Assembly: GCA_963663765.2 (NCBI GenBank) | Contig: CAXXUA010000004.1 | Location: 256,001 to 320,000 of the forward strand | Length of the DNA: 64,000 nt | Reading direction: 5' to 3' | DNA from: Candidatus Poribacteria bacterium | GTDB taxonomy: Bacteria > Poribacteria > WGA-4E > WGA-3G | Part shown: in pieces, positions 1-64,000 of the stretch | Numbering within the stretch: position 1 is the first letter of the stretch | How the letters are laid out: each line of letters begins with the position of its first letter | Notes under the pieces: generated by a model | The model's input: the letters and a program-made list of their open reading frames with translations, nothing else | Told to the model about the DNA's origin: nothing | Databases searched by the model: none | Translations under genes and position numbers: made by a program

Positions 1-2
1 GA

Positions 3-614
3 CGCATTCCACGTAACCATGCGCTCATCTTTACAATAGTTCTTATAGGAATAGGTATAGGACTCGGTGTTCTTATCAACATATATGCTGTTGGAATTGC
101 AATACTTGTGTCCGTTTTGCTTGTCAGTTATGCGATGTGGTTGAAACGCACACCTTTGATTGGCAATTTGGTGGTTGGGTGCTTGACTGGAATAACCTTT
201 ATTTCTGGCGGCGTAGCGATTGGGACGGTTCGTGGAACACTCGTTCCTGCAGTTTTTGCGTTTCTGTTCACAACTGCCAGAGAAATTGTCAAAGACCTTG
301 AAGATATTGAAGGGGATAAAAGGCAAAATATTAGGACACTGGCAATTCTCAACACACGTCTTGCAGTAATATTCGCTTTGAGTTTCATCGTTGCGGTTAT
401 TGTCTTTAGTCCAATTCCATATATATTTGGATGGTATAGTTGGCACTATCTTGTTGTAATTGTGCTTGGAGTTGACTTGGTATTGATGCTGTTGGTAATA
501 AGACTCTGTAAAGATGCGTCTAAACCTAGTTGTGCTTTTGTCCAACGATGTATGAAGTGGGACATTTTTGTTGGGTTAATGGCTATATATCTTGGTATGG
601 TATTCAAGATCTGA
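3..614 (+). CDS. UbiA-family prenyltransferase, DGGGP-synthase-like (5' partial)
   Basis: Frame is open from base 3 (RIPRNHALIFTIV...). Multi-TM, with 'YAMWLKRTPLIGN' and the Asp-rich 'AREIVKDLEDIEGD..TL' motif typical of the DGGGPS-like UbiA subfamily. Confidence 0.8.
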   Translation, partial: RIPRNHALIFTIVLIGIGIGLGVLINIYAVGIAILVSVLLVSYAMWLKRTPLIGNLVVGCLTGITFISGGVAIGTVRGTLVPAVFAFLFTTAREIVKDLEDIEGDKRQNIRTLAILNTRLAVIFALSFIVAVIVFSPIPYIFGWYSWHYLVVIVLGVDLVLMLLVIRLCKDASKPSCAFVQRCMKWDIFVGLMAIYLGMVFKI

Positions 615-668
615 TGGATGAGTGGAAACTGTATTAAGAAGCAGTAGACCTAAGAATTAGGAAATAAA

Positions 669-1904
669 TTGATTAATTACGAAAAAGTAATCTCATTTTT
701 GGATAAAGTTGACCCGAATTCGGAGGATGTTAGGAACTTCGTACAATCTTATGATACCTACAAAAGAACAGGTGAATGGCAACCAGAATATCAGGTGTTT
801 ACATCGGAATGGATAACCATTGATGGTGTCATGTTGATGACACCTGAGACAGAGTATGATGCTGACTTTCGCGTATATGTCAATGCTACCACAGAACGAA
901 GTTTAAGGGAGTTGATGCTTGCAATTCCCCGACAGGTTGTTGGTTTGTTTGTCATTCCAGAAAGTTGGATTGAGGAAAGAGTATTCAGCATCTTTGAATG
1001 TGAATCTATCCAGATAGATTCAAAAGTATATTTTCGGTGTATCAAAAGGGGTAGTGAAGGAAAGTTAGAACAGCGAACTGTCTCCAAGAGAAAAGATGAA
1101 ATTGCTACGCATTACCGCAAATTGTCAACATTAAAAGGGAAGATTGACAATTCTGCATTTATTGTTGAAGGAGAGTTGTTAGTTGACCGTGCTGTTCAAG
1201 ATGGACAACCTGTAAATTCAGTTCTCTATACAAATAATTTTGTTTCAACGTATGATGGAAAAGAGTTGCTTATGCAGATCATTCATCAGAATATATCATG
1301 CTTTTTAGTTAACGATGGTGTGATGGGATCAGTAACGACAACCCGACCTGTACCACATATTGTTGCTTCAGTTCAACTCAACTATCCTGAATTCTTATCT
1401 GAATCTGGTGATATGAATTTCCATTATAACTGTCAATGCGTCTTACTAATTGCTGAAGACGTTAGTAATCCCGATAATCTTGGTATGACCTTACGTACTG
1501 CGGACGCAGCAGGAGTTTCTGCTGTGTTAATATCTGGTGAAGGTGCAAGTCCATTACATAAGAATTGTGTTCGTGCATCACGTGGGGCGGTTGGTCGCCT
1601 TCCGATGTTTCATACGAGTCGGACAATCAATGCCATTGAAAAACTCAAGACGTGTGGATGGGATGTCATTGGTGCGACAGCTGGTGCAGACACTGACCTG
1701 TATAGTTTACGAGCAAAATTACCTACAGCGATTGTGGTCGGCAATGAAAATGCTGGGTTATCCTATGAAGTTCGCGAAGAATGCACAGAATTGGTGCGTA
1801 TTCCTATGGCTGCTGGTCAATCATCGCTTAATGTTGGTGTTGCAGCGGGTGTAGTGTTATTTGATTTTGTGAGACAAAAACTAAAATCTTCTGAAACAGC
1901 ATAA
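669..1904 (+). CDS. TrmH/SpoU-family RNA 2'-O-methyltransferase with a long N-terminal extension
   Basis: SPOUT motifs 'EDVSNPDNLGMTLRTADAAG', 'VVGNENAGLS' and 'IPMAAGQSSLNVGVAAG'. Substrate-binding domain starts at 'FIVEG'. About 140 extra N-terminal residues. Confidence 0.9.
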   Translation: MINYEKVISFLDKVDPNSEDVRNFVQSYDTYKRTGEWQPEYQVFTSEWITIDGVMLMTPETEYDADFRVYVNATTERSLRELMLAIPRQVVGLFVIPESWIEERVFSIFECESIQIDSKVYFRCIKRGSEGKLEQRTVSKRKDEIATHYRKLSTLKGKIDNSAFIVEGELLVDRAVQDGQPVNSVLYTNNFVSTYDGKELLMQIIHQNISCFLVNDGVMGSVTTTRPVPHIVASVQLNYPEFLSESGDMNFHYNCQCVLLIAEDVSNPDNLGMTLRTADAAGVSAVLISGEGASPLHKNCVRASRGAVGRLPMFHTSRTINAIEKLKTCGWDVIGATAGADTDLYSLRAKLPTAIVVGNENAGLSYEVREECTELVRIPMAAGQSSLNVGVAAGVVLFDFVRQKLKSSETA

Positions 1905-1972
1905 ATATACAGAAATATTGAGTTTACATTATTTCAGTTGTTTGTTATTGTATACGTTATTGAGATTAAACT

Positions 1973-2398
1973 ATGAAATATAAACCTTTTGAATACATAG
2001 AACACACAGCAGATGCAGGACTATTTGTAAGAGGAGATTCCTTACAATCTCTGTTTACCAATGCCGCACAAGGTTTATTTGAGATGATTGCTGTTGTTGA
2101 CACAATTGATGAGAAAGAAACAATTGAAGTTAATGTCGTTGCAGATTCAGTAGATATGTTGTTAGTTTCTTGGTTAGATGAATTAGTTTTTAGACATGAA
2201 ACAGAAGAACTTTTCTTTAAACGAGTTGAAATAAGTAATATCAGTGAGACAGAATTAACCGCTAATGTATTCGGTGAAACTACAAACTATGACAAACACG
2301 TTGTATATACAGAAATCAAAGCAGTAACATATCATCAATTATATGTAAAACAGAAACCCGATGGAGATTGGGAAGCTCAAGTTATTTTTGATCTATAG
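1973..2398 (+). CDS. Archease
   Basis: 'FEYIEHTADAG', 'EIKAVTYHQL' and C-terminal 'VIFDL' are the archease signature; 141 aa. Confidence 0.93.
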   Translation: MKYKPFEYIEHTADAGLFVRGDSLQSLFTNAAQGLFEMIAVVDTIDEKETIEVNVVADSVDMLLVSWLDELVFRHETEELFFKRVEISNISETELTANVFGETTNYDKHVVYTEIKAVTYHQLYVKQKPDGDWEAQVIFDL

Positions 2399-2428
2399 TG
2401 AGTCATTGGTAACAAACATTTTGGCGTT

Positions 2429-4114
2429 CTAATCCTTAGTTTCTTCAATTTGAATTAATTGATTCGGTCTAACATTCTCAATTATATTAACATTTCCACT
2501 TGTCCATTCCACCCTAACAGTGTCAATTTTGGGGTCATCTGAAATACCAAAAAACGCTGTTAATTCGCTCTGCGAACAGTAGCTTGATCCACTTCTTACA
2601 GTTCTCGTTTGAGTGCTTATAGCTGAAGTAGTCTGTATACGTGCTCCAATTCCGTTCCGGTTTGACTTGTTTCCAACAAGTTGAATTTTGAGCCAATTAT
2701 TTTGGTTACCTACATCATTTCTATAGAGATGTGCTGGACCGTTGGAAGTGGAAATTAAAATATCTAAATCTCCATCATTATCATAATCTCCATAAGCAGC
2801 ACCTCTGCCAACGACTGGTACAGCTAAATCTTTACCAACTTTGCTTATTACATCAGTGAACTTACCTTCTGACATATTTTGAAATAGATGTAGGGGTTGT
2901 GCGTAAGTAACTTCGCTCTGAACTTTGTTTATATCGGTTTCAACATGACCGTTTGCAGCGAAGATGTCAATGTTACCATCAAGGTCAAAATCAAAGAAAA
3001 AGCAACCGAAAGTAAGTGTCAACAAACTTGGAATACCGAGTTGTGCAATGGGCGCATCATCAATAAAGAAATCACCTTCATTATGATATAGGTTCAACAT
3101 TTCGTTTGAAAAGTTACCGATAATGAGACTGTCTCTACCGATATTGTCGTAGTCAGAAGCATCAACACCCATTGCACCTGTTGCTACCCCACTTTCATTA
3201 TATGCTACACCTGCCAACATGCCGACTTCAATGAAAGTGCCATCCCCATTGTTTTGATAGAGTTTATTCGGTTGTGTGTCGTTTGCTTCAAAGATGTCTG
3301 GATGTCCATCTTGGTTATAATCAATGATGCAAACACCTAAAGATTTACTTGTCGGGTCACTTATTCCTGCAATGCGAGATACATCCAGAAATGTACCGTC
3401 ACCTTTATTCTGAAAAAGTTTACTTGCTTGTCCGGTATATGATTCAGGGGTACAATAGGATTTGTTTTTACCATCAAGTGTGCAAAATATATCTGTTCCA
3501 ATTGTCCATTCAACGTAATTTGCTACAAATATATCAAGGTGACCGTCCAAATTGTAATCAAACCACGCGCAACTTGTGCCGAATCCAGGATTATCAATTC
3601 CAGAAGATTCTGTGACATCAGAAAAAGTACCTTCACCTTGATTTTGAAAGAGTTTGTCGGCGTTTAGGCAGCTAATATAAATGTCGCAATCCCCATCGTT
3701 GTCGTAATCCGCAACTGCAACACCCATGCCATATAAAGGTATATCCAGCTTAGCAGATACTGTGACATCAGTAAAAGTTCCATCCTGATTATTACGGTAG
3801 AGTGCTAATGTTTGCCGTTTCCCAGTGGGGTGACCTTCCCAATCTTTACCATTTACAAGCAGGATGTCTTGCCAACCATCAAGGTTAAAATCAAGAAAAG
3901 CACAGCCTGACCCCATAGTTTCTGGCAAGTATTTTTTCCCGTAAGCACCGTTATTATGTCTGAAATCTATCCCCGCATCTTGTGTAACGTTTACAAATTG
4001 AGGTAGTGGTTCTGCAAATACAAAATTAGTGGTGATAATAAAAACAAAAGCACTTAAGTATGCTAACATTATCTGATGTATACTGCAGTAATTGGTAGTC
4101 AATGTAATAGACAT
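2429..4114 (-). CDS. CRTAC1 / ASPIC-UnbV family FG-GAP repeat protein (secreted)
   Basis: Repeated DYDNDGDxDI motifs, 'GRGAAYGDYDNDGDLD' and C-terminal 'NRNGIGARI...SGSSYCSQS...FG'. The true start may be the downstream Met (MLAYL...). Confidence 0.9.
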   Translation of the reverse strand: MSITLTTNYCSIHQIMLAYLSAFVFIITTNFVFAEPLPQFVNVTQDAGIDFRHNNGAYGKKYLPETMGSGCAFLDFNLDGWQDILLVNGKDWEGHPTGKRQTLALYRNNQDGTFTDVTVSAKLDIPLYGMGVAVADYDNDGDCDIYISCLNADKLFQNQGEGTFSDVTESSGIDNPGFGTSCAWFDYNLDGHLDIFVANYVEWTIGTDIFCTLDGKNKSYCTPESYTGQASKLFQNKGDGTFLDVSRIAGISDPTSKSLGVCIIDYNQDGHPDIFEANDTQPNKLYQNNGDGTFIEVGMLAGVAYNESGVATGAMGVDASDYDNIGRDSLIIGNFSNEMLNLYHNEGDFFIDDAPIAQLGIPSLLTLTFGCFFFDFDLDGNIDIFAANGHVETDINKVQSEVTYAQPLHLFQNMSEGKFTDVISKVGKDLAVPVVGRGAAYGDYDNDGDLDILISTSNGPAHLYRNDVGNQNNWLKIQLVGNKSNRNGIGARIQTTSAISTQTRTVRSGSSYCSQSELTAFFGISDDPKIDTVRVEWTSGNVNIIENVRPNQLIQIEETKD

Positions 4115-4282
4115 TTATAGTAGATTTTAGAATTGCTTGAACATTTTCAACAATCTCGGTTCCGTTTTCCCTCGCTTGCTGGGAAGATAAGTGAGTTGCA
4201 TAACGTACAGGTGCACAAATCATTATAGGTTCTACTATATCTTATCAAATGCTGTGGCAATTGGCAAGAAAAAAGGGGTGTG

Positions 4283-4775
4283 GGGAGTGTAAAGTTTTTG
4301 TTACTGTGCGTAGGGGCGGGGTCTCTGTGCCCCATAAGCGTCAATTTAAGGATTTTGACCTCTTGTGGGAGGGGTTTGCAACCCCGAATTTATGCGCTTT
4401 TCCTCTCAAATCGGGGTTGAAAACCCCTCCCACAAGAGAAATGCTAACACTTTTTTCTTAAATTGACACCTATGGGGCGGGGTCTCTGTGCCCCGCCTTA
4501 CTGATTAAATGAGAAATTGCGAGGCATAGAGAACCATAGTTATCAATATAAGGAAATAATGTTATTATTAACCATACTCTTCAGTCCCGTAGGGACGATA
4601 TGTTTATAGAAAACGAATACCCTCTCCAATTCTTTAGTCCCGTAGGGACGATATGTTTATCCCTCTATATCGTTCCTACGCAACTCAAGAAAGGAGTGAT
4701 AACGTCTTTCTATAAAAATATCGTCCCTACGGGACTAAAGATAACAAAAGTTTGAACCTCTGTGAAAAACTTGTT
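4283..4775. mobile_element. Degenerate MITE of the GGG(A/T)GTGTAAAGTTTTTG family with internal REP hairpins
   Basis: Left end GGGAGTGTAAAGTTTTTG. Interior is homologous to 10470-10820 and 21285-22230 (GTCCCGTAGGGACGATATGTTTATAG hairpins). Right end is degraded. Confidence 0.6.
4333..4474. mobile_element. MITE with CATA(A/G)GCGTCAATTTAAG terminal inverted repeats and a 19-bp target duplication
   Basis: CATAAGCGTCAATTTAAG ... CTTAAATTGACACCTATG, flanked by the direct repeat GGGCGGGGTCTCTGTGCCC (4314-4332 and 4475-4493). Contains an inverted pair of GTGGGAGGGGTTT..AACCCC hairpins. Confidence 0.8.
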
Positions 4776-4899
4776 ATTCTGTCGCGAGGTATTTCGGGTG
4801 GAATTGACGATTATCTCTACCTTTCGTAACTAAAGGTGCATGTCATGTATGATTTTTAATTTTTCTTTTATTTTATGTTATAGACTATATGTTTCTCTG

Positions 4900-5616
4900 C
4901 TAACGCTGTTGGAGATGCTTAAGTTTATTCATCATCTGCATGCGTTGTGTTTGGATTTCGTTGGACCTTTTCCTAAGCCGTTCAAGTCCTTCTTCGTAAA
5001 CGCGGGGCTGCTCTGTTTTGGTTGCAGTACCTTTTCTATATTTATTTTCCGGTATCGTTTTATTCATTTTAGTGTTTACAACCTGAAGTGGAGGTGCGTA
5101 ACTGCGACTGAATTGCGTTCTTCTCGGATTGAGAAATTGAGAACCATTGAGACTTAGTTTCAACGGTTCTCCTTTTTTTGTAATTAGAGTGGTCCGCTTC
5201 TCTGTAATTTCTTGTACGGTCATATCACCAATCTGATCACTTAAGTTAACATCGTGAAATTGGTTAGACTCGCTTTCTTGAATATATGCTGTAGCACTGC
5301 TACCATCAGCAGCTATCGCGGTACCGAGAAGTGTATAAGCAGATTCGCGCTGTGGTGGTTCCCAGTTGAGCGGTCTGAAGATATTATTATCAATAATCGT
5401 TTGATAGAACGCATCAGGATCAACTTGTTGTATATCGGTCTGTTTTGAGAAACGCGCCCGTCTTTCATCCTGCTTTACAAGAGTTGCCTCAGCAGGAATA
5501 TTGGGAGAGGTTATAGATGTATCAGGACTCTGCGCATCAGGTTTCCAGAATAACCATACCCCTCCGAAAACACACACAATGGAAACAATAAAGGTGAATA
5601 TCAGGATGGACCTCAT
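4900..5616 (-). CDS. Membrane-anchored protein with a GspC/PilP-like HR domain
   Basis: N-terminal TM, 'NNIFRP', then 'YTLLGTAIAADGSSATAYIQ..QFHDVNLSDQIGDMTVQEITEKRTTL', which resembles the T2SS GspC HR beta-sandwich pattern (recognised by eye). Confidence 0.55.
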   Translation of the reverse strand: MRSILIFTFIVSIVCVFGGVWLFWKPDAQSPDTSITSPNIPAEATLVKQDERRARFSKQTDIQQVDPDAFYQTIIDNNIFRPLNWEPPQRESAYTLLGTAIAADGSSATAYIQESESNQFHDVNLSDQIGDMTVQEITEKRTTLITKKGEPLKLSLNGSQFLNPRRTQFSRSYAPPLQVVNTKMNKTIPENKYRKGTATKTEQPRVYEEGLERLRKRSNEIQTQRMQMMNKLKHLQQR

Positions 5617-6965
5617 TGTTCCGATGATTTATTATTCGGGGGTGTAGGACGTTCTGGTGGAAGCGGTGGCCGCTGTGGTACCATTTCTCTACCTATTTTG
5701 CGGATTGCTTCCAGTTCCTTGATTACCTCTTGTAAATCTTTTAGGTCGTTTGGTAATTCACCACCGTGGATTATTTGAAGCATTTCAAACCACTGCTGGA
5801 TGTTATGAGGACCAGGGGGTTCGAGTGGTAGAATTTCAGGAGAAAATTGCCTCTTTGGTTCGGAATCTCTGGGACTTTTTACAGTTTCTTGCGTGTTTAA
5901 CTGATCATCCGGATGTGTATGCGTGGGTGGATGTTTATCCTGCTGTTGAACTGGTGCGATCTTGTCCGGGACAACTTGCTGTGTTTGTTCAGGTATAGAG
6001 TTTATGAATGTTTCATGGTCTGCAATCATTTTTTTAACATTTGCTTGTGCTTCTTCTAAAGCTTTCATTCTCCTTTCATAAAATCGAGGAAGCGAATTAC
6101 TCGTAGGTAAGGGATTCCCTTTTTCGTCTGTATAAACAACTGTAATTCCTTTAGGAGCAATACCGTACATTGTCAACTTATTTTTCTGTTTTCGGGTTAG
6201 CTGCACACCAGTAAATTTGGAAATTCGTTTATCCTCTGAAATATAGACATTCACAGTTTTTTCTGAAAACGGGGTGAACACACCATCAAGGTTCGTGACA
6301 CCACCAGCAAAAGATGGATTCGCATCACGCGCTCGTTGGTTGTAGATTCTCGCAACAATAAAATACTTGATAATTACCTCCTCAAGTTCTTCCCATGTCG
6401 CATCTGAAGGTAATCTATAACCACTAAGCACATTAGCCCTACCTCCCAGTTTGTCAAAATCTCTTTTTGCCCACAGCATTCCATATCGTTTACTTACTGC
6501 CATTTTGTAGTGCCCAAAATCAAGGAAGGGGTTTCCCCAATTTCTCAAGTGTTCAAGCCATTCATTCTTTGGATTGAGACTTTCAACAGATGCCGCAAGT
6601 GCACCTCCTCCTTCGTAAAACTCATACTTTTCATCCCATTTTTCTATCATCTCTGAGACGGTGAAGGGTTGATAATTCTTTCTAATAGCTGCAAGGTCAA
6701 GGTCTTTCCACTGCCTAAGCATAGGATGCTTCTCCGATATGATATCGGAAGAGTGAGGTTTAAAAACACCTTCATCTGAAGTCAGATGATATGTGTGTGT
6801 ATGCTCAACTATGTTACCCTCAGGTCCTTCATGTTGATGTGGTTTAGATGTAGAAATCTTTAGATCTGACTTTGTTTCTTTCTTTTGTAGAACTACAAAA
6901 TAGATAGTAACTCCGATAACGATGACAAAGATTGATATCGAAATCAAGACGATCTGTTTTTTCAT
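5613..6965 (-). CDS. Hypothetical N-terminally anchored protein with His-rich and Pro-rich segments (paralog of 8502-9911)
   Basis: 450-aa ORF with a GGAGGG RBS, N-terminal TM and 'PHQHEGP..HTHTY'. Overlaps the next gene by ATGA. Confidence 0.8.
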   Translation of the reverse strand: MKKQIVLISISIFVIVIGVTIYFVVLQKKETKSDLKISTSKPHQHEGPEGNIVEHTHTYHLTSDEGVFKPHSSDIISEKHPMLRQWKDLDLAAIRKNYQPFTVSEMIEKWDEKYEFYEGGGALAASVESLNPKNEWLEHLRNWGNPFLDFGHYKMAVSKRYGMLWAKRDFDKLGGRANVLSGYRLPSDATWEELEEVIIKYFIVARIYNQRARDANPSFAGGVTNLDGVFTPFSEKTVNVYISEDKRISKFTGVQLTRKQKNKLTMYGIAPKGITVVYTDEKGNPLPTSNSLPRFYERRMKALEEAQANVKKMIADHETFINSIPEQTQQVVPDKIAPVQQQDKHPPTHTHPDDQLNTQETVKSPRDSEPKRQFSPEILPLEPPGPHNIQQWFEMLQIIHGGELPNDLKDLQEVIKELEAIRKIGREMVPQRPPLPPERPTPPNNKSSEQ

Positions 6966-7220
6966 AATTATTCCCCTCCCTGTTTTTCCTTATTTAGATT
7001 TTCTCCAACATTATACCTCGTGTTGGTATACATGGCACAAGCCATGTATACCAAAATATTGTAGAACTGGAATCAGAGATTGTCGCTATAGAAAAGGCAT
7101 GTACTGTAGAAGAGATCTCCGATTCCAGACTATTGGCACAACACACAATTTAATGGTGGACACAACAATCTATTATGGACATCAACGCTTATTTCTTCCA
7201 CGGATACGACGCATTAATTT

Positions 7221-8061
7221 TTAACGGCTACTATTGTACCCATGTAACCTTGGGATATTGCAGTTTTACTTTGTCGGACAGACAAATTCACTGCAAAGTC
7301 AGCTATAGGATTACCACTCAGATTAGCTTTAATTCCATAGGATTATGAATGAACAACGCCTACTCTTTCAACATCCGTACCTGTAGCATAGGTAACTGAA
7401 AGACTCACAGGAACTTCATGTATTCCTGCAGTAAATTCCCCTGATTTCTTATCAGTAATTTCTGTATCCGAAACCTCAATTCGAATATCTGCATAGTCGG
7501 TATCGTATGTCGTTTCAGGTAGATCAAGTTTTATACGTATAGGAGCAAGGGGAATCCTAACCCACACACCTTGCCTTTGAATAAACCTAAGTTGTATCTT
7601 TGCCTGTCCTGCCCAACCCGGTAAGTCTGAAGTAAATCTCATGTCATCAGTTAGCTCAGGAATTGCCGATCCCCTACAAGAACATTCAACTGCAGAAGCT
7701 TTAGCATCAACTCTCGCTCCAAAACCATATTGGTTTCATTTATTCCACCATCTCCGTTTATTAGTGGTGAGGCTTAATACCTAAGTGCCCACGAAGAACA
7801 AGACTTTCCATCGTTTTCTCTCACATTATCGGAATAATCACGATGCTCTTCTTTTCTTGGATCTTTAGCATCTGGATGATTCTCCCTATTATTACCAAGA
7901 GATTTTCCCGTAACATCATGGACCCAAAATTCAGGATTGTGGTCCATGATCGTGTGGTTTTCCCCAGCTTCATGCCCAAATCCACTTGGTGACTGAGCCA
8001 TAAAAACAGCAGACATCACAAAAACAAATAAAATTCCCAATTGAATCAGCTTGAATTTCAT
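7221..8061 (-). pseudogene. Disrupted secreted-protein gene
   Basis: GGAG RBS and a signal peptide (MKFKLIQLGILFVFVMSA...). TAA at 7774, then a frameshift into the 7343-7642 frame (QYGFGARVDAK...MRFTSD). A second in-frame TAA at 7343 is followed by protein-like SYGIKANLSGNP... Confidence 0.55.
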
Positions 8062-8381
8062 TCTTTCTCTCCTTGTGCCACTCAGTTGTGGTGTTCAGAT
8101 GTAGTTTACACATACATCCTATTGTCAATTATAGTTCTAACCCATCGTAGTTGTCAAACAAAAATTAACAATATGTGCTGCTACAAGCCGAACAACACAA
8201 CGGTCACATATTAGGTACACCCAATGCAACATAAAAACCCCCGCAACGAAACATTTCGTCTAATACGAAGGGCGCGAGCAAAGACAAAATAAGATTATCA
8301 ACGTTACTTTTTCGGAACGTGCTATATTATTAACGTATGTAGGGGTGGGACAATAATTTTGAGTAAGAATGCAAATATCCG

Positions 8382-8505
8382 CAGCAGGAATATTGGGAGA
8401 GGTTACAGATGTATCAGGACTCTGTGCATGAGGTTCCAGAATAACCGTACCCCTCCGAAAACACACAATGGAAACAATAAAAGTGAATATCAGGATGGAC
8501 CTCAT
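8382..8505 (-). pseudogene. Truncated, frameshifted copy of the 5' end of the GspC-like gene (4900-5616)
   Basis: Near-identical to 5490-5616, with a 2-bp (CA) and a 1-bp deletion. Homology stops abruptly at about 8382. Confidence 0.85.
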
Positions 8506-9911
8506 TGTTCCGATGATTTATTATTCGGGGGTGTAGGACGTTCTGGTGGAAGCGGTGGCCGCTGTGGTACCATTTCTCTACCTATTTTGCGGATTGCTTC
8601 CAGTTCTTTGATTACCTTTTGTAATGCCTTAAGGTCTTTTGGTAAATCTCCACCGTGTAGGAGTATCAATTCCTCAAACCATTTTTTGACTTGCTCTGGA
8701 CTGGGTGGTTCTGGTGGCTGTGGCGGATGTCTGTTTTTCCCAACTTGAGAAGGTATTTTCCGCTGTACATCCGATTTCTTTGCAGTATCTTTAGGTACCC
8801 CCACTTCCTCGTGTGGATGCGAGTGGTCTTGTTGAGTGTCTGCTACGTTGGGTCTTGTTACCTGAAAGGTTTCGTTTTTTGGTTGGTTAAAAAGCTCATC
8901 GTGAGCAGACACCAGCTTTTCAATTTGCTTTTCCGCTTGCTCCAATTCTGCCATACGCTTCTCAAAAAAACGTGGTTTTGAGACATCATCTGGTAAAGGA
9001 TTCCCATCCTTATCCCTATACACAATGTGCATTCCTTTCGGAATGATACCGAACATTATTAGGTCTTCTCTTTCTTTATCCGTGAGTTTCGCACCGATAA
9101 CTCTGACATAACCTGTGTTCGGATCAAGATGGACATGTGCAGAATCTTTGTGAAAAGCTGTGAAAACACCGGTTGCACTGACGCTACCTCCAATGTAATC
9201 AGGGTTTGTCCTGTATTCTTGTTCAAGAATATTTGCAGCAATAACTTGCGATTTTAGAAAGAGATCTTCATACTCTTCCCATGTTATAGCCGTATCTGCT
9301 GGAATTCCTAGCTCTGAAAGAACAGAAGTTCTTCCAGTGAAACCCGGGTCTTTAGGGTGTAACGGTTCCAAATTATCAAATTCCTTCTGTTGATTGTTTA
9401 AGCGACTTCGCTGCCTTAAAGCAGATCTATAGTTATAACCTGTAAGTAAAGGATATCCAAGGTCCAAGCAGCGTTGTAACCATTCATCGCACGGATAGAT
9501 ATCTTCAATCCACCCATGGTGTTTTTGCCAATGAATCCCTAACTCTTGATCCCACCACATTTCATTCATTTTTGCAACGGTGTAGGGCTGCAAATTTCTT
9601 TTTATTGTCGAGAGATCAAGTTTTTCCCATACTTTTTGGATTTGATGTTTCGTTTCTCCCTGAGTGGCAGCAGTGTCGTGTAGTATGATGGATGGTGACA
9701 TACTGAACTTATCTTGTTCTGGTTTATCATAAATATGGATATGAGAGACAACATCACCATCTGGAGAAAAATGTTGATGCGGTTTCGATTCTGGCAAACG
9801 AGTAAAATGATCATGAACACCAGAGTGCCGCGGTTTGGTGACAAAGAAAGTGAACCCGAAAATAATAACGACAAAAACGGATATGGTATAATAAACACTT
9901 TTTCTTTTCAT
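8502..9911 (-). CDS. Hypothetical N-terminally anchored protein (paralog of 5613-6965)
   Basis: Start at 9911 (AGGAGG RBS, MKRKSVYY). Shares 'KPHQH.P.G..V.H.H.Y', 'QP(Y/F)TV', '(F/Y)GI.PKG...VY.D..GNPLP' and an identical last ~37 aa. Confidence 0.85.
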   Translation of the reverse strand: MKRKSVYYTISVFVVIIFGFTFFVTKPRHSGVHDHFTRLPESKPHQHFSPDGDVVSHIHIYDKPEQDKFSMSPSIILHDTAATQGETKHQIQKVWEKLDLSTIKRNLQPYTVAKMNEMWWDQELGIHWQKHHGWIEDIYPCDEWLQRCLDLGYPLLTGYNYRSALRQRSRLNNQQKEFDNLEPLHPKDPGFTGRTSVLSELGIPADTAITWEEYEDLFLKSQVIAANILEQEYRTNPDYIGGSVSATGVFTAFHKDSAHVHLDPNTGYVRVIGAKLTDKEREDLIMFGIIPKGMHIVYRDKDGNPLPDDVSKPRFFEKRMAELEQAEKQIEKLVSAHDELFNQPKNETFQVTRPNVADTQQDHSHPHEEVGVPKDTAKKSDVQRKIPSQVGKNRHPPQPPEPPSPEQVKKWFEELILLHGGDLPKDLKALQKVIKELEAIRKIGREMVPQRPPLPPERPTPPNNKSSEQ

Positions 9912-10021
9912 TGAGGTTCCTCCTGATCCTGAAAGAGAAATAAGTATATACGGACCTATTTTATAAAACAACTATAATCTTAGTTAACGTGGGTTTGATA
10001 ATTATATAGGACAGACGCATT

Positions 10022-10050
10022 CCCCCTTGATAAGGGGGATTTAGGGGGTT
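10022..10050. repeat. REP-like hairpin CCCCCTTGATAAGGGGG-ATTTAGGGGG
   Basis: GC-rich palindrome in AT-rich intergenic DNA upstream of the 9911 gene. Confidence 0.5.
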
Positions 10051-10469
10051 AAAAACGCCAAAATAACGATTTTTTTCAGCAAATATCCGCTGTTCAGATG
10101 GTAAATATCTTAAACGTTTATTTAAGTAATAAAGCGATTTCACTTGGAAGCGTACCATTGTCAAACTCCTGATATTAAAGTTAAATCCCTAATATTAAAG
10201 AATAAATGCGCGGTAACATAGTTTTTCGTTCACACCACGCGACTCCTCAAATATTTTTACTCTAATAAAAGGCATGTCAAATTAACTCTGAAATATCGTG
10301 AAATATTGGAAGTGATACGATATTCTATTTACAATTATACACACAAAATTCTTTTATACAGAACTTGTAGCGAGTAAGAGCTAAGAATTCAAAGTAAATG
10401 GAGATCTGAAGCAGAAAGAAAAGGACAAAAATTACCTCTCTTTCTTTTCTTATTTCACCACAAACTTAT

Positions 10470-10820
10470 GGGTGTGTAAAGTTTTTGCACAAAGGTACAA
10501 ACTTTTGTTCTCTTTAGTCCCGTAGGGACGCAATGTTTATAGATAGGTGTAATCACCCTCTCTTGAGTTCCGTAGGAACGACATAGAAGAATAAACATAT
10601 CGTCCCTACGGGACTAAAGAACTGGTAAGGGCACTTGTTTTCTATAAACATATCGTCCCTACGGGACTGAAGAGTATGGTTGATATTAACAATATTTCCT
10701 TATATTGACACATATCGGTCTCTGTACCCGCAATCTCTCATTTAATCAGTTGCGGCGGGGCACAGAGATCCCGCTCTACAATGGAGAATGTGCAGTTTGT
10801 GCAAAAACTTTACACACCCC
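10470..10820. mobile_element. MITE with IS256-like ends, carrying REP hairpins
   Basis: Terminal inverted repeats GGGTGTGTAAAGTTTTTGCACAAA / TTTGTGCAAAAACTTTACACACCC. Flanks CAAACTTAT / CATACTTAT form a 9-bp duplication with 1 mismatch. Confidence 0.8.
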
Positions 10821-10893
10821 ATACTTATGTCTTACTCACTATGACTTCACACACAAAATTCATTTTTGTCAAATCTTTTTTTGTAAATTCTAA

Positions 10894-10956
10894 CAGGGCT
10901 TATGCATTTCCCTTATCAAAGAGGCTATAAGAGGAAAAGGAAATGCGTAAATCCTC
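10894..10956. mobile_element. Degenerate short element with CAGGACTTACGCA-like ends
   Basis: CAGGGCTTATGCATTTC ... GAAATGCGTAAATCCTC inverted ends; no clear target duplication. Confidence 0.45.
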
Positions 10957-10961
10957 ACAAT

Positions 10962-11672
10962 TTAGTAAATGGCCTTATCCCTTTTAAGTTTTCCCCAAGT
11001 CGTTGAAAGTTTTTCAGTTGGTTCAACAGCAAATGATTTTGCTGGTCCACCGTTTGGTATATTCTCACCAGCAACTTGGAAATTATCAAACCTTACTCGT
11101 GCATTTCTAACTACGAGTCCGACCTTTCCTCCATCTAATGGATTGCTATCTGATGCAGCGAAAATGAAATTATCAATCTGAAAAGAGAGAGAACCCTCAT
11201 CCATGACTGTTGCAGTCAGTGTATACCATGTATCTAATTCAGGAGTAAAAGTGCGTACAACATATCCATTTCCTGGTGCCCAACGTTCAATTGAAGCGGT
11301 GTTTCTTTCATAATCCAGCAAGAACATGTATCTACTGTCCTCGTCTTCCCTATCATGTAGGCTTAGTCCGACAATAGGTGTTCCAAAACCATCTTTAACC
11401 AACTTGACCCTGCACGACACGGTATAATGTTCCCAGGATAGTTCCCCAGTATTCCATATACTATAAAATGGATCTTCAAGTATTTCACCGACTGCCTCAC
11501 CATCATCAATCCACCATTTTTCAAATTGTCGATTTAGGTTATAGATTTCCCATTCCTTTATATTATCGTCTTCAAAATCATCTCTCCATGTTCCAGCGAA
11601 AGATGTGAAAATGGTATACAAAGTAAAGAATACTATGACGATATACTTAGATGTATTAAATGAATTTTTCAT
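10962..11672 (-). CDS. Secreted DUF1080/ConA-like beta-sandwich protein with a C-terminal 'AVEPTEKLSTTWGKLK' tail
   Basis: Signal peptide, 'WRDDFED', 'DTWYTLT' and 'GKVGL...RVRFDNFQV'. Start at the ATG at 11672 (GGGAG RBS). Confidence 0.75.
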   Translation of the reverse strand: MKNSFNTSKYIVIVFFTLYTIFTSFAGTWRDDFEDDNIKEWEIYNLNRQFEKWWIDDGEAVGEILEDPFYSIWNTGELSWEHYTVSCRVKLVKDGFGTPIVGLSLHDREDEDSRYMFLLDYERNTASIERWAPGNGYVVRTFTPELDTWYTLTATVMDEGSLSFQIDNFIFAASDSNPLDGGKVGLVVRNARVRFDNFQVAGENIPNGGPAKSFAVEPTEKLSTTWGKLKRDKAIY

Positions 11673-11682
11673 TTTTCTCCCC

Positions 11683-14600
11683 TTAAGCTTCTTTGACAAT
11701 ACATTGATTCACAGAGTCTGAATATATACAGAATCTGCAGTGGTTAATATTTTTTATATATTTACCTTGTTGTAATGAATTTATATTTTGAACACATGCA
11801 TTTGATATTTCAGGACAGTGTTTTTCATCAATGCACATTTTTTCACAATTGCCACTATTAGTAAAAAAATAATTAATATTTACTTTTGGAGTATTTGGAT
11901 AGGCTTGATGAATAAGTAAACCCATTAGCTCCATCTCATATTTGTAGTATTCACGTTGTTCTTCCTTAGATGTAACGAAATTAATTGCATGTAGTTGACC
12001 TGTATGATCAAAAAAGAGTCTATCAATCTTCCCTGAAAGAATGTGTCCATGTATTTCTGCAGTTATTCTATGATTGATAAAATGCTTGGATGCAGAAATA
12101 GCGTTCTGTGCTAAGTCTGTATCGGAAAAGTTGCTAATATGAAATCTTACAATATCAAATAGTTCGGACGAATTATCTTCTCCTTTAAATGCAGAAATAA
12201 ATTTTAGTGTTTGTGTGATCAAATTGTCTGGATTATGTATATGTGACGGATGTTGAATTCGGGAAAGAACACGGAGAATTGTTGATTCCAACTCATCTTC
12301 ATCTTTATCTGTTTTACTCTCACCTATAGGTTGAATTTGTAAGACATTTTCTAACTGATATCGTAGCGGACAACATCTATAGTTAGCAAGTTCATTGAAT
12401 GTATAGGAAGCAGGAATAATAGAATGTTGAATTTTTTTGAAAGGTTGTATTGAAAAATCTTCTGCATTTGGAACATCCATCTTATCATCTATTTCTATTT
12501 CATCAATCTGATTGATGATAGGTATCTGTAATTCATGAGAATGAGTTATAGTTTCTTCATTGAAATATTCAAGAGAATTAACTTGCTTTGAAAAAGCCTC
12601 ATCATTGTCACTGATTTCAAGTTTTTCAAATAACCACTTGAGCATGTTATCAAATTTACCCCAAGCATTTAGTGAACCAGATAGGATTAGACGGTCTTTT
12701 GCTCGGGTGGCTCCAACATAAAATAATCGTTTTTTCTCAGCTTCGTCTTTAGCTTTTGCACGATCTTTCATCAATGTTATAATCTCAGGAGAAGTTTTTG
12801 TGTAAGCATCCTCAGGATTGCGTGGACTAAAACCTATTCCGAGTAGATCGTCAATAAACGGTTCTTGTGTAAACCTTCCTGATCTATTGAGAGACGGGAG
12901 TATAACGATTGGGAATTGTTTTCCTTTTGCAGAATGGATAGTCATTATTTGAATAGCTTCACTACTCTCTTCAATGGGTGCTTGTCCTTCACGTGGTTCT
13001 TCAGTAATCAGTATGTCAAGAAATTCTATGAAATCTGATAATGTTGGCTTATTTTCATCTCCATCAAAATTTCTTGCAAGGTCTATTAGTTTCTGGTAGT
13101 TCGCCCATTTTTGCTGTCCTTGATGACCGATTTTTAATGTTCCTATCAACCCAGTTTGATTTACAATAGTCATGATAAACTGACTGATGGATGAACGCAT
13201 TGCAATCTGCCTGTGATTACTTATTTTTGCTATTGAGTTTTTGAGTCTTTCAGAAGCGTTTTTATAATTCATAACTTTATGCCAGAAATCATCACCAGTC
13301 TGTCGTGATATTTCAAAAAGTTCAGTATCAGAAATAGCGAAAGCTGGTCCACGTAGAATTCCAATGAGTGATGTATCATTTTTTGAAGGATTATTTAAGA
13401 AACTGATATAATTCCAGATGTCGTAGATTTCCTGTCTTTGATAAAACCCAACTCCTCCTGTCGTCAAATATGGTATATCTGCTGAGATAAGCGCTTGTTC
13501 CATTTCAGGTAGAACACTTCTACTACGAATAAGGATAGCAATATCACCATATTCAATAGGACATGGTATTTCATCCTCACCATCCGTTCTAATCCGAATA
13601 GTTTCTTTATTATCAATCATTCTTCTAATGTGTTGAGCTATGAGTACATACTCATTTCTTGTCTCATCTCTCTTGTCTCCTATCAGGATTTCAACTACAC
13701 CATTATTTTTACTATCACGTGCATTGGTAAGGGCATTAAATTCAACTTCATATTCAGATTCTGTTCCATCTCCCATAAGTCGATAAAAAAAGAAATTTGT
13801 AAATGCAAGCGGATTGCGTAACGAACGAAAGTTTTCGCTGAGAATTATATTTTCACCTTCATTCTCAATCTGTTGTTGCGTTCTGTCAAATACGCGTACA
13901 TCAGACCCTCGAAACCCGTAAATACTTTGCTTTGGATCTCCAACTATAAAAACATTGCTTGCTTGAAAGTCTTTTGTAAGAAGTTTCACTATCTCATGCT
14001 GCAACTCATTTGTATCCTGATATTCGTCAACCATGTAATACTTATATCTTTTGATTAATTCCTCCCGGATAACATGGTTATTTTTAAGCAAATCTCTTGT
14101 TTTCAGTTGTAAATCCTCAAAGTCAAGTTTACCTTGTGAATATTTATGGTTTTGATAATCGTTAAGAACTCTCTTATATAGAGAAAACAGATGTTTCGTA
14201 GTGTCAATTAGATAACGATCATCTGTATCGGTATTATCAGTTTCCAACGGTGTACTTGATTTAATATCCTTTGATGCAGTTACCAAGAATTTGATTTCTT
14301 TATCATAACCGGAAGTATTATTTCCTCTACCAATAAAATCATTTTTTGCAATACTTCCACCTTTTGTTGTAATTAATTCTGCAATTTTCCTTCGTAATTT
14401 GTGCGCTTCAATGGAGTCCTTTATTGTTGATAATTTAGTTGTTAAGATATTTACTTCAGATGCGTTCGGACCTTGTGCAATGTTTAATACGGGTGTCAAA
14501 CACTCTAACCATCTTCTCGTAATATGTTGATTCCAAAAGTCGTATATATCATTGCCAGAATTATTGTAGCGTTCTAATATAAGCGTTGATACCATATCCC

Positions 14601-15120
14601 GTTTTCCAACCATTGTTGAAAAAAATTCTGTAAGTTTCGTCCGATTGTTGTAACGTTGCAGTGAATGTTTTAGATCCGTGTAGTGCGAATCTTCAGGATT
14701 ATATGCAATTTCATCAAGTGTTTTCTTGATAGTGTGTCGTAACAGCAGTGTCTGATCAATACCTTGTAATATGCTAAAGTTGGCGGGGATTCCAGCTTGA
14801 AATGGAAATTCTCTTAGAATTCGCGAACAAAATGCATGAATAGTTGAGATAGGTGCAACATTCATCTCCTCAAGGAATGTTTCGCGCAAGGCACTATCTT
14901 CAATTTCCTTGATTTTATCTATGATACGTCCCTTCATTTCTGCAGCAGCCTTTTCGGTAAATGTAATAGCAACGATTTCACGCGGTCTAGTTGTACCTTG
15001 TTTCAGTATTTCGGAATAACGCGCAACTAATACAGTTGTCTTACCGGAGCCTGCGCCCGCTGTAACGCAAATATTTTCTTTTATGTTGATAGCATGTTGT
15101 TGGTTTTGTGTAAGTTTCAT
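11683..15120 (-). CDS. AddA/UvrD-family ATP-dependent helicase with a C-terminal PD-(D/E)xK-like domain
   Basis: 'AGAGSGKT', 'ITFTEKAAAEMKGRI', 'STIHAFC', 'VDEYQDTN', 'VGDPKQSIYGFRG', 'MTIHSAKG' and 'RLFYVGATRAKDRL'. Confidence 0.92.
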   Translation of the reverse strand: MKLTQNQQHAINIKENICVTAGAGSGKTTVLVARYSEILKQGTTRPREIVAITFTEKAAAEMKGRIIDKIKEIEDSALRETFLEEMNVAPISTIHAFCSRILREFPFQAGIPANFSILQGIDQTLLLRHTIKKTLDEIAYNPEDSHYTDLKHSLQRYNNRTKLTEFFSTMVGKRDMVSTLILERYNNSGNDIYDFWNQHITRRWLECLTPVLNIAQGPNASEVNILTTKLSTIKDSIEAHKLRRKIAELITTKGGSIAKNDFIGRGNNTSGYDKEIKFLVTASKDIKSSTPLETDNTDTDDRYLIDTTKHLFSLYKRVLNDYQNHKYSQGKLDFEDLQLKTRDLLKNNHVIREELIKRYKYYMVDEYQDTNELQHEIVKLLTKDFQASNVFIVGDPKQSIYGFRGSDVRVFDRTQQQIENEGENIILSENFRSLRNPLAFTNFFFYRLMGDGTESEYEVEFNALTNARDSKNNGVVEILIGDKRDETRNEYVLIAQHIRRMIDNKETIRIRTDGEDEIPCPIEYGDIAILIRSRSVLPEMEQALISADIPYLTTGGVGFYQRQEIYDIWNYISFLNNPSKNDTSLIGILRGPAFAISDTELFEISRQTGDDFWHKVMNYKNASERLKNSIAKISNHRQIAMRSSISQFIMTIVNQTGLIGTLKIGHQGQQKWANYQKLIDLARNFDGDENKPTLSDFIEFLDILITEEPREGQAPIEESSEAIQIMTIHSAKGKQFPIVILPSLNRSGRFTQEPFIDDLLGIGFSPRNPEDAYTKTSPEIITLMKDRAKAKDEAEKKRLFYVGATRAKDRLILSGSLNAWGKFDNMLKWLFEKLEISDNDEAFSKQVNSLEYFNEETITHSHELQIPIINQIDEIEIDDKMDVPNAEDFSIQPFKKIQHSIIPASYTFNELANYRCCPLRYQLENVLQIQPIGESKTDKDEDELESTILRVLSRIQHPSHIHNPDNLITQTLKFISAFKGEDNSSELFDIVRFHISNFSDTDLAQNAISASKHFINHRITAEIHGHILSGKIDRLFFDHTGQLHAINFVTSKEEQREYYKYEMELMGLLIHQAYPNTPKVNINYFFTNSGNCEKMCIDEKHCPEISNACVQNINSLQQGKYIKNINHCRFCIYSDSVNQCIVKEA

Positions 15121-15153
15121 TTTATTTTGTCTTATGAAATAATTAGTCAATGG

Positions 15154-16227
15154 CTATTTGTCTATGGGTAATGGGACGATAGCTTTTGGAGATATAGAGA
15201 CATTAATTGTATCACCAGGTTGCTTTATTTCAGTTCCAGGATCATAAATGAGAGCTTTCAGTTTCAAGTCATCACCAATTTTCAATTCGTATTCTTCAAC
15301 TCTACCCAAATATGTTACATTTCCAACCTTTGCGGAAAATTGATTAGTTGACGTTTTTCCATTCAGGTGGATCATCTCAGGACGAATTGAACACTTTACA
15401 TTCTGTCCCTGCGTGAAGTCATGGTGAACACTTTCTGTATGAAGCACACCAACGGAGGTTTGGATTGCTGCTTTACCTTCTGTGATTTCCTGTATATTAC
15501 CATTTATGAAGTTTGTTTCACCTACAAAACTGGCAACGAATGGGTCAACAGGATTTTGATAGATTTCACGCGGCGTACCAACTTGTACAAAGACACCATC
15601 TTTCATTATAGCCATTCTGTCAGCCATGGAAATAGCCTCTATTTGGTCGTGAGTGACATAAATTGTGGTGATGTTTGTCCGTTTTTGTATTTCTTTGATT
15701 TCGTTTCGTAGACTTTGACGAAGTGCAGCATCCAAATTACTCAGCGGTTCGTCAAGTAACAACACACTCGGTTCAATGACTAACGCCCGTGCTAACGCTA
15801 TACGCTGTTGTTGTCCTCCTGAGAGTGTATTAACTGGACGGTCTCTGTATTCTTCCATTTGCACCATTTCAAGAACAGTATCAATTTTTTCTTTTCGTGT
15901 AGTTTTGTTTAGTTTACGTAGAACAAGACCGTAATCAATGTTTTCTGCAACGGTCATGTGTGGCCAGAGTGCATAGTTTTGGAATACCATGCCAGTATTG
16001 CGTTGATGAGGGGGAACATTATTCACTACTTCGTTATCAAAATGTAGTAGTCCAATATCTGGGTGATAGAATCCTGCAATCACTCGAAGTAAAGTAGATT
16101 TACCACAACCAGAGGGACCGAGTAGGAAAAACAGTTCACCACGTTCAATCGTCAAGGAAACATTATTGACTGCAATCGTGGTATCAAATGCTTTAGTAAT
16201 TTGATTTAATTCTACACTAACTGACAT
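15154..16227 (-). CDS. ABC transporter ATP-binding protein (PotA/FbpC type, TOBE domain)
   Basis: GPSGCGKST, 'VFQNYALWPH', LSGGQQQR, 'LLDEPLSNLD' and 'YVTHDQ'. Confidence 0.95.
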   Translation of the reverse strand: MSVSVELNQITKAFDTTIAVNNVSLTIERGELFFLLGPSGCGKSTLLRVIAGFYHPDIGLLHFDNEVVNNVPPHQRNTGMVFQNYALWPHMTVAENIDYGLVLRKLNKTTRKEKIDTVLEMVQMEEYRDRPVNTLSGGQQQRIALARALVIEPSVLLLDEPLSNLDAALRQSLRNEIKEIQKRTNITTIYVTHDQIEAISMADRMAIMKDGVFVQVGTPREIYQNPVDPFVASFVGETNFINGNIQEITEGKAAIQTSVGVLHTESVHHDFTQGQNVKCSIRPEMIHLNGKTSTNQFSAKVGNVTYLGRVEEYELKIGDDLKLKALIYDPGTEIKQPGDTINVSISPKAIVPLPIDK

Positions 16228-16263
16228 AAATTATATACCTAACCAGATACTTGATTAATTTGT

Positions 16264-16458
16264 CAGGACTTACGCAGTTTTCTTAATTTGATCAAGAAAT
16301 TTGATGAAAATGATGTAATTATGAGCATTTTTATGTGTTTCCAGCGCGCTTACAAAGCACCAAATCAAGAAATCAACGGTATGAATGCCATTAAGGCATT
16401 CCCCGGGTATGAATGCCATTTAGGCATTCCCCGCCTACCGTTCGGTGCGTAAGTCCTG
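16264..16458. mobile_element. MITE, CAGGACTTACGCA family
   Basis: 13-bp terminal inverted repeats; 5-bp duplication TTTGT on both sides; contains GCGCGCTTACAAAGCAC plus two GGTATGAATGCC..GGCATTCCCC hairpins. Confidence 0.88.
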
Positions 16459-16467
16459 TTTGTAAAT

Positions 16468-17280
16468 CTATTCTTCAATATCTTTAACACATCGAAACCC
16501 AATGGTGCTACCAGATGATAGATGATACCATCTATCCGTTACTCGCAAGTCGTCAATGCTTCCACTCCAACCACCACCACGTAATACTCGGAAGTTTTCA
16601 TTCTGCGGAACAGAGGAACTTCCATAACGCGGGTTGTTGATTGGTGACACACTATAGAAATCCGAATTGTAGACATCATAGCACCATTCCCAAACATTTC
16701 CAACCATATCGTATATGCCGTATCCGTTTGGTGAAAAGCTACCAACAGGTGCTGTCCATTTCCACGTGTCTTTTCCTTCAATGCTGGCATAGTTTGCATC
16801 ATTTCTGGTAATTATATCCCCTGAAGGATATGTTTTTCCACATAGATTTCCGCGGGTAGCATATTCCCATTCCGCTTCTGTTGGTAACCGTTTGTTTGCC
16901 CAGTTTGCATACGCTACAGCATCATTCCAAGACACGTTCACTACAGGATGTTCAGGTTTATTGAATCTTGTGTCATGCCAAAGCGGTGGTAAAGCGTATC
17001 CTGTTGCTGATACAAACTTTTGGTATTGTGAATTCGTTACCTCATATATATCAATGTAAAACGCATCAATAAAGACTTCATGAACTGGATATTCGTCAAA
17101 ATCACCATTGTTACTATCAGAGTCACCCATCAGAAATGTGCCTGCGGGAATAAATCGCATTTTTGCATGATCTATATTGGATACAATTGTTTCCTCAAAT
17201 TCCTTTGTTGTTATTACCTCTTGAGAAGAATCCATACACGCCCATAAAAAGATTATTGAAATTAGAAAAACAACTTTCAT
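16468..17280 (-). CDS. FGE-sulfatase (SUMF1) domain lipoprotein
   Basis: Lipobox-like 'LWAC', 'IPAGTFLMG', 'PVVNVSWNDA', 'RLPTEAEWEYA', 'DMVGNVWEW', 'RGG' and 'GFRC'. Lacks the catalytic Cys pair of true FGE. Confidence 0.9.
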   Translation of the reverse strand: MKVVFLISIIFLWACMDSSQEVITTKEFEETIVSNIDHAKMRFIPAGTFLMGDSDSNNGDFDEYPVHEVFIDAFYIDIYEVTNSQYQKFVSATGYALPPLWHDTRFNKPEHPVVNVSWNDAVAYANWANKRLPTEAEWEYATRGNLCGKTYPSGDIITRNDANYASIEGKDTWKWTAPVGSFSPNGYGIYDMVGNVWEWCYDVYNSDFYSVSPINNPRYGSSSVPQNENFRVLRGGGWSGSIDDLRVTDRWYHLSSGSTIGFRCVKDIEE

Positions 17281-18728
17281 GCTGATATATTTTTACTATT
17301 TTCTATCGTAGAAACTACCTCTGTTGCAGCCTGAACCAACAGTTTTTGCTCATTCTCAAACAAAGTACGTACATCAAACCATAGTTGATCGTTTTCAATT
17401 CTTCCAATGATTGGGTTGCTGCAATCTCTAAAATACTCCGACAATTTTTCCACAGAAACCTTTTCAGGAGTAAGTACAACTGCAATACTTGGTATTGTTT
17501 CAGTAGGTAATGAACCGCTTCCAATCTCTGACTGTGTTTCAGTAATTGCAATTGAGATATTCTTATCAAAAATTGCTCGTAACTTGTCAGATAGCTGTTC
17601 TGCTGTTGTCTTTAAATCTTCAATTGAACGTGTGTATCTTTTTAGCATTGGTAATTTATCTGAAATATTATCCTGAATTAGATATGTCTGTAAGGTAGCT
17701 GAAAGTGCTGCGATTGTTAGTTTGTCAACACGAAGTGCACGCATCAAAGGATTCTTACGGATCTGATGTATCCATTCTGCTTTACCTACAATAATTCCAG
17801 CTTGTGGACCGCCAAGAAGTTTATCTCCACTGAAAGTAACAATGTCTACACCCGTTTCAATTCGATCAGCGACAACAGGTTCTTTAGGCAGTCCAAATTG
17901 GGAAAGGTCAATCAATGCACCGCTACCTAAATCTTCCATCGTTGGTATACCGCGTTCATTACCGAGTTCGGTCAATTCTTGCATTTCTGGTGTTGAGGTA
18001 AAGCCTACAACTTTGTAATTACTTGGATGTACCTTTAGTAGGAGTGCAGTATCTTCATTAATTGCATTTGCATAATCACGTAAATGAGTTCGATTTGTGG
18101 TTCCTACTTCTTTTAGAATCGCACCGCTTGCTTCCATCACATCAGGAATACGAAATGAACCACCGATTTCAATAAGTTCACCACGTGAAACGATTACCTC
18201 TTTCCCTTGTGCAACAGTTTGCAGTGCAATCAAAACAGCAGCGGCATTGTTATTTACGACTGTTGCTGCTTCACAACCTGTCAGTTGTTGTAGCATCGGT
18301 TCTGTAATACGGTCACGATGGCCACGTTTACCTGTGTCAAGATCATATTCAAGGTTGACATAATTTTGGGCTGCTTCTTGTAGGCTTTTACAAACTGAAG
18401 GAGACAGTAATGAACGACCTAAATTGGTGTGTGTTATTGTGCCTGTTGCATTAATAACAGTACGTAGGGGTGGTCTCGTTTTTTCTTTAATCCATTTGTG
18501 GACTAATGTTGGGTATTCTGACGGTTCTGGTAGGATAACATTTTCATCGCCCTGCAGAATTTGTTCGCGAAGCTCTGAGACCACTGATCTGAGTGCTGCG
18601 GTAACATACCTCCGAGCATAAATTGTATGCAGTGCTTGCATCTCTGGTAGTGATAGCAGTTTTTCGATCGACGGTAGTTGCCGCAGCAAGTTTTCAGTGG
18701 TGGATTGTTTTTCAGTGTTTGTTGACAA
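17277..18728 (-). CDS. selA: L-seryl-tRNA(Sec) selenium transferase
   Basis: 'VINATGTITHTNLGRS', 'NLEYDLDTGKRGHR', 'SRGELIEIGGSFRIPDVM', 'FSGDKLLGGPQAG' and 'RALRVDK'. Confidence 0.97.
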   Translation of the reverse strand: MSTNTEKQSTTENLLRQLPSIEKLLSLPEMQALHTIYARRYVTAALRSVVSELREQILQGDENVILPEPSEYPTLVHKWIKEKTRPPLRTVINATGTITHTNLGRSLLSPSVCKSLQEAAQNYVNLEYDLDTGKRGHRDRITEPMLQQLTGCEAATVVNNNAAAVLIALQTVAQGKEVIVSRGELIEIGGSFRIPDVMEASGAILKEVGTTNRTHLRDYANAINEDTALLLKVHPSNYKVVGFTSTPEMQELTELGNERGIPTMEDLGSGALIDLSQFGLPKEPVVADRIETGVDIVTFSGDKLLGGPQAGIIVGKAEWIHQIRKNPLMRALRVDKLTIAALSATLQTYLIQDNISDKLPMLKRYTRSIEDLKTTAEQLSDKLRAIFDKNISIAITETQSEIGSGSLPTETIPSIAVVLTPEKVSVEKLSEYFRDCSNPIIGRIENDQLWFDVRTLFENEQKLLVQAATEVVSTIENSKNISA

Positions 18729-18853
18729 AATCTTATACCGAAATAGATTATTGATTGGGTTACCATGTTATCTGTTTTTGCATTTTAGTCAAGAAAAAAA
18801 TAGGCAGATACCCAAAAAGGATACCTACCTGTGATAAAATACGTCGAGGGGTG

Positions 18854-20194
18854 TTATTCTTCAACGTCCGGTTCCAACGCCTTCAGCACCGACTCTGCAA
18901 ATGACTTCTCATAGTTGGCAGTGACTAACTCTCTTGCAAGCTGCTGTCGCTGCTCTGGCGTTGCACCCTTTACCCCCGATACCACTTCTCGAACCTTAGA
19001 TACAACCGACTTTTGCAGCTGCGATGTCCGAAGTTTCAAGGCATCCCGATCTTCTTGTGTCGGAAAAAACTCATCAAACTCCGCAGTGGTCATATATTGA
19101 GAGACCACCACATCAAAGTATTTCTTATCTAAATCTACACGAAATGGACGAAATGAAGCATACACAGCAGACACAGATTTAACAGGATCAAGGGTGGTAA
19201 CAGTAGACTGTTGTGAAACTGCTACGTCTTCGGGTGCGTTTGACGAAGTATCTATATCCCTCGAAGGCGAAACAAGGGATTCTGATGGAACTGCAGGCTC
19301 AGCAAGTCCTGATTCTGCAGGCACAAAATTCTTTAACTCCGCAAGAAGTTTATCCGCTTCTGCCATCGCTTGCTGATACGGTTTCAGCCACTCTGGCGGG
19401 TTCTTCTCCCATTCCTCCATCTTTCGCTGAACGGTTTCCTGTATCTCAACTTCCAGGTTCTGTTCCCGGTTCTGTTCCCATTTGAGGTCTTCAATACGTT
19501 CATGGTAACCTGCCAAAAAGTCGCGCAAAGTATCTGCATACTCGGAATCTCCTTTCGCTTCAGCTTTTTGAATTCGTGCTTCCATTTCAGGAATCCCCGA
19601 CTCCCACTTTTGAATTTCCTTTGCGTAATACGCATCGGGGTCAATCCGTTTGAGCTCCTCATCTCTTTGCCCCTTTGCTGCAACTTTTTCTTCTATTTCA
19701 CGCATCGTTGACACATCTTCTTGTATAACATTAACCAGTTTAAGAGCTTTTTGTTCTTTCTCTTCTGGCGAGTAAAGATTATCTAAGATCCGATAATATT
19801 GAAGGAGAGACGCAAATATACCCTCAACACGAGCGTTTTCAGGATAAAAACCCATCAGGATTCTGACTATCTCCTTGTCACTTTTTTCTTTAATCGGAGC
19901 CAGTTTAGCGAGCATGTGTGCCATTTCCGACCTGTCTGATGCAGTAATAGGTTCTGAACGACCGATTGACAAGTCTACGTCTATATTCTCATGTGTTTCA
20001 AGCAAGAGTTTTGCTTCCATGATCGCTGCTTCTGTTGGCATGTTTTCCTCCTGTTCTGGATTCGCTGTGCTTGGCGTGGAGACATCGGGATCTGGATTGT
20101 GTTGATACAATAACCAACCAAACACACCCAGCATCAATAACAGAATAACAATGGCACCTCTGATAATTTTCTGTCTTATATTCTCATTCCTCAT
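18854..20194 (-). CDS. Hypothetical N-terminally anchored, helical/coiled-coil protein
   Basis: 446-aa ORF with a GAGGAGG RBS, single N-terminal TM, E/K-rich helices and a Pro/Ser linker. Confidence 0.8.
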   Translation of the reverse strand: MRNENIRQKIIRGAIVILLLMLGVFGWLLYQHNPDPDVSTPSTANPEQEENMPTEAAIMEAKLLLETHENIDVDLSIGRSEPITASDRSEMAHMLAKLAPIKEKSDKEIVRILMGFYPENARVEGIFASLLQYYRILDNLYSPEEKEQKALKLVNVIQEDVSTMREIEEKVAAKGQRDEELKRIDPDAYYAKEIQKWESGIPEMEARIQKAEAKGDSEYADTLRDFLAGYHERIEDLKWEQNREQNLEVEIQETVQRKMEEWEKNPPEWLKPYQQAMAEADKLLAELKNFVPAESGLAEPAVPSESLVSPSRDIDTSSNAPEDVAVSQQSTVTTLDPVKSVSAVYASFRPFRVDLDKKYFDVVVSQYMTTAEFDEFFPTQEDRDALKLRTSQLQKSVVSKVREVVSGVKGATPEQRQQLARELVTANYEKSFAESVLKALEPDVEE

Positions 20195-20252
20195 GGTTTA
20201 ATACCTCCTCAATTGCTCTTTTCAGTTCAGGGCTATTGTCAAGAATTCGTTG

Positions 20253-21095
20253 CTATGCTTCAGGTACCAGTTCACGAATCTCCTCAATTTTACTCTTAGC
20301 AGCAGTGATTTTATCCTCGGTTACCAGTTGTCGTGCTTCTTCTAAAGCACGTTCTATCCGCTTTGCATCGAGTTCTAAGATTTTGGCTTTATGATCTTTA
20401 GTGAGTTTTCTGGCTATAGCTAACTGCTCATTCGCCCACCTGTTCCAATTATCACGATTAATTTGGGCAAAGCTAACGGTTCTCATTGCATCGCCTTCCT
20501 CAGACTTTCTAACTTTCACCGCTTCTTCTGCAGTGGTAATCGCATTTAAAGCTTCCGCAGTTTTGCTTTCCCACTGTTGCCATTCGCTATGCAGACGTGA
20601 ACCTTCACTGCAAAGAAAATCCTCATCACACCAATCACAATAATGCACATGATTGTTATACGCATTATTTTTCAATTGCGTATCCTCTTTTGTAGTCTGA
20701 TGCTTCGACTTTGCTATGCTTACTGCTGTTTTCGCATCAGTGACGGCTTGTGTTGCAGCAGTCAACGCATCCTCTGCAGTCTCAAGCGCGGTTTCAGCTG
20801 TTATTAATTTAGTATTCCATTCCCAAAAGATATCCCAAGCACTCCTTCTTTGATTATACAGTTTGCTAACTTCTTTTTCAAGAGCCTTGATTTGTTCATC
20901 AAGGTCTTTTATCATATCATCAATCAGGTAGTAGAGTGTTATTGCCGTTGACGCTACACCAACAATAGTCCAAAGCAGCTTACCAGTTATAGCTACGGTT
21001 GCAATAATGGGAACGGGAGCTGGAGCGTACAGGGGAAAAATGATACATAATAAACTGACATTTATCACAAGGTTGTTTATACTGCTAACAATCAA
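20253..21095 (-). CDS. Hypothetical coiled-coil protein with a hydrophobic N-terminus and an HxxxCxxCx5C motif
   Basis: 280-aa ORF, start uncertain. Heptad-rich Ala/Glu/Lys helices flank 'HVHYCDWCDEDFLCSEG'. Confidence 0.7.
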   Translation of the reverse strand: MIVSSINNLVINVSLLCIIFPLYAPAPVPIIATVAITGKLLWTIVGVASTAITLYYLIDDMIKDLDEQIKALEKEVSKLYNQRRSAWDIFWEWNTKLITAETALETAEDALTAATQAVTDAKTAVSIAKSKHQTTKEDTQLKNNAYNNHVHYCDWCDEDFLCSEGSRLHSEWQQWESKTAEALNAITTAEEAVKVRKSEEGDAMRTVSFAQINRDNWNRWANEQLAIARKLTKDHKAKILELDAKRIERALEEARQLVTEDKITAAKSKIEEIRELVPEA

Positions 21096-21332
21096 TATAT
21101 AGAAGGGATAGTGTTATGAAAATGCGATTTGATTTTATAGATTTATCTTGACTTTTAGCACATGAGATATCATCCTAATTTAAAAAACTTATGACATATT
21201 CATAAAATAGGTGGCTATCTCATGCAAAATCATATTATCACTTCTGTAAAGTTTTTTCAAACACTTCTCTACTCTAATTTTTATGGGTGTGTAAAGTTTT
21301 TGCACCATAGGCGTCAATTTAAGGCAGCTAAT

Positions 21333-21496
21333 CCTCGCACACATCGTAGGGGCGAGGTCTCCTCGCACACATCGTAGGGGCGAGGTCTCCTCGCACACAT
21401 CGTAGGGGCGAGGTCTCCCTCGCACACATCGTAGGGGCGAGGTCTCCTCGCCCGTGTAAACGAACTTCCAATCGGGCGGGGAAACCCCGCCCCTAC
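21333..21496. repeat. 4 x 28-bp tandem REP (CCTCGCACACATCGTAGGGGCGAGGTCT) plus an inverted partner REP
   Basis: Units start at 21333, 21361, 21389 and 21418. Each contains GTAG followed by the GCGAGG-TCT-CCTCGC palindrome. The inverted GGGCGGGGAAACCCCGCCCCTAC lies at 21474-21496. Confidence 0.9.
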
Positions 21497-21571
21497 AATA
21501 AAGGTGCCATCTGAAGGAATTAGAACATCCAAGGTTTCACTTACACAAGAATAGAGAACTTCTTACTTAAA

Positions 21572-21693
21572 CAGGACTTACGCAGTTTTCACGATCCAAT
21601 CAAGAATTAAGACGAAAACGATGTAATTTACAGCATTTTTTAGGGTTCCGGCGCGCTTACAAAGCACGCCTACCGTTGGGTGCGTAAGTCCTG
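21572..21693. mobile_element. MITE, CAGGACTTACGCA family, inserted into the right end of the 21306-21710 element
   Basis: Perfect 13-bp terminal inverted repeats; 5-bp duplication TTAAA. Confidence 0.9.
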
Positions 21694-21813
21694 TTAAATT
21701 GACGCCTATGGGTGTGTAAAGTTTTTGCACAAACATCCCACTCTCCATTGTAGGTCAGGTCTCTGTGCACCGCGGCAACTGATTAAATGAGAGATTGCGG
21801 ACACAGAGTCCTA

Positions 21814-21950
21814 ATGAGTTTTGACGTTCAAGTTGTGTATTCGTAGGGGTGTGGTTTCCACACATGAATCTACGCAAACTCAAAAACCAAACGGGTTGGG
21901 GAACCCAACCCCTACGAATTCAACTACCAATTTTGATTGTCAAACTTCAT
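21814..21950. mobile_element. Small MITE flanked by TA
   Basis: TA-ATGAGTTTTGAC ... GTCAAACTTCAT-TA. Contains the inverted REP pair CGTAGGGGTGTGG.. / ..CCAACCCCTACG. Absent from the homologous position in 10470-10820. Confidence 0.7.
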
Positions 21951-22275
21951 TAGGTGTCAATATAAAGAAATATTGTTAATATTAACCATATTCTTCAGTC
22001 CTGTAGGGACGATATGTTTATAGAAATACATATCCCCACGTCTTTTTAGTCCCGACAAATGCCATACGCGCATTTGGCGTTGATTTGGTAGAGACGATAT
22101 GTTTATCCTTCTATGTCGTTCCTACGGAACTAAAGAGAGGGGATGTGATAACGTCTTCTATAAACATTGCGTCCCTACGGGACTAAAGAGAACAAAAGTT
22201 AGTACCTCTGTGCAAAAACTTTACACACCCTTTTTTATGGTAAAACGACCTAAATTGTGATATACTATTTATATC

Positions 22276-24081
22276 ATGTCTATAAAACTTCACCACATAC
22301 GTAATTTCTGTATATTAGGACACATAGACCACGGAAAAAGCACACTAAGTGATCGCCTTTTAGAGCATACAAACACTCTTGAAGAAAGAGATATGCGCGA
22401 ACAAGTTCTTGATCTGATGGATCTGGAGCGGGAACGTGGGATCACCATTAAAGCTACTGCAGTAAAACTACAATATCATTCTGAAGACGATATACATTAT
22501 GAGCTTAACTTAATTGATACACCAGGACATGTGGATTTTACCTACGAAGTTTCGCGGAGTCTTGCAGCTTGTGAAGGTGCAATACTAATCGTTGACGCAG
22601 CACAAGGTGTTGAAGCACAAACATTGGCAAATGCGTATCTTGCAATTAATAACGACCTTGAGATTATACCAGTAATAAATAAAATTGATCTTCCTGCTGC
22701 CCAACCCGATGAAGTCAAAAGACAAATAGAAGAGGTAATTGGTATACCAGCAGATGATGCGTTATTGGTGAGTGCAAAGACTGGAACAGGAATCCCTGCC
22801 ATTTTAGATGCAGTTGTAGATCGAATACCCCCACCTGAAGGACTCTCTGTTGCACCGTTGAAAGCACTTGTATTGGACTCTGTATACAACAACTATCGCG
22901 GTGTGATTATGTATACACGCATTTTTGATGGTTACGTTGCACCGGGTGACAAGATTCAATTGATGCAATCAAGAAGGTCTTATGAAGTTGAAGAAGTCGG
23001 AATTTTCACACCACAAATGCAACCAACGTCCGAACTAAAAACAGGTTCGGTGGGTTATCTCATCGCAGGTATTCGTGACATAGATAAGGCAAAGATCGGT
23101 GATACCATTACAAGTCATCTACATCCTACCGAATTACCACTCCCAGGCTATCAAGAAATAAAACCGCTTGTATTTAGTGGACTATATCCTGCGGATACAG
23201 ACCATTTCCATTCTCTTCGTGAAGCTCTGGAAAAACTTCGTCTAAATGATGCTTCATTTACCTTTGAACCTGAAACTTCTGTGGCACTTGGATTTGGCTT
23301 TCGGTGTGGGTTCTTAGGCCTACTGCACATGGAGATTATTCATGAAAGACTTGAACGAGAATTCAAACTGGCTCTTATTCGCACTGCTCCCAGTGTGAAA
23401 TATAGAGTGTATCTTAAATCAGGTGAAGAAGTGTTTGTTGAGAATCCAACACTTTTACCTGAAGTACAAGATATTGAACGAATTGAAGAACCGTATGTCA
23501 ATATTGATATAATAGTACCGCGTCAATATATAGGCAACGTAATGGAACTTAGTCAGAAACGACGGGGTGTGTATAAACGGATGAACCAATTGGATGTAAG
23601 TCGAGTTCAATTGCTATATGAGCTGCCACTGAGCGAAATGCTGATGGACTTTTATCCAAAACTGAAGTCTCTTACTCGCGGGTATGCTTCATTGGAATAT
23701 GATATTGGTGAATACAAAACAGAAAAACTTGTGAAGTTAGATGTACTTCTGCATGGAAAACCTGTTGACGCGTTATCTACCATTCTACCACGTGAAAATG
23801 CTGAGTCGCGTGGAAAGAATTTAGTTCATAAACTACGTGAATTGATACCAAGACAGATGTTTGAGATACCAATTCAAGCAGCGATAGGAAATAAGGTTGT
23901 CGCACGTGAGACTGTCAGAGCACTACGGAAAAACGTAACTGCAAAATGTTACGGTGGCGACATTACCAGAAAAAGAAAACTATTGGAACGACAAAAGGAA
24001 GGCAAAAAGAGACTCAAACAGATTGGTAGTGTAGATGTTCCACAAGAAGCATTCATGGCAATGCTGGAAACTGAAGAATAA
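22276..24081 (+). CDS. lepA: Elongation factor 4 (LepA)
   Basis: '[20 protein letters not shown]', '[10 protein letters not shown]' and C-terminal '[22 protein letters not shown]'. Confidence 0.99.
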
Positions 24082-24128
24082 TAATAGATAGAAAGAAATA
24101 AAATTTGTCTAAACGCAAGAGATATACC

Positions 24129-25502
24129 ATGCTTCTGATTAGAAAATCCATCAAATTATTTACGTTTATTCTATTATTGTCTTTATTGTGTCCGCTTACT
24201 TATGCAGCAACAATTAATGTTCCAGCAGATCAACCTACAATTCAAGCCGGTATTAATATAGCACAAAATGGTGACACTGTTTTAGTAGATGATGGCATCT
24301 ATAAAGGTGAAGGAAATGTAAATATAGATTTTAAAGGAAAACGTATTACCGTTAAATCTCGTAATGGTGCTGTAGAAACGATTATTGTCTGTGAGGAGAA
24401 AACTGGTACAGTAGGATTTAATTTCAATAATAATGAAAAAGATACATCTGTATTAGAAGGATTTACAATCAGAAATGGATTTCATGATATGGCTGGTGGA
24501 ATCTTGGTAGAATATTCATCCCCTACTATAAACAACTGCGTGATTGAAGGAAACACCGAAAAGACAGGAATAGGTATATGGTGCTATAATTCAGATCCTA
24601 TCATAACCGGCTGCATAGTAACACATAGCTCTTATGGAATACACACTTGGGGTGTTGAATACGAGAATTTAGTTAAATTAATAGAAGATGATTTACAACC
24701 CATTATCAAGGATTGTACTATATCTAACAACTCAGGCGTTGGCATATCCTGCTTGCAAGATGTTAATGTTTCAATAGAAAACTGTACTATAATTAATAAC
24801 GATAAAAGAGGTATTAAATTCATCTATTTTGCAAGTGGAGATATAACTAATTGTCATATAACCCAGAATTCTGGTGGAGGTTTAGAATGTGTAGAATATT
24901 CTCGTATGACAATTAAAGACTCAAGAATAGATCATAATACTGCAAAAAATGGTGGTGGAATATCCCGTGGTCCAACATCAAGATTGAATGTAACCAATAG
25001 TCTAATTGTTAATAATACAGCATTATATTATGGTGGTGGTATTGAGTCTATAGGAAAAACTGGGATTGTAGAGATTAAAAATTGCACAATTTCAAAAAAC
25101 ACAGCAGGTGTTAGAGGTGGTGGGGTTTTTGTTAGTTTATTTGGTAGTACATTTACTATAGCTAATTCAATAGTTTGGGGTAATTCTTCCAATGGTACGC
25201 ATGCGGAATTCTTCACTTCAGGTAGAGGTGTAACTATTCAATCATGTAATATTAAAGATGGATTAGATGGAATTGGTCAAAATCCTGATGAAGGGGATAT
25301 TATCTACGAAAACAACATAGATGAAAACCCATTGTTCGTTGATGAAGATTCTGGTAATTTTCGTCTTAAGGCTAATAGTCCAGCGGCGAATATGGGTGCT
25401 TATGTCCGTGAGGGTTCGTTAAGTGTTACTCCATCTGGAAAACGTATTGTTAAATGGGGTGACTTAAAACGTAAGTCACGCTCCTCATCATTCTTTAAAT
25501 AA
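24129..25502 (+). CDS. Secreted right-handed beta-helix repeat protein with a C-terminal 'SVTPSGKRIVKWGDLK' tail
   Basis: Signal peptide, 'VPADQPTIQAGI', repeated N.A..GGGI motifs and 'DENPLFVD...NFRLKANSPA'. Confidence 0.88.
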   Translation: MLLIRKSIKLFTFILLLSLLCPLTYAATINVPADQPTIQAGINIAQNGDTVLVDDGIYKGEGNVNIDFKGKRITVKSRNGAVETIIVCEEKTGTVGFNFNNNEKDTSVLEGFTIRNGFHDMAGGILVEYSSPTINNCVIEGNTEKTGIGIWCYNSDPIITGCIVTHSSYGIHTWGVEYENLVKLIEDDLQPIIKDCTISNNSGVGISCLQDVNVSIENCTIINNDKRGIKFIYFASGDITNCHITQNSGGGLECVEYSRMTIKDSRIDHNTAKNGGGISRGPTSRLNVTNSLIVNNTALYYGGGIESIGKTGIVEIKNCTISKNTAGVRGGGVFVSLFGSTFTIANSIVWGNSSNGTHAEFFTSGRGVTIQSCNIKDGLDGIGQNPDEGDIIYENNIDENPLFVDEDSGNFRLKANSPAANMGAYVREGSLSVTPSGKRIVKWGDLKRKSRSSSFFK

Positions 25503-25503
25503 A

Positions 25504-25668
25504 CAGGACTTACGTACCGAACGGTAGGCGTGCTTTGTAGGCGGGGAATGCCAAAAGGCATTCATACCGTTGATTTCTTGATTTGGCGCTGGAAACCGAA
25601 AAAATGCTGAAAATTACATCATTTTCGTCGTAATTCTTGATTAAAACATGAAAACTGCGTAAGTCCTG
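25504..25668. mobile_element. MITE, CAGGACTTACGCA family (inverted orientation)
   Basis: CAGGACTTACGTA ... TGCGTAAGTCCTG; internal GTAGGCGTGCTTTG and GTAGGCGGGGAATGCC hairpins; target duplication imperfect. Confidence 0.82.
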
Positions 25669-25714
25669 AATAGAGTAAGGTAGTAATTAGTCTGTTTGTA
25701 AAAAAGGAAACATC

Positions 25715-27091
25715 GTGCAGAGCAAAGTTTATATCAGCTTAACACTCATTACTTGTTTCTCTATTTCTTGTCAACTAACTTTTGCAGCAACAATTAATGT
25801 TCCAGTAGATCAACCTACAATTCAAGCGGGTATTGACTTTGCAAATAGTGGTGATACTGTTTTAGTAGATGATGGCATCTATAAAGGTAAAGGAAACATA
25901 AATATAGATTTTATGGGTAAAAGTATAACCGTAAAATCTCGCAATGGTGCTGAAACAACAATTGTTGACTGTGAGAATAGGTTTTTAACCAGAGGCTTTA
26001 TCTTCAAAAACAACGAAACTGAAACTTCTGTATTAGATGGATTCACAATAAAAAATGGGATGCATGAAATTGGTGGAGGTATATACTGTGTTTTAGCGTC
26101 ACCCACGATAAAAAAATGTATCATTTCACATAACCATGCAACTTCAACTGTGGAAGATGTTGGAGGTGGCGGTGGAATGTATTTTAAACAATCATCTGCG
26201 AAGTTAATTGACTGTCAAATCTCTCATAATATTGCGGATTCTACACGTGGGAGCGGCATCCTTTTTGACACGATGGTTTTAGAAACAGAACAAGAAATCA
26301 TTATCTTTGAACCTGTAATCGCAACTAAATGCATTATTTCAGATAACACTGGTATTGGTGTTTTTTCCTATAGATCTGCTCCGATATTACGAGACTGCAC
26401 AGTATCAAAAAACAGTGGACGAGGTATTTTATGCGATCATATCTCACGCGGTGTTATGGTTGATAATTGTCTAATTGAACAAAACAATGGTGGTATTGAA
26501 TGTATACGAAGTTCATTGATGGTTATCAATAATTGTTTCATAAAACAAAATAATGCTTATATCGGTGGTGGAATTCTATGTTCACCTTCATCTGAAGTAA
26601 ACGTTGTAGGTTGTATAATATATGAGAACACAGCAGATGTAGATGGTGGTGGAATTTATATTGACTCAAGACAAGGAAGTGCATTGATTAAGTTTTGTAC
26701 TATTGTTAACAATTACGCAGCTGATAGAGGAGGGGGTGTTTTTTCAATTACTTTCACTTCTATTTTTACATTAACTGATTCAATTATTTGGGGTAACGAA
26801 TCTGGTAATACCCAATCTCAAGTCCGAATTACATCCAAAGGAACAGTAAGAAATTGTGATATACAAGGTGGTATTGACGAAATTGACTTGGAATCTGATG
26901 GAAAGCATTTTATCTATGAAGACAACATTGATGCGGATCCTATGTTCTTCAATATAGACTCTGGCAATTTTCGGTTAAAGGTAAATAGTCCGGCTTCAAA
27001 AATGGGTGCTTATGCACCACGTGAGGGTTCATTAAACATCAATCTCACTGGCAAACGGATAGTTAGATGGGCTGACTTGAAACGTAAATGA
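25715..27091 (+). CDS. Secreted right-handed beta-helix repeat protein (tandem paralog of 24129-25502)
   Basis: Near-identical mature N-terminus 'AATINVP.DQPTIQAGI'; ends 'GKRIVRWADLKRK'. Confidence 0.88.
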   Translation: MQSKVYISLTLITCFSISCQLTFAATINVPVDQPTIQAGIDFANSGDTVLVDDGIYKGKGNINIDFMGKSITVKSRNGAETTIVDCENRFLTRGFIFKNNETETSVLDGFTIKNGMHEIGGGIYCVLASPTIKKCIISHNHATSTVEDVGGGGGMYFKQSSAKLIDCQISHNIADSTRGSGILFDTMVLETEQEIIIFEPVIATKCIISDNTGIGVFSYRSAPILRDCTVSKNSGRGILCDHISRGVMVDNCLIEQNNGGIECIRSSLMVINNCFIKQNNAYIGGGILCSPSSEVNVVGCIIYENTADVDGGGIYIDSRQGSALIKFCTIVNNYAADRGGGVFSITFTSIFTLTDSIIWGNESGNTQSQVRITSKGTVRNCDIQGGIDEIDLESDGKHFIYEDNIDADPMFFNIDSGNFRLKVNSPASKMGAYAPREGSLNINLTGKRIVRWADLKRK

Positions 27092-27191
27092 GCCTTCTTT
27101 GCTGACAACAGTACCAAGAAACTGAAAATATATAATAATCAATCAATAAGAAAAAATACTACTGACAATAAGACATTGTTTTAGATTAAAT

Positions 27192-27313
27192 CAGGACTTA
27201 CGCAGTTTTCATGATTTGATGAAGAATTATGACGAAAATGGTGTAATTTTCAGCATTTTTTCGGTTTCCGGCGCGCTTACAAAGCACGCCTACCGTTGGG
27301 TGCGTAAGTCCTG
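27192..27313. mobile_element. MITE, CAGGACTTACGCA family
   Basis: Perfect terminal inverted repeats; 5-bp duplication TAAAT; 122 bp, like the 21572 and 34479 copies. Confidence 0.9.
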
Positions 27314-27327
27314 TAAATAATAAATAA

Positions 27328-27481
27328 TACCAATTCAAATAAATCTTGTCTCATTAAGGAATTCTACTGTTTACTGGCAGGGGGTTACTCTCTTCGGTAG
27401 GAGCGACCTCACGGTCGCGACCGGTAGGTCGCTCCTACCAGATTTCCGCTGCTAATGAGACATTATCACATGAAAATGGTA
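27328..27481. mobile_element. Small MITE with TACCA ends and a TAA duplication
   Basis: TAA-TACCAATTCA ... TGAAAATGGTA-TAA; internal TGTCTCATTA/TAATGAGACA inverted repeat and a GTAGGAGCGACC...GGTCGCTCCTAC REP pair. Confidence 0.65.
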
Positions 27482-27524
27482 TAATAAGAAAGGACTTCCG
27501 CATCGTTACGGATTACTATTTATC

Positions 27525-28322
27525 ATGAGTACTGAAGTACAATTATCAAAATGGCAGAAATTCAGAAATACAGTTGTCTGGGAATACACCCAAGTTATTG
27601 TCGTTGCTCTTATTCTTGTTTTCGGATTCATTCGTCCCTTTGTAGTTGAAGCATTTAAGATACCTTCCGGATCTATGAAGGATACACTCCTAATCGGTGA
27701 CCGTATACTTGTCTGTAAATTCATATACGGATTCAAAATACCAGGAACTGATATAAAAATATTTGATTTTCATAAACCTGCACGCGGTGATGTTTTTGTG
27801 TTCATTCCCCCGCATGAAACAAACCGAAACTTCATCAAACGTATTGTTGCTATTGAAGGAGATACAGTACATACAGAAGACAATATTCTTTATGTAAATG
27901 GAATAGCAGTTAAAGATAGTGAATATGCAAAGTATACTGCTAACCATTTAGTCAGACGGAATAATTTTCCACCGTTCCGAAAAATGGAAAAATATATGCG
28001 AGGTAATGATTTCTACAGTGATTACACATTGACCGAAACTCAATTCAAACGTAAATTTCCTGAGGGCAAACCTTTTGTTGTACCAAAAGGCTATGTTTTT
28101 GCAATGGGAGATAATAGAGACCAAAGCAGCGATAGTCGCACTTGGGGACCTGTCCCTGTTGATAGCATCAAAGGACAAGCATTTATGGTATATTGGTCAT
28201 TCCGAGATTTAACAGACGAAAAATTTCATAATGCAAAAATATGGGAATTCTGGAAAATGATTGGTAATATAAGGTTCAATCGTATCGGAAAACTGATCCA
28301 TACATACCCCGGAATCGAATAA
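27525..28322 (+). CDS. lepB: Signal peptidase I
   Basis: 'FKIPSGSMKDTLLIGDRILV', 'FIKRIV' and 'FAMGDNRDQSSDSRTWG'. Confidence 0.97.
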   Translation: MSTEVQLSKWQKFRNTVVWEYTQVIVVALILVFGFIRPFVVEAFKIPSGSMKDTLLIGDRILVCKFIYGFKIPGTDIKIFDFHKPARGDVFVFIPPHETNRNFIKRIVAIEGDTVHTEDNILYVNGIAVKDSEYAKYTANHLVRRNNFPPFRKMEKYMRGNDFYSDYTLTETQFKRKFPEGKPFVVPKGYVFAMGDNRDQSSDSRTWGPVPVDSIKGQAFMVYWSFRDLTDEKFHNAKIWEFWKMIGNIRFNRIGKLIHTYPGIE

Positions 28323-30256
28323 TGTTTCAAGATAGACGAAATCTTATCATCGGTACTGCTGGACATGTTGATCACGGAAAAACTGCTCTGGTTGGTACTT
28401 TGACAGGTATTGAGACTGATAGACTCAAAGAGGAACGCGAACGCGGTCTGTCCATTGAACTGGGTTTTGCCTATTTTGACCTACCTGACAACTCACGTGC
28501 AGGTATAGTCGATGTGCCTGGACACGAAAAATTCATTCGCAACATGCTTTCTGGTGCTTATGGAATGGACATAGTCCTTTTCGTTGTGGATGCAAAAGAG
28601 GGGGTACAGGAACAGACACTTGAACACTTAGCAATTTTAGATTTACTGAGTATCTCAAACGGCATTCTCGTCATGACAAAGTCTGATTTAGCAACACCAG
28701 ACGAATTGCAGGAAGCAACCGAAATGACACAGGAAATACTTGTCGGTACTTCACTTGAGGGAATTCCTTCAGTTAGTGTTTCATCTATCACAGGGGACGG
28801 TATTGAAAAATTAAAACGGATGATAGTTGAACAAGTAAACATTGCCACAGATAAACAAATAATTGATGGGATACCTCGTCTATATGTTGATAGGGTTTTC
28901 TCAATACAAGGTTTTGGCGCGGTTGTAACTGGTACACTCATTGGAGGAACAGTCAATAAAGACCAGAGAATGGTTATTTTACCACAAGGAGACATCGTTC
29001 GCGTACGTGGTATCCAAGTACATAATGAACCTGCAAATGTCGCACAAGCTGGACAAAGAACAGCCCTAAACCTATCAGGTATTACTGCACAAAAAATACA
29101 ACGCGGGGATGTCCTATGTCCTATAGAGTATTTGAAAGTAACAGAGAACATTGATGTTTCGTTAAACGTGTTGTCCTCATTTCCAAGAATGCTTGAACAT
29201 TGGGGACGTTTCAGACTATATCTTGGTACACGAGAACTATTCTGCAGATTAATTCTATTGATTGATGAAGCAATACTACCCGGTGACGCCGTTCAAGTTC
29301 AACTGCGGTTGGAACACCCGATACTCACTTTCAGAGGTGATAGGATCATTATACGTGATTTTTCTGCTCAACACACTGTCGGGGGCGGTCAGGTAATTAA
29401 TCCTTTTGCTCCGAAACACAAACGTTTCACTCAAGATACAATAAACACTTTAGCAAAATGGGAAGAAGCAGACAACACACAAGTAGTAAATGCCGTCTTG
29501 GAAAATAGTCAGACTCTGTGTGTTGAAGAATCATTGCTTTTTTACTATATACCTTATTCTCAATCCGAAATAAATACCATTTTGAATTCATTAGAATCTG
29601 AAGAAAAAATCATCCGATGGGATAAAACTGGAAGAAATCCACTTGTTTCTGATGCTGCACGAACAAACCGTGTAATAGAAAAATTTCTAATCACATTGTC
29701 TAAATTTCATGAAACACATCCATTGCAAGTAGGTCAAAACGCTTCACAAATCTGCAGAGAACTCAAACTTGATGAGGTAGCTTTTGAGAAAATCACAAAT
29801 CAACTTATTCGGTCAAAGAAAATAGCTAAACATGGAAACCTGCTTAGGTTAGAATCTCATGAGATCCAGTTTTCTGAAGAGGAGTCATCTGCTAAAGAAA
29901 CACTTGAACAACTTTATTTAAATGCTGACATCAATACACCCGCACTAAAAGAATTGAACGCATTATTACCTGATTTTACACCACAACAGATTGAATCAAC
30001 TTTTTATGCTTTGTTAAATCTCGGTATGTTTATAAAAGCAGCGGATAATTTCTATCTTCACAAGGATGTTTATGAAAAGAAAAAAGAACTATTAACTAAT
30101 TTTCTACGAAAAAACGGTACGATCACAGTTGCAGAATTTCGTGAATTGGCACAGACATCTCGGAAATATGCTGTACCATTCCTTGAGTATTGTGATACAC
30201 AAAATGTTACAGTCCGTGATGGAAATGTACGGAGATTGTCAACAAAATATAGTTAA
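28322..30256 (+). CDS. selB: Selenocysteine-specific elongation factor
   Basis: 'IIGTAGHVDHGKT', 'DRLKEERERGLSIELGF', 'DVPGHEKFIRNM' and the C-terminal winged helix 'TSRKYAVPFLEYCD'. Overlaps the lepB stop (TAATG). Confidence 0.97.
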   Translation: MFQDRRNLIIGTAGHVDHGKTALVGTLTGIETDRLKEERERGLSIELGFAYFDLPDNSRAGIVDVPGHEKFIRNMLSGAYGMDIVLFVVDAKEGVQEQTLEHLAILDLLSISNGILVMTKSDLATPDELQEATEMTQEILVGTSLEGIPSVSVSSITGDGIEKLKRMIVEQVNIATDKQIIDGIPRLYVDRVFSIQGFGAVVTGTLIGGTVNKDQRMVILPQGDIVRVRGIQVHNEPANVAQAGQRTALNLSGITAQKIQRGDVLCPIEYLKVTENIDVSLNVLSSFPRMLEHWGRFRLYLGTRELFCRLILLIDEAILPGDAVQVQLRLEHPILTFRGDRIIIRDFSAQHTVGGGQVINPFAPKHKRFTQDTINTLAKWEEADNTQVVNAVLENSQTLCVEESLLFYYIPYSQSEINTILNSLESEEKIIRWDKTGRNPLVSDAARTNRVIEKFLITLSKFHETHPLQVGQNASQICRELKLDEVAFEKITNQLIRSKKIAKHGNLLRLESHEIQFSEEESSAKETLEQLYLNADINTPALKELNALLPDFTPQQIESTFYALLNLGMFIKAADNFYLHKDVYEKKKELLTNFLRKNGTITVAEFRELAQTSRKYAVPFLEYCDTQNVTVRDGNVRRLSTKYS

Positions 30257-30291
30257 CTCTCAATGATAAGATAATATCCATAACTGACAAT

Positions 30292-30385
30292 GGGGGAGGA
30301 TAGGGTCTGGTGTCCCTACCGGTCTTCAAAACCGGCTTGTCCATGCAAGTGGATAGGTGGGTTCGATTCCCACCCTCTCCCGCCA
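30292..30385 (+). tRNA. selC: tRNA-Sec (anticodon UCA)
   Basis: 8-bp acceptor stem GGGGGAGG/CCTCTCCC with G discriminator and CCA; extended D-stem with TGGT loop; CCGGT-CTTCAAA-ACCGG anticodon arm; long variable arm; GTGGG-TTCGATT-CCCAC T arm. Lies directly after selB. Confidence 0.97.
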
Positions 30386-30413
30386 TTCAAACTATCTACC
30401 AATTACAATACAA

Positions 30414-31343
30414 ATGAATAATAATTCAGTAATTACCCTTCCAATTGTTACTCCAAAAATACACAAACGTAGACATCCATCATGGATAAAGGCGCGTGTT
30501 CCTAGTGGTAAAAACTACACAGACCTAAAACAACTCATGCGTAATTTAAAACTACACACAGTCTGTGAAGAAGCAAAATGTCCCAATATCGGTGAATGTT
30601 GGAATAGTCGTACTGCTACATTTATGATTTTAGGAGATGTCTGCACACGTCGGTGTATGTTCTGTGCAGTAAAAAAAGGGAAGCCAAACGGTAACGCAGA
30701 CAAAGATGAACCCAGAAGACTTGGAGAAGCTGTAGGCTATTTGAAACTAAATCACGTTGTCATCACTTCTGTCAATCGTGACGATTTGTCTGATGGTGGA
30801 GCAACAGTATTTGCAGAATGTATCTCCGAAGCGCGGAAAAACCGTCCAACTTGTACCGTTGAAGTTCTTATACCTGATCTTGAAGGAAACTGGGACGCAC
30901 TTGAAGTGATCATACAAGCACAACCAGAAATACTAAACCACAATACCGAAACTGTTAAAAGACTCTATCGTCGTGTCAGACCTTATGCAAATTACCAACA
31001 ATCTTTAAATCTCTTAAAACTTGGTAAGAAAATGAATCCTAAAGCTCTTACAAAATCGGGACTTATGGTAGGTTTAGGTGAAACAATAATTGAACTCTTA
31101 GAAACTATGCAAGATATTCGTAACACGGGATGCGACATTCTTACAATCGGGCAGTATCTATCTCCATCCGCACGGCACCTTCCTATTCAACGTTATTATA
31201 CGCCTGAGGAATTCAATGAGTTAAAAGATGCAGGCTATGATATGGGTTTTCGCCATGTAGAATCTGGAGCCTTGGTTCGTAGTTCATACCACGCAAAAGA
31301 ACAAGCACAATTATCATTATTGAATTTAGCAGCCAAATCATAA
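30414..31343 (+). CDS. lipA: Lipoyl synthase
   Basis: CEEAKCPNIGEC and CTRRCMFC cluster motifs, plus C-terminal 'VRSSY'. Start moved to the ATG at 30414 because the track start lies inside selC. Confidence 0.98.
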   Translation: MNNNSVITLPIVTPKIHKRRHPSWIKARVPSGKNYTDLKQLMRNLKLHTVCEEAKCPNIGECWNSRTATFMILGDVCTRRCMFCAVKKGKPNGNADKDEPRRLGEAVGYLKLNHVVITSVNRDDLSDGGATVFAECISEARKNRPTCTVEVLIPDLEGNWDALEVIIQAQPEILNHNTETVKRLYRRVRPYANYQQSLNLLKLGKKMNPKALTKSGLMVGLGETIIELLETMQDIRNTGCDILTIGQYLSPSARHLPIQRYYTPEEFNELKDAGYDMGFRHVESGALVRSSYHAKEQAQLSLLNLAAKS

Positions 31344-31729
31344 TTTATCCCAGTGGTGTTTAAAGTTTGGTATTATTTATCCTGAAAATCTTGGTACAGA
31401 CGGAATAGTATTCCGCTCAAGCAGCCATCAGCAAACCACAGAAACCAAAAGTCATCATACCCTCAATCTCATTGGATATATATTGGATATATATTGGGAA
31501 TCCCCAAAGACAATCACACAAAAAACAACAAATCCCATTTAAAATCACAAAATATATCATATCTAAATGATTATGTAGCATTATTTCGTAGGTCGCAGGG
31601 TTATTTAGTTTTCAATATTTTTGGTATTATCTTGCTATGTCGTTAATTTTATGGGATACCATCTTGTCTCGTTCTTTAGTCCCGTATGAAGATTAATTTA
31701 TTAATCGGGTAATAAATATTTTTCAGATT

Positions 31730-33500
31730 GTAGGTGTGCTTTGTAAGCGCGCTCTTGGGACTTGATGTGCCAGCGCGCTTACAAAGCACGCCTGCAGGTG
31801 GGTGGGGGCGCTTACAAAGCACGCCTGCAGGTGGGGGGCAGTTGGAGGGCGCGCGGACAAAGCACGCCTGCAGGTGGAGGGCAATTGGAGGGTGCGCGGA
31901 CAAAGCACGCCTGCAGGTGGGGGGCAGTTGGAGGGCGCGCGGACAAAGCACGCCTGCAGGTGGGGGGCAGCTGGAGGGCGCGCGGACAAAGCACGCCTGC
32001 AGTTAGGGGACAGTGGGAGGGCGCGCTTACAAAGCACGCCTGCAGTTAGGGGGCAGTTGGAGGGCGCGCTTACAAAGCACGCCTGCAGTTAGGGGGCAGG
32101 TGGGGGGCGCGCTTACAAAGCACGCCTGCAGGTGGGGGGCAGTTGGAGGGCGCGCTTACAAAGCACGCCTGCAGGTGGGGGGCAGTGGGAGGGCGCGCTT
32201 ACAAAGCACGCCTGCAGTTAGGGGGCAGTGGGAGGGCGCGCTTACAAAGCACGCCTGCAGGTGGGGGGCGCGCTTACAAAGCACGCCTGCAGGTGGGGGG
32301 CAGTTGGAGGGCGCGCTTACAAAGCACGCCTGCAGTTAGGGGGCAGTGGGAGGGCGCGCTTACAAAGCACGCCTGCAGTTATACCCAATTAACGTGAGTC
32401 GTCTTGCTAAGTGTGCGGTTAGGAAACCGCACCTACCGTTGGAAAAAGATAAATTACGTTAATTTGGTATTAGGGGGCAGTGGGAGGGCGCGGCGGACAA
32501 AGCACGCCTGCAGTTAGGGGGCAGTGGGGAGGCGCGCGGACAAAGCACGCCTGCAGGTGGTGGCGCGCTTACAAAGCACGCCTGCAGGTGGGAGGCAGTT
32601 GGGGCGCGCGGACAAAGCACGCCTGCAGGTGGGAGGCAGTTGGGGCGCGCGGACAAAGCACGCCTGAAGGTGGGGAGCAGTTGGGGCGCGCGGACAAAGC
32701 ACGCCTGAAGGTGGGGGGCAGTTGGGGCGCGCGCGGACAAAGCACGCCTGCAGTTAGGGGGCAGTTGGAGGGCGCGCGGACAAAGCACGCCTGCAGGTGG
32801 GGGGCAGTTGGAGGGCGCGCGGACAAAGCACGCCTGCAGTTAGGGGACAGTGGGAGGGCGCGCTTACAAAGCACGCCTGCAGTTAGGGGGCAGTGGAAGG
32901 GCGCGCTTACAAAGCAGCCTGCAGTTAGGGGGCAGGTGGGGGGCGCGCTTACAAAGCACGCCTGAAGGTGGGGGGCAGTGGGAGGGCGCGCTTACAAAGC
33001 ACGCCTGCAGTTAGGGGGCAGTTGGAGGGCGCGCTTACAAAGCACGCCTGCAGTTAGGGGGCAGTGGGAGGGCGCGCTTACAAAGCAGCCTGCAGTTAGG
33101 GGGCAGTTGGAGGGCGCGCTTACAAAGCACGCCTGCAGTTAGGGGGCAGGTGGGGGGCGCGCTTACAAAGCACGCCTGCAGGTGGGGGGCAGTGGGAGGG
33201 CGCGCTTACAAAGCACGCCTGCAGTTAGGGGGCAGTTGGAGGGCGCGCTTACAAAGCACGCCTGCAGTTAGGGGGCAGTGGGAGGGCGCGGCGGACAAAG
33301 CACGCCTGCAGTTAGGGGGCAGTGGGGAGGCGCGCGGACAAAGCACGCCTGCAGTTAGGGGGCAGGTGGGGGGGCGCGGACAAAGCACCAAATCAACGGT
33401 ATGAATGCCATTTAGGCATTCCCCGCCTGCGGTTGGGGGTGCGCGGACAAAGCACCAAATCAACGGTATGAATGCCATTTAGGCATTCCCCGCCTACCGT
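31730..33500 (+). repeat. About 38-copy, ~43-bp G-rich tandem array derived from a REP
   Basis: Core CGCGC(TT/GG)ACAAAGCACGCCTG(C/A)AG followed by G-rich linkers; preceded by one inverted copy GTAGGTGTGCTTTGTAAGCGCGC. Copy number counted by eye. Confidence 0.97.
32382..32469. mobile_element. 88-bp MITE inserted in an array unit with a TTA duplication
   Basis: TTA-TACCCAATTAACGT ... ACGTTAATTTGGTA-TTA interrupts CAGTTAGGGGG; carries a GTGCGGTTAGGAAACCGCACCTAC hairpin. Confidence 0.85.
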
Positions 33501-33813
33501 AGCCGGATTAGTAGAATTACTCAAAGTATTTTTTAATCTTCAATAGGGACTATATGTTTATAGAAAATGTTTTCCACCCCACTTGAGTTCCGTAGGAATG
33601 ACATAGAAGAATAAAAATATCGTCCCTACGGGACTAAAGAACTGTGGAGAGTATTCGTTTTCTATAAACATATCGTCCCTACGGGACTATAGAGCGATGT
33701 TCATGTTTCAAAAATCTAAAACTGATGCATAAAGTTCGGTTAGGAAACCGAAACTGGATATTAACTTTCAGTAAATCTCAATAACAGAAAACTCTTAAAA
33801 CTAAATAACCCTT

Positions 33814-33925
33814 CGTAGGTCGGGTAGAACTTGCGAAACTCAACACGTATGATTTAATGTAAGTTTCCAATGTCGGGTTTCGCAAGCTTTACCCAACCTA
33901 CAGTTTATTCGGTGCGTAAGTCCTG
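33814..33925. repeat. REP doublet plus an orphan TGCGTAAGTCCTG end
   Basis: GTAGGTCGGGTAGAACTTGCGAAAC ... GTTTCGCAAGCTTTACCCAACCTAC, followed by a right end of the CAGGACTTACGCA family. Confidence 0.7.
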
Positions 33926-34478
33926 TAAGAAAACACAAACAAAAAAACGATGAAAAATCCATTTAGTTGTTTTTTTCAAAATTTCCGAAATTCTTAAAAC
34001 CGAGATAAAACCATACCACAACAGGATCGAGGACACTTATGAAAAAAAATGCAAAATACAAGAAAAAAACAACTAACATTTTTCTCAATTGACACATGTT
34101 TCACAGCATAGCAAATGTATCAGGCTAATTGTTTACATTCCATTTCATAAATCATCCGTAGTGTAGGGTCACCGTTGCCTGCGATGGATATCCATTTGCC
34201 ATGAATATACCATTGTAAAGTGATGTTCCTTTGGAATACCTTTAGACGAATATGCACATGGTAAATGCTATGATTCATACCGTTGATTTGGAGAAAGCCA
34301 AAGGCACATGCATACCTAAGATATGGTGATTCCGACAAAACCTATGATACAGTCTACACACATGAAAAATATTTACAGCCCAGATGTTACTTTTATATGA
34401 TGTTTTATTTCTGTATGTGCTATACTAATTACAATTACATTTTGACTATTCACATAGACACTAAACTCAAAACATATA

Positions 34479-34600
34479 CAGGACTTACGCAGTTTTCATG
34501 ATCCAATCAAGAATTAAGACGAAAACGATGTAATTTCCAGCATTTTTTAGGTTTCCGGCGCGCTTACAAAGCACGCCTACCGTTGGGTGCATAAGTCCTG
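34479..34600. mobile_element. MITE, CAGGACTTACGCA family
   Basis: Terminal inverted repeats with 1 mismatch; 5-bp duplication ATATA; ends 24 bp upstream of dapB. Confidence 0.9.
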
Positions 34601-34624
34601 ATATAAATAAACAAGGAAATCCTA

Positions 34625-35434
34625 ATGGTAAATGTTATCGTTAATGGTGCCTGTGGGCGGATGGGTAGACTGATTATCAAAGGTGTTGCTCAACAAGAGG
34701 ATATGCAAGTTGTAGGTGCAATTGAATTTGCACAACATCCAGAGATAGGAAATGATATTGGAATCGTTTCAGGTATAGGTGAATTGGATGTTAAAATCAA
34801 CAGCAAGCTCAGTGATGTAATTGAAAAGGGTGATGTTGTCATTGAATTCTCAAAACCAAACGCTTCATTAGTACATCTACGACAAGTTGTGAAAGCTGAT
34901 AAAGCAATGGTTCTTGCTACCACAGGATTTAGTTCAGACGAATTAGCAGAAATACACGAGCTCGCACCAAAGATACGCTGCGTCATGGCACCAAACATGA
35001 GCCTCGGTGTAAATGTAATGATCAAAGCACTTGAATTAATCGCAAAATCTCTTGGCGATGACTATGATATTGAAGTGATAGAGGCACACCACAATCACAA
35101 AGCCGACTCACCCAGCGGCACTGCACTCAGATTAGCAGAGACAGTTGCCAACGCATTAGGACGAGATTTGGAGGAAGTTGGAGTTTACGGTAGACATGGA
35201 ATCATCGGACCTCGTCCGAATAAACAGATCGGAATACATGCAATTCGGGGTGGTGACATCGCAGGTGACCACACCGTTATGTTTGCTACTGAGGGTGAAC
35301 GTCTCAGTGTTGTCCACCGCGCACATAGTCCTGAAGCGTTTGCTAAAGGGGCAATCCGTGCTGCAAGGTGGGTCATAAATGCTTCCAGAGGATTACACGA
35401 TGTCAGCGAAGTCCTTTTTGAACAGAGTCAATAG
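34625..35434 (+). CDS. dapB: 4-hydroxy-tetrahydrodipicolinate reductase
   Basis: 'GACGRMG', 'APNMSLGVN', 'IEAHHNHKADSPSGTA' and 'IRGGDIAGDHTV'. Confidence 0.97.
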   Translation: MVNVIVNGACGRMGRLIIKGVAQQEDMQVVGAIEFAQHPEIGNDIGIVSGIGELDVKINSKLSDVIEKGDVVIEFSKPNASLVHLRQVVKADKAMVLATTGFSSDELAEIHELAPKIRCVMAPNMSLGVNVMIKALELIAKSLGDDYDIEVIEAHHNHKADSPSGTALRLAETVANALGRDLEEVGVYGRHGIIGPRPNKQIGIHAIRGGDIAGDHTVMFATEGERLSVVHRAHSPEAFAKGAIRAARWVINASRGLHDVSEVLFEQSQ

Positions 35435-37478
35435 ATATACAAAACGTGTACTATCAAGTGTATTTCTATGCAACATTATTGCGATAATGTTAGTTCTCGG
35501 TTGCTCAAACACACCGAAAAAATCCATCGGTGTATGGAAAACCGTTTTGGAAGGGGATTGGAATGCTCGATTAAACGATGTTCATTTTGTTACTGAAACA
35601 CATGGATGGGCTGTGGGAAATGCAATCGGGCAGGTTCCTAATCATTCGCATCAGGAAGCCAGCAATTCCAATCATTCTTATAACGATGGCGCAGAAAGCA
35701 TTATTATCCATACGAACGATGGTGGTAAAAATTGGAAGAGACAACATAGTGGAATATTTGGACATCCTTTAAATAAAGTTTTTTTCCTAAGCAAGAATAA
35801 AGGATGGTGTGTTGGGGAAGCAGGTGTAATCATAACCACAATGGATGGAGGCAGAAATTGGAAACAGATTGAAACATCCACAAAACATAATCTTCATAGC
35901 ATATATTTGAAAAATAATACTGGATGGATAGTGGGTGATTGGGGAACAATCCTAAAATCTGTTGATGGTGGTAAAACTTATAAGCAAGTTGATGGTAGTT
36001 CTATCCGTAGGAAATCATTAAAAGGTATTTATTTTTTTGACAATTTAAACGGATGGATTATCACCTACAGCACACCGAATCAAAATGAACAACCAGGAAA
36101 TATCTATTTTACCGATGATGGTGGAACAACATGGCATAAACAATTCTCAACAGATTCAGCTCTTTTTGGTTTATATTTTATTGATAGAATGAATGGATGG
36201 GTGATAGGAGACAAACGTAGTCTTTATACAACAATTGACGGTGGAGAAACTTGGGAATTTGTAACTGATGGAAGCAACATAAGACATAAGGAAGAATACG
36301 GTCAACCTGAATATTTTGGGAACGAACCCCTACACACATTTACTTTATATGATATTGATGTTGTTGATAATCAGTATGGATGGATTGTTGGTGATTTAGG
36401 GGTTGTCCTTCATACTAAGTCTGTTCTGATGAAGAATGAAAAGAACGTTTGGAAACATCAACGCGGAGGTCCAAGGTTTCACAACAGTTCGGACGGTGTG
36501 CTATTAGGAGTAGATTTTGTATCAAAAAAACTGGGTTGGACGGTAGGTGAAAACGGGACTATTCTACATACCCGCAACGGTGGAATCACTTGGGAGGCAC
36601 AATCAAGTCCAACACATCTGCTTTTTGATGTTTGTATTACATCTAAAAACAGTGGATTCGTAGTCGGCGATCGTGGTACGATACTTCAAACAGATGATGG
36701 TGGAAGTAAATGGAACGCGCAAGATAGTCGTACAGCAGAATGTTTCGGAGCAACACATTTTGTAACAAAACAAAAAGGATGGGCGGTTGCTGAAGCTGGA
36801 GTAATACTTCATACGACAAACGGTGGGGAAGTATGGCTACCACAAACATCCAATACAAAACAAGACTTACTCACAGTTTTCTTTGTAGATGCTGAAACCG
36901 GATGGTGCGCCGGTAGTGCAGGTGAAATCGTTCACACCTCGGATGGTGGAAAAACATGGTCAAAACAAAAAAGTGGCACTCTATTTAACCTATTTGATAT
37001 ACATTTTACGTCAAAGAATGATGGGTGGGTTGTTGGTTTATTTGGAACATTGATATTTACTATTGATGGTGGCAAAAAATGGCAGCTTTCAACACTAACA
37101 CACCATCTCTCAAAAACAGATAGAAATAAAAATATTTGGTTAAATGCAGTCTATTTTGTTAATAAAGACGTAGGTTGGGTTGTTGGTGAGGACGGTTTTG
37201 TTTTCCATACAAAGAATAGTGGTAAAACTTGGTCTCGCAAATTCAGTAACACACAAGACTTTCTTTATGATGTGTTTTTTATTTCAAATGAAGAAGGTTG
37301 GATCGTCGGTAAAAACGGTATTGTTCTTCACACAATGGATGGTGGAGAGAATTGGAGACCTCAACGAACGGATACACGAACAGACCTTACATCAATACAA
37401 ATGAGTAGTTCACGTTCTGGTTTAGTAACTGGACAAGGTGGAACTATTTTGAAATATGAAGTCATTGAAACGGAATAA
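35400..37478 (+). CDS. YCF48/BNR-repeat beta-propeller lipoprotein
   Basis: Many 'GW.VG..G.ILHT.DGG..W' repeats and a lipobox-like 'VLGC'; start uncertain. Confidence 0.88.
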   Translation: MSAKSFLNRVNRYTKRVLSSVFLCNIIAIMLVLGCSNTPKKSIGVWKTVLEGDWNARLNDVHFVTETHGWAVGNAIGQVPNHSHQEASNSNHSYNDGAESIIIHTNDGGKNWKRQHSGIFGHPLNKVFFLSKNKGWCVGEAGVIITTMDGGRNWKQIETSTKHNLHSIYLKNNTGWIVGDWGTILKSVDGGKTYKQVDGSSIRRKSLKGIYFFDNLNGWIITYSTPNQNEQPGNIYFTDDGGTTWHKQFSTDSALFGLYFIDRMNGWVIGDKRSLYTTIDGGETWEFVTDGSNIRHKEEYGQPEYFGNEPLHTFTLYDIDVVDNQYGWIVGDLGVVLHTKSVLMKNEKNVWKHQRGGPRFHNSSDGVLLGVDFVSKKLGWTVGENGTILHTRNGGITWEAQSSPTHLLFDVCITSKNSGFVVGDRGTILQTDDGGSKWNAQDSRTAECFGATHFVTKQKGWAVAEAGVILHTTNGGEVWLPQTSNTKQDLLTVFFVDAETGWCAGSAGEIVHTSDGGKTWSKQKSGTLFNLFDIHFTSKNDGWVVGLFGTLIFTIDGGKKWQLSTLTHHLSKTDRNKNIWLNAVYFVNKDVGWVVGEDGFVFHTKNSGKTWSRKFSNTQDFLYDVFFISNEEGWIVGKNGIVLHTMDGGENWRPQRTDTRTDLTSIQMSSSRSGLVTGQGGTILKYEVIETE

Positions 37479-37601
37479 GGCTATAGAAAATTGATTGATA
37501 CATAGTAAGATGAATAACATGTAATATGGTTACACAACCTAATTACACTTGAAATAAAAAATGTCCTTTCATTAGGATATTGGATAGGAGAAAATACTAT
37601 T

Positions 37602-38780
37602 TTGATTACTCTTGCAGAACGGTTACAGAAACTTCCACCATATCTTTTTGTCGATCTTCGACAAAAAATGAATGCTGCAAAAGAACGTGGTGTGGATGTC
37701 ATCAGTCTTGGAATCGGTGATCCAGACATCCCAACTCCTGACCCAGTCGTAGATACATTTTGTAATACAATACAAGATATGGATGACCCAGATAGACACC
37801 GCTACGGTTGTGATAGTCCGGTACCAGAATTCCCAGAAGCAGTACAAAGTTTTTATCAACATCGCTTTGGTGTATCGTTATCCGATAATCAGATCGTCAC
37901 AACCCTCGGCAGTAAAGATGCAATTGTGAAAATGGCGTTAGGTATTCTAAATCCTGGAGACATAGGAATAGCTGCGAGTCCAGGTTATCCTACCTATAAC
38001 ATCGGACATGTATTCTCAAGCGCAACGACATATTATGCACCACTCTTACGACAGAATGATTTTTACATAGACTTTAGCTCTATACCAGATGAAGTAAAAC
38101 GACTTGCAAAGGTGCTTTGGATAAACTATCCAAATAATCCTACGACAGCTACTGCTGATTTGGACTTCTTTAAACGTGCTGTGGAATTTGGAAGACAGAA
38201 CAATATCCTTATTGCACACGACAATGCATATAGCGAAAATACTTATGACGGCTATCGTTCTCCGAGTATATTACAAGTAGACGGGGCTGATGATGTTGCT
38301 GTCGAATTCTTCTCTTTGAGCAAAGCATTTAATATGACTGGTTGGAGATTAGGATTTGTTGTAGGAAATCCAACAGTTGTGGAAGCAGTCAAGAAAGTAA
38401 AAGATAATATTGACAATGGGTCACTGCGTGCATTACAATTCTCTGGAGCAAAAGCACTCTCTATCGCAGATGAAGTAACACCAAAACTGAACCAAATATA
38501 CCAAAAACGTAGAGACATGGTGGTAAATGCATTAACACAAAGTGGTTGGAATGTTGATAAACCAAAAGCCACGATGTATATCTGGGCTCCCGTACCAGAA
38601 CGTTTTAATGGGTCAAGTCGTGCATTTGCTACTGCACTCCTTGAAGAAGCGGGAGTTGTTGTTACACCCGGTCTCGGATATGGCCAGTGGAGTGAAGGTT
38701 ATTACCGAATTTCACTCACATATCCAGATAATGTAATTTTAGAGGCAATCACACGGATTAGAGATTTCGCTAAAAAGTAA
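37602..38780 (+). CDS. dapL: LL-diaminopimelate aminotransferase (class I/II PLP enzyme)
   Basis: 'LPPYLF', 'ISLGIGDPD', 'INYPNNPT', 'HDNAYSE' and 'SLSKAFNMTGWRLG'; close to dapB. Confidence 0.8.
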   Translation: MITLAERLQKLPPYLFVDLRQKMNAAKERGVDVISLGIGDPDIPTPDPVVDTFCNTIQDMDDPDRHRYGCDSPVPEFPEAVQSFYQHRFGVSLSDNQIVTTLGSKDAIVKMALGILNPGDIGIAASPGYPTYNIGHVFSSATTYYAPLLRQNDFYIDFSSIPDEVKRLAKVLWINYPNNPTTATADLDFFKRAVEFGRQNNILIAHDNAYSENTYDGYRSPSILQVDGADDVAVEFFSLSKAFNMTGWRLGFVVGNPTVVEAVKKVKDNIDNGSLRALQFSGAKALSIADEVTPKLNQIYQKRRDMVVNALTQSGWNVDKPKATMYIWAPVPERFNGSSRAFATALLEEAGVVVTPGLGYGQWSEGYYRISLTYPDNVILEAITRIRDFAKK

Positions 38781-38805
38781 ATATTTACACTCTATTTTGA
38801 ATCCT

Positions 38806-41800
38806 ATGAAAAAATTTATACTTATAACTATACTCAGTTCCTTTATTTTTCATGCACAATTTGTTGATGCATTTGAACAAATGAAGACATACACTGTCGC
38901 TGATGGCCTTGTAGGTCCAGTTGTACCCGTAATATTTCAGGATAGCCGTGGAGTGTTATGGTTCGGTTCTGACCGTGGGGGTGTAAGTCGATTTGATGGG
39001 AATAATTTTATTCCCTATGCTGGGGATTCTAACGTCTTTCGTGGTATTACTAAAAAAATAGTGGAGGACAAGTGGGGACATGTTTGGTTTCTAAGCCAGC
39101 ATCCTTCAGAAGGTGACGGTGTTATTAGTAGATATGATGGTACAACCTTTTCCTATGTTAATGATGGAAACTGTCTTACTGTTGATAATGCTGGAGACGT
39201 TTGGATTGGCGGTAACAATTCTATTACACGATATACTGCGTTAAATAGTCAGGAAATACCACAACCCTTTCCAATTAACATTACTGCTACATCCATTGCC
39301 AGAATAAATGTCATATTTCAAAGTAACGATGACACTTATTGGCTTGGTGGAAACGACGCACAAGGTGTACTTATTATCAGTTTTCAGCAAGATACAAATA
39401 TGTGGCAAGTTAGTACTTTAAGAAGACATGAGAATCTACCAAACATATCAAAAGAGCGTTCAGTGCATGTGATCATGCAAGATGCTGAGAATAATCTATG
39501 GTTCGGTGGAAAATCACTCCTTCTAAAATATGATGGAACACAATTTGAGGAAATTCTAAATACTACAATTGACCCTACAAAACAAACCGGGACGCCTCAG
39601 AATACATTATCACTGCAAGATCAAAATGTATATGTTAATAGTGATTCTCACGGTAGAATTTGGTTCAGCGATGAGCAGCAATTGAGTTGGTGGGATGGGG
39701 AAAAACTACAACGATTAAGGAGTTTTTCTCTGGACGCAAATCCCAATACTTTTCTACATGGCTCATTTGAAATTGAAGACGCATGGAACAAACTCTGGTT
39801 TGCAAGTCAATCTGGAGCACATCTATATGATAACAAGTATTTTGAAGAGAATACTGAAGGTGTTTTTCAAATGGATTCACCCCTTACCGATTCTCCAGAG
39901 TTAGCTCCAAAAGTATACGGTGTAGATGATGGCTTAGGAAGTGATAATATCCTGACTGTGTTTGAAGCATTAGACGGTAAAATATGGTTTGGACATGACA
40001 ATGGTGTAACATCTTATGAACCGCAACCCGTAATTGTTAATCACTCAACACGAGCAACTTTAGGAAGTAACAGCGTGAGAATGATGTACACAGACAATAC
40101 CGGGACGCTTTGGCTCAGTATACCAGGGGGTGTTGCCAAATATAACGCAGATGAAGAAAGAATTATACAATATCCGTTAATCGAAAATACAACTAAACAT
40201 ATAATTATCGGTAATGATGAGAACATAACAGATCAGATACATAATCGACGTATTGACATAATAAAACTCTTTGAAGCAGATGGATATATTTGGTTTATTG
40301 ACAAGTCATATCAAGTTCAAAACCAATTTACACATTACAGAATCTACCGCTATAAAAACGGTGAATTCGAAGATTTATCTCTCATCATACAACCTGAAAT
40401 TGGACCTGGAGGAGAACCCCTCTTTTATGATTCCCCTCCAATTGTTTCCTTAGGAACAGATCCTTGGATATCTTTAGGGGGTTGGTTATTCTTACCAAGA
40501 AGTAATGGACTATACCGCTTTACTTCTCAGGAAACATTTGAGTTAATTGAATTTCCTACTATCAGATCTCTACCACAACCAACCGATGTAATTACCGCAC
40601 TCCACTCTGATACACATAACCGACTTTGGTGTTATTATGATACCGGAGAAGTAAAACGATATTCAAATATCCAGATTCGTACAGGTCAAGTTCGTGGAAC
40701 AATCCATACAGAATTGCTCCCATTACGATCAGTCATACCAATAGTTGTGACTTCTAATGAGCAAGATGTACAATGGTTTTATAATACCTCAAGTGGACAA
40801 CTGATGTATTGGGATAATCCTGAAATTGCGAACACATTATCTGAATTACCAGGTTCTGCAAGTGGCGCCCCACTGCTAACAATACAAACGAACAAATCTA
40901 TTGATCCAGATACTACGTCAACGGAAGACAACCAAAACAATTCAAATGACAATACACAAACAAAAGAAACAGAATTGATGACTTTTGTCTTTAGAGACAG
41001 CATAAAAACATACGCTGGCACAGAACTGAGAAAAGCAATAACCGTTGAAGTAATTGATGTTAGAGGACACCAAATTACAACGAATGGTGACCTCTGGTTA
41101 GCAACTGCACTCGGAGCAATACGTTATGACTATGATACTGTTACGACTTATACAACATCGGATGGATTCCTCGTAGATGATCTGCGGGATGTACATGAAG
41201 ACCATTGGGGTAATCTTTGGTTCGCAACATGGGGCGGCGGAGTAGTCAGATATGATGGAAACAGTTTTCTATCTATTTCTACTAAGGATGGACTCATACA
41301 TAACAACGTTTCAAGTATTCATGCGACAAATGAAGAAGACCTATGGTTCGGTAGTGAAGGAGGGGCAACACAGTATCGCGCAAGTCTTGGAGTCCTTCCA
41401 TTTTGCCGAATCACTGCTGTCATCGCTGGTAAAACGTTCACAGAACCTTTCCTTGTTGATTCTGGGAAACGCACTTTTACTGATTTGACAGAACTACTAC
41501 CTGCGCGAATAAAAAATATCACTATCAATTTTGAAGGAATAAACCCTATACGTGACGATATGGAATATAGGTTCAGATTAATTGGTGTCGAAGATAACAA
41601 ATGGTCAAATGTTTCTTCAAACATAAAACAACCAAATGAAACCATAATACAAGGTGATGTAAAGCAAACCTTTTTACCAGAAGAACTTGGAGAAAATAGA
41701 CTCCCCGCGCGAATTCAATATGAAGGTTTGAAATCCGGAAACTATACTTTCTTGATAAAAGCATTTCGTGAGGGGTGGCCATATACACAGAAACCAACTG

Positions 41801-42711
41801 TCATGAATTTTACTATTGATCAACCTTTTTGGAGTCGTTGGAGAAATTATTTGCCTACTCTTATTTTTATTGCAGCTGTTGGTTCTTTGGTTTTTAGATT
41901 AGTCGTAAACCGTAGACACACTGCACAGTTACGCATTGAAATGAGGGATAAAGAAGAAGCAGAAATGCAACGTATCCGTGCTGAATTAAACGAAGCACAG
42001 AATATACAAATGGGTCTCTTGCCAGATGAATCTCCTGACACTAAGTCTTTTGATATCGCTGGTATGTCCATTCCTGCAACTCAAGTAGGAGGAGACTTTT
42101 TTGACTATCTTACAGTTGAAAACGGTAGAACTGCAATCGCTGTCGCAGATGCCGCCGGAAAAGGTATACGCGGTGCGATGAATGCTGTGCTTACGAACGG
42201 TATGCTACATGAAGTATCAAGGTTTATGTCTAAATCGGATGTTATTTTAAGAAACCTCAATGCTGGTTTAGCTCCTCGAATGTACGGACCCAGTTTCATT
42301 GCGCTTAATTTAGCGGTATTAGATGAGGACAAGAAACAAATTGACTATTCAAACGGTGGACAACCCTATCCACTACTCAAACGCGGTACCGAAATCATTG
42401 AAATAGAAAATACTGACCTACCTCTCGGAAGTAGGAAAAATGTTCAATACGAATCTACAACTATAGATTTAGAGGAAGGGGATATCTTTATATTCCACAC
42501 GGATGGATTGATTGAAGCTCTCAACGCTAACCACGATATGTACGGATCCGACCGTTTTAATGAATTAGCATCCAAAATTCCAAAGGAAAGTAGTGCTGAA
42601 GAGGTAATTCAACTCATCATAGAGGATGTACAGAGTTTTGTTCAAGAGGAAGAACAGTACGATGATTTGACACTCGTAGTAATCAAATTAACAGCAAATT
42701 CTACATTATGA
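38806..42711 (+). CDS. Periplasmic two-component-regulator propeller sensor fused to a SpoIIE/PP2C phosphatase
   Basis: Signal peptide, repeated 'D..G.LWF' propellers, Y_Y_Y-like 'GNYTFLIKA', TM, then 'VGGDFFD', 'HTDGLIEA' and 'DDLTLVV'. Confidence 0.9.
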   Translation: MKKFILITILSSFIFHAQFVDAFEQMKTYTVADGLVGPVVPVIFQDSRGVLWFGSDRGGVSRFDGNNFIPYAGDSNVFRGITKKIVEDKWGHVWFLSQHPSEGDGVISRYDGTTFSYVNDGNCLTVDNAGDVWIGGNNSITRYTALNSQEIPQPFPINITATSIARINVIFQSNDDTYWLGGNDAQGVLIISFQQDTNMWQVSTLRRHENLPNISKERSVHVIMQDAENNLWFGGKSLLLKYDGTQFEEILNTTIDPTKQTGTPQNTLSLQDQNVYVNSDSHGRIWFSDEQQLSWWDGEKLQRLRSFSLDANPNTFLHGSFEIEDAWNKLWFASQSGAHLYDNKYFEENTEGVFQMDSPLTDSPELAPKVYGVDDGLGSDNILTVFEALDGKIWFGHDNGVTSYEPQPVIVNHSTRATLGSNSVRMMYTDNTGTLWLSIPGGVAKYNADEERIIQYPLIENTTKHIIIGNDENITDQIHNRRIDIIKLFEADGYIWFIDKSYQVQNQFTHYRIYRYKNGEFEDLSLIIQPEIGPGGEPLFYDSPPIVSLGTDPWISLGGWLFLPRSNGLYRFTSQETFELIEFPTIRSLPQPTDVITALHSDTHNRLWCYYDTGEVKRYSNIQIRTGQVRGTIHTELLPLRSVIPIVVTSNEQDVQWFYNTSSGQLMYWDNPEIANTLSELPGSASGAPLLTIQTNKSIDPDTTSTEDNQNNSNDNTQTKETELMTFVFRDSIKTYAGTELRKAITVEVIDVRGHQITTNGDLWLATALGAIRYDYDTVTTYTTSDGFLVDDLRDVHEDHWGNLWFATWGGGVVRYDGNSFLSISTKDGLIHNNVSSIHATNEEDLWFGSEGGATQYRASLGVLPFCRITAVIAGKTFTEPFLVDSGKRTFTDLTELLPARIKNITINFEGINPIRDDMEYRFRLIGVEDNKWSNVSSNIKQPNETIIQGDVKQTFLPEELGENRLPARIQYEGLKSGNYTFLIKAFREGWPYTQKPTVMNFTIDQPFWSRWRNYLPTLIFIAAVGSLVFRLVVNRRHTAQLRIEMRDKEEAEMQRIRAELNEAQNIQMGLLPDESPDTKSFDIAGMSIPATQVGGDFFDYLTVENGRTAIAVADAAGKGIRGAMNAVLTNGMLHEVSRFMSKSDVILRNLNAGLAPRMYGPSFIALNLAVLDEDKKQIDYSNGGQPYPLLKRGTEIIEIENTDLPLGSRKNVQYESTTIDLEEGDIFIFHTDGLIEALNANHDMYGSDRFNELASKIPKESSAEEVIQLIIEDVQSFVQEEEQYDDLTLVVIKLTANSTL

Positions 42712-42880
42712 TTCAAACCGTTAACTTCTTGATTTCCTTATTTGGCGTATTCTGCCGAATTCAAAAATATGATTTTTCAAACTTACGTTGGACATATTTT
42801 TGGTTTACACTAAAATCAGCATCAAACCAATGTCCTAAGAGTTTTATATGGTCGTCAGATCGCTTATTTTTATTTGTAAT

Positions 42881-44800
42881 CTATGCGTTTTTAAAACCTA
42901 TCACAGTCTGTCTATATTCCTCAGGAAGTCCGATGTCAAATCTTCGTCCTTTTACGACATATCCAGAAAACCCATCTGCTTTTCGTAAATCATCTAAACA
43001 TGAAGTAAGTTGAAACTCACCACGTTCACGCAAGTTGTGTTCAATATTCTGCTCAAGAAAACCGAATATCTGCGGTTCTATCACATAAATACCGAAGACA
43101 GTAAGAAATCTGTCCTCATCCATTCCATCTATATGCAAATGTAATCTTGCATATTCTGGATCTGGTTTTTCATAGAACTCAGTTACTGACAGCATTGTAC
43201 CTTCATCTTGCCAGATACCAGTAACACAACCGAAGTTAGAAAGTTCATCAATCGGAGTTTCTTTTAGTCCTACTACACTGTGTCCTACTTGTTCATAAGC
43301 AGATATAACCTGTTTCGCACAAGATTGTGGTTCATCTGATCCGTAGAGATGATCTCCTAACATCAAAAGGAAAGGTTCATTTCCTATCCATTCTTTTGCA
43401 CAATAAACTGCGTGTCCAAAGCCTTCTTGAACATCTTGTGTTACAAATGAGATACGACTCCCAAGTTCCAACAAGTAATCACAGTATGCTTTGTTTTCTT
43501 TACTTAGTTTGTTGTAATGTTCTATACGAGGTGGTGTTTTAAAGAAGGATTCAAAAAGATCTATATCCCGACTTTGCACGATCAGACAAACTTCCTCAAT
43601 CCCCGCATTGACAGCCTCTTCAATGATAGCCATGATTGCGGGTTTGGCGCGTCCTGCACTGTCTATAACAGGAAAGAGTTCCTTTTTCATTGCTTTTGAC
43701 GCAGGAAATAGTCGTGTACCAAAGCCTGCTGCAGGAATCACTGCTTTGCGAACATGTCGACTCGCTTCAATCACAAGCTTCAAACATGACATCTGCAAAT
43801 CTCTTTCGATTATCTCTATGACACGACGTTGGCTCTCTTCATCTTTCACGATGAATTGTGCTGATCCATCTCCTTGTGATCCCACACCTTTACCACCCCA
43901 GACATAAGGTTGAATGGGTTCGTAGTTGAGCACTTTGTGCAAAACAGGTGCAGTCAACTGTGATGGACACGCGGGGATAAGATGTTTGTCAAATTCCTGT
44001 TGAGCACGTGTCATAAGTTTACCAACTGCTTCAGCATCACCTTTACGCAGGGATTCATAAGCATCTCGAGTGATTTCCGCACTCAAAGGACCTAAGTAAT
44101 GTTGTGCATTTCGTTGTAATTCATCTTCAGCAAACGGATAACAGTGATGAAGTTGATTAAGGATTAACAGTGTATCCTTTCCTGCCCCCAAATCAACAAT
44201 AACCATATAGAGGTTGTTAGAAACACTGAACTCTTTGACGTCAATTAGGTCGCCATCAAAACTCATCAGTATAGGATGTTGATATGCACATCCTTGATCC
44301 ATCCGACCACACCGTGAAGGTGTTGTCGTTTCACCACGATAAGCATATTCCATTTCGCCTCGCGTGGTCATTTTTAGGTCATAGATTCGGTTGAATGCAC
44401 GTGCGACTAATACACTAATCGCTGCACTGGAAGAAAGCCCTTTCTTGACTGGTAAATCGGTTAGATAGTTGTCAATTTCTAAACCTTGAACACGGTAATT
44501 TGTTAAAATCTGATATGCAACACCTGCAGCATAGCTAAAAAAACTTCCTTTTTCAGCTTCCGCAAGAAGCGCTGCAGGTTCCATAGGCAATGTATAAGGA
44601 CCGTGACGCGTTCCATCACTCAGTGTTGTTTTTATGATCAGACTGGTAGGATGCGGTTGTACTTGTGCATATACCCCTTGATTCGTACTTGTTATGATAG
44701 CGTAACCTTTTTCAAGTTCTGCATTATTCAACCGATAACGACCCGCCCAATCTGTGTGTTCACCAAAAAGACAAATACGTCCAGGCACAAAAAGCTTCAT
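42881..44800 (-). CDS. Bifunctional GHMP sugar kinase / GalU-type nucleotidyltransferase
   Basis: N-terminal half: 'PGRICLFGEHTD', 'LPVKKGLSSSAA', 'CGRMDQ'. C-terminal half: 'KAVIPAAGFGTRLFPASKAMKKE', 'GFGHAV', 'FYEKP', 'GEFQLT'. Confidence 0.9.
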   Translation of the reverse strand: MKLFVPGRICLFGEHTDWAGRYRLNNAELEKGYAIITSTNQGVYAQVQPHPTSLIIKTTLSDGTRHGPYTLPMEPAALLAEAEKGSFFSYAAGVAYQILTNYRVQGLEIDNYLTDLPVKKGLSSSAAISVLVARAFNRIYDLKMTTRGEMEYAYRGETTTPSRCGRMDQGCAYQHPILMSFDGDLIDVKEFSVSNNLYMVIVDLGAGKDTLLILNQLHHCYPFAEDELQRNAQHYLGPLSAEITRDAYESLRKGDAEAVGKLMTRAQQEFDKHLIPACPSQLTAPVLHKVLNYEPIQPYVWGGKGVGSQGDGSAQFIVKDEESQRRVIEIIERDLQMSCLKLVIEASRHVRKAVIPAAGFGTRLFPASKAMKKELFPVIDSAGRAKPAIMAIIEEAVNAGIEEVCLIVQSRDIDLFESFFKTPPRIEHYNKLSKENKAYCDYLLELGSRISFVTQDVQEGFGHAVYCAKEWIGNEPFLLMLGDHLYGSDEPQSCAKQVISAYEQVGHSVVGLKETPIDELSNFGCVTGIWQDEGTMLSVTEFYEKPDPEYARLHLHIDGMDEDRFLTVFGIYVIEPQIFGFLEQNIEHNLRERGEFQLTSCLDDLRKADGFSGYVVKGRRFDIGLPEEYRQTVIGFKNA

Positions 44801-45137
44801 TTTTTTTCCTTAAATTTAGTAGTTCTTAGACTAATACTGTTTCTGTTGATTTTGGTAAGTGCAAAAGAGTTTTTTCTCTACATATATTATAATTTGATAA
44901 AATACTTTGGTCAACGTGACTTGCTAAGAATTGATCATAAAAAACATAAGTAATATTTCATACTCAAATTGTTAATTCACCGTTCCGTAATCTGTCCTTT
45001 ATCCGTTATATTTAATGTATTTTGAATAGATTTGGAAATCTTTTCGGTTTGAAGAGTAAACCAAAAAAATCACATAACATATCTTTTTCATTTTATTCAA
45101 TACTATGTAATTTTGAAATAGAAATAATACTAATACC

Positions 45138-45224
45138 TATCTCATAAATGGTTGGAGGGGTTTCTTACCCCGAATTACCAGACATACGATTCGATGAAAT
45201 TGGACATATTCGCATTTATGAGAT
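45138..45224. mobile_element. Small inverted-repeat element
   Basis: TATCTCATAAATG ... CATTTATGAGATA, with an internal GGAGGGGTTTCTTACCCCGA hairpin. Confidence 0.55.
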
Positions 45225-45257
45225 ACACGACATGTTATCAACAAGGAGAAAACAAAA

Positions 45258-45614
45258 ATGCCAAATCCAGTCATGTGGTTTGAAATAGCAGGTAAAAACG
45301 GTGATGAATTATGTGAGTTCTACCGTTCACTATTTGGTTGGGAAATCTCACCGAACACAAACGGTGTCCATTTATGCGACCCAAGTCCAGATCAAGGAAT
45401 TAAGGGACATATTTTTCCAACAACCGATGAAATGCCTTATACAAAACACATTACAATTTATATTTCAGTAGATGATCTTCAAGCAGTAGTTGAAAAGGTA
45501 GAAAGTAATGGTGGAAATATAATAATTCCTCCAACGGATATTCCCGATGATATGGGTTCTTTTGCAATGTTCATGGATCCAAGTGGAAATGTTATAGGTT
45601 TATATAAATCATAA
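45258..45614 (+). CDS. VOC/glyoxalase family protein
   Basis: 'VMWFEI', 'FYRSLFGW', 'YISVDDL' and 'DPSGNVIGL'; AAGGAG RBS. Confidence 0.92.
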   Translation: MPNPVMWFEIAGKNGDELCEFYRSLFGWEISPNTNGVHLCDPSPDQGIKGHIFPTTDEMPYTKHITIYISVDDLQAVVEKVESNGGNIIIPPTDIPDDMGSFAMFMDPSGNVIGLYKS

Positions 45615-45730
45615 GTTATAACTAAGAATGACTGTATTGAAATCTCATTAAGCTCCGAAACTATCAAATCACAGTGGATGGTGATTTCAAAAATTACCAT
45701 CCTCTTTCTTTTACAATTGCTGATATGGTA

Positions 45731-48700
45731 CTATTTCAATAATGGTTTAAGCCAACGCATTGCAGTTTCAAATTCCATTCCTGCTCGATCAGCATAATCC
45801 CGCACCTGATCCTCACCGATTCTGGCAATACTGAAATACTTTGATTCTGGATGAGAGAAATACCAGCCACTAACAGAAGCAGCTGGAGACATCGCCAAAC
45901 TTTCGGTAAGTGATAACCCAATATTCTCTGTAACATTCAATAAATCAAACAGAATTCGTTTTTGGTTGTGATCAGGACACGCAGGGTAACCAGGTGCAGG
46001 ACGAATTCCACGATATTTTTCTCCTATCAATGCATCGTTAGCTAACACTTCATCATTGGCATATCCCCATATTTCTATTCGGACTATCTGATGCATGTGT
46101 TCAGCAAATGCCTCTGCTAAACGATCTGCCAATGCTTTCGCCATGATGCTGTTGTAGTCATCATGTTTTTGCTCAAACTGAGCACACAGTTCAGTTACCC
46201 CAATTCCTGTAGTAACTGCAAATGCTCCGATATAATCCTGATGGTTAGTCTCCTTAGGTGCAATGTAGTCCGCCAAGCTTAAGTTAGGTCGAGAAAAGGG
46301 CTGCTCTGTCTGTTGTCTAAGATGAGGTAATGTCGCAACAACTTTTCTTCTATCTTCGTCTGCATATATCTCTGTAACTTCTTCTACACCGTTCGCAGGT
46401 AAGATTCCAACAACTGCCTTTGCACACAGACTCTTCTTTTTAACAAATTCATTGAGTAGTGTTTTCCCATCATCCAAGAGTTTCTGAGCTTCTACTCCCA
46501 TTTCGACACTTTTCAAAATTTTTGGATATTTGCCTTTTAACCCCCACGTTGTGAAAAATGGTGTCCAATCAATGTAATCAATTAGTTTTTCTATAGGAAA
46601 TTCATCAAACACCTTTAGACCAGTCTTATGTGGTTTAGGCGGAATATATTCACTCCAGTTAGTATTGAATTTTCGCTGCTGAGCAACTTTAATAGATAGT
46701 AATTTTGTTTGTTTCCTATTTTTTTCACGCTGTTCACGTATATCATTATATTCATCACGTGTCTTATCAACGAATTGCTGTTGTTTATCCACACTCATCA
46801 AATTGCCAACAACACCTACACTTCTCGAGGCGTCTTTGACATGGATCGTTGATCCGCCATAAACAGGCTCAATTTGTACAGCAGTGTGTATCTTAGAGGT
46901 GGTTGCACCACCGATGAGAAGAGGTATTGTGAAACCTTTTCTTTCCATTTCTTCAGCAACATAAACCATCTCATCTAACGACGGTGTTATAAGTCCGCTA
47001 AGTCCAATAATATCAGCGTTTTCCTTTCTTGCAGTAGCTAAAATATCTTCTGCAGGTACCATCACACCAAGATCAATGATGTCGTAATTGTTACATCCCA
47101 GAACAACACCAACGATATTCTTCCCTATGTCATGCACATCACCCTTTACTGTAGCCATCACAATCTTTCCTCGAGACTTAATAGCACCTTCAGACTGTTC
47201 CTTTTCAATGTATGGAATAAGGTGAGCAACTGCTTTTTTCATCACGCGCGCACTCTTTACAACCTGAGGAAGGAACATCTTACCGTCACCAAAGAGTTCA
47301 CCGACACGATCCATCCCATTCATCAATGGTCCCTCAATGACCTGAATGGAACGTTCATGCTTAAGACGTGCCTCCTCTGTATCATCTTCAATAAATTCAA
47401 TTATACCCTCAACAAGCGCATGACTTAATCGTTCTTCCACTGGCAGTTTGCGCCACTCTTTATTTACTTTTCTCTTTTTACCCTTACCCTGTAAAGTACT
47501 AGCCAAATTCGTAAGTCTGTCAGTAGCATCTTCTCGTCGATTGAATATAACATCCTCAACTGCTTCCAATAGGTGTTTCGGTATGTCATCATAAACAGCA
47601 AGTTGTCCTGCATTGACAATACCCATATCCAATCCAGCATTGATTGCATGATAGAGGAAAGCAGCATGCATCGCTTCGCGAACCGTGTCATTGCCTTGGT
47701 AAGAAAATGATATGTTACTAACACCACCACTAACCAATGCATGTGGACAGGTAGACTTAATCTCACTACACGCTTGAATGAAAGCAAGCGCATATTCGTT
47801 ATGCTCAGCAATACCTGTAGCAACTGTAAGGATATTTGGATCAAAGATAATATCTTCAGCAGGAAATCCGACTTCTTCAGTTAACAATTTATACGCTCTT
47901 TGACATATCCCTACTTTTCGTTCAAGCGTGTGAGCTTGACCTTTCTCGTCAAATGCCATGACGACAACTCCTGCACCATATTTCCTAATCAGACGTGCTT
48001 TTTCTAAGAAGTCTTCCTCACCCTCTTCTAAACCTATTGAGTTGACTACACCTTTACCTTGAACACATTCTAAACCTGCTTCAATTACCTCCCATTTACT
48101 GGAATCAAGCATGATAGGGACGCGACTGATATCCGGTTCTGCTGCTATCAGGTTTACGAACTTGACCATAGCGTTTACACCATCCAATAAACCTGCGTCC
48201 ATATTGATGTCAATCAGTTGTGCACCGTTCTCAACTTGATCACGTGCCACCTCCAATGCAGTCTCATAGTCTTCATTTTTAATTAGTCTTGCAAACTTAC
48301 GTGATCCTTCTACATTTGTCCTTTCACCTACGTTTACAAAGAGAGAATCGGGTGTAATATTGAATGCTTCCAATCCACTCAGTCTACATGCCCGTTCTAT
48401 CGGTTCAGGAATACGGGGTTGATGTTCTGCAGCAACTTTTGCAATAGTCTCTATGTGTTCTGGTTGGCTACCACAGCAACCACCGACGATATTTACAAAT
48501 CCGTTCTTCGCAAATTCATGTATCCAGTCACCCATTTCTTCAGGGGTTTGTGTGTAGTGTCCAAGTTCATTCGGGAGACCAGCATTCGGATAGCAGATGA
48601 TGGGTATGTCAACGATTTTGGACATTTCTGCTAAATACGGCCGTATCTGCTCTGCACCAAAACCGCAATTCAATCCTGCTGCAAGCATATTGACATGCCG

Positions 48701-49411
48701 AATAGAATTCCAAAATGCTTCAACCGTCTGTCCTGAAAGATTACGTCCACCGCCACCACTTCTGTCAGAAGATACGATAATAGGAATATCAATATCCCGT
48801 GTTTCAGATAGAGTTTGAATTGCAAAAAGTGCAGCTTTGCAGTTGAGGGTATCCATCACCGTTTCAACAAGCAGTAAATCAACACCACCATCTATCAATC
48901 CTTCTGCTTGCGTTGTATAAGCAGAAACAAGCTGAGAAAAGGAAATATTTCTATATCCAGGATCGTTCACATCTGGAGAGATTGTACAACTGCGATTGGT
49001 GGGTCCCATACTGCCTGCAACAAAACGCGGTTTCGTTGGAGTAGAATTCTCATCAACTACTTCACGCGCAATTTGTGCAGCTGCGTAGTTTACTTGATAG
49101 GCAGTATCCTCAAGTTGGTAATCCGCCATTGAAACGGAAGTACTTGTGAAAGTATTTGTCTCAATGATGTCTGCACCTGCGTGACAGTAATTGGTGTGTA
49201 TTTCACGAACAATCTGTGGTTGGGTAATTGAGAGTAGGTCGTTGTAACCTTTGAGTTCACAAGGATGAGAGGAAAACTGATCACCACGAAAATCTTCTTC
49301 GGTAAGTCTATATGTCTGTAACAGGGAACCCATTGCACCATCAAGCACAAGGATACGTTCTTTTAGTAATTGATTTAAAAGTGTTATCCGTTCAGAATTT
49401 GCCATGCTCAT
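45731..49411 (-). CDS. metH: Cobalamin-dependent methionine synthase
   Basis: 'LDGAMG', 'GGCCG', 'VGERTNV.GS', '[15 protein letters not shown]' and '[12 protein letters not shown]'. Confidence 0.99.
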
Positions 49412-49589
49412 CTCTTGTATATACCAATATCATACCCATATATTATAACACGGAATAAGCATTAATTCCATTTCTTTTGGTATCACATGGATGTGTAAAG
49501 ATTTGCTCATAATACTCATTCCCATTATAGTGCATGTCTCTGTACCCTTCAATCTCGCAATTAATCTGTTACGGTGAGGTACAGAATTC

Positions 49590-49927
49590 GCGTAATACCC
49601 TCTTGTCCATGTCTTTAGTTCCGTAGGAACGATATGTTTATAGAAAATGTTTTCAGCCCCAATAGAGTTCCGTAGGAACGACATAGAAGAATACACATAT
49701 CGTCCCTACGGGACTAAAGACATGGGGAGGGTATTCGTTATCTATAAACATATCGTCCCTACCAAATCAACGCCAAATGCGCGTGTGGCATTTGTCGGGA
49801 CTAAAGAGCGATATTCAGTTTTCAATAAATTAAAATTGATGCGTAAAATTCGGTTAGGAAACCGAACCTGGGTATTCACTTTCAGTAAATCTCAAGAACA
49901 GAAAACTCTTAAAACTGAATAACCCTC
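49590..49927. mobile_element. REP-bearing MITE remnant (short homolog of 31596-33813)
   Basis: Same order of CCGTAGG(A/G)ACGA hairpins, TTCGGTTAGGAAACCGAA, and right end AAAACTGAATAACCCT; left end not recognisable. Confidence 0.7.
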
Positions 49928-50051
49928 CTAATGATTCAATTCAATTGACACACCAACAAAAAAATGATAAAATATAACTGCAATATTTGAATAAGATTAA
50001 GCATCAATTGCAACAAATCTTCATAAGGATAGAAGGGGTAATACATTAAGA

Positions 50052-51356
50052 ATGAGTAAAATGATAGGACGATTTATAGGCATGTTTGCAGTTACTTTGT
50101 TGATAGGATATTTTGCTGCTGCCGATGACTGGGCGCAATGGCGTGGAACAAATAGAGACGGTGTTTGGAAAGAAACTGATATCATAGATAAATTTGAAGG
50201 TGAAGAAATACCCATACGATGGAGTGTGCCAATTGGAAGTGGATATAGCGGTCCGACCGTCGCCGATGGACGTGTCTATGTCACTGACAGACTCACAAGA
50301 CCAAAACAGGTTGAACGTGTTCTCTGCTTTGATTGGGAATCTGGAGATGAAATCTGGACATATACCTATGATTGCATATATAAAATTGAATATCCTGTAG
50401 GTCCGAGGGCAACGGTGACTATACATGACGGACTCGCTTATGCATTAGGTGCTATGGGACATTTACACTGCTTTGATGCAGCAACTGGTGACATCAAATG
50501 GAAAAAAGACCTAAATACAGAATACGATATCAATATGCCTATATGGGGTATTGCATGCGCACCACTCGTTGAAGATGACTTACTCATCGTCCAAATAGGC
50601 GGAAAACCAGAAGCTTGCGTGGTCGCGTTTGACAGAAAAACTGGTGAGGAGAAGTGGCAAGCACTTGAAGATAACGCTTCTTATGCAGCCCCGATTATAA
50701 TTGAACAGGCTGGAAAACGCGTCTTAATATGCTGGACCGGTTGGAATGTTACCGCACTCAACCCAAAAACAGGTGAATTGCATTGGAAATACCCCATGCC
50801 ACCAACACGATGGGAAATCGGTATCGCAACACCAATCTATAAAAACAATCAGCTATTTGTAACTAACTTCTATGAAGGTGCAGCACTACTAAAACTATCT
50901 ACTGATAAGCTGGATTTTGAACTCGGTTGGCATAGAAAAGGTAAGGATGAAAAAAATACGGATGCACTGCAAACAACTATGTCAACACCAATATGGATCG
51001 GAGATCATATATATGGTGTAGACAGTTATGGAGAATTGAGGTGTCTTGACGCACAGACTGGAGATCGAGTATGGGAAGACCTATCTGCTGTACCGGTCGC
51101 ACGATGGAGTACCATTCAATTTGTCCAAAATGAAGACAAAGTCTGGATGTTTAATGAACGCGGTGAATTGCTGATTACTGAACTTTCTCCAGAAGGACTT
51201 AACATTATCAGTCGTGCCAAATTGATTAAACCGACGCGAGGCCAACTGAACCGAAGAGACGGGGTGACATGGGCGCATCCAGCATTCGCATATAAACACG
51301 TCTTCGCACGAAATGACAAAGAGCTTGTTTGTGCAAGTTTAGAAAAAACAAAATAG
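50052..51356 (+). CDS. PQQ-like beta-propeller protein (secreted)
   Basis: 'DWAQWRG..RDG', 'GYSGPTV' and C-terminal 'WAHPAFA...FARND..LVC'. Confidence 0.9.
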   Translation: MSKMIGRFIGMFAVTLLIGYFAAADDWAQWRGTNRDGVWKETDIIDKFEGEEIPIRWSVPIGSGYSGPTVADGRVYVTDRLTRPKQVERVLCFDWESGDEIWTYTYDCIYKIEYPVGPRATVTIHDGLAYALGAMGHLHCFDAATGDIKWKKDLNTEYDINMPIWGIACAPLVEDDLLIVQIGGKPEACVVAFDRKTGEEKWQALEDNASYAAPIIIEQAGKRVLICWTGWNVTALNPKTGELHWKYPMPPTRWEIGIATPIYKNNQLFVTNFYEGAALLKLSTDKLDFELGWHRKGKDEKNTDALQTTMSTPIWIGDHIYGVDSYGELRCLDAQTGDRVWEDLSAVPVARWSTIQFVQNEDKVWMFNERGELLITELSPEGLNIISRAKLIKPTRGQLNRRDGVTWAHPAFAYKHVFARNDKELVCASLEKTK

Positions 51357-51372
51357 AACTTCTGAGGTAAGA

Positions 51373-54300
51373 ATGGACTCAAAACTCATTACTGGAAATG
51401 GCGGGATCACGCACCCGCGAATTGACCTACAGCAAGGACAAAAACTTCACGGATTTGAAGTCAAAACCATCACTCCTATTGATGAATTGTGTGCAGTGTC
51501 CATACAACTCACACATCCACGCAGCGGTGCAAGTCTGTTACACCTCTATACAGACGACACCAGAAATCTATTTGCAATCAGTCCAATAACACCATCATTT
51601 GATGATACTGGATTACCCCATATCCTTGAGCACTGTGTCATGAGTGGATCTCGTAAATATCCTATAAAAGGCGGTTTCAACGAGGTCATGAAGATGAGTT
51701 TAGCGTCTTATGATAGTACGAATGCAATGAATTGTATCGATTATGGCTTATACTTCGCTTCAAGCAATCTAAAAAAGGACCTGTTTAATCTGGCTGAAGT
51801 CCACTTTGATTCCGTTTTTCATCCTCTTCTTAAAGAGGAGACCTTTAAACGTGAAGGGCATCACCTTGAAGTTATTGATCCAGATCAACCAACAGTAGAT
51901 CTAAAAATTAACGGGATCGTCTACAATGAAGTGAAAATTGGCTTAACTGATCCAGGATACTGTTTAAATTCTTCTGTAAAGAATAACCTTCTACCAGATA
52001 CCTGCTATGTCAACAATGGTGGTGGAAACCCACTCTTTATCCCAGATTTGACTTACGAACAACTGAAAACCTACCACCAAACATACTATCATCCACACAA
52101 CAGTTACTTTTTCTTCTACGGAAATATACCAACACAAGACTATCTCTTATTTCTGGCTGATAAATTGGCAGCTTTACCAAAGTCAGGTACCAATGTGTTA
52201 CCACATCCACTACGACCAGAAATCACACATCAGTCAAGTTGGAAATCTCCGCGAACTGTGAAGGATACTTACCCTATAAGTACGAATGAATCACTCACAG
52301 AAAAGACCTACTTGATGTTGTGTTGGCTCATCGGTGATGCAACAGATCCTGAGACTACTATCTTGTGCGGATTACTCCGCAGGATACTACTCGGTAACGA
52401 AGGAGCGCCACTACGTAAGGCAATTATCAAATCAAAACTTGGTACTGACATACGTTACAATATAGGCGGTGGAAAGTTAGGACCGAATCAAACATTCAGT
52501 GTCGGAATAGTTGGAAGTGAATCAGATCGCGCTAATACTTTCACAGAATTGGTCTTGGATACACTTGTTCAAATTGCAGACTCAGAACTTGACCAAGAAC
52601 TTATAGAAACAGCATTCCGCCAAATCACCTATGACTATCTGGAAGTCACTCCGAGTTACCCTTTTCAGATGGTTATGCGTGTTATGGATACATGGATATA
52701 CCAAAAAGAACCCACCAAATTTCTAAAGATGAGGAAACACCTTGCTGCTGTACTTCAACGTTGGAAGCAAAATTCACAGCTATTTAATGAATTGATCCGT
52801 GAGTGGTTACTTGACAATCCACATCGGTTGACAACTATCCTCACTCCTGACCATGATATGCAGGCAAGACTTGATGCTCAGGAAGAAAATCGTCTGAAAG
52901 CTATCCGCGCACAACTTACAGATGAACAGATGAAACAGATTGCTGCCGATGCCGCTGAACTTGAACATCTTAGTGGTCAACCTAATTCACCGGAGGAATT
53001 AGCAAAGTTACCACAACTGCATATCACAGATCTACCCAAGAAACCCCTTCATATTCCTACCACTCTTGAAGAGATTAACGGTTGTCCTGTGTATCTAAAC
53101 AATATTTTTTCAAACGGTGTGAACTATCTTGTGTTGAACCTTGATTTACAAGGATTGCCGCAACACCTTTGGCAGTATCTGCCCAGTTATACCGATGCAA
53201 TTGACAAACTTGGTACTGGCAAGATGAATTTTGAACAGATGGCACGTCGTAAATCATCAGCCGCAGGAGGATTAGGATGTACACCAAACTTTACAACGCA
53301 TGCACTTAATCCAAAACAATTAGTGTGTGGTATAAAATTTCATCTAAAAACACTTGATGGAAAAATTGAGGATGCGTTGAACGTTCTGCATGACCTGATA
53401 TTTGATATTAACCCACACGATAAAGATAGATTCCACAACGTACTCAATCAAACTGTAACTTCTAAACAAGACTATTACTGGGCACATGTCGCCAACCATC
53501 GCGCAGCCAGTGGACTGTCACATCGCGGTTTTCTCAAAGATATTGTCTACGGACTACCCCGCTTACGCACAAGTGAAATGTTACTCAATAGATTTGACGA
53601 TGCTTATGAAGACCTGACATGTAAAATTGAACAGATTCGAAATTTTTTATTAAACAGAAATCGTATATCAGCAAGTTTTACAGGATCTGTAGCAGCTTTT
53701 GAGGTGTTTCGTGATCGGTTTGCACAATGGATTCACGCCATGCGTGATGAACCAACCAAACCAGTACCGATAGGCTTTAAACAATTTGAGACACCACCAT
53801 GTGATGGCTTAGCTGCTCCTATACCAATTGCACATTGCACAAAGATGATTCCAGCTCCACACTATTCACATCCTGATTCTGTTCTCTTGACAATCGGTTC
53901 ACATATCTTGTTAAATGATTACATGATTCAAGAAATTCGATTAAAAGGAAATGCTTACGGTTTTGCTTTCTCATATAACCCGTTTGAATCCTTGATCTAC
54001 CAAGGCTCGCAACAGGATCCCCACATCGCACGTACTCTTAATGTGTTTGCTAATACAGTTGACTATGTTAAAAAGACGGAATGGACACAGACTGATATTG
54101 ACCGCGCAATTATTGCTAAGTCATCAGACTATCAGCAAACTATTCGTCCCAATCAAGCCTCATCTATTGCACTAACTCACCATCTTGAGGGACAAACACC
54201 AAAAATTATTGAAGAAAAATATGACCAACTGCGCTGCGCAACTCCAAAGGAAGTAAAACGGGCTCTCCTTCAAGTTCTTGAAGAAAACCAAGATAAAGCA

Positions 54301-54384
54301 CCGATCTGTGTCATAGCAAGCCGAGAGAAATTGGAAGAAGAAAATCAGAAATTAGAGCAACCGCTTGTAATTCAGGATATATAA
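51373..54384 (+). CDS. M16C (presequence-protease-like) metallopeptidase, divergent paralog
   Basis: HILEH, 'VYNEV', 'YYHPHN' and 'IRLKGNAYG'. Confidence 0.92.
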   Translation: MDSKLITGNGGITHPRIDLQQGQKLHGFEVKTITPIDELCAVSIQLTHPRSGASLLHLYTDDTRNLFAISPITPSFDDTGLPHILEHCVMSGSRKYPIKGGFNEVMKMSLASYDSTNAMNCIDYGLYFASSNLKKDLFNLAEVHFDSVFHPLLKEETFKREGHHLEVIDPDQPTVDLKINGIVYNEVKIGLTDPGYCLNSSVKNNLLPDTCYVNNGGGNPLFIPDLTYEQLKTYHQTYYHPHNSYFFFYGNIPTQDYLLFLADKLAALPKSGTNVLPHPLRPEITHQSSWKSPRTVKDTYPISTNESLTEKTYLMLCWLIGDATDPETTILCGLLRRILLGNEGAPLRKAIIKSKLGTDIRYNIGGGKLGPNQTFSVGIVGSESDRANTFTELVLDTLVQIADSELDQELIETAFRQITYDYLEVTPSYPFQMVMRVMDTWIYQKEPTKFLKMRKHLAAVLQRWKQNSQLFNELIREWLLDNPHRLTTILTPDHDMQARLDAQEENRLKAIRAQLTDEQMKQIAADAAELEHLSGQPNSPEELAKLPQLHITDLPKKPLHIPTTLEEINGCPVYLNNIFSNGVNYLVLNLDLQGLPQHLWQYLPSYTDAIDKLGTGKMNFEQMARRKSSAAGGLGCTPNFTTHALNPKQLVCGIKFHLKTLDGKIEDALNVLHDLIFDINPHDKDRFHNVLNQTVTSKQDYYWAHVANHRAASGLSHRGFLKDIVYGLPRLRTSEMLLNRFDDAYEDLTCKIEQIRNFLLNRNRISASFTGSVAAFEVFRDRFAQWIHAMRDEPTKPVPIGFKQFETPPCDGLAAPIPIAHCTKMIPAPHYSHPDSVLLTIGSHILLNDYMIQEIRLKGNAYGFAFSYNPFESLIYQGSQQDPHIARTLNVFANTVDYVKKTEWTQTDIDRAIIAKSSDYQQTIRPNQASSIALTHHLEGQTPKIIEEKYDQLRCATPKEVKRALLQVLEENQDKAPICVIASREKLEEENQKLEQPLVIQDI

Positions 54385-54443
54385 CAAATACTTATTGACA
54401 ATCTACTTGTTAGATGTCCGAATAAATAATACTGGAGGAAAGA

Positions 54444-57400
54444 ATGGATACAAAACTCGCAGCTGAAAATGGCGGGACATTACAGCCGCCAATTGAACTA
54501 CAACAAGGACAAAACCTACACGGATTTGAAGTCAAAACTATCACTCCTATAGATGAACTACGAGCAGTAACAATTGAGTTAGTACATCATCATAGCGGGG
54601 CACGGTTACTTCATCTCTATACAGACGACACAGAAAACCTTTTCTCAGTCAGTTTCCCAACACCCCCATCAGACGACACAGGTACTCCCCACATACTTGA
54701 GCATGCTGTCTTAGCAGGATCACATAAATTTCCTGTTAAAGAACCATTCTTTGAAATGATAAAGATGAGCATGGCTACCTTCATTAACGCCATGACAAGT
54801 TCAGACCATACTCTGTACCCCGTAGCAAGCAATGTCAAAAAAGACTTATTTAACCTTGCAGAAGTATACTTTGATGCCGTATTTCACCCATTATTAACAG
54901 AGGAAACTTTCAAACGCGAAGGACACCATCTTGCTCCTGTAGATCCTGAGAACCCAACTGGTGATCTGAAGATTACCGGCATTGTCTACAACGAAATGAA
55001 AGGTGCTTTTTCTAACCCAGAATCACGTTTATATCGCACTTCATCAAACAAACTACTACCCGATACACTCTATGCGAAAGAATCCGGGGGAGACCCTGAT
55101 GCAATTCCTGAACTCACTTATACACAACTCAAGACTTTCCACGAAACCTTTTATCATCCCAGTAACGGATTTTTCTTCTTATATGGTGATATTCCAACAA
55201 GTGATTACCTATCATTTCTTGCTGAAAAACTTGAAAAAATACCAAAAAGCGAAAAAATTGCTTCATTAAAACCACTTAATCCTGATGCTACACGACAACC
55301 ACGATGGAAATCTCCACAGACTGTTAGTGATACATATCCCGTTTCACCCGATGAATCACTTTCTGAAAAAACATACCTGATGCTAAGTTGGCTCATCGGT
55401 GATGCTACGGATCCTGAAGATGTTGTCATGAGTTATATTCTCAGTTTAATACTATTCGGTAATGAAGCAGCACCACTAAAGAAAGCAATAATTGACTCAA
55501 AATTAGGAACAGATCTGATCTCTTCAGGTGTCGGTTCAATTGGTCCGAACAGTACCTTTTATGTTGGCATCAAAGGAAGTGAAAAAGACCGAACTGAAGC
55601 ATTTACATCATTGGTAACCAATACTTTGACACAACTTGCTGAATCAGTGTTCGAAAGCCAATTAGTAGAAGCAGCTTTTCAACAGTCAACCTTATATTAC
55701 CAAGAAGTTTCACCAAATTTCCCACTTCGCATGCTATTCCGAGTGATCAACGCTTGGATATATGAAATCAACTCCGACACATTCCTAAGAATGGGAGAGA
55801 ACCTCGCTACTATCCGTAAACGATGGGAAGAAAGTCCTGCTATTTTCAACGAAATGATTCAGGAACGTTTGTTGGATAACCCTCACAGATTGACCAGCAT
55901 TCTTTCACCTGACCCAACCATGCAAGCAAAAACTGATGCTGAATTGGAGAAACGTACTAAGAACATTCGGGCACAACTCAACGACGATCAAATGCTAAAG
56001 ATCGCTGCTGATGCTGCTGAATTAGACCGTATGAATGGACAACCAAATCCACCTGAAGCTTTAGCAAAGCTACCGCAGCTTAACGTCAACGACCTTCCCG
56101 ATAAACCGAAACATATACCGACAACCATTGACAAGGTTTCTGATCGAGACCTACTACGCAGTGACGTTTTCGCAAATGGGGTCAACTACTTTGTTCTGGA
56201 TATAGATATTCGCGGATTACCAAAACACCTGTGGTCCTATTTACCGAGTTATATTGATGCTATCGACAAACTCGGTGCTGCTGAAATGGATTTCACACAG
56301 ATGGCTCTCCGAAAATCTGCTTTTACTGGCGGCATCGGTTGTGGTGTTGGATTTCGTACACACGCATCGGATGCTAAGCGATCACTTCAAAACGCATACT
56401 TCCATCTCAAAGCACATGATAGCAAAATGAACGAAGCACTTGAAGTCTTACACGATCTCGTTTTTTCTGTAAACCCGCGCGATACAGAACGACTACATGA
56501 TATTATGATTCAAGCTGTCTCAGCGTACCGCACAGGTATGGTTCAAGACGGTTCAGGCACTGCAATCCATCATGCAGCCCGAGGACTTTCACCACAAGGA
56601 CACCTTTCTGAAATCGTCCACGGTCTACCACAACTCAGACAGAGCGAAACCTTACTCAACGGTTTTGACGAACTAAATACCGATCTTATGAGTCAAATAG
56701 AAGAGATAAGAGATTTCTTGCTGAATAGTCAAAGGGTGACTGCAGGATTTGTAGGTTCCGACTCCGCATACACAACAACACGTGATAAACTTAGTGCTTG
56801 GTTGAATGAAATGCGTGATGAACAGGTTGAAACAGTACAGATTGAATATCTACCCTATGATACACCCCCACGCGAAGGGTTAGCAGGACCAATTCAGATC
56901 GCACACTGTGCACATGTTATGCCAGCACCACACTACTCACATCCTGATTCAACATTGATCTCAATTGGAACACACCTCGTGCGGATGGATTATATATTGA
57001 GTGAAATCCGCTTTAAAGGTAATGCCTACGGTGCAAGATTGTCATACAGTGGCTTTGACAGCGCACTATATCAATCCTCATTCAGAGATCCACATGTAGC
57101 ACGCACAATCAATGTATTTGAGCAGACAATAGATTACATCAAGCAGGTAGAATGGACACAAACCGATATTGACCGAGCTATCATTTCATCTGCAAAAGAT
57201 GCTGAAAAACCGATTCGTCCAAGTCAAGCTGTAAGCAATGCACAGTGGTATCACATTAGCGGACAAACAAACGAAATGCGCGAACAACGTTATACTCAAC
57301 TCCGAAGTGCAACCCCAAAAGAAGTAAAACGCTCATTAATTCAACTTTTTGAAGAAAATCTGGATAAAGCAGCTGTTTGTGTCGTTTCAAGTCGTGAAAA

Positions 57401-57461
57401 ACTTGAAGCCGCAAACAATGAATTGTCAAAACCTCTTGAAATTGAAGACATATTAACCTAA
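54444..57461 (+). CDS. M16C (presequence-protease-like) metallopeptidase
   Basis: 'HILEHAVLAGS.KFPVKEPF', 'FINAMT', 'VYNEMKG', 'SGGDP' and 'IRFKGNAYG'. Confidence 0.95.
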   Translation: MDTKLAAENGGTLQPPIELQQGQNLHGFEVKTITPIDELRAVTIELVHHHSGARLLHLYTDDTENLFSVSFPTPPSDDTGTPHILEHAVLAGSHKFPVKEPFFEMIKMSMATFINAMTSSDHTLYPVASNVKKDLFNLAEVYFDAVFHPLLTEETFKREGHHLAPVDPENPTGDLKITGIVYNEMKGAFSNPESRLYRTSSNKLLPDTLYAKESGGDPDAIPELTYTQLKTFHETFYHPSNGFFFLYGDIPTSDYLSFLAEKLEKIPKSEKIASLKPLNPDATRQPRWKSPQTVSDTYPVSPDESLSEKTYLMLSWLIGDATDPEDVVMSYILSLILFGNEAAPLKKAIIDSKLGTDLISSGVGSIGPNSTFYVGIKGSEKDRTEAFTSLVTNTLTQLAESVFESQLVEAAFQQSTLYYQEVSPNFPLRMLFRVINAWIYEINSDTFLRMGENLATIRKRWEESPAIFNEMIQERLLDNPHRLTSILSPDPTMQAKTDAELEKRTKNIRAQLNDDQMLKIAADAAELDRMNGQPNPPEALAKLPQLNVNDLPDKPKHIPTTIDKVSDRDLLRSDVFANGVNYFVLDIDIRGLPKHLWSYLPSYIDAIDKLGAAEMDFTQMALRKSAFTGGIGCGVGFRTHASDAKRSLQNAYFHLKAHDSKMNEALEVLHDLVFSVNPRDTERLHDIMIQAVSAYRTGMVQDGSGTAIHHAARGLSPQGHLSEIVHGLPQLRQSETLLNGFDELNTDLMSQIEEIRDFLLNSQRVTAGFVGSDSAYTTTRDKLSAWLNEMRDEQVETVQIEYLPYDTPPREGLAGPIQIAHCAHVMPAPHYSHPDSTLISIGTHLVRMDYILSEIRFKGNAYGARLSYSGFDSALYQSSFRDPHVARTINVFEQTIDYIKQVEWTQTDIDRAIISSAKDAEKPIRPSQAVSNAQWYHISGQTNEMREQRYTQLRSATPKEVKRSLIQLFEENLDKAAVCVVSSREKLEAANNELSKPLEIEDILT

Positions 57462-57524
57462 ACAAGAATTGTAGAATATCCATTACACGACTTCTACATA
57501 ATAATTAAAGGGAGAACAAAAACA

Positions 57525-58889
57525 ATGAAGAAATTTGGTGTTATACTGATGTGTATCTGTGCATTAGCAATAATCACAGTGTATACAACAAAAACTATTG
57601 CTGATAGTCATAAAGTAAAAAAAGAACAGACAGTCGACTATGAAAATAATTGGCATCACTGGCGGGGTCCAGATACTAACGGTACTGCTGTCAATGCTAA
57701 TCCACCAACAACATGGAACGAAGACAAAAACGTCCGATGGAAAGTACCTATTGAAGGTTTAGGACACGCAACACCTATCATTTGGAAAGATAAGATCTTT
57801 GTCCAAACTGCTATTGAGAGTGCACCAGCAAAGGTGGAATCTGAACCTCCACCTGAAGAAAATCAACGTAGAAGAAGACGAAGAGCTTTACCTACATATA
57901 AATTTGATATTATATGTTTCGACAGAAGTAATGGGGATGTCCTCTGGCAAAAAACACTACGCGAAACCGTACCACATGAAGGCATGCATAACGATTCAAG
58001 TTTCGCTTCTAATTCTCCTGTTACGGATGGCGAATACATCTATGCATACTTTGGATCCCGAGGACTCTACTGCTTAGATATGATGGGTAATATCAAGTGG
58101 GAAAAAGATATTGGAACAATGAGGAAAGCTGGAACTTTCGGCGAAGGAAGTTGTCCCATTATACACGACAATACTATCGTCATTCTACAGGACCACGAAG
58201 ACCAATCCTTTATCACTGCACTTGATAAACGTACCGGAGACGAAATATGGAAGATACTCCGCGACGAACGTACAACATGGACATCACCTATCATCGTTGA
58301 ACATAATGAAATTTCACAAATTATCGTTCCAGCAACAAACAGAACACGCAGCTACGACTTAACAAACGGTGAAGTCATCTGGGAATGTAGTGGAATGACC
58401 CGAAACGTAATCCCATCACCACTATACAAGGATGGACATGTATATATCATCAGTGGTTTCCGAGGTGCGTCACTGCAAGCAATTAACTTGGATCTCGCTA
58501 AAGGTGATATTACCGGTACAGAAGCAGTCGTATGGGAATACGATCGCGACACACCTTACGTCCCTTCACCCATGTTGAGTGGTGACATTATCTATTTCCT
58601 AAAAGGTAATAACGGTATTCTCACAGCAATTGATAGAAATACAGGGCAGGTACATTTCGGACCTGAAAGGGTGAATGGCATATCTGGTGTCTATTCATCA
58701 ATCGCAGGTGTCTCGGATCGTGTCTACATCGCAAGCCGCAACGGCACTGTCGCAGTGCTAAAACACGGACCGACGCTTGAAATTATCGCGCAGAATAAAC
58801 TTGATGATAGTTTCAACGCATCACCCGTAATCGTCGGTTCAGAGTTATTCCTGCGTGGCAAAGAACATCTCTACTGCATCGCAGAGTAA
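57525..58889 (+). CDS. PQQ-like beta-propeller protein (secreted)
   Basis: 'NWHHWRGP', 'SPVTDG', 'PYVPSP' and 'FNASP...LFLRG..HLYCI'. Confidence 0.9.
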   Translation: MKKFGVILMCICALAIITVYTTKTIADSHKVKKEQTVDYENNWHHWRGPDTNGTAVNANPPTTWNEDKNVRWKVPIEGLGHATPIIWKDKIFVQTAIESAPAKVESEPPPEENQRRRRRRALPTYKFDIICFDRSNGDVLWQKTLRETVPHEGMHNDSSFASNSPVTDGEYIYAYFGSRGLYCLDMMGNIKWEKDIGTMRKAGTFGEGSCPIIHDNTIVILQDHEDQSFITALDKRTGDEIWKILRDERTTWTSPIIVEHNEISQIIVPATNRTRSYDLTNGEVIWECSGMTRNVIPSPLYKDGHVYIISGFRGASLQAINLDLAKGDITGTEAVVWEYDRDTPYVPSPMLSGDIIYFLKGNNGILTAIDRNTGQVHFGPERVNGISGVYSSIAGVSDRVYIASRNGTVAVLKHGPTLEIIAQNKLDDSFNASPVIVGSELFLRGKEHLYCIAE

Positions 58890-58926
58890 AAAGTAATTTT
58901 ACTTAGTAGACTTTGGAATTAATTGG

Positions 58927-58972
58927 ACACCAGTGTTAGGTTCGGTTAGGAAACCGAACCTAACACTGGTGT
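58927..58972. repeat. Perfect 21-bp-stem palindrome (REP-derived; possible terminator)
   Basis: ACACCAGTGTTAGGTTCGGTT-AGGA-AACCGAACCTAACACTGGTGT, 37 bp after a stop codon. Confidence 0.8.
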
Positions 58973-59054
58973 TGCAGCACAAACCTTTAGTTTGTTTCCA
59001 CATCTGTACATACTAAATGAAGACTAATAAATTAGGTAATTTTATCTAACCCAC

Positions 59055-59282
59055 CCTGGTATGCGGGGAATGAAAAAAGAAGCATGCGCTTATGGCATGC
59101 TCCATGATTCATACCCGGGGAAGGCTAAAAGGCATTCATACCCGGGGAATGCCTAAATGGCATTCATACCTTTGATTTCTTGATTTGGCGTTTTGTAAGT
59201 GCGTTATAAACCATAAATATTATGAACATTACATCATTTTCGTAAGAATTCTTGATTAAATCAAAAAACAGCGTAAGTCCTG
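59055..59282. mobile_element. Degenerate CAGGACTTACGCA-family MITE with stacked hairpin modules
   Basis: One end GCGTAAGTCCTG; three GGGGAA(T)G...ATTCATACC hairpins in tandem; the other end is lost. Confidence 0.7.
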
Positions 59283-59430
59283 AAAGATTCTGATACGATA
59301 TTTTACAAATTCATCAAATTTTTCAAAATTAAAACACACCACTATTCATGTTTGAAATACCATATTTCTGTAGGAGCTTCCACTCGGTTATTACACGAAG
59401 GATGCTCCAGTAAATAAACAAGGATTTAAA

Positions 59431-61254
59431 ATGACACGTTTTCTTACGATTATTGGTATCGGAATTATAATATTCACTTGTTCAAGTTGTTCGACGGATG
59501 AAGATCCTTCAGATGTAGATTCCATAATGATACCTGACACTTCAGAAGAAGCCCCGAATATAATAGAAATGTTGGGTGTCGCTCTTCTCAGCGATGATGT
59601 CGTGTTAGAAGATATGCATGCAATGGAAATTGAAGAGTTTGAAGATAAAACACCTGTGCAAATTGTAACTGTTCTTGAAGGTACGCAACGTGTGACAATC
59701 AATGCACACTTTCGGGGAATACGTAATTTCGGATTCGGGTTTCCATTGTATGAATGTGAACTTATGTCTGAAGATGTTGAGAAAATGGGGGGTATCGCAT
59801 CAGGTATGTCAGGAAGTCCAGTAGGTCCCCCTGGAAAAGTAATGGGTGCACTAGCTTACGGCGACTACTTCGCTTCTGCTCCAACACGGTTCTGGGTGAC
59901 ACCAATAGACGCAATGGAGTCATTACGGGAACATCAAACCTTCGGTGATGAATTAGAAGAACGCCTTGCGGCTGCACCATCTGGAAAGATAAATTCTGTA
60001 TATGCCCCAGTGAAAACACCGCTAATGATTACTGGTATCAATCCAAGCAGACTTGAACACCTGTCAACATATCTTAAAGGTTCACGATTCGATCATTTTG
60101 ACATTTTTGCTGGTATAGGTGGAGTTCCTGCAGCACCCGTAGTGGATAGAAAATTGATGGCGGGAGATATGATTGGGGTTGCTATTGCAACAGGAGATGT
60201 CGTCAATGCTATCGGGTTCGGTACATTAACGCAAATCTATGATGATGATACTTTTGTTGCATTTGGACACCCGTTTTCATCATTTGGTGACGGCAAGACC
60301 TCGCTACCAGTATATAGAGCAGTTGTCAATGGACTTGTACCAAATCTCCAAAGTTCTTACAAATCTGTATCGGCTTATGGTGACCCAATCGGCACTATCA
60401 CGAAAGACCTTGTACCAGCGATAGTTGGACAAATCGGGGTCATACCAGAAACGATACCATTCAATATAACATATCAGAGAGCTGAAAAAGTCATAAAGAA
60501 AGAACACGAAGTCTCTTATGGATACGAACTGTATATACCAATAATTGCTGCAGTTACGCAGGACGCAATCCGTTTAGAAACAAGTCCAACCACAGTTGAA
60601 GTGACTATCAAACTTGAATTCAAAGAGTCACAGAATAGCTACTCAGAAACATTTATAAGCGTTTCTGATGACTCATATTTTGATATTCTCTTTAGAACAC
60701 AAAGAATTATTTCTACTTTTACGGATATTTTCAATAACACAACTGAGAAAGCTACATTGACATCGGTAGAGATGACAATTGAAGAGAAACCAGAAATTAT
60801 GCTCGCGACAATTCAGGAAGTGATTATGTCTGATGAAATTGTTCGTGGCACATCCACCACTGTTACTGTTGTTTTGCTGCCTCATTGGAGCGCCATTCAG
60901 GATGAAGAACGGAAAATAGAAAAGCAGGTAACACTTGAGATCCCTCAGGATCATCCTTTGGGTGATGCTTGGATCACTGTTTACGCTGAAGATTATTATG
61001 ACCCATTTTTTAGCATTTTCTTTGATGACGATTCTGATTCGGATTCTGATATGCTACCTGAGAACCTTGATGAACTTATTGAACAACTGGAAGAAAACCA
61101 GAACGAATCCCCCAGCATCATTACAATAGTTCTTTCGGATGAGATTATTTCTACGTATGATATAATCTCATCTGATGAACCTCAAAACACCATTACGGTC
61201 AATGGTTTTATTGTCACTGGGAGAAAGTCAGAATCAGTTAAGATTACACAATAA
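59431..61254 (+). CDS. SpoIVB-like peptidase S55 domain lipoprotein
   Basis: 'GGIASGMSGSPV...GKVMGALAYG', 'VTPIDAM' and 'GTLT..AFGHPF'; acidic C-terminus. Confidence 0.85.
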   Translation: MTRFLTIIGIGIIIFTCSSCSTDEDPSDVDSIMIPDTSEEAPNIIEMLGVALLSDDVVLEDMHAMEIEEFEDKTPVQIVTVLEGTQRVTINAHFRGIRNFGFGFPLYECELMSEDVEKMGGIASGMSGSPVGPPGKVMGALAYGDYFASAPTRFWVTPIDAMESLREHQTFGDELEERLAAAPSGKINSVYAPVKTPLMITGINPSRLEHLSTYLKGSRFDHFDIFAGIGGVPAAPVVDRKLMAGDMIGVAIATGDVVNAIGFGTLTQIYDDDTFVAFGHPFSSFGDGKTSLPVYRAVVNGLVPNLQSSYKSVSAYGDPIGTITKDLVPAIVGQIGVIPETIPFNITYQRAEKVIKKEHEVSYGYELYIPIIAAVTQDAIRLETSPTTVEVTIKLEFKESQNSYSETFISVSDDSYFDILFRTQRIISTFTDIFNNTTEKATLTSVEMTIEEKPEIMLATIQEVIMSDEIVRGTSTTVTVVLLPHWSAIQDEERKIEKQVTLEIPQDHPLGDAWITVYAEDYYDPFFSIFFDDDSDSDSDMLPENLDELIEQLEENQNESPSIITIVLSDEIISTYDIISSDEPQNTITVNGFIVTGRKSESVKITQ

Positions 61255-61257
61255 ATA

Positions 61258-61331
61258 CAGGACTTACGCAATAAACAGTAGGCGGAGAATGTATAAATGG
61301 CATTCATACAGTTGTTGATTTGGTAAGTCCT
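61258..61331. mobile_element. Short degenerate CAGGACTTACGCA-family element
   Basis: CAGGACTTACGCA ... GTAAGTCCT, with a GTAGGCGGAGAATG hairpin. Confidence 0.6.
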
Positions 61332-61408
61332 TGTTCAAACAATTTGGTTTTGCAAACTCAATACCAATTAAAAATAAACTTTCATTAACACCATCAACTG
61401 ATAATTCT

Positions 61409-61567
61409 CAGGACTTACGCAGTTTTCTTGATTTAATCAAGAATTATGTTGAAAATGATGTAATTAATCAGTATTTTTATAGGGTTCCAGCGCGCTTACA
61501 AAGCACCAAATCAACGGTATGAATGCCATTTAGGCATTCCCCGCCTACCGTTTTTGCGTAAGTTCTG
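61409..61567. mobile_element. MITE, CAGGACTTACGCA family
   Basis: Terminal inverted repeats with 1 mismatch; 5-bp duplication ATTCT. Confidence 0.88.
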
Positions 61568-61656
61568 ATTCTTAAAGCTTAATACCTCTGACTTATTTGT
61601 GATACTCATGAAAACTATTTAACGATTCTAATACTCTGAATAAGGAAAACAAAAAA

Positions 61657-63051
61657 ATGAGAAAAATACTTGCATTACTGATTTGCGTCAGTCTATTAAC
61701 GTTAGTTGCTGTATATACATCAAAAACAATTGCAGACAACCATGCTGAAAAAGTTTCACAGACTACCAATTTTGAAAAAAATTGGCATCACTGGCGAGGT
61801 CCACTTGCAACGGGATACGCTGTTAACGCTAACCCACCAATTACATGGAGTGAGACCAAAAACATTCGGTGGAAGGTTGAAGTCCCCGGCTTAGGACACG
61901 CAACACCTATCATCTGGAAAGATAAAGTCTATATTCAGACCGCAATCCAAGGAAAAATACAGGAAACCGAGACACCTAAAGTTGAAAACCCTCCTAAACA
62001 AGAACAACCCGAAAGAAGACGGGGTAGGAGGGGAAATAGAAACAGAACGTTTCCTCCCTATAAGTTTGAACTCCTCGCTCTAAACAGAAGTGATGGAAGT
62101 GTTGCATGGCAAGAAACACTTCGTGAAACCAAACCTCATGAAGGAATTCACAATGATGCAAGTTTTGCTTCTAATTCTCCAATAACGGACGGTGAACACA
62201 TCTATGCATATTTTGGTTCCAGAGGACTCTATTGCTTAGATATGAAAGGAAATATCAAGTGGGAGAAGGACATCGGAATCATGCAGAAAAGGAACACTTT
62301 CGGTGAAGGCAGCTGTCCAATGATACATGGCAACACAATTGTCATACTGCAAGACCATGAAGGACAATCCTTTATTACCGCCCTGGATAAGTACACAGGA
62401 GACGAAATCTGGAAAATATACAGGAATGAACCCACAACTTGGACATCCCCCATCGTCGTTGATTACAACGGCAAATCGCAAGTAATTGTACCCGCTACAA
62501 ACCGCACTTGCAGCTACGATTTAACCAATGGTGATATAATATGGGAGTGTGGCGGTATGACTCAAAATGTTATCCCATCTCCGATGTACAAAGATGGACA
62601 TATCTATGTTATCAGTGGTCACAGGGGAAGTTCACTACAATCTATTAACCTCAAACAAGCCACAGGCGATATAACTGGCACAGAGGCTGTAAATTGGCAA
62701 TATGACCGTGACACACCCTACGTGCCATCAGCATTTCTCAGTGACGAAATTATCTATTTCTTAAAAAGAAATGACAATATACTTACAGCAATTGATATTA
62801 ACAATGGAAATGTGCTGTACGGTCCAGTTAGAGTACAAGGCGTATCAGGCGTGTATGCTTCTATCGTTGGTGCAGCAGGGAAGGTATATATAGCAGGAAG
62901 GAATGGAGTCGTCGCAGTCATAAAAGACGGTCCCGACTTTGAAATACTGGCTCAAAACAAACTTGATGAAATCTTCAATGCTTCTCCTGCAATCGTCGGA
63001 TCAGAATTATATCTGCGCGGTACAAAACATCTATACTGCATTGCAGAATAA
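61657..63051 (+). CDS. PQQ-like beta-propeller protein (close paralog of 57525-58889)
   Basis: Co-linear, with the same 'NWHHWRGP', 'GLGHATPIIWKDK', an Arg-rich loop and 'HLYCIAE' end. Confidence 0.9.
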   Translation: MRKILALLICVSLLTLVAVYTSKTIADNHAEKVSQTTNFEKNWHHWRGPLATGYAVNANPPITWSETKNIRWKVEVPGLGHATPIIWKDKVYIQTAIQGKIQETETPKVENPPKQEQPERRRGRRGNRNRTFPPYKFELLALNRSDGSVAWQETLRETKPHEGIHNDASFASNSPITDGEHIYAYFGSRGLYCLDMKGNIKWEKDIGIMQKRNTFGEGSCPMIHGNTIVILQDHEGQSFITALDKYTGDEIWKIYRNEPTTWTSPIVVDYNGKSQVIVPATNRTCSYDLTNGDIIWECGGMTQNVIPSPMYKDGHIYVISGHRGSSLQSINLKQATGDITGTEAVNWQYDRDTPYVPSAFLSDEIIYFLKRNDNILTAIDINNGNVLYGPVRVQGVSGVYASIVGAAGKVYIAGRNGVVAVIKDGPDFEILAQNKLDEIFNASPAIVGSELYLRGTKHLYCIAE

Positions 63052-63070
63052 ACGCAATCATGTTCTATCG

Positions 63071-63100
63071 TAAAGGTGGGTCTCTGTACCCGCCTTTATT
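63071..63100 (+). terminator. Hairpin after the 63051 stop (member of the GGCGGGGTCTCTGTGCCCCGCC REP family)
   Basis: TAAAGGTGGGT-CTCTGT-ACCCGCCTTTA followed by TT. Confidence 0.5.
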
Positions 63101-63143
63101 CAGATTTATGGATAATTATACAATTGATTCTACACATAGTGGA

Positions 63144-64000
63144 ATGAAAAACCCCTTAAAATATTACAACTTGGTTGTATGTTTCATTGGAACATGTCTA
63201 TTTCTGAGTTTTTTACACAATACTTATGGATTCATATCTCTAAGACATCATCATTATCTTAAGGAAAGACCTGATTCAAATCTCTTAATAGGGAAAGTGC
63301 ATGAAAGTCACTGGGATATCATCTATGGCTACGGAGATGAATGTTCAGATGAAAAAAAAGCAGAATTCAAAGAATTCGAAAAAATGATGACCACTGCTTT
63401 ACAAATGTGGCTACAACCACTTAGAGAAATCAATACTGATACCCCGATTGTCTCTGATTTTCGCTATCATTTACGTGACAAAACCGTTACATTTGAAGAG
63501 ATGGAAAAAGCAGATCTATCCATTTTAGATTCCTGTGAAGTCGGTAGATCTGGTATCGGTTTTGATGTTAGGTTGCCACCAGGAATCTTAATCAGACGTG
63601 GTATGCTTTTGGACGACGTTTTAATGTCTGCACTCATCCATGAGATAGGACATGCATTCGGACTTGGTGATACTTACATCGGAAGATCTGATCTAGTACC
63701 AAGTGCAAGTAAGGGTGGTTTAATAAATCTTATAGGAACGCAACCAGCCTCTATTATGGGAATGCATGTGCATAGGTATATTCCCAACTTTTTAACTGAA
63801 GATGATAAAAACGGTATCGTGTGGATTTACAAGGCTTTTCATGAGGAACTTGTACCAGAGGACTGTTTTTTTACAAACTATAAGTACGAGGAAAACCCAG
63901 ATGGTTGCGTTCCGAAGTCACCTTTGATATTTGAAATCAGACAAGGACATGAGAAATTCACCCTTGACATACTGAGAGATGATGTGAACATTGATATCAA
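63144..64000 (+). CDS. Secreted metzincin-like zinc metalloprotease, possibly followed by ankyrin repeats (3' partial; missing from the ORF track)
   Basis: Open frame MKNPLKYYNLVVCFIG...; HEIGHAFGLGD and Met-turn 'PASIMG'; ends 'PLIFEIRQGHEKFTLDILRDDVNIDI'. An alternative in-frame ATG is at 63108. Confidence 0.85.
   Translation, partial: MKNPLKYYNLVVCFIGTCLFLSFLHNTYGFISLRHHHYLKERPDSNLLIGKVHESHWDIIYGYGDECSDEKKAEFKEFEKMMTTALQMWLQPLREINTDTPIVSDFRYHLRDKTVTFEEMEKADLSILDSCEVGRSGIGFDVRLPPGILIRRGMLLDDVLMSALIHEIGHAFGLGDTYIGRSDLVPSASKGGLINLIGTQPASIMGMHVHRYIPNFLTEDDKNGIVWIYKAFHEELVPEDCFFTNYKYEENPDGCVPKSPLIFEIRQGHEKFTLDILRDDVNIDI

Follow-up and report, generated by a model that had tools for sequence, protein, structure and literature searches.

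MITEs with IS231-type ends and 19- to 20-bp target duplications in a Candidatus Poribacteria genome

Two elements and their target duplications

The window, the whole stretch of 64,000 nucleotides analysed here, contains two elements with the same type of ends. Element 1 (4333-4474, 142 bp) lies between two exact 19-bp copies, 4314-4332 and 4475-4493, and element 2 (21306-21710, 405 bp) lies between two exact 20-bp copies, 21286-21305 and 21711-21730. The features are as follows.

4314..4332, plus strand: left copy of the 19-bp target duplication, the core of a GTAG-type REP-like palindrome
4333..4474, minus strand: element 1, a 142-bp MITE of the commonest family form
4333..4350, plus strand: 18-bp terminal inverted repeat with the IS231-type signature CAT-7-AA-2-TAA (compared with Table 1 of PMC2266710)
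4360..4438, unstranded: long inverted repeat (hairpin) in the interior of the element 1 MITE
4457..4474, minus strand: 18-bp terminal inverted repeat
4475..4493, plus strand: right copy of the 19-bp target duplication
21286..21305, plus strand: left copy of the 20-bp target duplication, a terminal repeat of an ISKra4-type MITE
21306..21710, unstranded: element 2, a 405-bp non-autonomous element
21306..21323, plus strand: 18-bp terminal inverted repeat
21333..21453, unstranded: a REP-containing unit repeated head to tail about four times, inside element 2
21571..21694, unstranded: nested repeat of another family with a 14-bp inverted repeat at its bounds, adjoining the right end of element 2
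21693..21710, minus strand: 18-bp terminal inverted repeat
21711..21730, plus strand: right copy of the 20-bp target duplication
21711..22230, unstranded: ISKra4-type MITE struck by element 2 at its terminal repeat, with its other end at 22213-22226

In element 1, the 4333 end is similar to the right end of the full-length insertion sequence (IS) and the 4474 end to its left end. Rfam gave zero matches in 4000-22500, the hairpin of element 1 included. Element 2 has only the 18-bp ends in common with the MITE family; its interior consists of captured repeats, and the genome holds no second full-length copy of it. The family of its nested repeat has 581 ends in the genome. The family targeted by element 2 has 217 ends and a full-length member coding for an ISKra4 transposase, and the target site occurs without the insertion three times exactly and 21 times within two mismatches. 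An earlier note on this DNA had described two elements with shared ends and exact 19- and 20-bp flanking repeats, lying in a REP palindrome and in the terminal repeat of another MITE, respectively. Coordinates and an end search confirmed the description: with up to three mismatches allowed, the window contained the four ends and no other match (0.12 expected), and the targets were of the GTAG-type REP-like and the ISKra4 type.

Genome-wide, 457 ends forming 168 end pairs were found, and 121 of the 168 pairs were 138-146 bp in size. Exact flanking repeats were 19 bp long in 37 pairs, 20 bp in 30, and 21 bp and 50 bp in one each, with none in 99. When mismatches were allowed, 116 of the 168 pairs passed, with lengths of 18 bp (1), 19 bp (60), 20 bp (51), 21 bp (2), and 50 bp (2) and no others, and 52 had no scorable duplication. 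The tabulation of all genomic copies that the earlier note had called for thus placed 111 of 168 pairs at 19 or 20 bp; among shuffled flank pairs, 62 of 3000 showed a repeat of 17-21 bp. The ends were set at CAT...ATG; the terminal C/G fits the target as well, and counting it with the repeat would lengthen the repeat by 1-2 bp. By the same end convention, IS186A gave 10 bp. The flanks vary from copy to copy and are therefore not part of the element, which disposes of the objection that they are constant element parts. The family is short, gene-less, and present in many copies, has ends in common with an autonomous element, and shows target duplications, in keeping with MITEs. In addition, 19 tandem chains (repeat-insert-repeat runs in which one site was reused) were present in this genome. 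Four other runs cover the region, and three of these extend into element 1 at its left end; among the joints listed (66 more lay beyond the listing), taken from contigs that drop rare variants, none cleanly skips either element.

Full-length relatives and their transposase

No matching transposase was found in this genome, and queries with IS186 and P0001 gave no significant matches. Of 76 DDE_Tnp_1 places, 60 were examined, near-identical copies being omitted, and none was bounded by the family ends. A 1807-bp copy at C4:1180654-1182460, with a 19-bp duplication and a transposase, was considered as an autonomous candidate and rejected, being a MITE that carries an unrelated nested IS50-like element (NF033590) with its own ends, 8-9 bp duplications, and three further copies. 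Because the genome is without a matching transposase, the MITEs are linked to the enzyme by shared ends and not by a caught event.

In relatives, full-length elements of 1.41-1.55 kb with IS231-type ends belong to the IS4 family and code for a DDE enzyme of the Tn5 fold. They are 1442-1510 bp in Poribacteria and 1410-1553 bp in Chloroflexota (1450-5400 bp in the IS231 subgroup), and their duplications are 17-21 bp in both, including elements on Herpetosiphon and Chlorohelix plasmids; one clade member is on a plasmid of the cultured strain Herpetosiphon aurantiacus DSM 785. The long-duplication transposases include ABX07799.1 of Herpetosiphon pHAU01. These lengths support the earlier proposal of a transposase with a wide stagger. 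The elements have one ORF, coding for 438-445 residues, and no extra domain or partner gene. The catalytic residues D119, D191, and E324 were found in 40/40 long-duplication rows, with spacings of 72 and 133 that lie within the IS4 pattern D(60-110)D(100-150)E, and the partner transposase scored above the NF033592 profile cut-off. The IS4 motif Y-(2)-R-(3)-E-(6)-K is incomplete, with R, E, and K in 40/40 long rows and Y in 4/40. The tyrosine occurs in 35/126 rows of alignment A1 and is kept in L343, L353, and L161. Its loss was rejected as a cause of the long duplication, because the residue is also missing from the 11-bp sister and is present in several long members. Among the families that the earlier note had suggested for the ORF, IS4 was retained, with IS231-type ends; IS1182, IS1634, and Cas1-solo were set aside. 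Scores for the IS1634 profile NF033559, 44 and 36, fell below its cut-off of 100, and the targets here are G/C-edged and of fixed length, in contrast to the IS1634 family, with a large transposase and duplications that are either A/T-rich and 5-6 bp long or long and variable; the partner ORF is a DDE_Tnp_1 protein of the Tn5 fold, not a casposon-type or Cas1-solo enzyme.

Similar to the IS231 subgroup as characterised by De Palmenaer, Siguier and Mahillon (2008, PMC2266710), these elements have ends of the form CAT-7-AA-2-TAA, one ORF, and a D-D-E spacing in the family range; their size of about 1.45 kb lies around the lower bound of the subgroup. The signature CAT-------AA--TAA of its Table 1 is present, with variation after the second TA in some lineages. 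The best plasmid matches included IS4 transposases of Bacillus and Clostridium (23-26% identity). However, the IS231 duplication in the same table is 10-12 bp, against 17-21 bp here, the YREK tyrosine is mostly lost here, and the hosts are Poribacteria and Chloroflexota, neither of which appears in the IS231 subgroup list in supplement 1 of PMC2266710. IS186/IS421 of Escherichia coli has very similar 18-bp ends, a G-run...C-run target, and the same profile family, with 27% identity over 230 residues, but it has a measured 10-bp duplication and a shorter protein (370 aa). The Tn5/IS50 transposase is 8% identical to the enzyme here, and the IS50 subgroup has 8-9 bp duplications and CW ends (Table 1, PMC2266710). 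No IS4 report of a fixed 17-21-bp duplication was found in the literature searched, which lacks most subscription papers, though a database entry may exist.

Distribution of duplication lengths and the target site

Duplication length is used in defining IS families and reflects the distance between the points at which the two active sites contact the target. The tree united all 20 long-duplication proteins in a single clade (support 100/99), and 89/89 clade sites had 17-21 bp, outside the 7-13 bp given for all IS4 subgroups in the family review (PMC2266710). The sister, L361, is a single element and showed 11 bp, directly at one site and by matching across contigs at two others, and the outer rows showed 10-11 bp; lengths of 12-16 bp were absent among the elements measured. 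L183, near the split, had no measurable flanks. Protein identity across the long/short split was only 28-36%, and the residues that differ may therefore have nothing to do with the ruler. The lengths were graded (17, 18, 19, 20, and 21 bp), and in other lineages near-identical ends were accompanied by 9, 11, or 21 bp. Of the 150 best library representatives, most fell inside the long-duplication clade. The trees were built without Bacillus proteins, for which both ends were not found, and from a comparison set without ISH8 members. Wider sampling yielded 1/251 genomes in the phylum of G136 and 2/66 and 1/2 in two Chloroflexota subgroups. Among distant elements, 50/61 were without a scorable duplication, probably because assemblies joined the flanks of different copies. 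Distant matches were found in 6/301 cyanobacterial genomes, with one measurable element (10 bp, other ends), and 0/5 genomes contained a partner for the 9-bp MITEs of cyanobacteria.

The stagger might instead be about 10 bp and be extended by host repair through strand displacement or resection, as might hold for IS1549 and IS1634, whose long duplications (8-514 bp) are reported in PMC2266710 with no mechanism given there. However, each enzyme is constant to about 1 bp, the lengths are element-specific, two of them coexist in genome G005 and likewise in G007, the trait tracks the protein tree over two phyla, and an IS50-like element in this genome makes 8-9 bp duplications. We therefore regard host repair as very improbable.

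The preferred site is a dyad, GTNG/GG...CC/CNAC (strokes mark the cuts), and the read site spans 27-28 bp; relatives at 10-11 bp use the same kind of G-run...C-run site. Because this site is a dyad, most targets are palindromic repeats, and with 6-nt flanks 41/48 non-tandem targets here and 84/89 targets of full-length elements were predicted to fold. Such folding would suit an enzyme of ordinary geometry whose target is an extruded cruciform; with both strands cut close to the cruciform junction, the entire hairpin would be duplicated. In favour of this, the G003 element gives 19 or 20 bp according to REP size. Nevertheless, no hairpin was predicted even with 6-nt flanks for 7/48 targets in this genome and 5/89 of the full-length elements, and these still have two identical copies of 19-20 bp. 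One REP class of one size gave 17 bp with one enzyme and 18 bp with another, the G005 enzyme cutting the size-17 hairpin off-centre, and this genome has many dyads with a different spacing (97 at 13 bp, 65 at 7 bp, and 38 at 24 bp), none of them occupied. The cruciform explanation is thus unlikely, and the earlier suggestion that the stagger is structure-guided was not borne out as the cause of length. DNA structure may still help, most targets being foldable.

Proposed ruler change and its significance

Given the shared ends, the family, the lengths, and the single clade, the elements are likely MITEs of an IS4-family IS with IS231-type ends, in which a protein ruler was lengthened once by about one helical turn. 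The Tn5-fold transposase would mobilise elements 1 and 2 in trans by binding the 18-bp ends, excising the element, and joining its 3' ends to both target strands, and host repair of the gaps would give the duplication. Cut-and-paste chemistry is suggested by the Tn5-like fold and by IS231A as described in PMC2266710, and a dimer by the family. In one lineage, the cut-to-cut distance would have jumped once from 10-11 to about 20-21 bp with the same G-run...C-run reading, and the scissile bonds would keep the same rotational relation because the added distance is one helical turn. The length may later have drifted to 17-20 bp in Poribacteria, although 17-18 bp and 10-11 bp do not differ by a whole number of turns, which counts against the one-turn account. 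The protein would set the length, with a leeway of about 1 bp that serves to reach the G/C edges, and REP palindromes and the terminal repeats of other elements would be targeted because they present a dyad at that spacing.

The extra turn could be spanned by a wider dimer or a sharply looped target, and residues 336-375, after the catalytic helix, are a candidate segment for the change; the predicted structure model is a monomer without DNA. A whole-turn jump without intermediates and the long read site would also fit a higher-order transpososome (for example a tetramer, or a complex with IHF, HU, or a similar host factor) that sets two catalytic units two turns apart with the core dimer unchanged. 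We consider this quite unlikely, as the single-ORF elements add neither domain nor partner gene and their proteins are no longer than those of short-duplication relatives.

IS1549, IS1634, and IS1630 are likewise of the DDE type with duplications above 15 bp (19-26 bp and variable for IS1630 in PMC2853133), but their lengths vary between copies, whereas here each enzyme has a fixed length. Casposases have fixed duplications of 14-15 bp, and CRISPR repeats are 25-50 bp, according to PMC6977970. Casposases and Cas1-Cas2 resemble the present system in long fixed duplications and in the reuse of one site to form repeat-insert-repeat runs, but their fold is unrelated; here the enzyme is RNase H-type and Tn5-like, and the inserts are element copies.

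Returning to the lengthened protein ruler, a bolder and tentative version holds that a single change moved the cuts apart by one further turn and gave rise to a large clade, as yet undescribed and spread over two phyla or more. Its members would be tunable 17-21-bp rulers, each choosing the host REP size class that fits, and the ruler itself would sit in a short exchangeable segment behind the catalytic helix. If true, transfer of the segment to the 11-bp sister would lengthen the duplication there to about 21 bp, this would be the longest fixed stagger found for an RNase H-type transposase, and transposition could lead in a straightforward way to CRISPR-like repeat-insert-repeat arrays. The longer duplications found in print are variable and unexplained, while here the length is fixed and has a single origin. 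IS finders restricted to short duplications would miss or mis-bound such elements, and an enzyme reading so wide a dyad may be a more selective integrase than Tn5. Together, an 11-bp sister with the same ends, the graded series, and a cultured plasmid host make the question of what sets the stagger testable.

Two elements and their target duplications

The two elements and the features near them or related to them in the window are as follows:

2429-4114 (-), gene for an FG-GAP/ASPIC-UnbV protein
4287-4300, ISKra4-type family end
4333-4474, element 1, a 142-bp MITE
4535-4552, more distant end-motif variant
10474-10815, ISKra4-type family ends
10699-10716, more distant end-motif variant
16263-16459, third repeat family
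21100-21281, 5' part of another DDE insertion sequence
21289-22226, ISKra4-type family ends
21306-21710, element 2, non-autonomous, 405 bp
21571-21694, third repeat family, also at 25503-25669, 27191-27314 and elsewhere
22276-24081 (+), lepA

The positions given in the earlier note hold for both elements, whose four ends are the sole window matches to the end motif (4 vs 0.12 expected). The exact flanking repeats described there were confirmed without mismatch, at 19 bp for element 1 and 20 bp for element 2. The window covers positions C4:256001-320000 of the source genome, G000. Tabulating the motif across this genome, as had been proposed, gave 457 ends forming 168 pairs. Of these, 116 passed the repeat score, including 111 with 19 or 20 bp; no duplication of 4-17 or 22-49 bp was scored in the 168 pairs. 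Random flank pairs gave a 17-21-bp repeat in 62 of 3000 control trials. The flanks vary between copies and are not constant parts of the element, and the target site of element 2 was found elsewhere in G000 without insertion (3 exact). The flanking repeats are target duplications. All 24 other genomes drawn from the genus carry the end motif; elsewhere in the order it was limited to one stray match each in 3/16 genomes. Named records carrying it point to Poribacteria. Both insertions are intergenic.

The usual MITE form, 138-146 bp with a long internal hairpin, accounts for 121 of the 168 pairs. Duplications of 17-21 bp also flank 28 pairs that differ from this form in length (100 to 1807 bp), element 2 among them. 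Element 2, inserted in the end of an ISKra4-type MITE, shares only its 18-bp ends with the family, the interior consisting of REP units (REP-like palindromic repeats) together with a nested repeat from a different family; thus, on sequence grounds, 18 bp at each end appear sufficient for movement. Insertions within asymmetric REPs showed an orientation bias (14/17). In addition, G000 contains 19 tandem chains of 2-4 elements joined by single target copies. Since chain neighbours range from identical to unrelated, the chains probably arise by both re-insertion and local doubling.

Several other repeats were observed. Four-element chains split by single 19-20-bp target copies (G000:C5:906401-907025, C5:2968-3770 and C6:20521-21192) resemble small CRISPR arrays in which repeat and spacer have exchanged roles. 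Non-autonomous members of 1.0-1.15 kb (G000:C2:50379-51526, C4:650664-651783 and C6:305681-306703) have interiors of long tandem REP-unit runs with several frames open, where gene mis-calls are likely. The distant end-motif variant closes REP-carrying shells and is unpaired at at least 13 places in G000. The DDE fragment (98.9% to G000:C4:44033-44214) is truncated exactly at the start of the ISKra4-type MITE, whose family has 217 ends in G000, forms shells with REP clusters and has full-length members of about 1.45 kb (e.g., L460). The third family, bounded by 14-bp inverted repeats, has 581 ends in G000.

The transposase and its relatives

The earlier note had asked for the ORF of an autonomous copy to be assigned to a family, and partners from other genomes place it in IS4. 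These elements of 1451 and 1470 bp have the same ends as the MITEs, duplications of 19 and 20 bp, and a single ORF of 438 or 442 residues that matches DDE_Tnp_1 and the IS4 profile NF033592 above cut-off, with a Tn5 transposase-like fold. The transposase was present in 27/39 other genomes of the genus, one with 43 matches, and in 38/121 genomes of a phylum sample; no matching gene was found in G000. The 1807-bp G000 copy was rejected as an autonomous element: it is a MITE into which an IS50-like element, bounded by ends of its own and making 8-9 bp duplications, has inserted. Four near-identical IS50-like copies were found (G000:C4:1180690-1182347, C5:1130419-1132078, C6:355575-357233 and C6:430082-431741); the C4 copy has a frameshift close to its start, and three of the four lie within or adjoin internal hairpin sequence of the MITE family.

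Among 93 full-length Poribacteria loci (two of them repeats of others), 76 had a duplication, of 17 (6), 18 (7), 19 (33) or 20 bp (30). The trait extends beyond Poribacteria: the best plasmid matches, in Chlorohelix (34%) and Herpetosiphon (35%), have 20 and 19 bp, and matches occurred in 17/401 Chloroflexota genomes, where the sites that could be measured had 19, 20 or 21 bp, apart from one 11-bp element. Across 100 distinct sites, 11 had 10-11 bp and 89 had 17-21 bp, with no intermediate lengths. A tree was built from 26 representatives whose duplication lengths had been measured, without IS186 or unmeasured rows. In it, the 20 long-duplication proteins formed one clade (support 100/99), with the 11-bp L361 as sister and the 10-11-bp rows outside, in agreement with earlier trees. 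The deep-branching long members have 20-21 bp, so the length probably jumped from near 11 to near 21 bp. A search of the sequence library at E values up to 1e-30 gave 872 representatives, and a quick tree placed 134/137 full-length ones inside the long clade by sequence alone (support 0.78).

What sets the duplication length

The element ends do not set the length. The 21-bp L349 and the 11-bp L361 have their first 18 bases in common, and cyanobacterial MITEs bearing the G000 end gave 9 bp in 14/17 pairs, 11 of them exact. Such MITEs (115-205 bp, same 18-bp end, 9-bp duplications: L044, L048, L063, L067, L072, L080, L081, L090, L100, L104 and L116) often lie within REP-like palindromes, and their enzyme partner was not found. 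Nor does the host set it, since two lengths coexist in each of two other genomes, G005 and G007, tracking end subtype (few sites, and most G007 ends without a partner).

The target hairpin might also govern the length. Most targets are able to fold, and the G003 enzyme makes 19 or 20 bp as REP size dictates. However, enzymes differ in their handling of one REP class of sizes 17-20 bp: at size 17, three related enzymes gave 17 bp (6/6) and the G005 enzyme an off-centre 18 (5/5), and single cases showed 19 bp on size 20 and 20 bp on size 18. Furthermore, hairpin-less targets still gave 19-20 bp, comprising 32/73 by predicted folding of the duplicated word alone and 7/48 with flanks. The hairpin is thus unlikely to set the length, and we interpret the G003 behavior as a tolerance of about 1 bp that lets the enzyme meet the G/C edges of the consensus GTNG|GG...CC|CNAC. 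In G000, size 20 of the REP class is used at 22 places and size 17-18 at one, with 12 intact short (17-18) sites available; dyad sites with a spacing of 7, 13 or 24 bp abound, and none is used.

As in the IS4 family, the element would be excised and its 3' ends would then attack both target strands. In B-DNA, adding about 10 bp keeps the opposite-side relation and increases the straight-line separation from about 35 angstroms to about 70, so a wider dimer or a looped target would be needed. The enzyme may span the extra turn in either way. Staggers of 10 bp are described as attacking opposite helix sides (PMC2266710), and Mu and Mos1 are documented to bend their targets sharply, by 140-147 degrees (PMC6900584). 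No extra domain is present in the long-duplication proteins. The tyrosine in YREK, the motif Y-(2)-R-(3)-E-(6)-K, is mostly lost in the long group; this was rejected as a cause, as it does not track with duplication length. Segment 336-375, after the catalytic helix, is where the sister and the long group differ most (23% vs 49%), with E345 in 7/7 short rows and Y or W in 14/20 long rows, and W363 in 18/20 long and 0/7 short rows. These differences are a candidate for length control, as a lead only, the rows being related and distant.

Relation to known systems

Some IS4 elements, ISRm22 among them, are already known to target REPs. The long-duplication clade would work in the same way as IS231 and IS186; its ends are similar to those of IS186 and conform to the IS231 signature of Table 1 in PMC2266710, which gives duplications of 10-12 bp for the IS231 subgroup and 7-13 bp for the IS4 family. 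The clade fails the listed IS4 features in duplication length and mostly also in the YREK tyrosine, so we classify it as a derived clade among the IS231-type elements rather than an ordinary member. Recorded long duplications either vary in length, as in IS1549 and IS1634 (8-514 bp; PMC2266710) and IS1630 (19-26 bp; PMC2853133), or are made by Cas1-type enzymes, as in casposases (14-15 bp; PMC6977970), whereas neither holds for the clade. The literature searched, ISfinder being outside its scope, gave no description of fixed 17-21-bp IS4 duplications. The long-duplication elements are real, and our results add their Chloroflexota members, their single origin next to an 11-bp sister element, and a comparison of different enzymes on the same target.

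Follow-up and report, generated by a model that had tools for sequence, protein, structure and literature searches.

DDE transposase families are customarily recognized by a duplication of fixed length, and in the IS630 family the feature is duplication of a TA target. According to the available text of published accounts, IS630 transposases have a classical DD35E spacing (PMC11544213), and REP targeting is known for elements of other families, namely IS3, IS110, IS4, IS256 and IS5 (PMC1525189). Those REP-targeting elements include IS1397, ISKpn1, IS621, ISPa11, ISPpu9/10 and ISRm22 (Tobes and Pareja 2006, PMC1525189); the names IS630 and ISAs1 do not occur in the available main text of that article. 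MITEs and REPs have been reviewed as IS targets (PMC3184786), and REP doublets and tandem clusters are likewise known (PMC3116915, PMC3733652), in each case within the available text. Among eukaryotic DDE systems, RAG transposition is described as preferring the last bases of cruciform hairpin tips, with 84% of events within four nucleotides (PMC1618415, Posey et al. 2006, available text).

The locus described here lies in a window of 64,000 nucleotides, positions 256001-320000 of contig C4 (CAXXUA010000004.1) of a Candidatus Poribacteria genome (G000; 6.35 Mb, 41% GC, 15 contigs). Unless a contig is given, positions are those of the window. Between lipA (30357-31343) and dapB (34625-35434) is a nest of transposase-less elements around a repeat array. 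A preliminary description had each layer landing in the palindrome or repeat of the layer below, and had concluded that several unrelated transposition chemistries target REP hairpins. The nest itself exists: all its layers were present, and their excision in silico, layer by layer, returned intact family members. With a probability of roughly 0.7, we explain the whole by the history of a mobile composite together with a hairpin-loop target rule followed by one of its components, element B.

In 10 of 19 relative loci lipA and dapB were adjacent, with spacers of 131-684 bp and nothing matching the nest, and the 3.3-kb spacer is therefore lineage-specific. None of the 19 loci supplied a strain-level empty site, and in the closest relative lipA and dapB lay on separate contigs. 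The preliminary description had named misassembly as a ground for refutation, and indeed no contig from the public runs spans the array in one piece. Even so, it is most improbable that the array region was assembled wrongly, with the nest partly an artefact, as exact duplications close every layer, excision yields gap-free family members and shorter versions of the nest occur at other loci. A single public contig also bridges the left junction of the outermost element (31300-31654), although the runs used for this check may themselves be the source of the assembly. An Rfam scan of 30000-36000 returned just the tRNA-Sec upstream and chance miRNA-like matches under the cut-off. In this upstream region (28322-30381) tRNA-Sec comes after selB and overlaps the lipA frame in its longest reading.

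The outermost element, A, had the extent (31596-33813) and the 17-bp inverted ends proposed for it, the ends matching at 16 of 17 positions with the last base mutated. Its target duplication was exact and 9 bp long (31587-31595 and 33814-33822), the left copy being the head of the outer GTAG REP. Without element B, A is a shell of 359 bp with GTAG hairpins of its own, and 336 of the 359 positions were identical, without gaps, to an intact copy at C4:322559-322917. Fifty-six full-length copies were found. With inverted ends, a target duplication and no transposase gene, A is a MITE, and the suggested search for an autonomous element sharing its ends succeeded in the same genome. About a dozen full copies of a 1315-bp element were found that end as A does and are flanked by 9-bp duplications. 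This partner encodes an ISAs1 transposase (NF033564, 234 bits against a cut-off of 70). Exact duplications were found in 90 of 200 adjacent pairs of A-type ends (72 of 9 bp, 16 of 10 bp and 2 of 8 bp), the other 110 pairs having none. A is thus like the ISAs1 family and its MITEs, in that its partner passes the ISAs1 model and its duplications are of 8-10 bp, mostly 9, and nothing about it is unusual save its REP cargo and the nested composite. The stretch 49590-49927, put forward for comparison, is indeed a copy of family A and carries, near 49763-49796, a 34-nt variant of the module described below, but it holds the right end only and is not a complete copy, the left end being missing.

Two further observations concern these elements. 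At C5:1386270-1387722 several copies of A form a head-to-tail array and share near-identical spacers, and at C5:353372 (L004) an IS200/IS605-type tnpA gene is interrupted by a full ISAs1 element.

The outer REP had been described as split by A. Because the 9-bp duplication includes the GTAG head, the REP doublet is regenerated whole at 33815-33901, and A lies at the foot of the REP. The right copy of the duplication and the intact doublet together occupy 33814-33901 on the plus strand, with arms at 33815-33845 and 33871-33901. Beyond it, on the minus strand at 33913-33925, another abundant MITE family, which has 691 ends of this kind in the genome, is represented by an unpaired end; no partner for this end was found near the left side of the nest. 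A 1.1-kb multi-copy element with ends of this type (L253) encodes a transposase-like ORF.

Element B, a MITE with imperfect 28-bp inverted ends that we assign to a hairpin-seeking IS630 subgroup, lies inside A. Its presence agreed with the preliminary description; its ends did not, being one base further out on each side (31686-33543 in place of 31687-33542). The right terminal T is mutated to A. B sits, as had been claimed, in a hairpin of A, which has a 3-nt loop, and a single T is duplicated at 31685/33544. The REP cargo of B occupies 31730-33497 on the plus strand and consists of a 68-nt GTAG REP doublet (31730-31797) followed by 37 head-to-tail units of the right arm and a G-rich linker; TRF gave 37.4 copies with a period of 43. 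Fold z-scores were -8.5 for the array doublet, -4.2 for the outer doublet and -0.83, not significant, for the linker.

Both the array and the outer element have the GTAG head, palindrome, doublet hairpin and many intergenic copies of GTAG REPs and REPINs. The array resembles the GTAG REPs, REPINs and tandem REP clusters in the available text of PMC3733652 and PMC3116915 in its GTAG-headed hairpins, doublets and tandem clustering and in the presence of a RAYT in the genome, and differs from them in that its REP rides inside DDE MITEs. The word Poribacteria does not occur in the available text of PMC3733652. The proposal that MITEs take REPs as cargo was borne out, as A, B and C each carry GTAG-type hairpins inside. 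A PF01797 search of the genome found a single RAYT gene (L005, C4:621661), with long tandem REP arrays on both sides that belong to a family other than that of the nest; further RAYTs may have escaped the search or have been lost. The end pattern of B was present in 39 of 40 genomes of the genus, and no ORF-bearing copy of B was found in this genome. Insertion of the REP into B at GTAG was considered; it fits two 89-bp copies of B, whereas the REP of most copies lacks a direct GTAG repeat. The 89-bp copies may be deletion products.

Element C (32382-32469) is an 88-bp MITE of an IS630-family element that duplicates TNA. As claimed, it splits one array unit and is flanked by a TTA duplication (32379-32381 and 32470-32472). 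A palindromic landing site was not borne out, as C lies at a TTA of the linker, one of 19 such sites available in the array, and the linker fold was not significant (z -0.83). We found 47 full copies of C and an autonomous partner in the genome, a 1156-bp IS630 element with similar, not identical, ends whose transposase scored 218 bits with NF033545 (cut-off 100). C and its partner depart from the TA duplication of the family in duplicating three bases (TNA), the empty site being the array unit; in 55 pairs selected for a 3-bp match, the duplication was TTA/TAA in 51 and TGA/TCA in 4. An IS630-family element at L028:212-1324 also has 3-bp TNA duplications instead of TA, and no report of IS630-family elements with such duplications was found in the literature searched. 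Elsewhere, at C4:320508-320868, four copies of C form a head-to-tail array and share TTA.

The 36-nt inserts described in the last two array units were confirmed at 33389-33424 and 33456-33491, both on the plus strand. Each is a tail-plus-hairpin module between the C and the G of a REP arm, the first without a duplication. Among 206 strict copies of the module, C preceded it in 193 and G followed it in 183. The module lay inside a hairpin at 37 of 78 distinct junctions, against 82 of 300 controls, mostly in the arm and 8 bases from the centre. Its junctions are dominated by a few host families, and amplification with the host therefore contributes. No enzyme for the module was identified. By description it is like the small dispersed repeats of Nostoc, which Elhai et al. 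in 2008 reportedly presented as tiny hairpin units found inside other repeats.

A search of the genome for the A-B junction gave 14 matches. The same B subtype was found in the same A hairpin at C4:1160376 (B of 375 bp) and C6:85809 (89 bp), each with its own exact 9-bp duplication, as well as at C6:162921 (89 bp), near position 1377222 of C5 (1380 bp) and at C4:60888, where the right part is lost. Across the composite loci the length of B ranged from 89 to 1858 bp. Both insert-bearing tail units were also present at C4:1160376, and C was in no composite copy but the one described here. In a tree of the shells, which holds only three composite copies, these three complete shells formed one clade (support 0.979) that excluded 14 empty copies.

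The A::B composite has duplications of its own at further sites, so the layers are not independent events at this locus. The sequences suggest that A and B reached it already assembled, together with the insert-bearing tail units. A rather unlikely alternative is that no composite moved and that B entered the same hairpin of different A copies repeatedly and independently. This hairpin is the commonest target of B, with 418 intact copies, and related A hairpins are occupied by other B subtypes, as repeated entry would predict; yet the composites have a B subtype and tail units in common, and their shells fall in one clade. A second moving composite, in which A lies inside another inverted-repeat shell with identical flanks, was observed at C2:92443, C4:322559, C6:162000, C13:307621 and C13:753459.

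For the composite we envisage four steps. First, a divergent IS630 transposase acting in trans would have moved B, a MITE with REP cargo, into a hairpin loop of an ancestral A; the parent, its target rule (both described below) and the composite copies were observed, and from them we infer a single insertion event. An ISAs1 transposase would then have copied the A::B composite to several sites, in this case by chance at the foot of a REP, in keeping with the separate 9-bp duplications and with the lack of hairpin preference reported below. The REP arm in B would have been amplified in tandem, presumably by slippage or unequal exchange, and the observed lengths differ at each locus. C would have been the last to land, on one of the 19 linker TTA sites.

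The targeting of hairpins was assessed from empty sites rebuilt for distinct targets, a target being hairpin-centred when a stem of at least 5 bp lay at the site. Such targets made up 3 of 126 for A and 3 of 52 for C, with controls of 4.4% and 5.3%, respectively, and 9 of 15 for B, with controls of 4.3%. The target lay inside any hairpin in 21 of 126 cases for A (controls 20%), 10 of 52 for C (controls 23%) and 10 of 15 for B. Sites repeated at least three times elsewhere were depleted among the targets of A (21 of 126, against 239 of 600 controls) and numbered 14 of 52 for C (against 206 of 600) and 7 of 15 for B. A lay at a GTAG head in 4 of 126 cases, against 3.9% of controls, and neither A nor C had most of its copies in REPs at one position. 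Targeting of hairpins by A and C is refuted by these counts.

That unrelated chemistries (ISAs1, IS630 and HUH) all target REP hairpins, and that the nest records successive targeted hits at this site, is accordingly very unlikely. The idea draws on the position of every layer here within a repeat, on the preference of B and of the 36-nt module for hairpin repeats and on the published REP targeting by five IS families (PMC1525189, available text). Against it, A and C were at chance or depleted in four tests, and the composite is common to other loci. Repeats make up about 40% of the non-coding positions of this genome, and chance nesting is therefore common. Two layers of the nest landed by chance, and we regard the nest as mostly hitch-hiking and chance with one targeted step, that of B.

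The parent of B was absent from this genome, and mobilisation here is therefore past or came from outside the assembly. The autonomous element with the ends of B, a search for which had been proposed, was found in other Poribacteria by a genus-wide search with a TA-duplicating IS630 sister of this genome; it is 1234-1244 bp long (1332 bp in one copy) and has one ORF. All 80 loci among the matches listed were in Poribacteria genomes. The parent protein was 35-38% identical to that of the sister and scored 179 and 146 bits with the NCBIfam IS630 profile, above the cut-off. The sister (C4:684866-686088), a DD35E element that duplicates TA, has ends with the 28-bp layout of B, and the DD35E sister elements had TA|TA in all 10 copies with ends. 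A MITE family at position 21950 (56 ends), mostly inside one further repeat, also has sister-related ends.

Both ends were present at 78 of the 80 parent loci, most of which come from one genome and are not independent. In 74 of these 78 the insertion was centred on a stem of at least 5 bp, and none had a TA duplication. The junction bases were identical on both sides in 59 of the 78 and complementary instead in 13. Among the 59 identical-base junctions the stem was centred in 58, with 0% at offsets of 1-4 bases. Nineteen distinct target 15-mers of the parent shared only YY...RR, with pyrimidines leading into the loop and purines following it; a stem of at least 5 bp accompanies just 5.7% of non-coding YY-N3-RR sites. 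The targets of B itself showed a fixed position in many unrelated hairpins, some of them not repeated, and no single REP consensus; 6 of the 15 paired targets lacked a centred stem. These sequences suggest that the enzyme of B chooses its target by self-complementarity and not by a sequence motif. The preliminary view of REP hairpins as landing pads survives for B and its parent, in part for the 36-nt module, and not for A or C.

Symmetric TG|CA parent junctions, with a right flank that reads as the left one reverse-complemented, were observed at L125, L132, L133 and L150, with related cases at L134, L141 and L151. The reciprocal hybrid of these junctions was not seen, and a 4-nt TGCA loop was rejected as their source, there being 0 intact copies in four genomes.

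The duplication made by B appears to equal 4 minus the length of the loop: +1 at 3 nt, 0 at 4 nt and -1 at 5 nt. A hairpin was resolved in 36 of the 71 distinct B flanks that have intact copies and in none of the other 35. The junction lay two bases into the loop in 29 of the 36 resolved flanks (21 three-nt, 6 four-nt and 2 five-nt loops). In one hairpin family all loops found here are of 4 nt (190) or 5 nt (247); B entered these hairpins after two bases at 17 of 21 ends, with three loop bases kept at the other 4. A fixed 1-bp duplication would set a ceiling of 50% on such two-base entries (p 0.004), and the wider flanks of the 21 ends were nearly all different. Paired cases gave the lengths directly. 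At C2:89681 (AA|AA) the intact form was AAAA in 138 copies and AAA in 0, that is, a blunt insertion, and at C4:1092183 (TA|AT) the intact 5-nt form was found 158 times and shorter forms 0 times, that is, one base was lost. The 0 and -1 classes comprise one unambiguous paired case each in this genome and one arm-variant case in genome G044, a second TA|AT, where the main form had 5-nt loops in 68 of its 69 intact hairpins. In genome G023, 7 of 54 four-nt-loop copies have ATTA, so its case is ambiguous, and for TC|CT junctions both 3-nt and 4-nt loop forms exist, so loop length is not separable. A universal 1-bp duplication for B was rejected on the counts of intact loop variants.

These junctions would be explained if each transposon end were joined about two bases into the loop, measured from its own arm. 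On duplex DNA the stagger of a rigid dimer should not vary, and separate measurement from each arm therefore points to a hairpin that is extruded or melted, the capture of which we consider, from the junction sequences, the likely physical cause. Alternatively, the enzyme of B might act on ordinary duplex DNA, recognizing a weak symmetric consensus and cutting with a constant 1-bp stagger, the 0 and -1 junctions being later changes through recombination between copies or loop mutation. A 3-nt loop with +1 does account for most paired sites (11 of the 12 pairs of B that could be resolved and the 59 of 78 parent copies), the 13 complementary parent junctions would be compatible with later change, and hybrid flanks from recombination are described for other IS families (PMC1525189, available text). 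We nevertheless consider this alternative doubtful, as two bases were kept by 17 of 21 ends in hairpins with 4-nt or 5-nt loops, and the consensus alone predicts stems at about 6% of sites, not 95%. Capture of an open hairpin remains our preferred explanation.

The catalytic spacing of the B parent was DD59-60E in place of DD35E, owing to an insert of about 25 residues, located at approximately 288-316 of the 384-residue protein and common to many environmental relatives. Spacing was readable in 83 of 150 representative relatives, at 58-63 in 52 and at 34-36 in 31. A structure model from 8 sequences (pLDDT 43.6) was set aside; in the model used, from 101 sequences (pLDDT 93.8), the insert was predicted as an ordered irregular loop and the fold was closest to Mos1 (E 4.7e-10), consistent with an IS630 profile on a mariner-type fold. 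The insert did not form one clean clade in the tree, with 8 of 76 misplaced. Among the matches listed from a plasmid search (30 of 1485) were only IS630 proteins, none exceeding about 27% identity.

Eighty metagenome loci of insert-bearing relatives gave 38 distinct elements with both ends and flanks. The ends of these distant DD57-72E elements resembled those of B, and 96% of flanks had T two bases away from the junction. There was no duplication in 23 of the 38, one base in 9 and two bases in 6, and a stem of at least 5 bp was present in 15 of 38, against 0.9 in shuffled pairings. The symmetry preference reaches beyond Poribacteria; in these relatives it is weaker and in another register. 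We hypothesize a link between insert and targeting, in which the insert in the catalytic domain may read the hairpin.

The parent of B is like IS630/Tc1/mariner elements (Mos1, 5HOO and 3HOS) and their MITEs in profile, fold, inverted ends, length of about 1.2 kb and single ORF. It differs from them in having TA at 0 of 78 junctions, the DD59-60E spacing, a target chosen by palindrome and a junction that depends on loop length. REP-targeting IS likewise enter REP palindromes at one set position, which for ISRm22 is the symmetry axis, but each hits one conserved REP consensus, whereas B uses at least 19 different hairpin 15-mers (PMC1525189, available text). As a DDE enzyme entering hairpin tips, RAG offers an analogy for how the enzyme of B may work, although RAG is eukaryotic, belongs to another family and was studied in vitro, while the pattern of B is read from genomic insertions only (PMC1618415, available text). 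No report of an IS630 element targeting hairpin loops was found in the part of the literature searched.

A more general reading, which we offer tentatively and at somewhat less than even odds, is that a widespread undescribed IS630 subgroup (DD58-63E) captures extruded hairpins. Each active site would measure from its own arm and loop length would set the duplication, with the proline-rich insert as the reader; this would be a bacterial counterpart of RAG hairpin-tip transposition in which REPs, safe and present in many copies, would serve as the landing pad.

Stacking of this sort is known, and the nest adds an example of it, with the hairpin-loop IS630 as its one surprising part; the loop-length rule and the insert are what is added, on modest numbers. 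As ordinary selfish-DNA stacking, it warns against inferring targeting from a single locus. A sequence-independent, hairpin-addressed integrase could serve as a useful tool. Guidance of transposition in cells by hairpins or cruciforms is testable with a single 384-residue enzyme and its TA-duplicating DD35E sister as a natural control. If true, the loop-dependent duplication would count as direct evidence from genomes that DNA structure is recognized by a small bacterial transposase.
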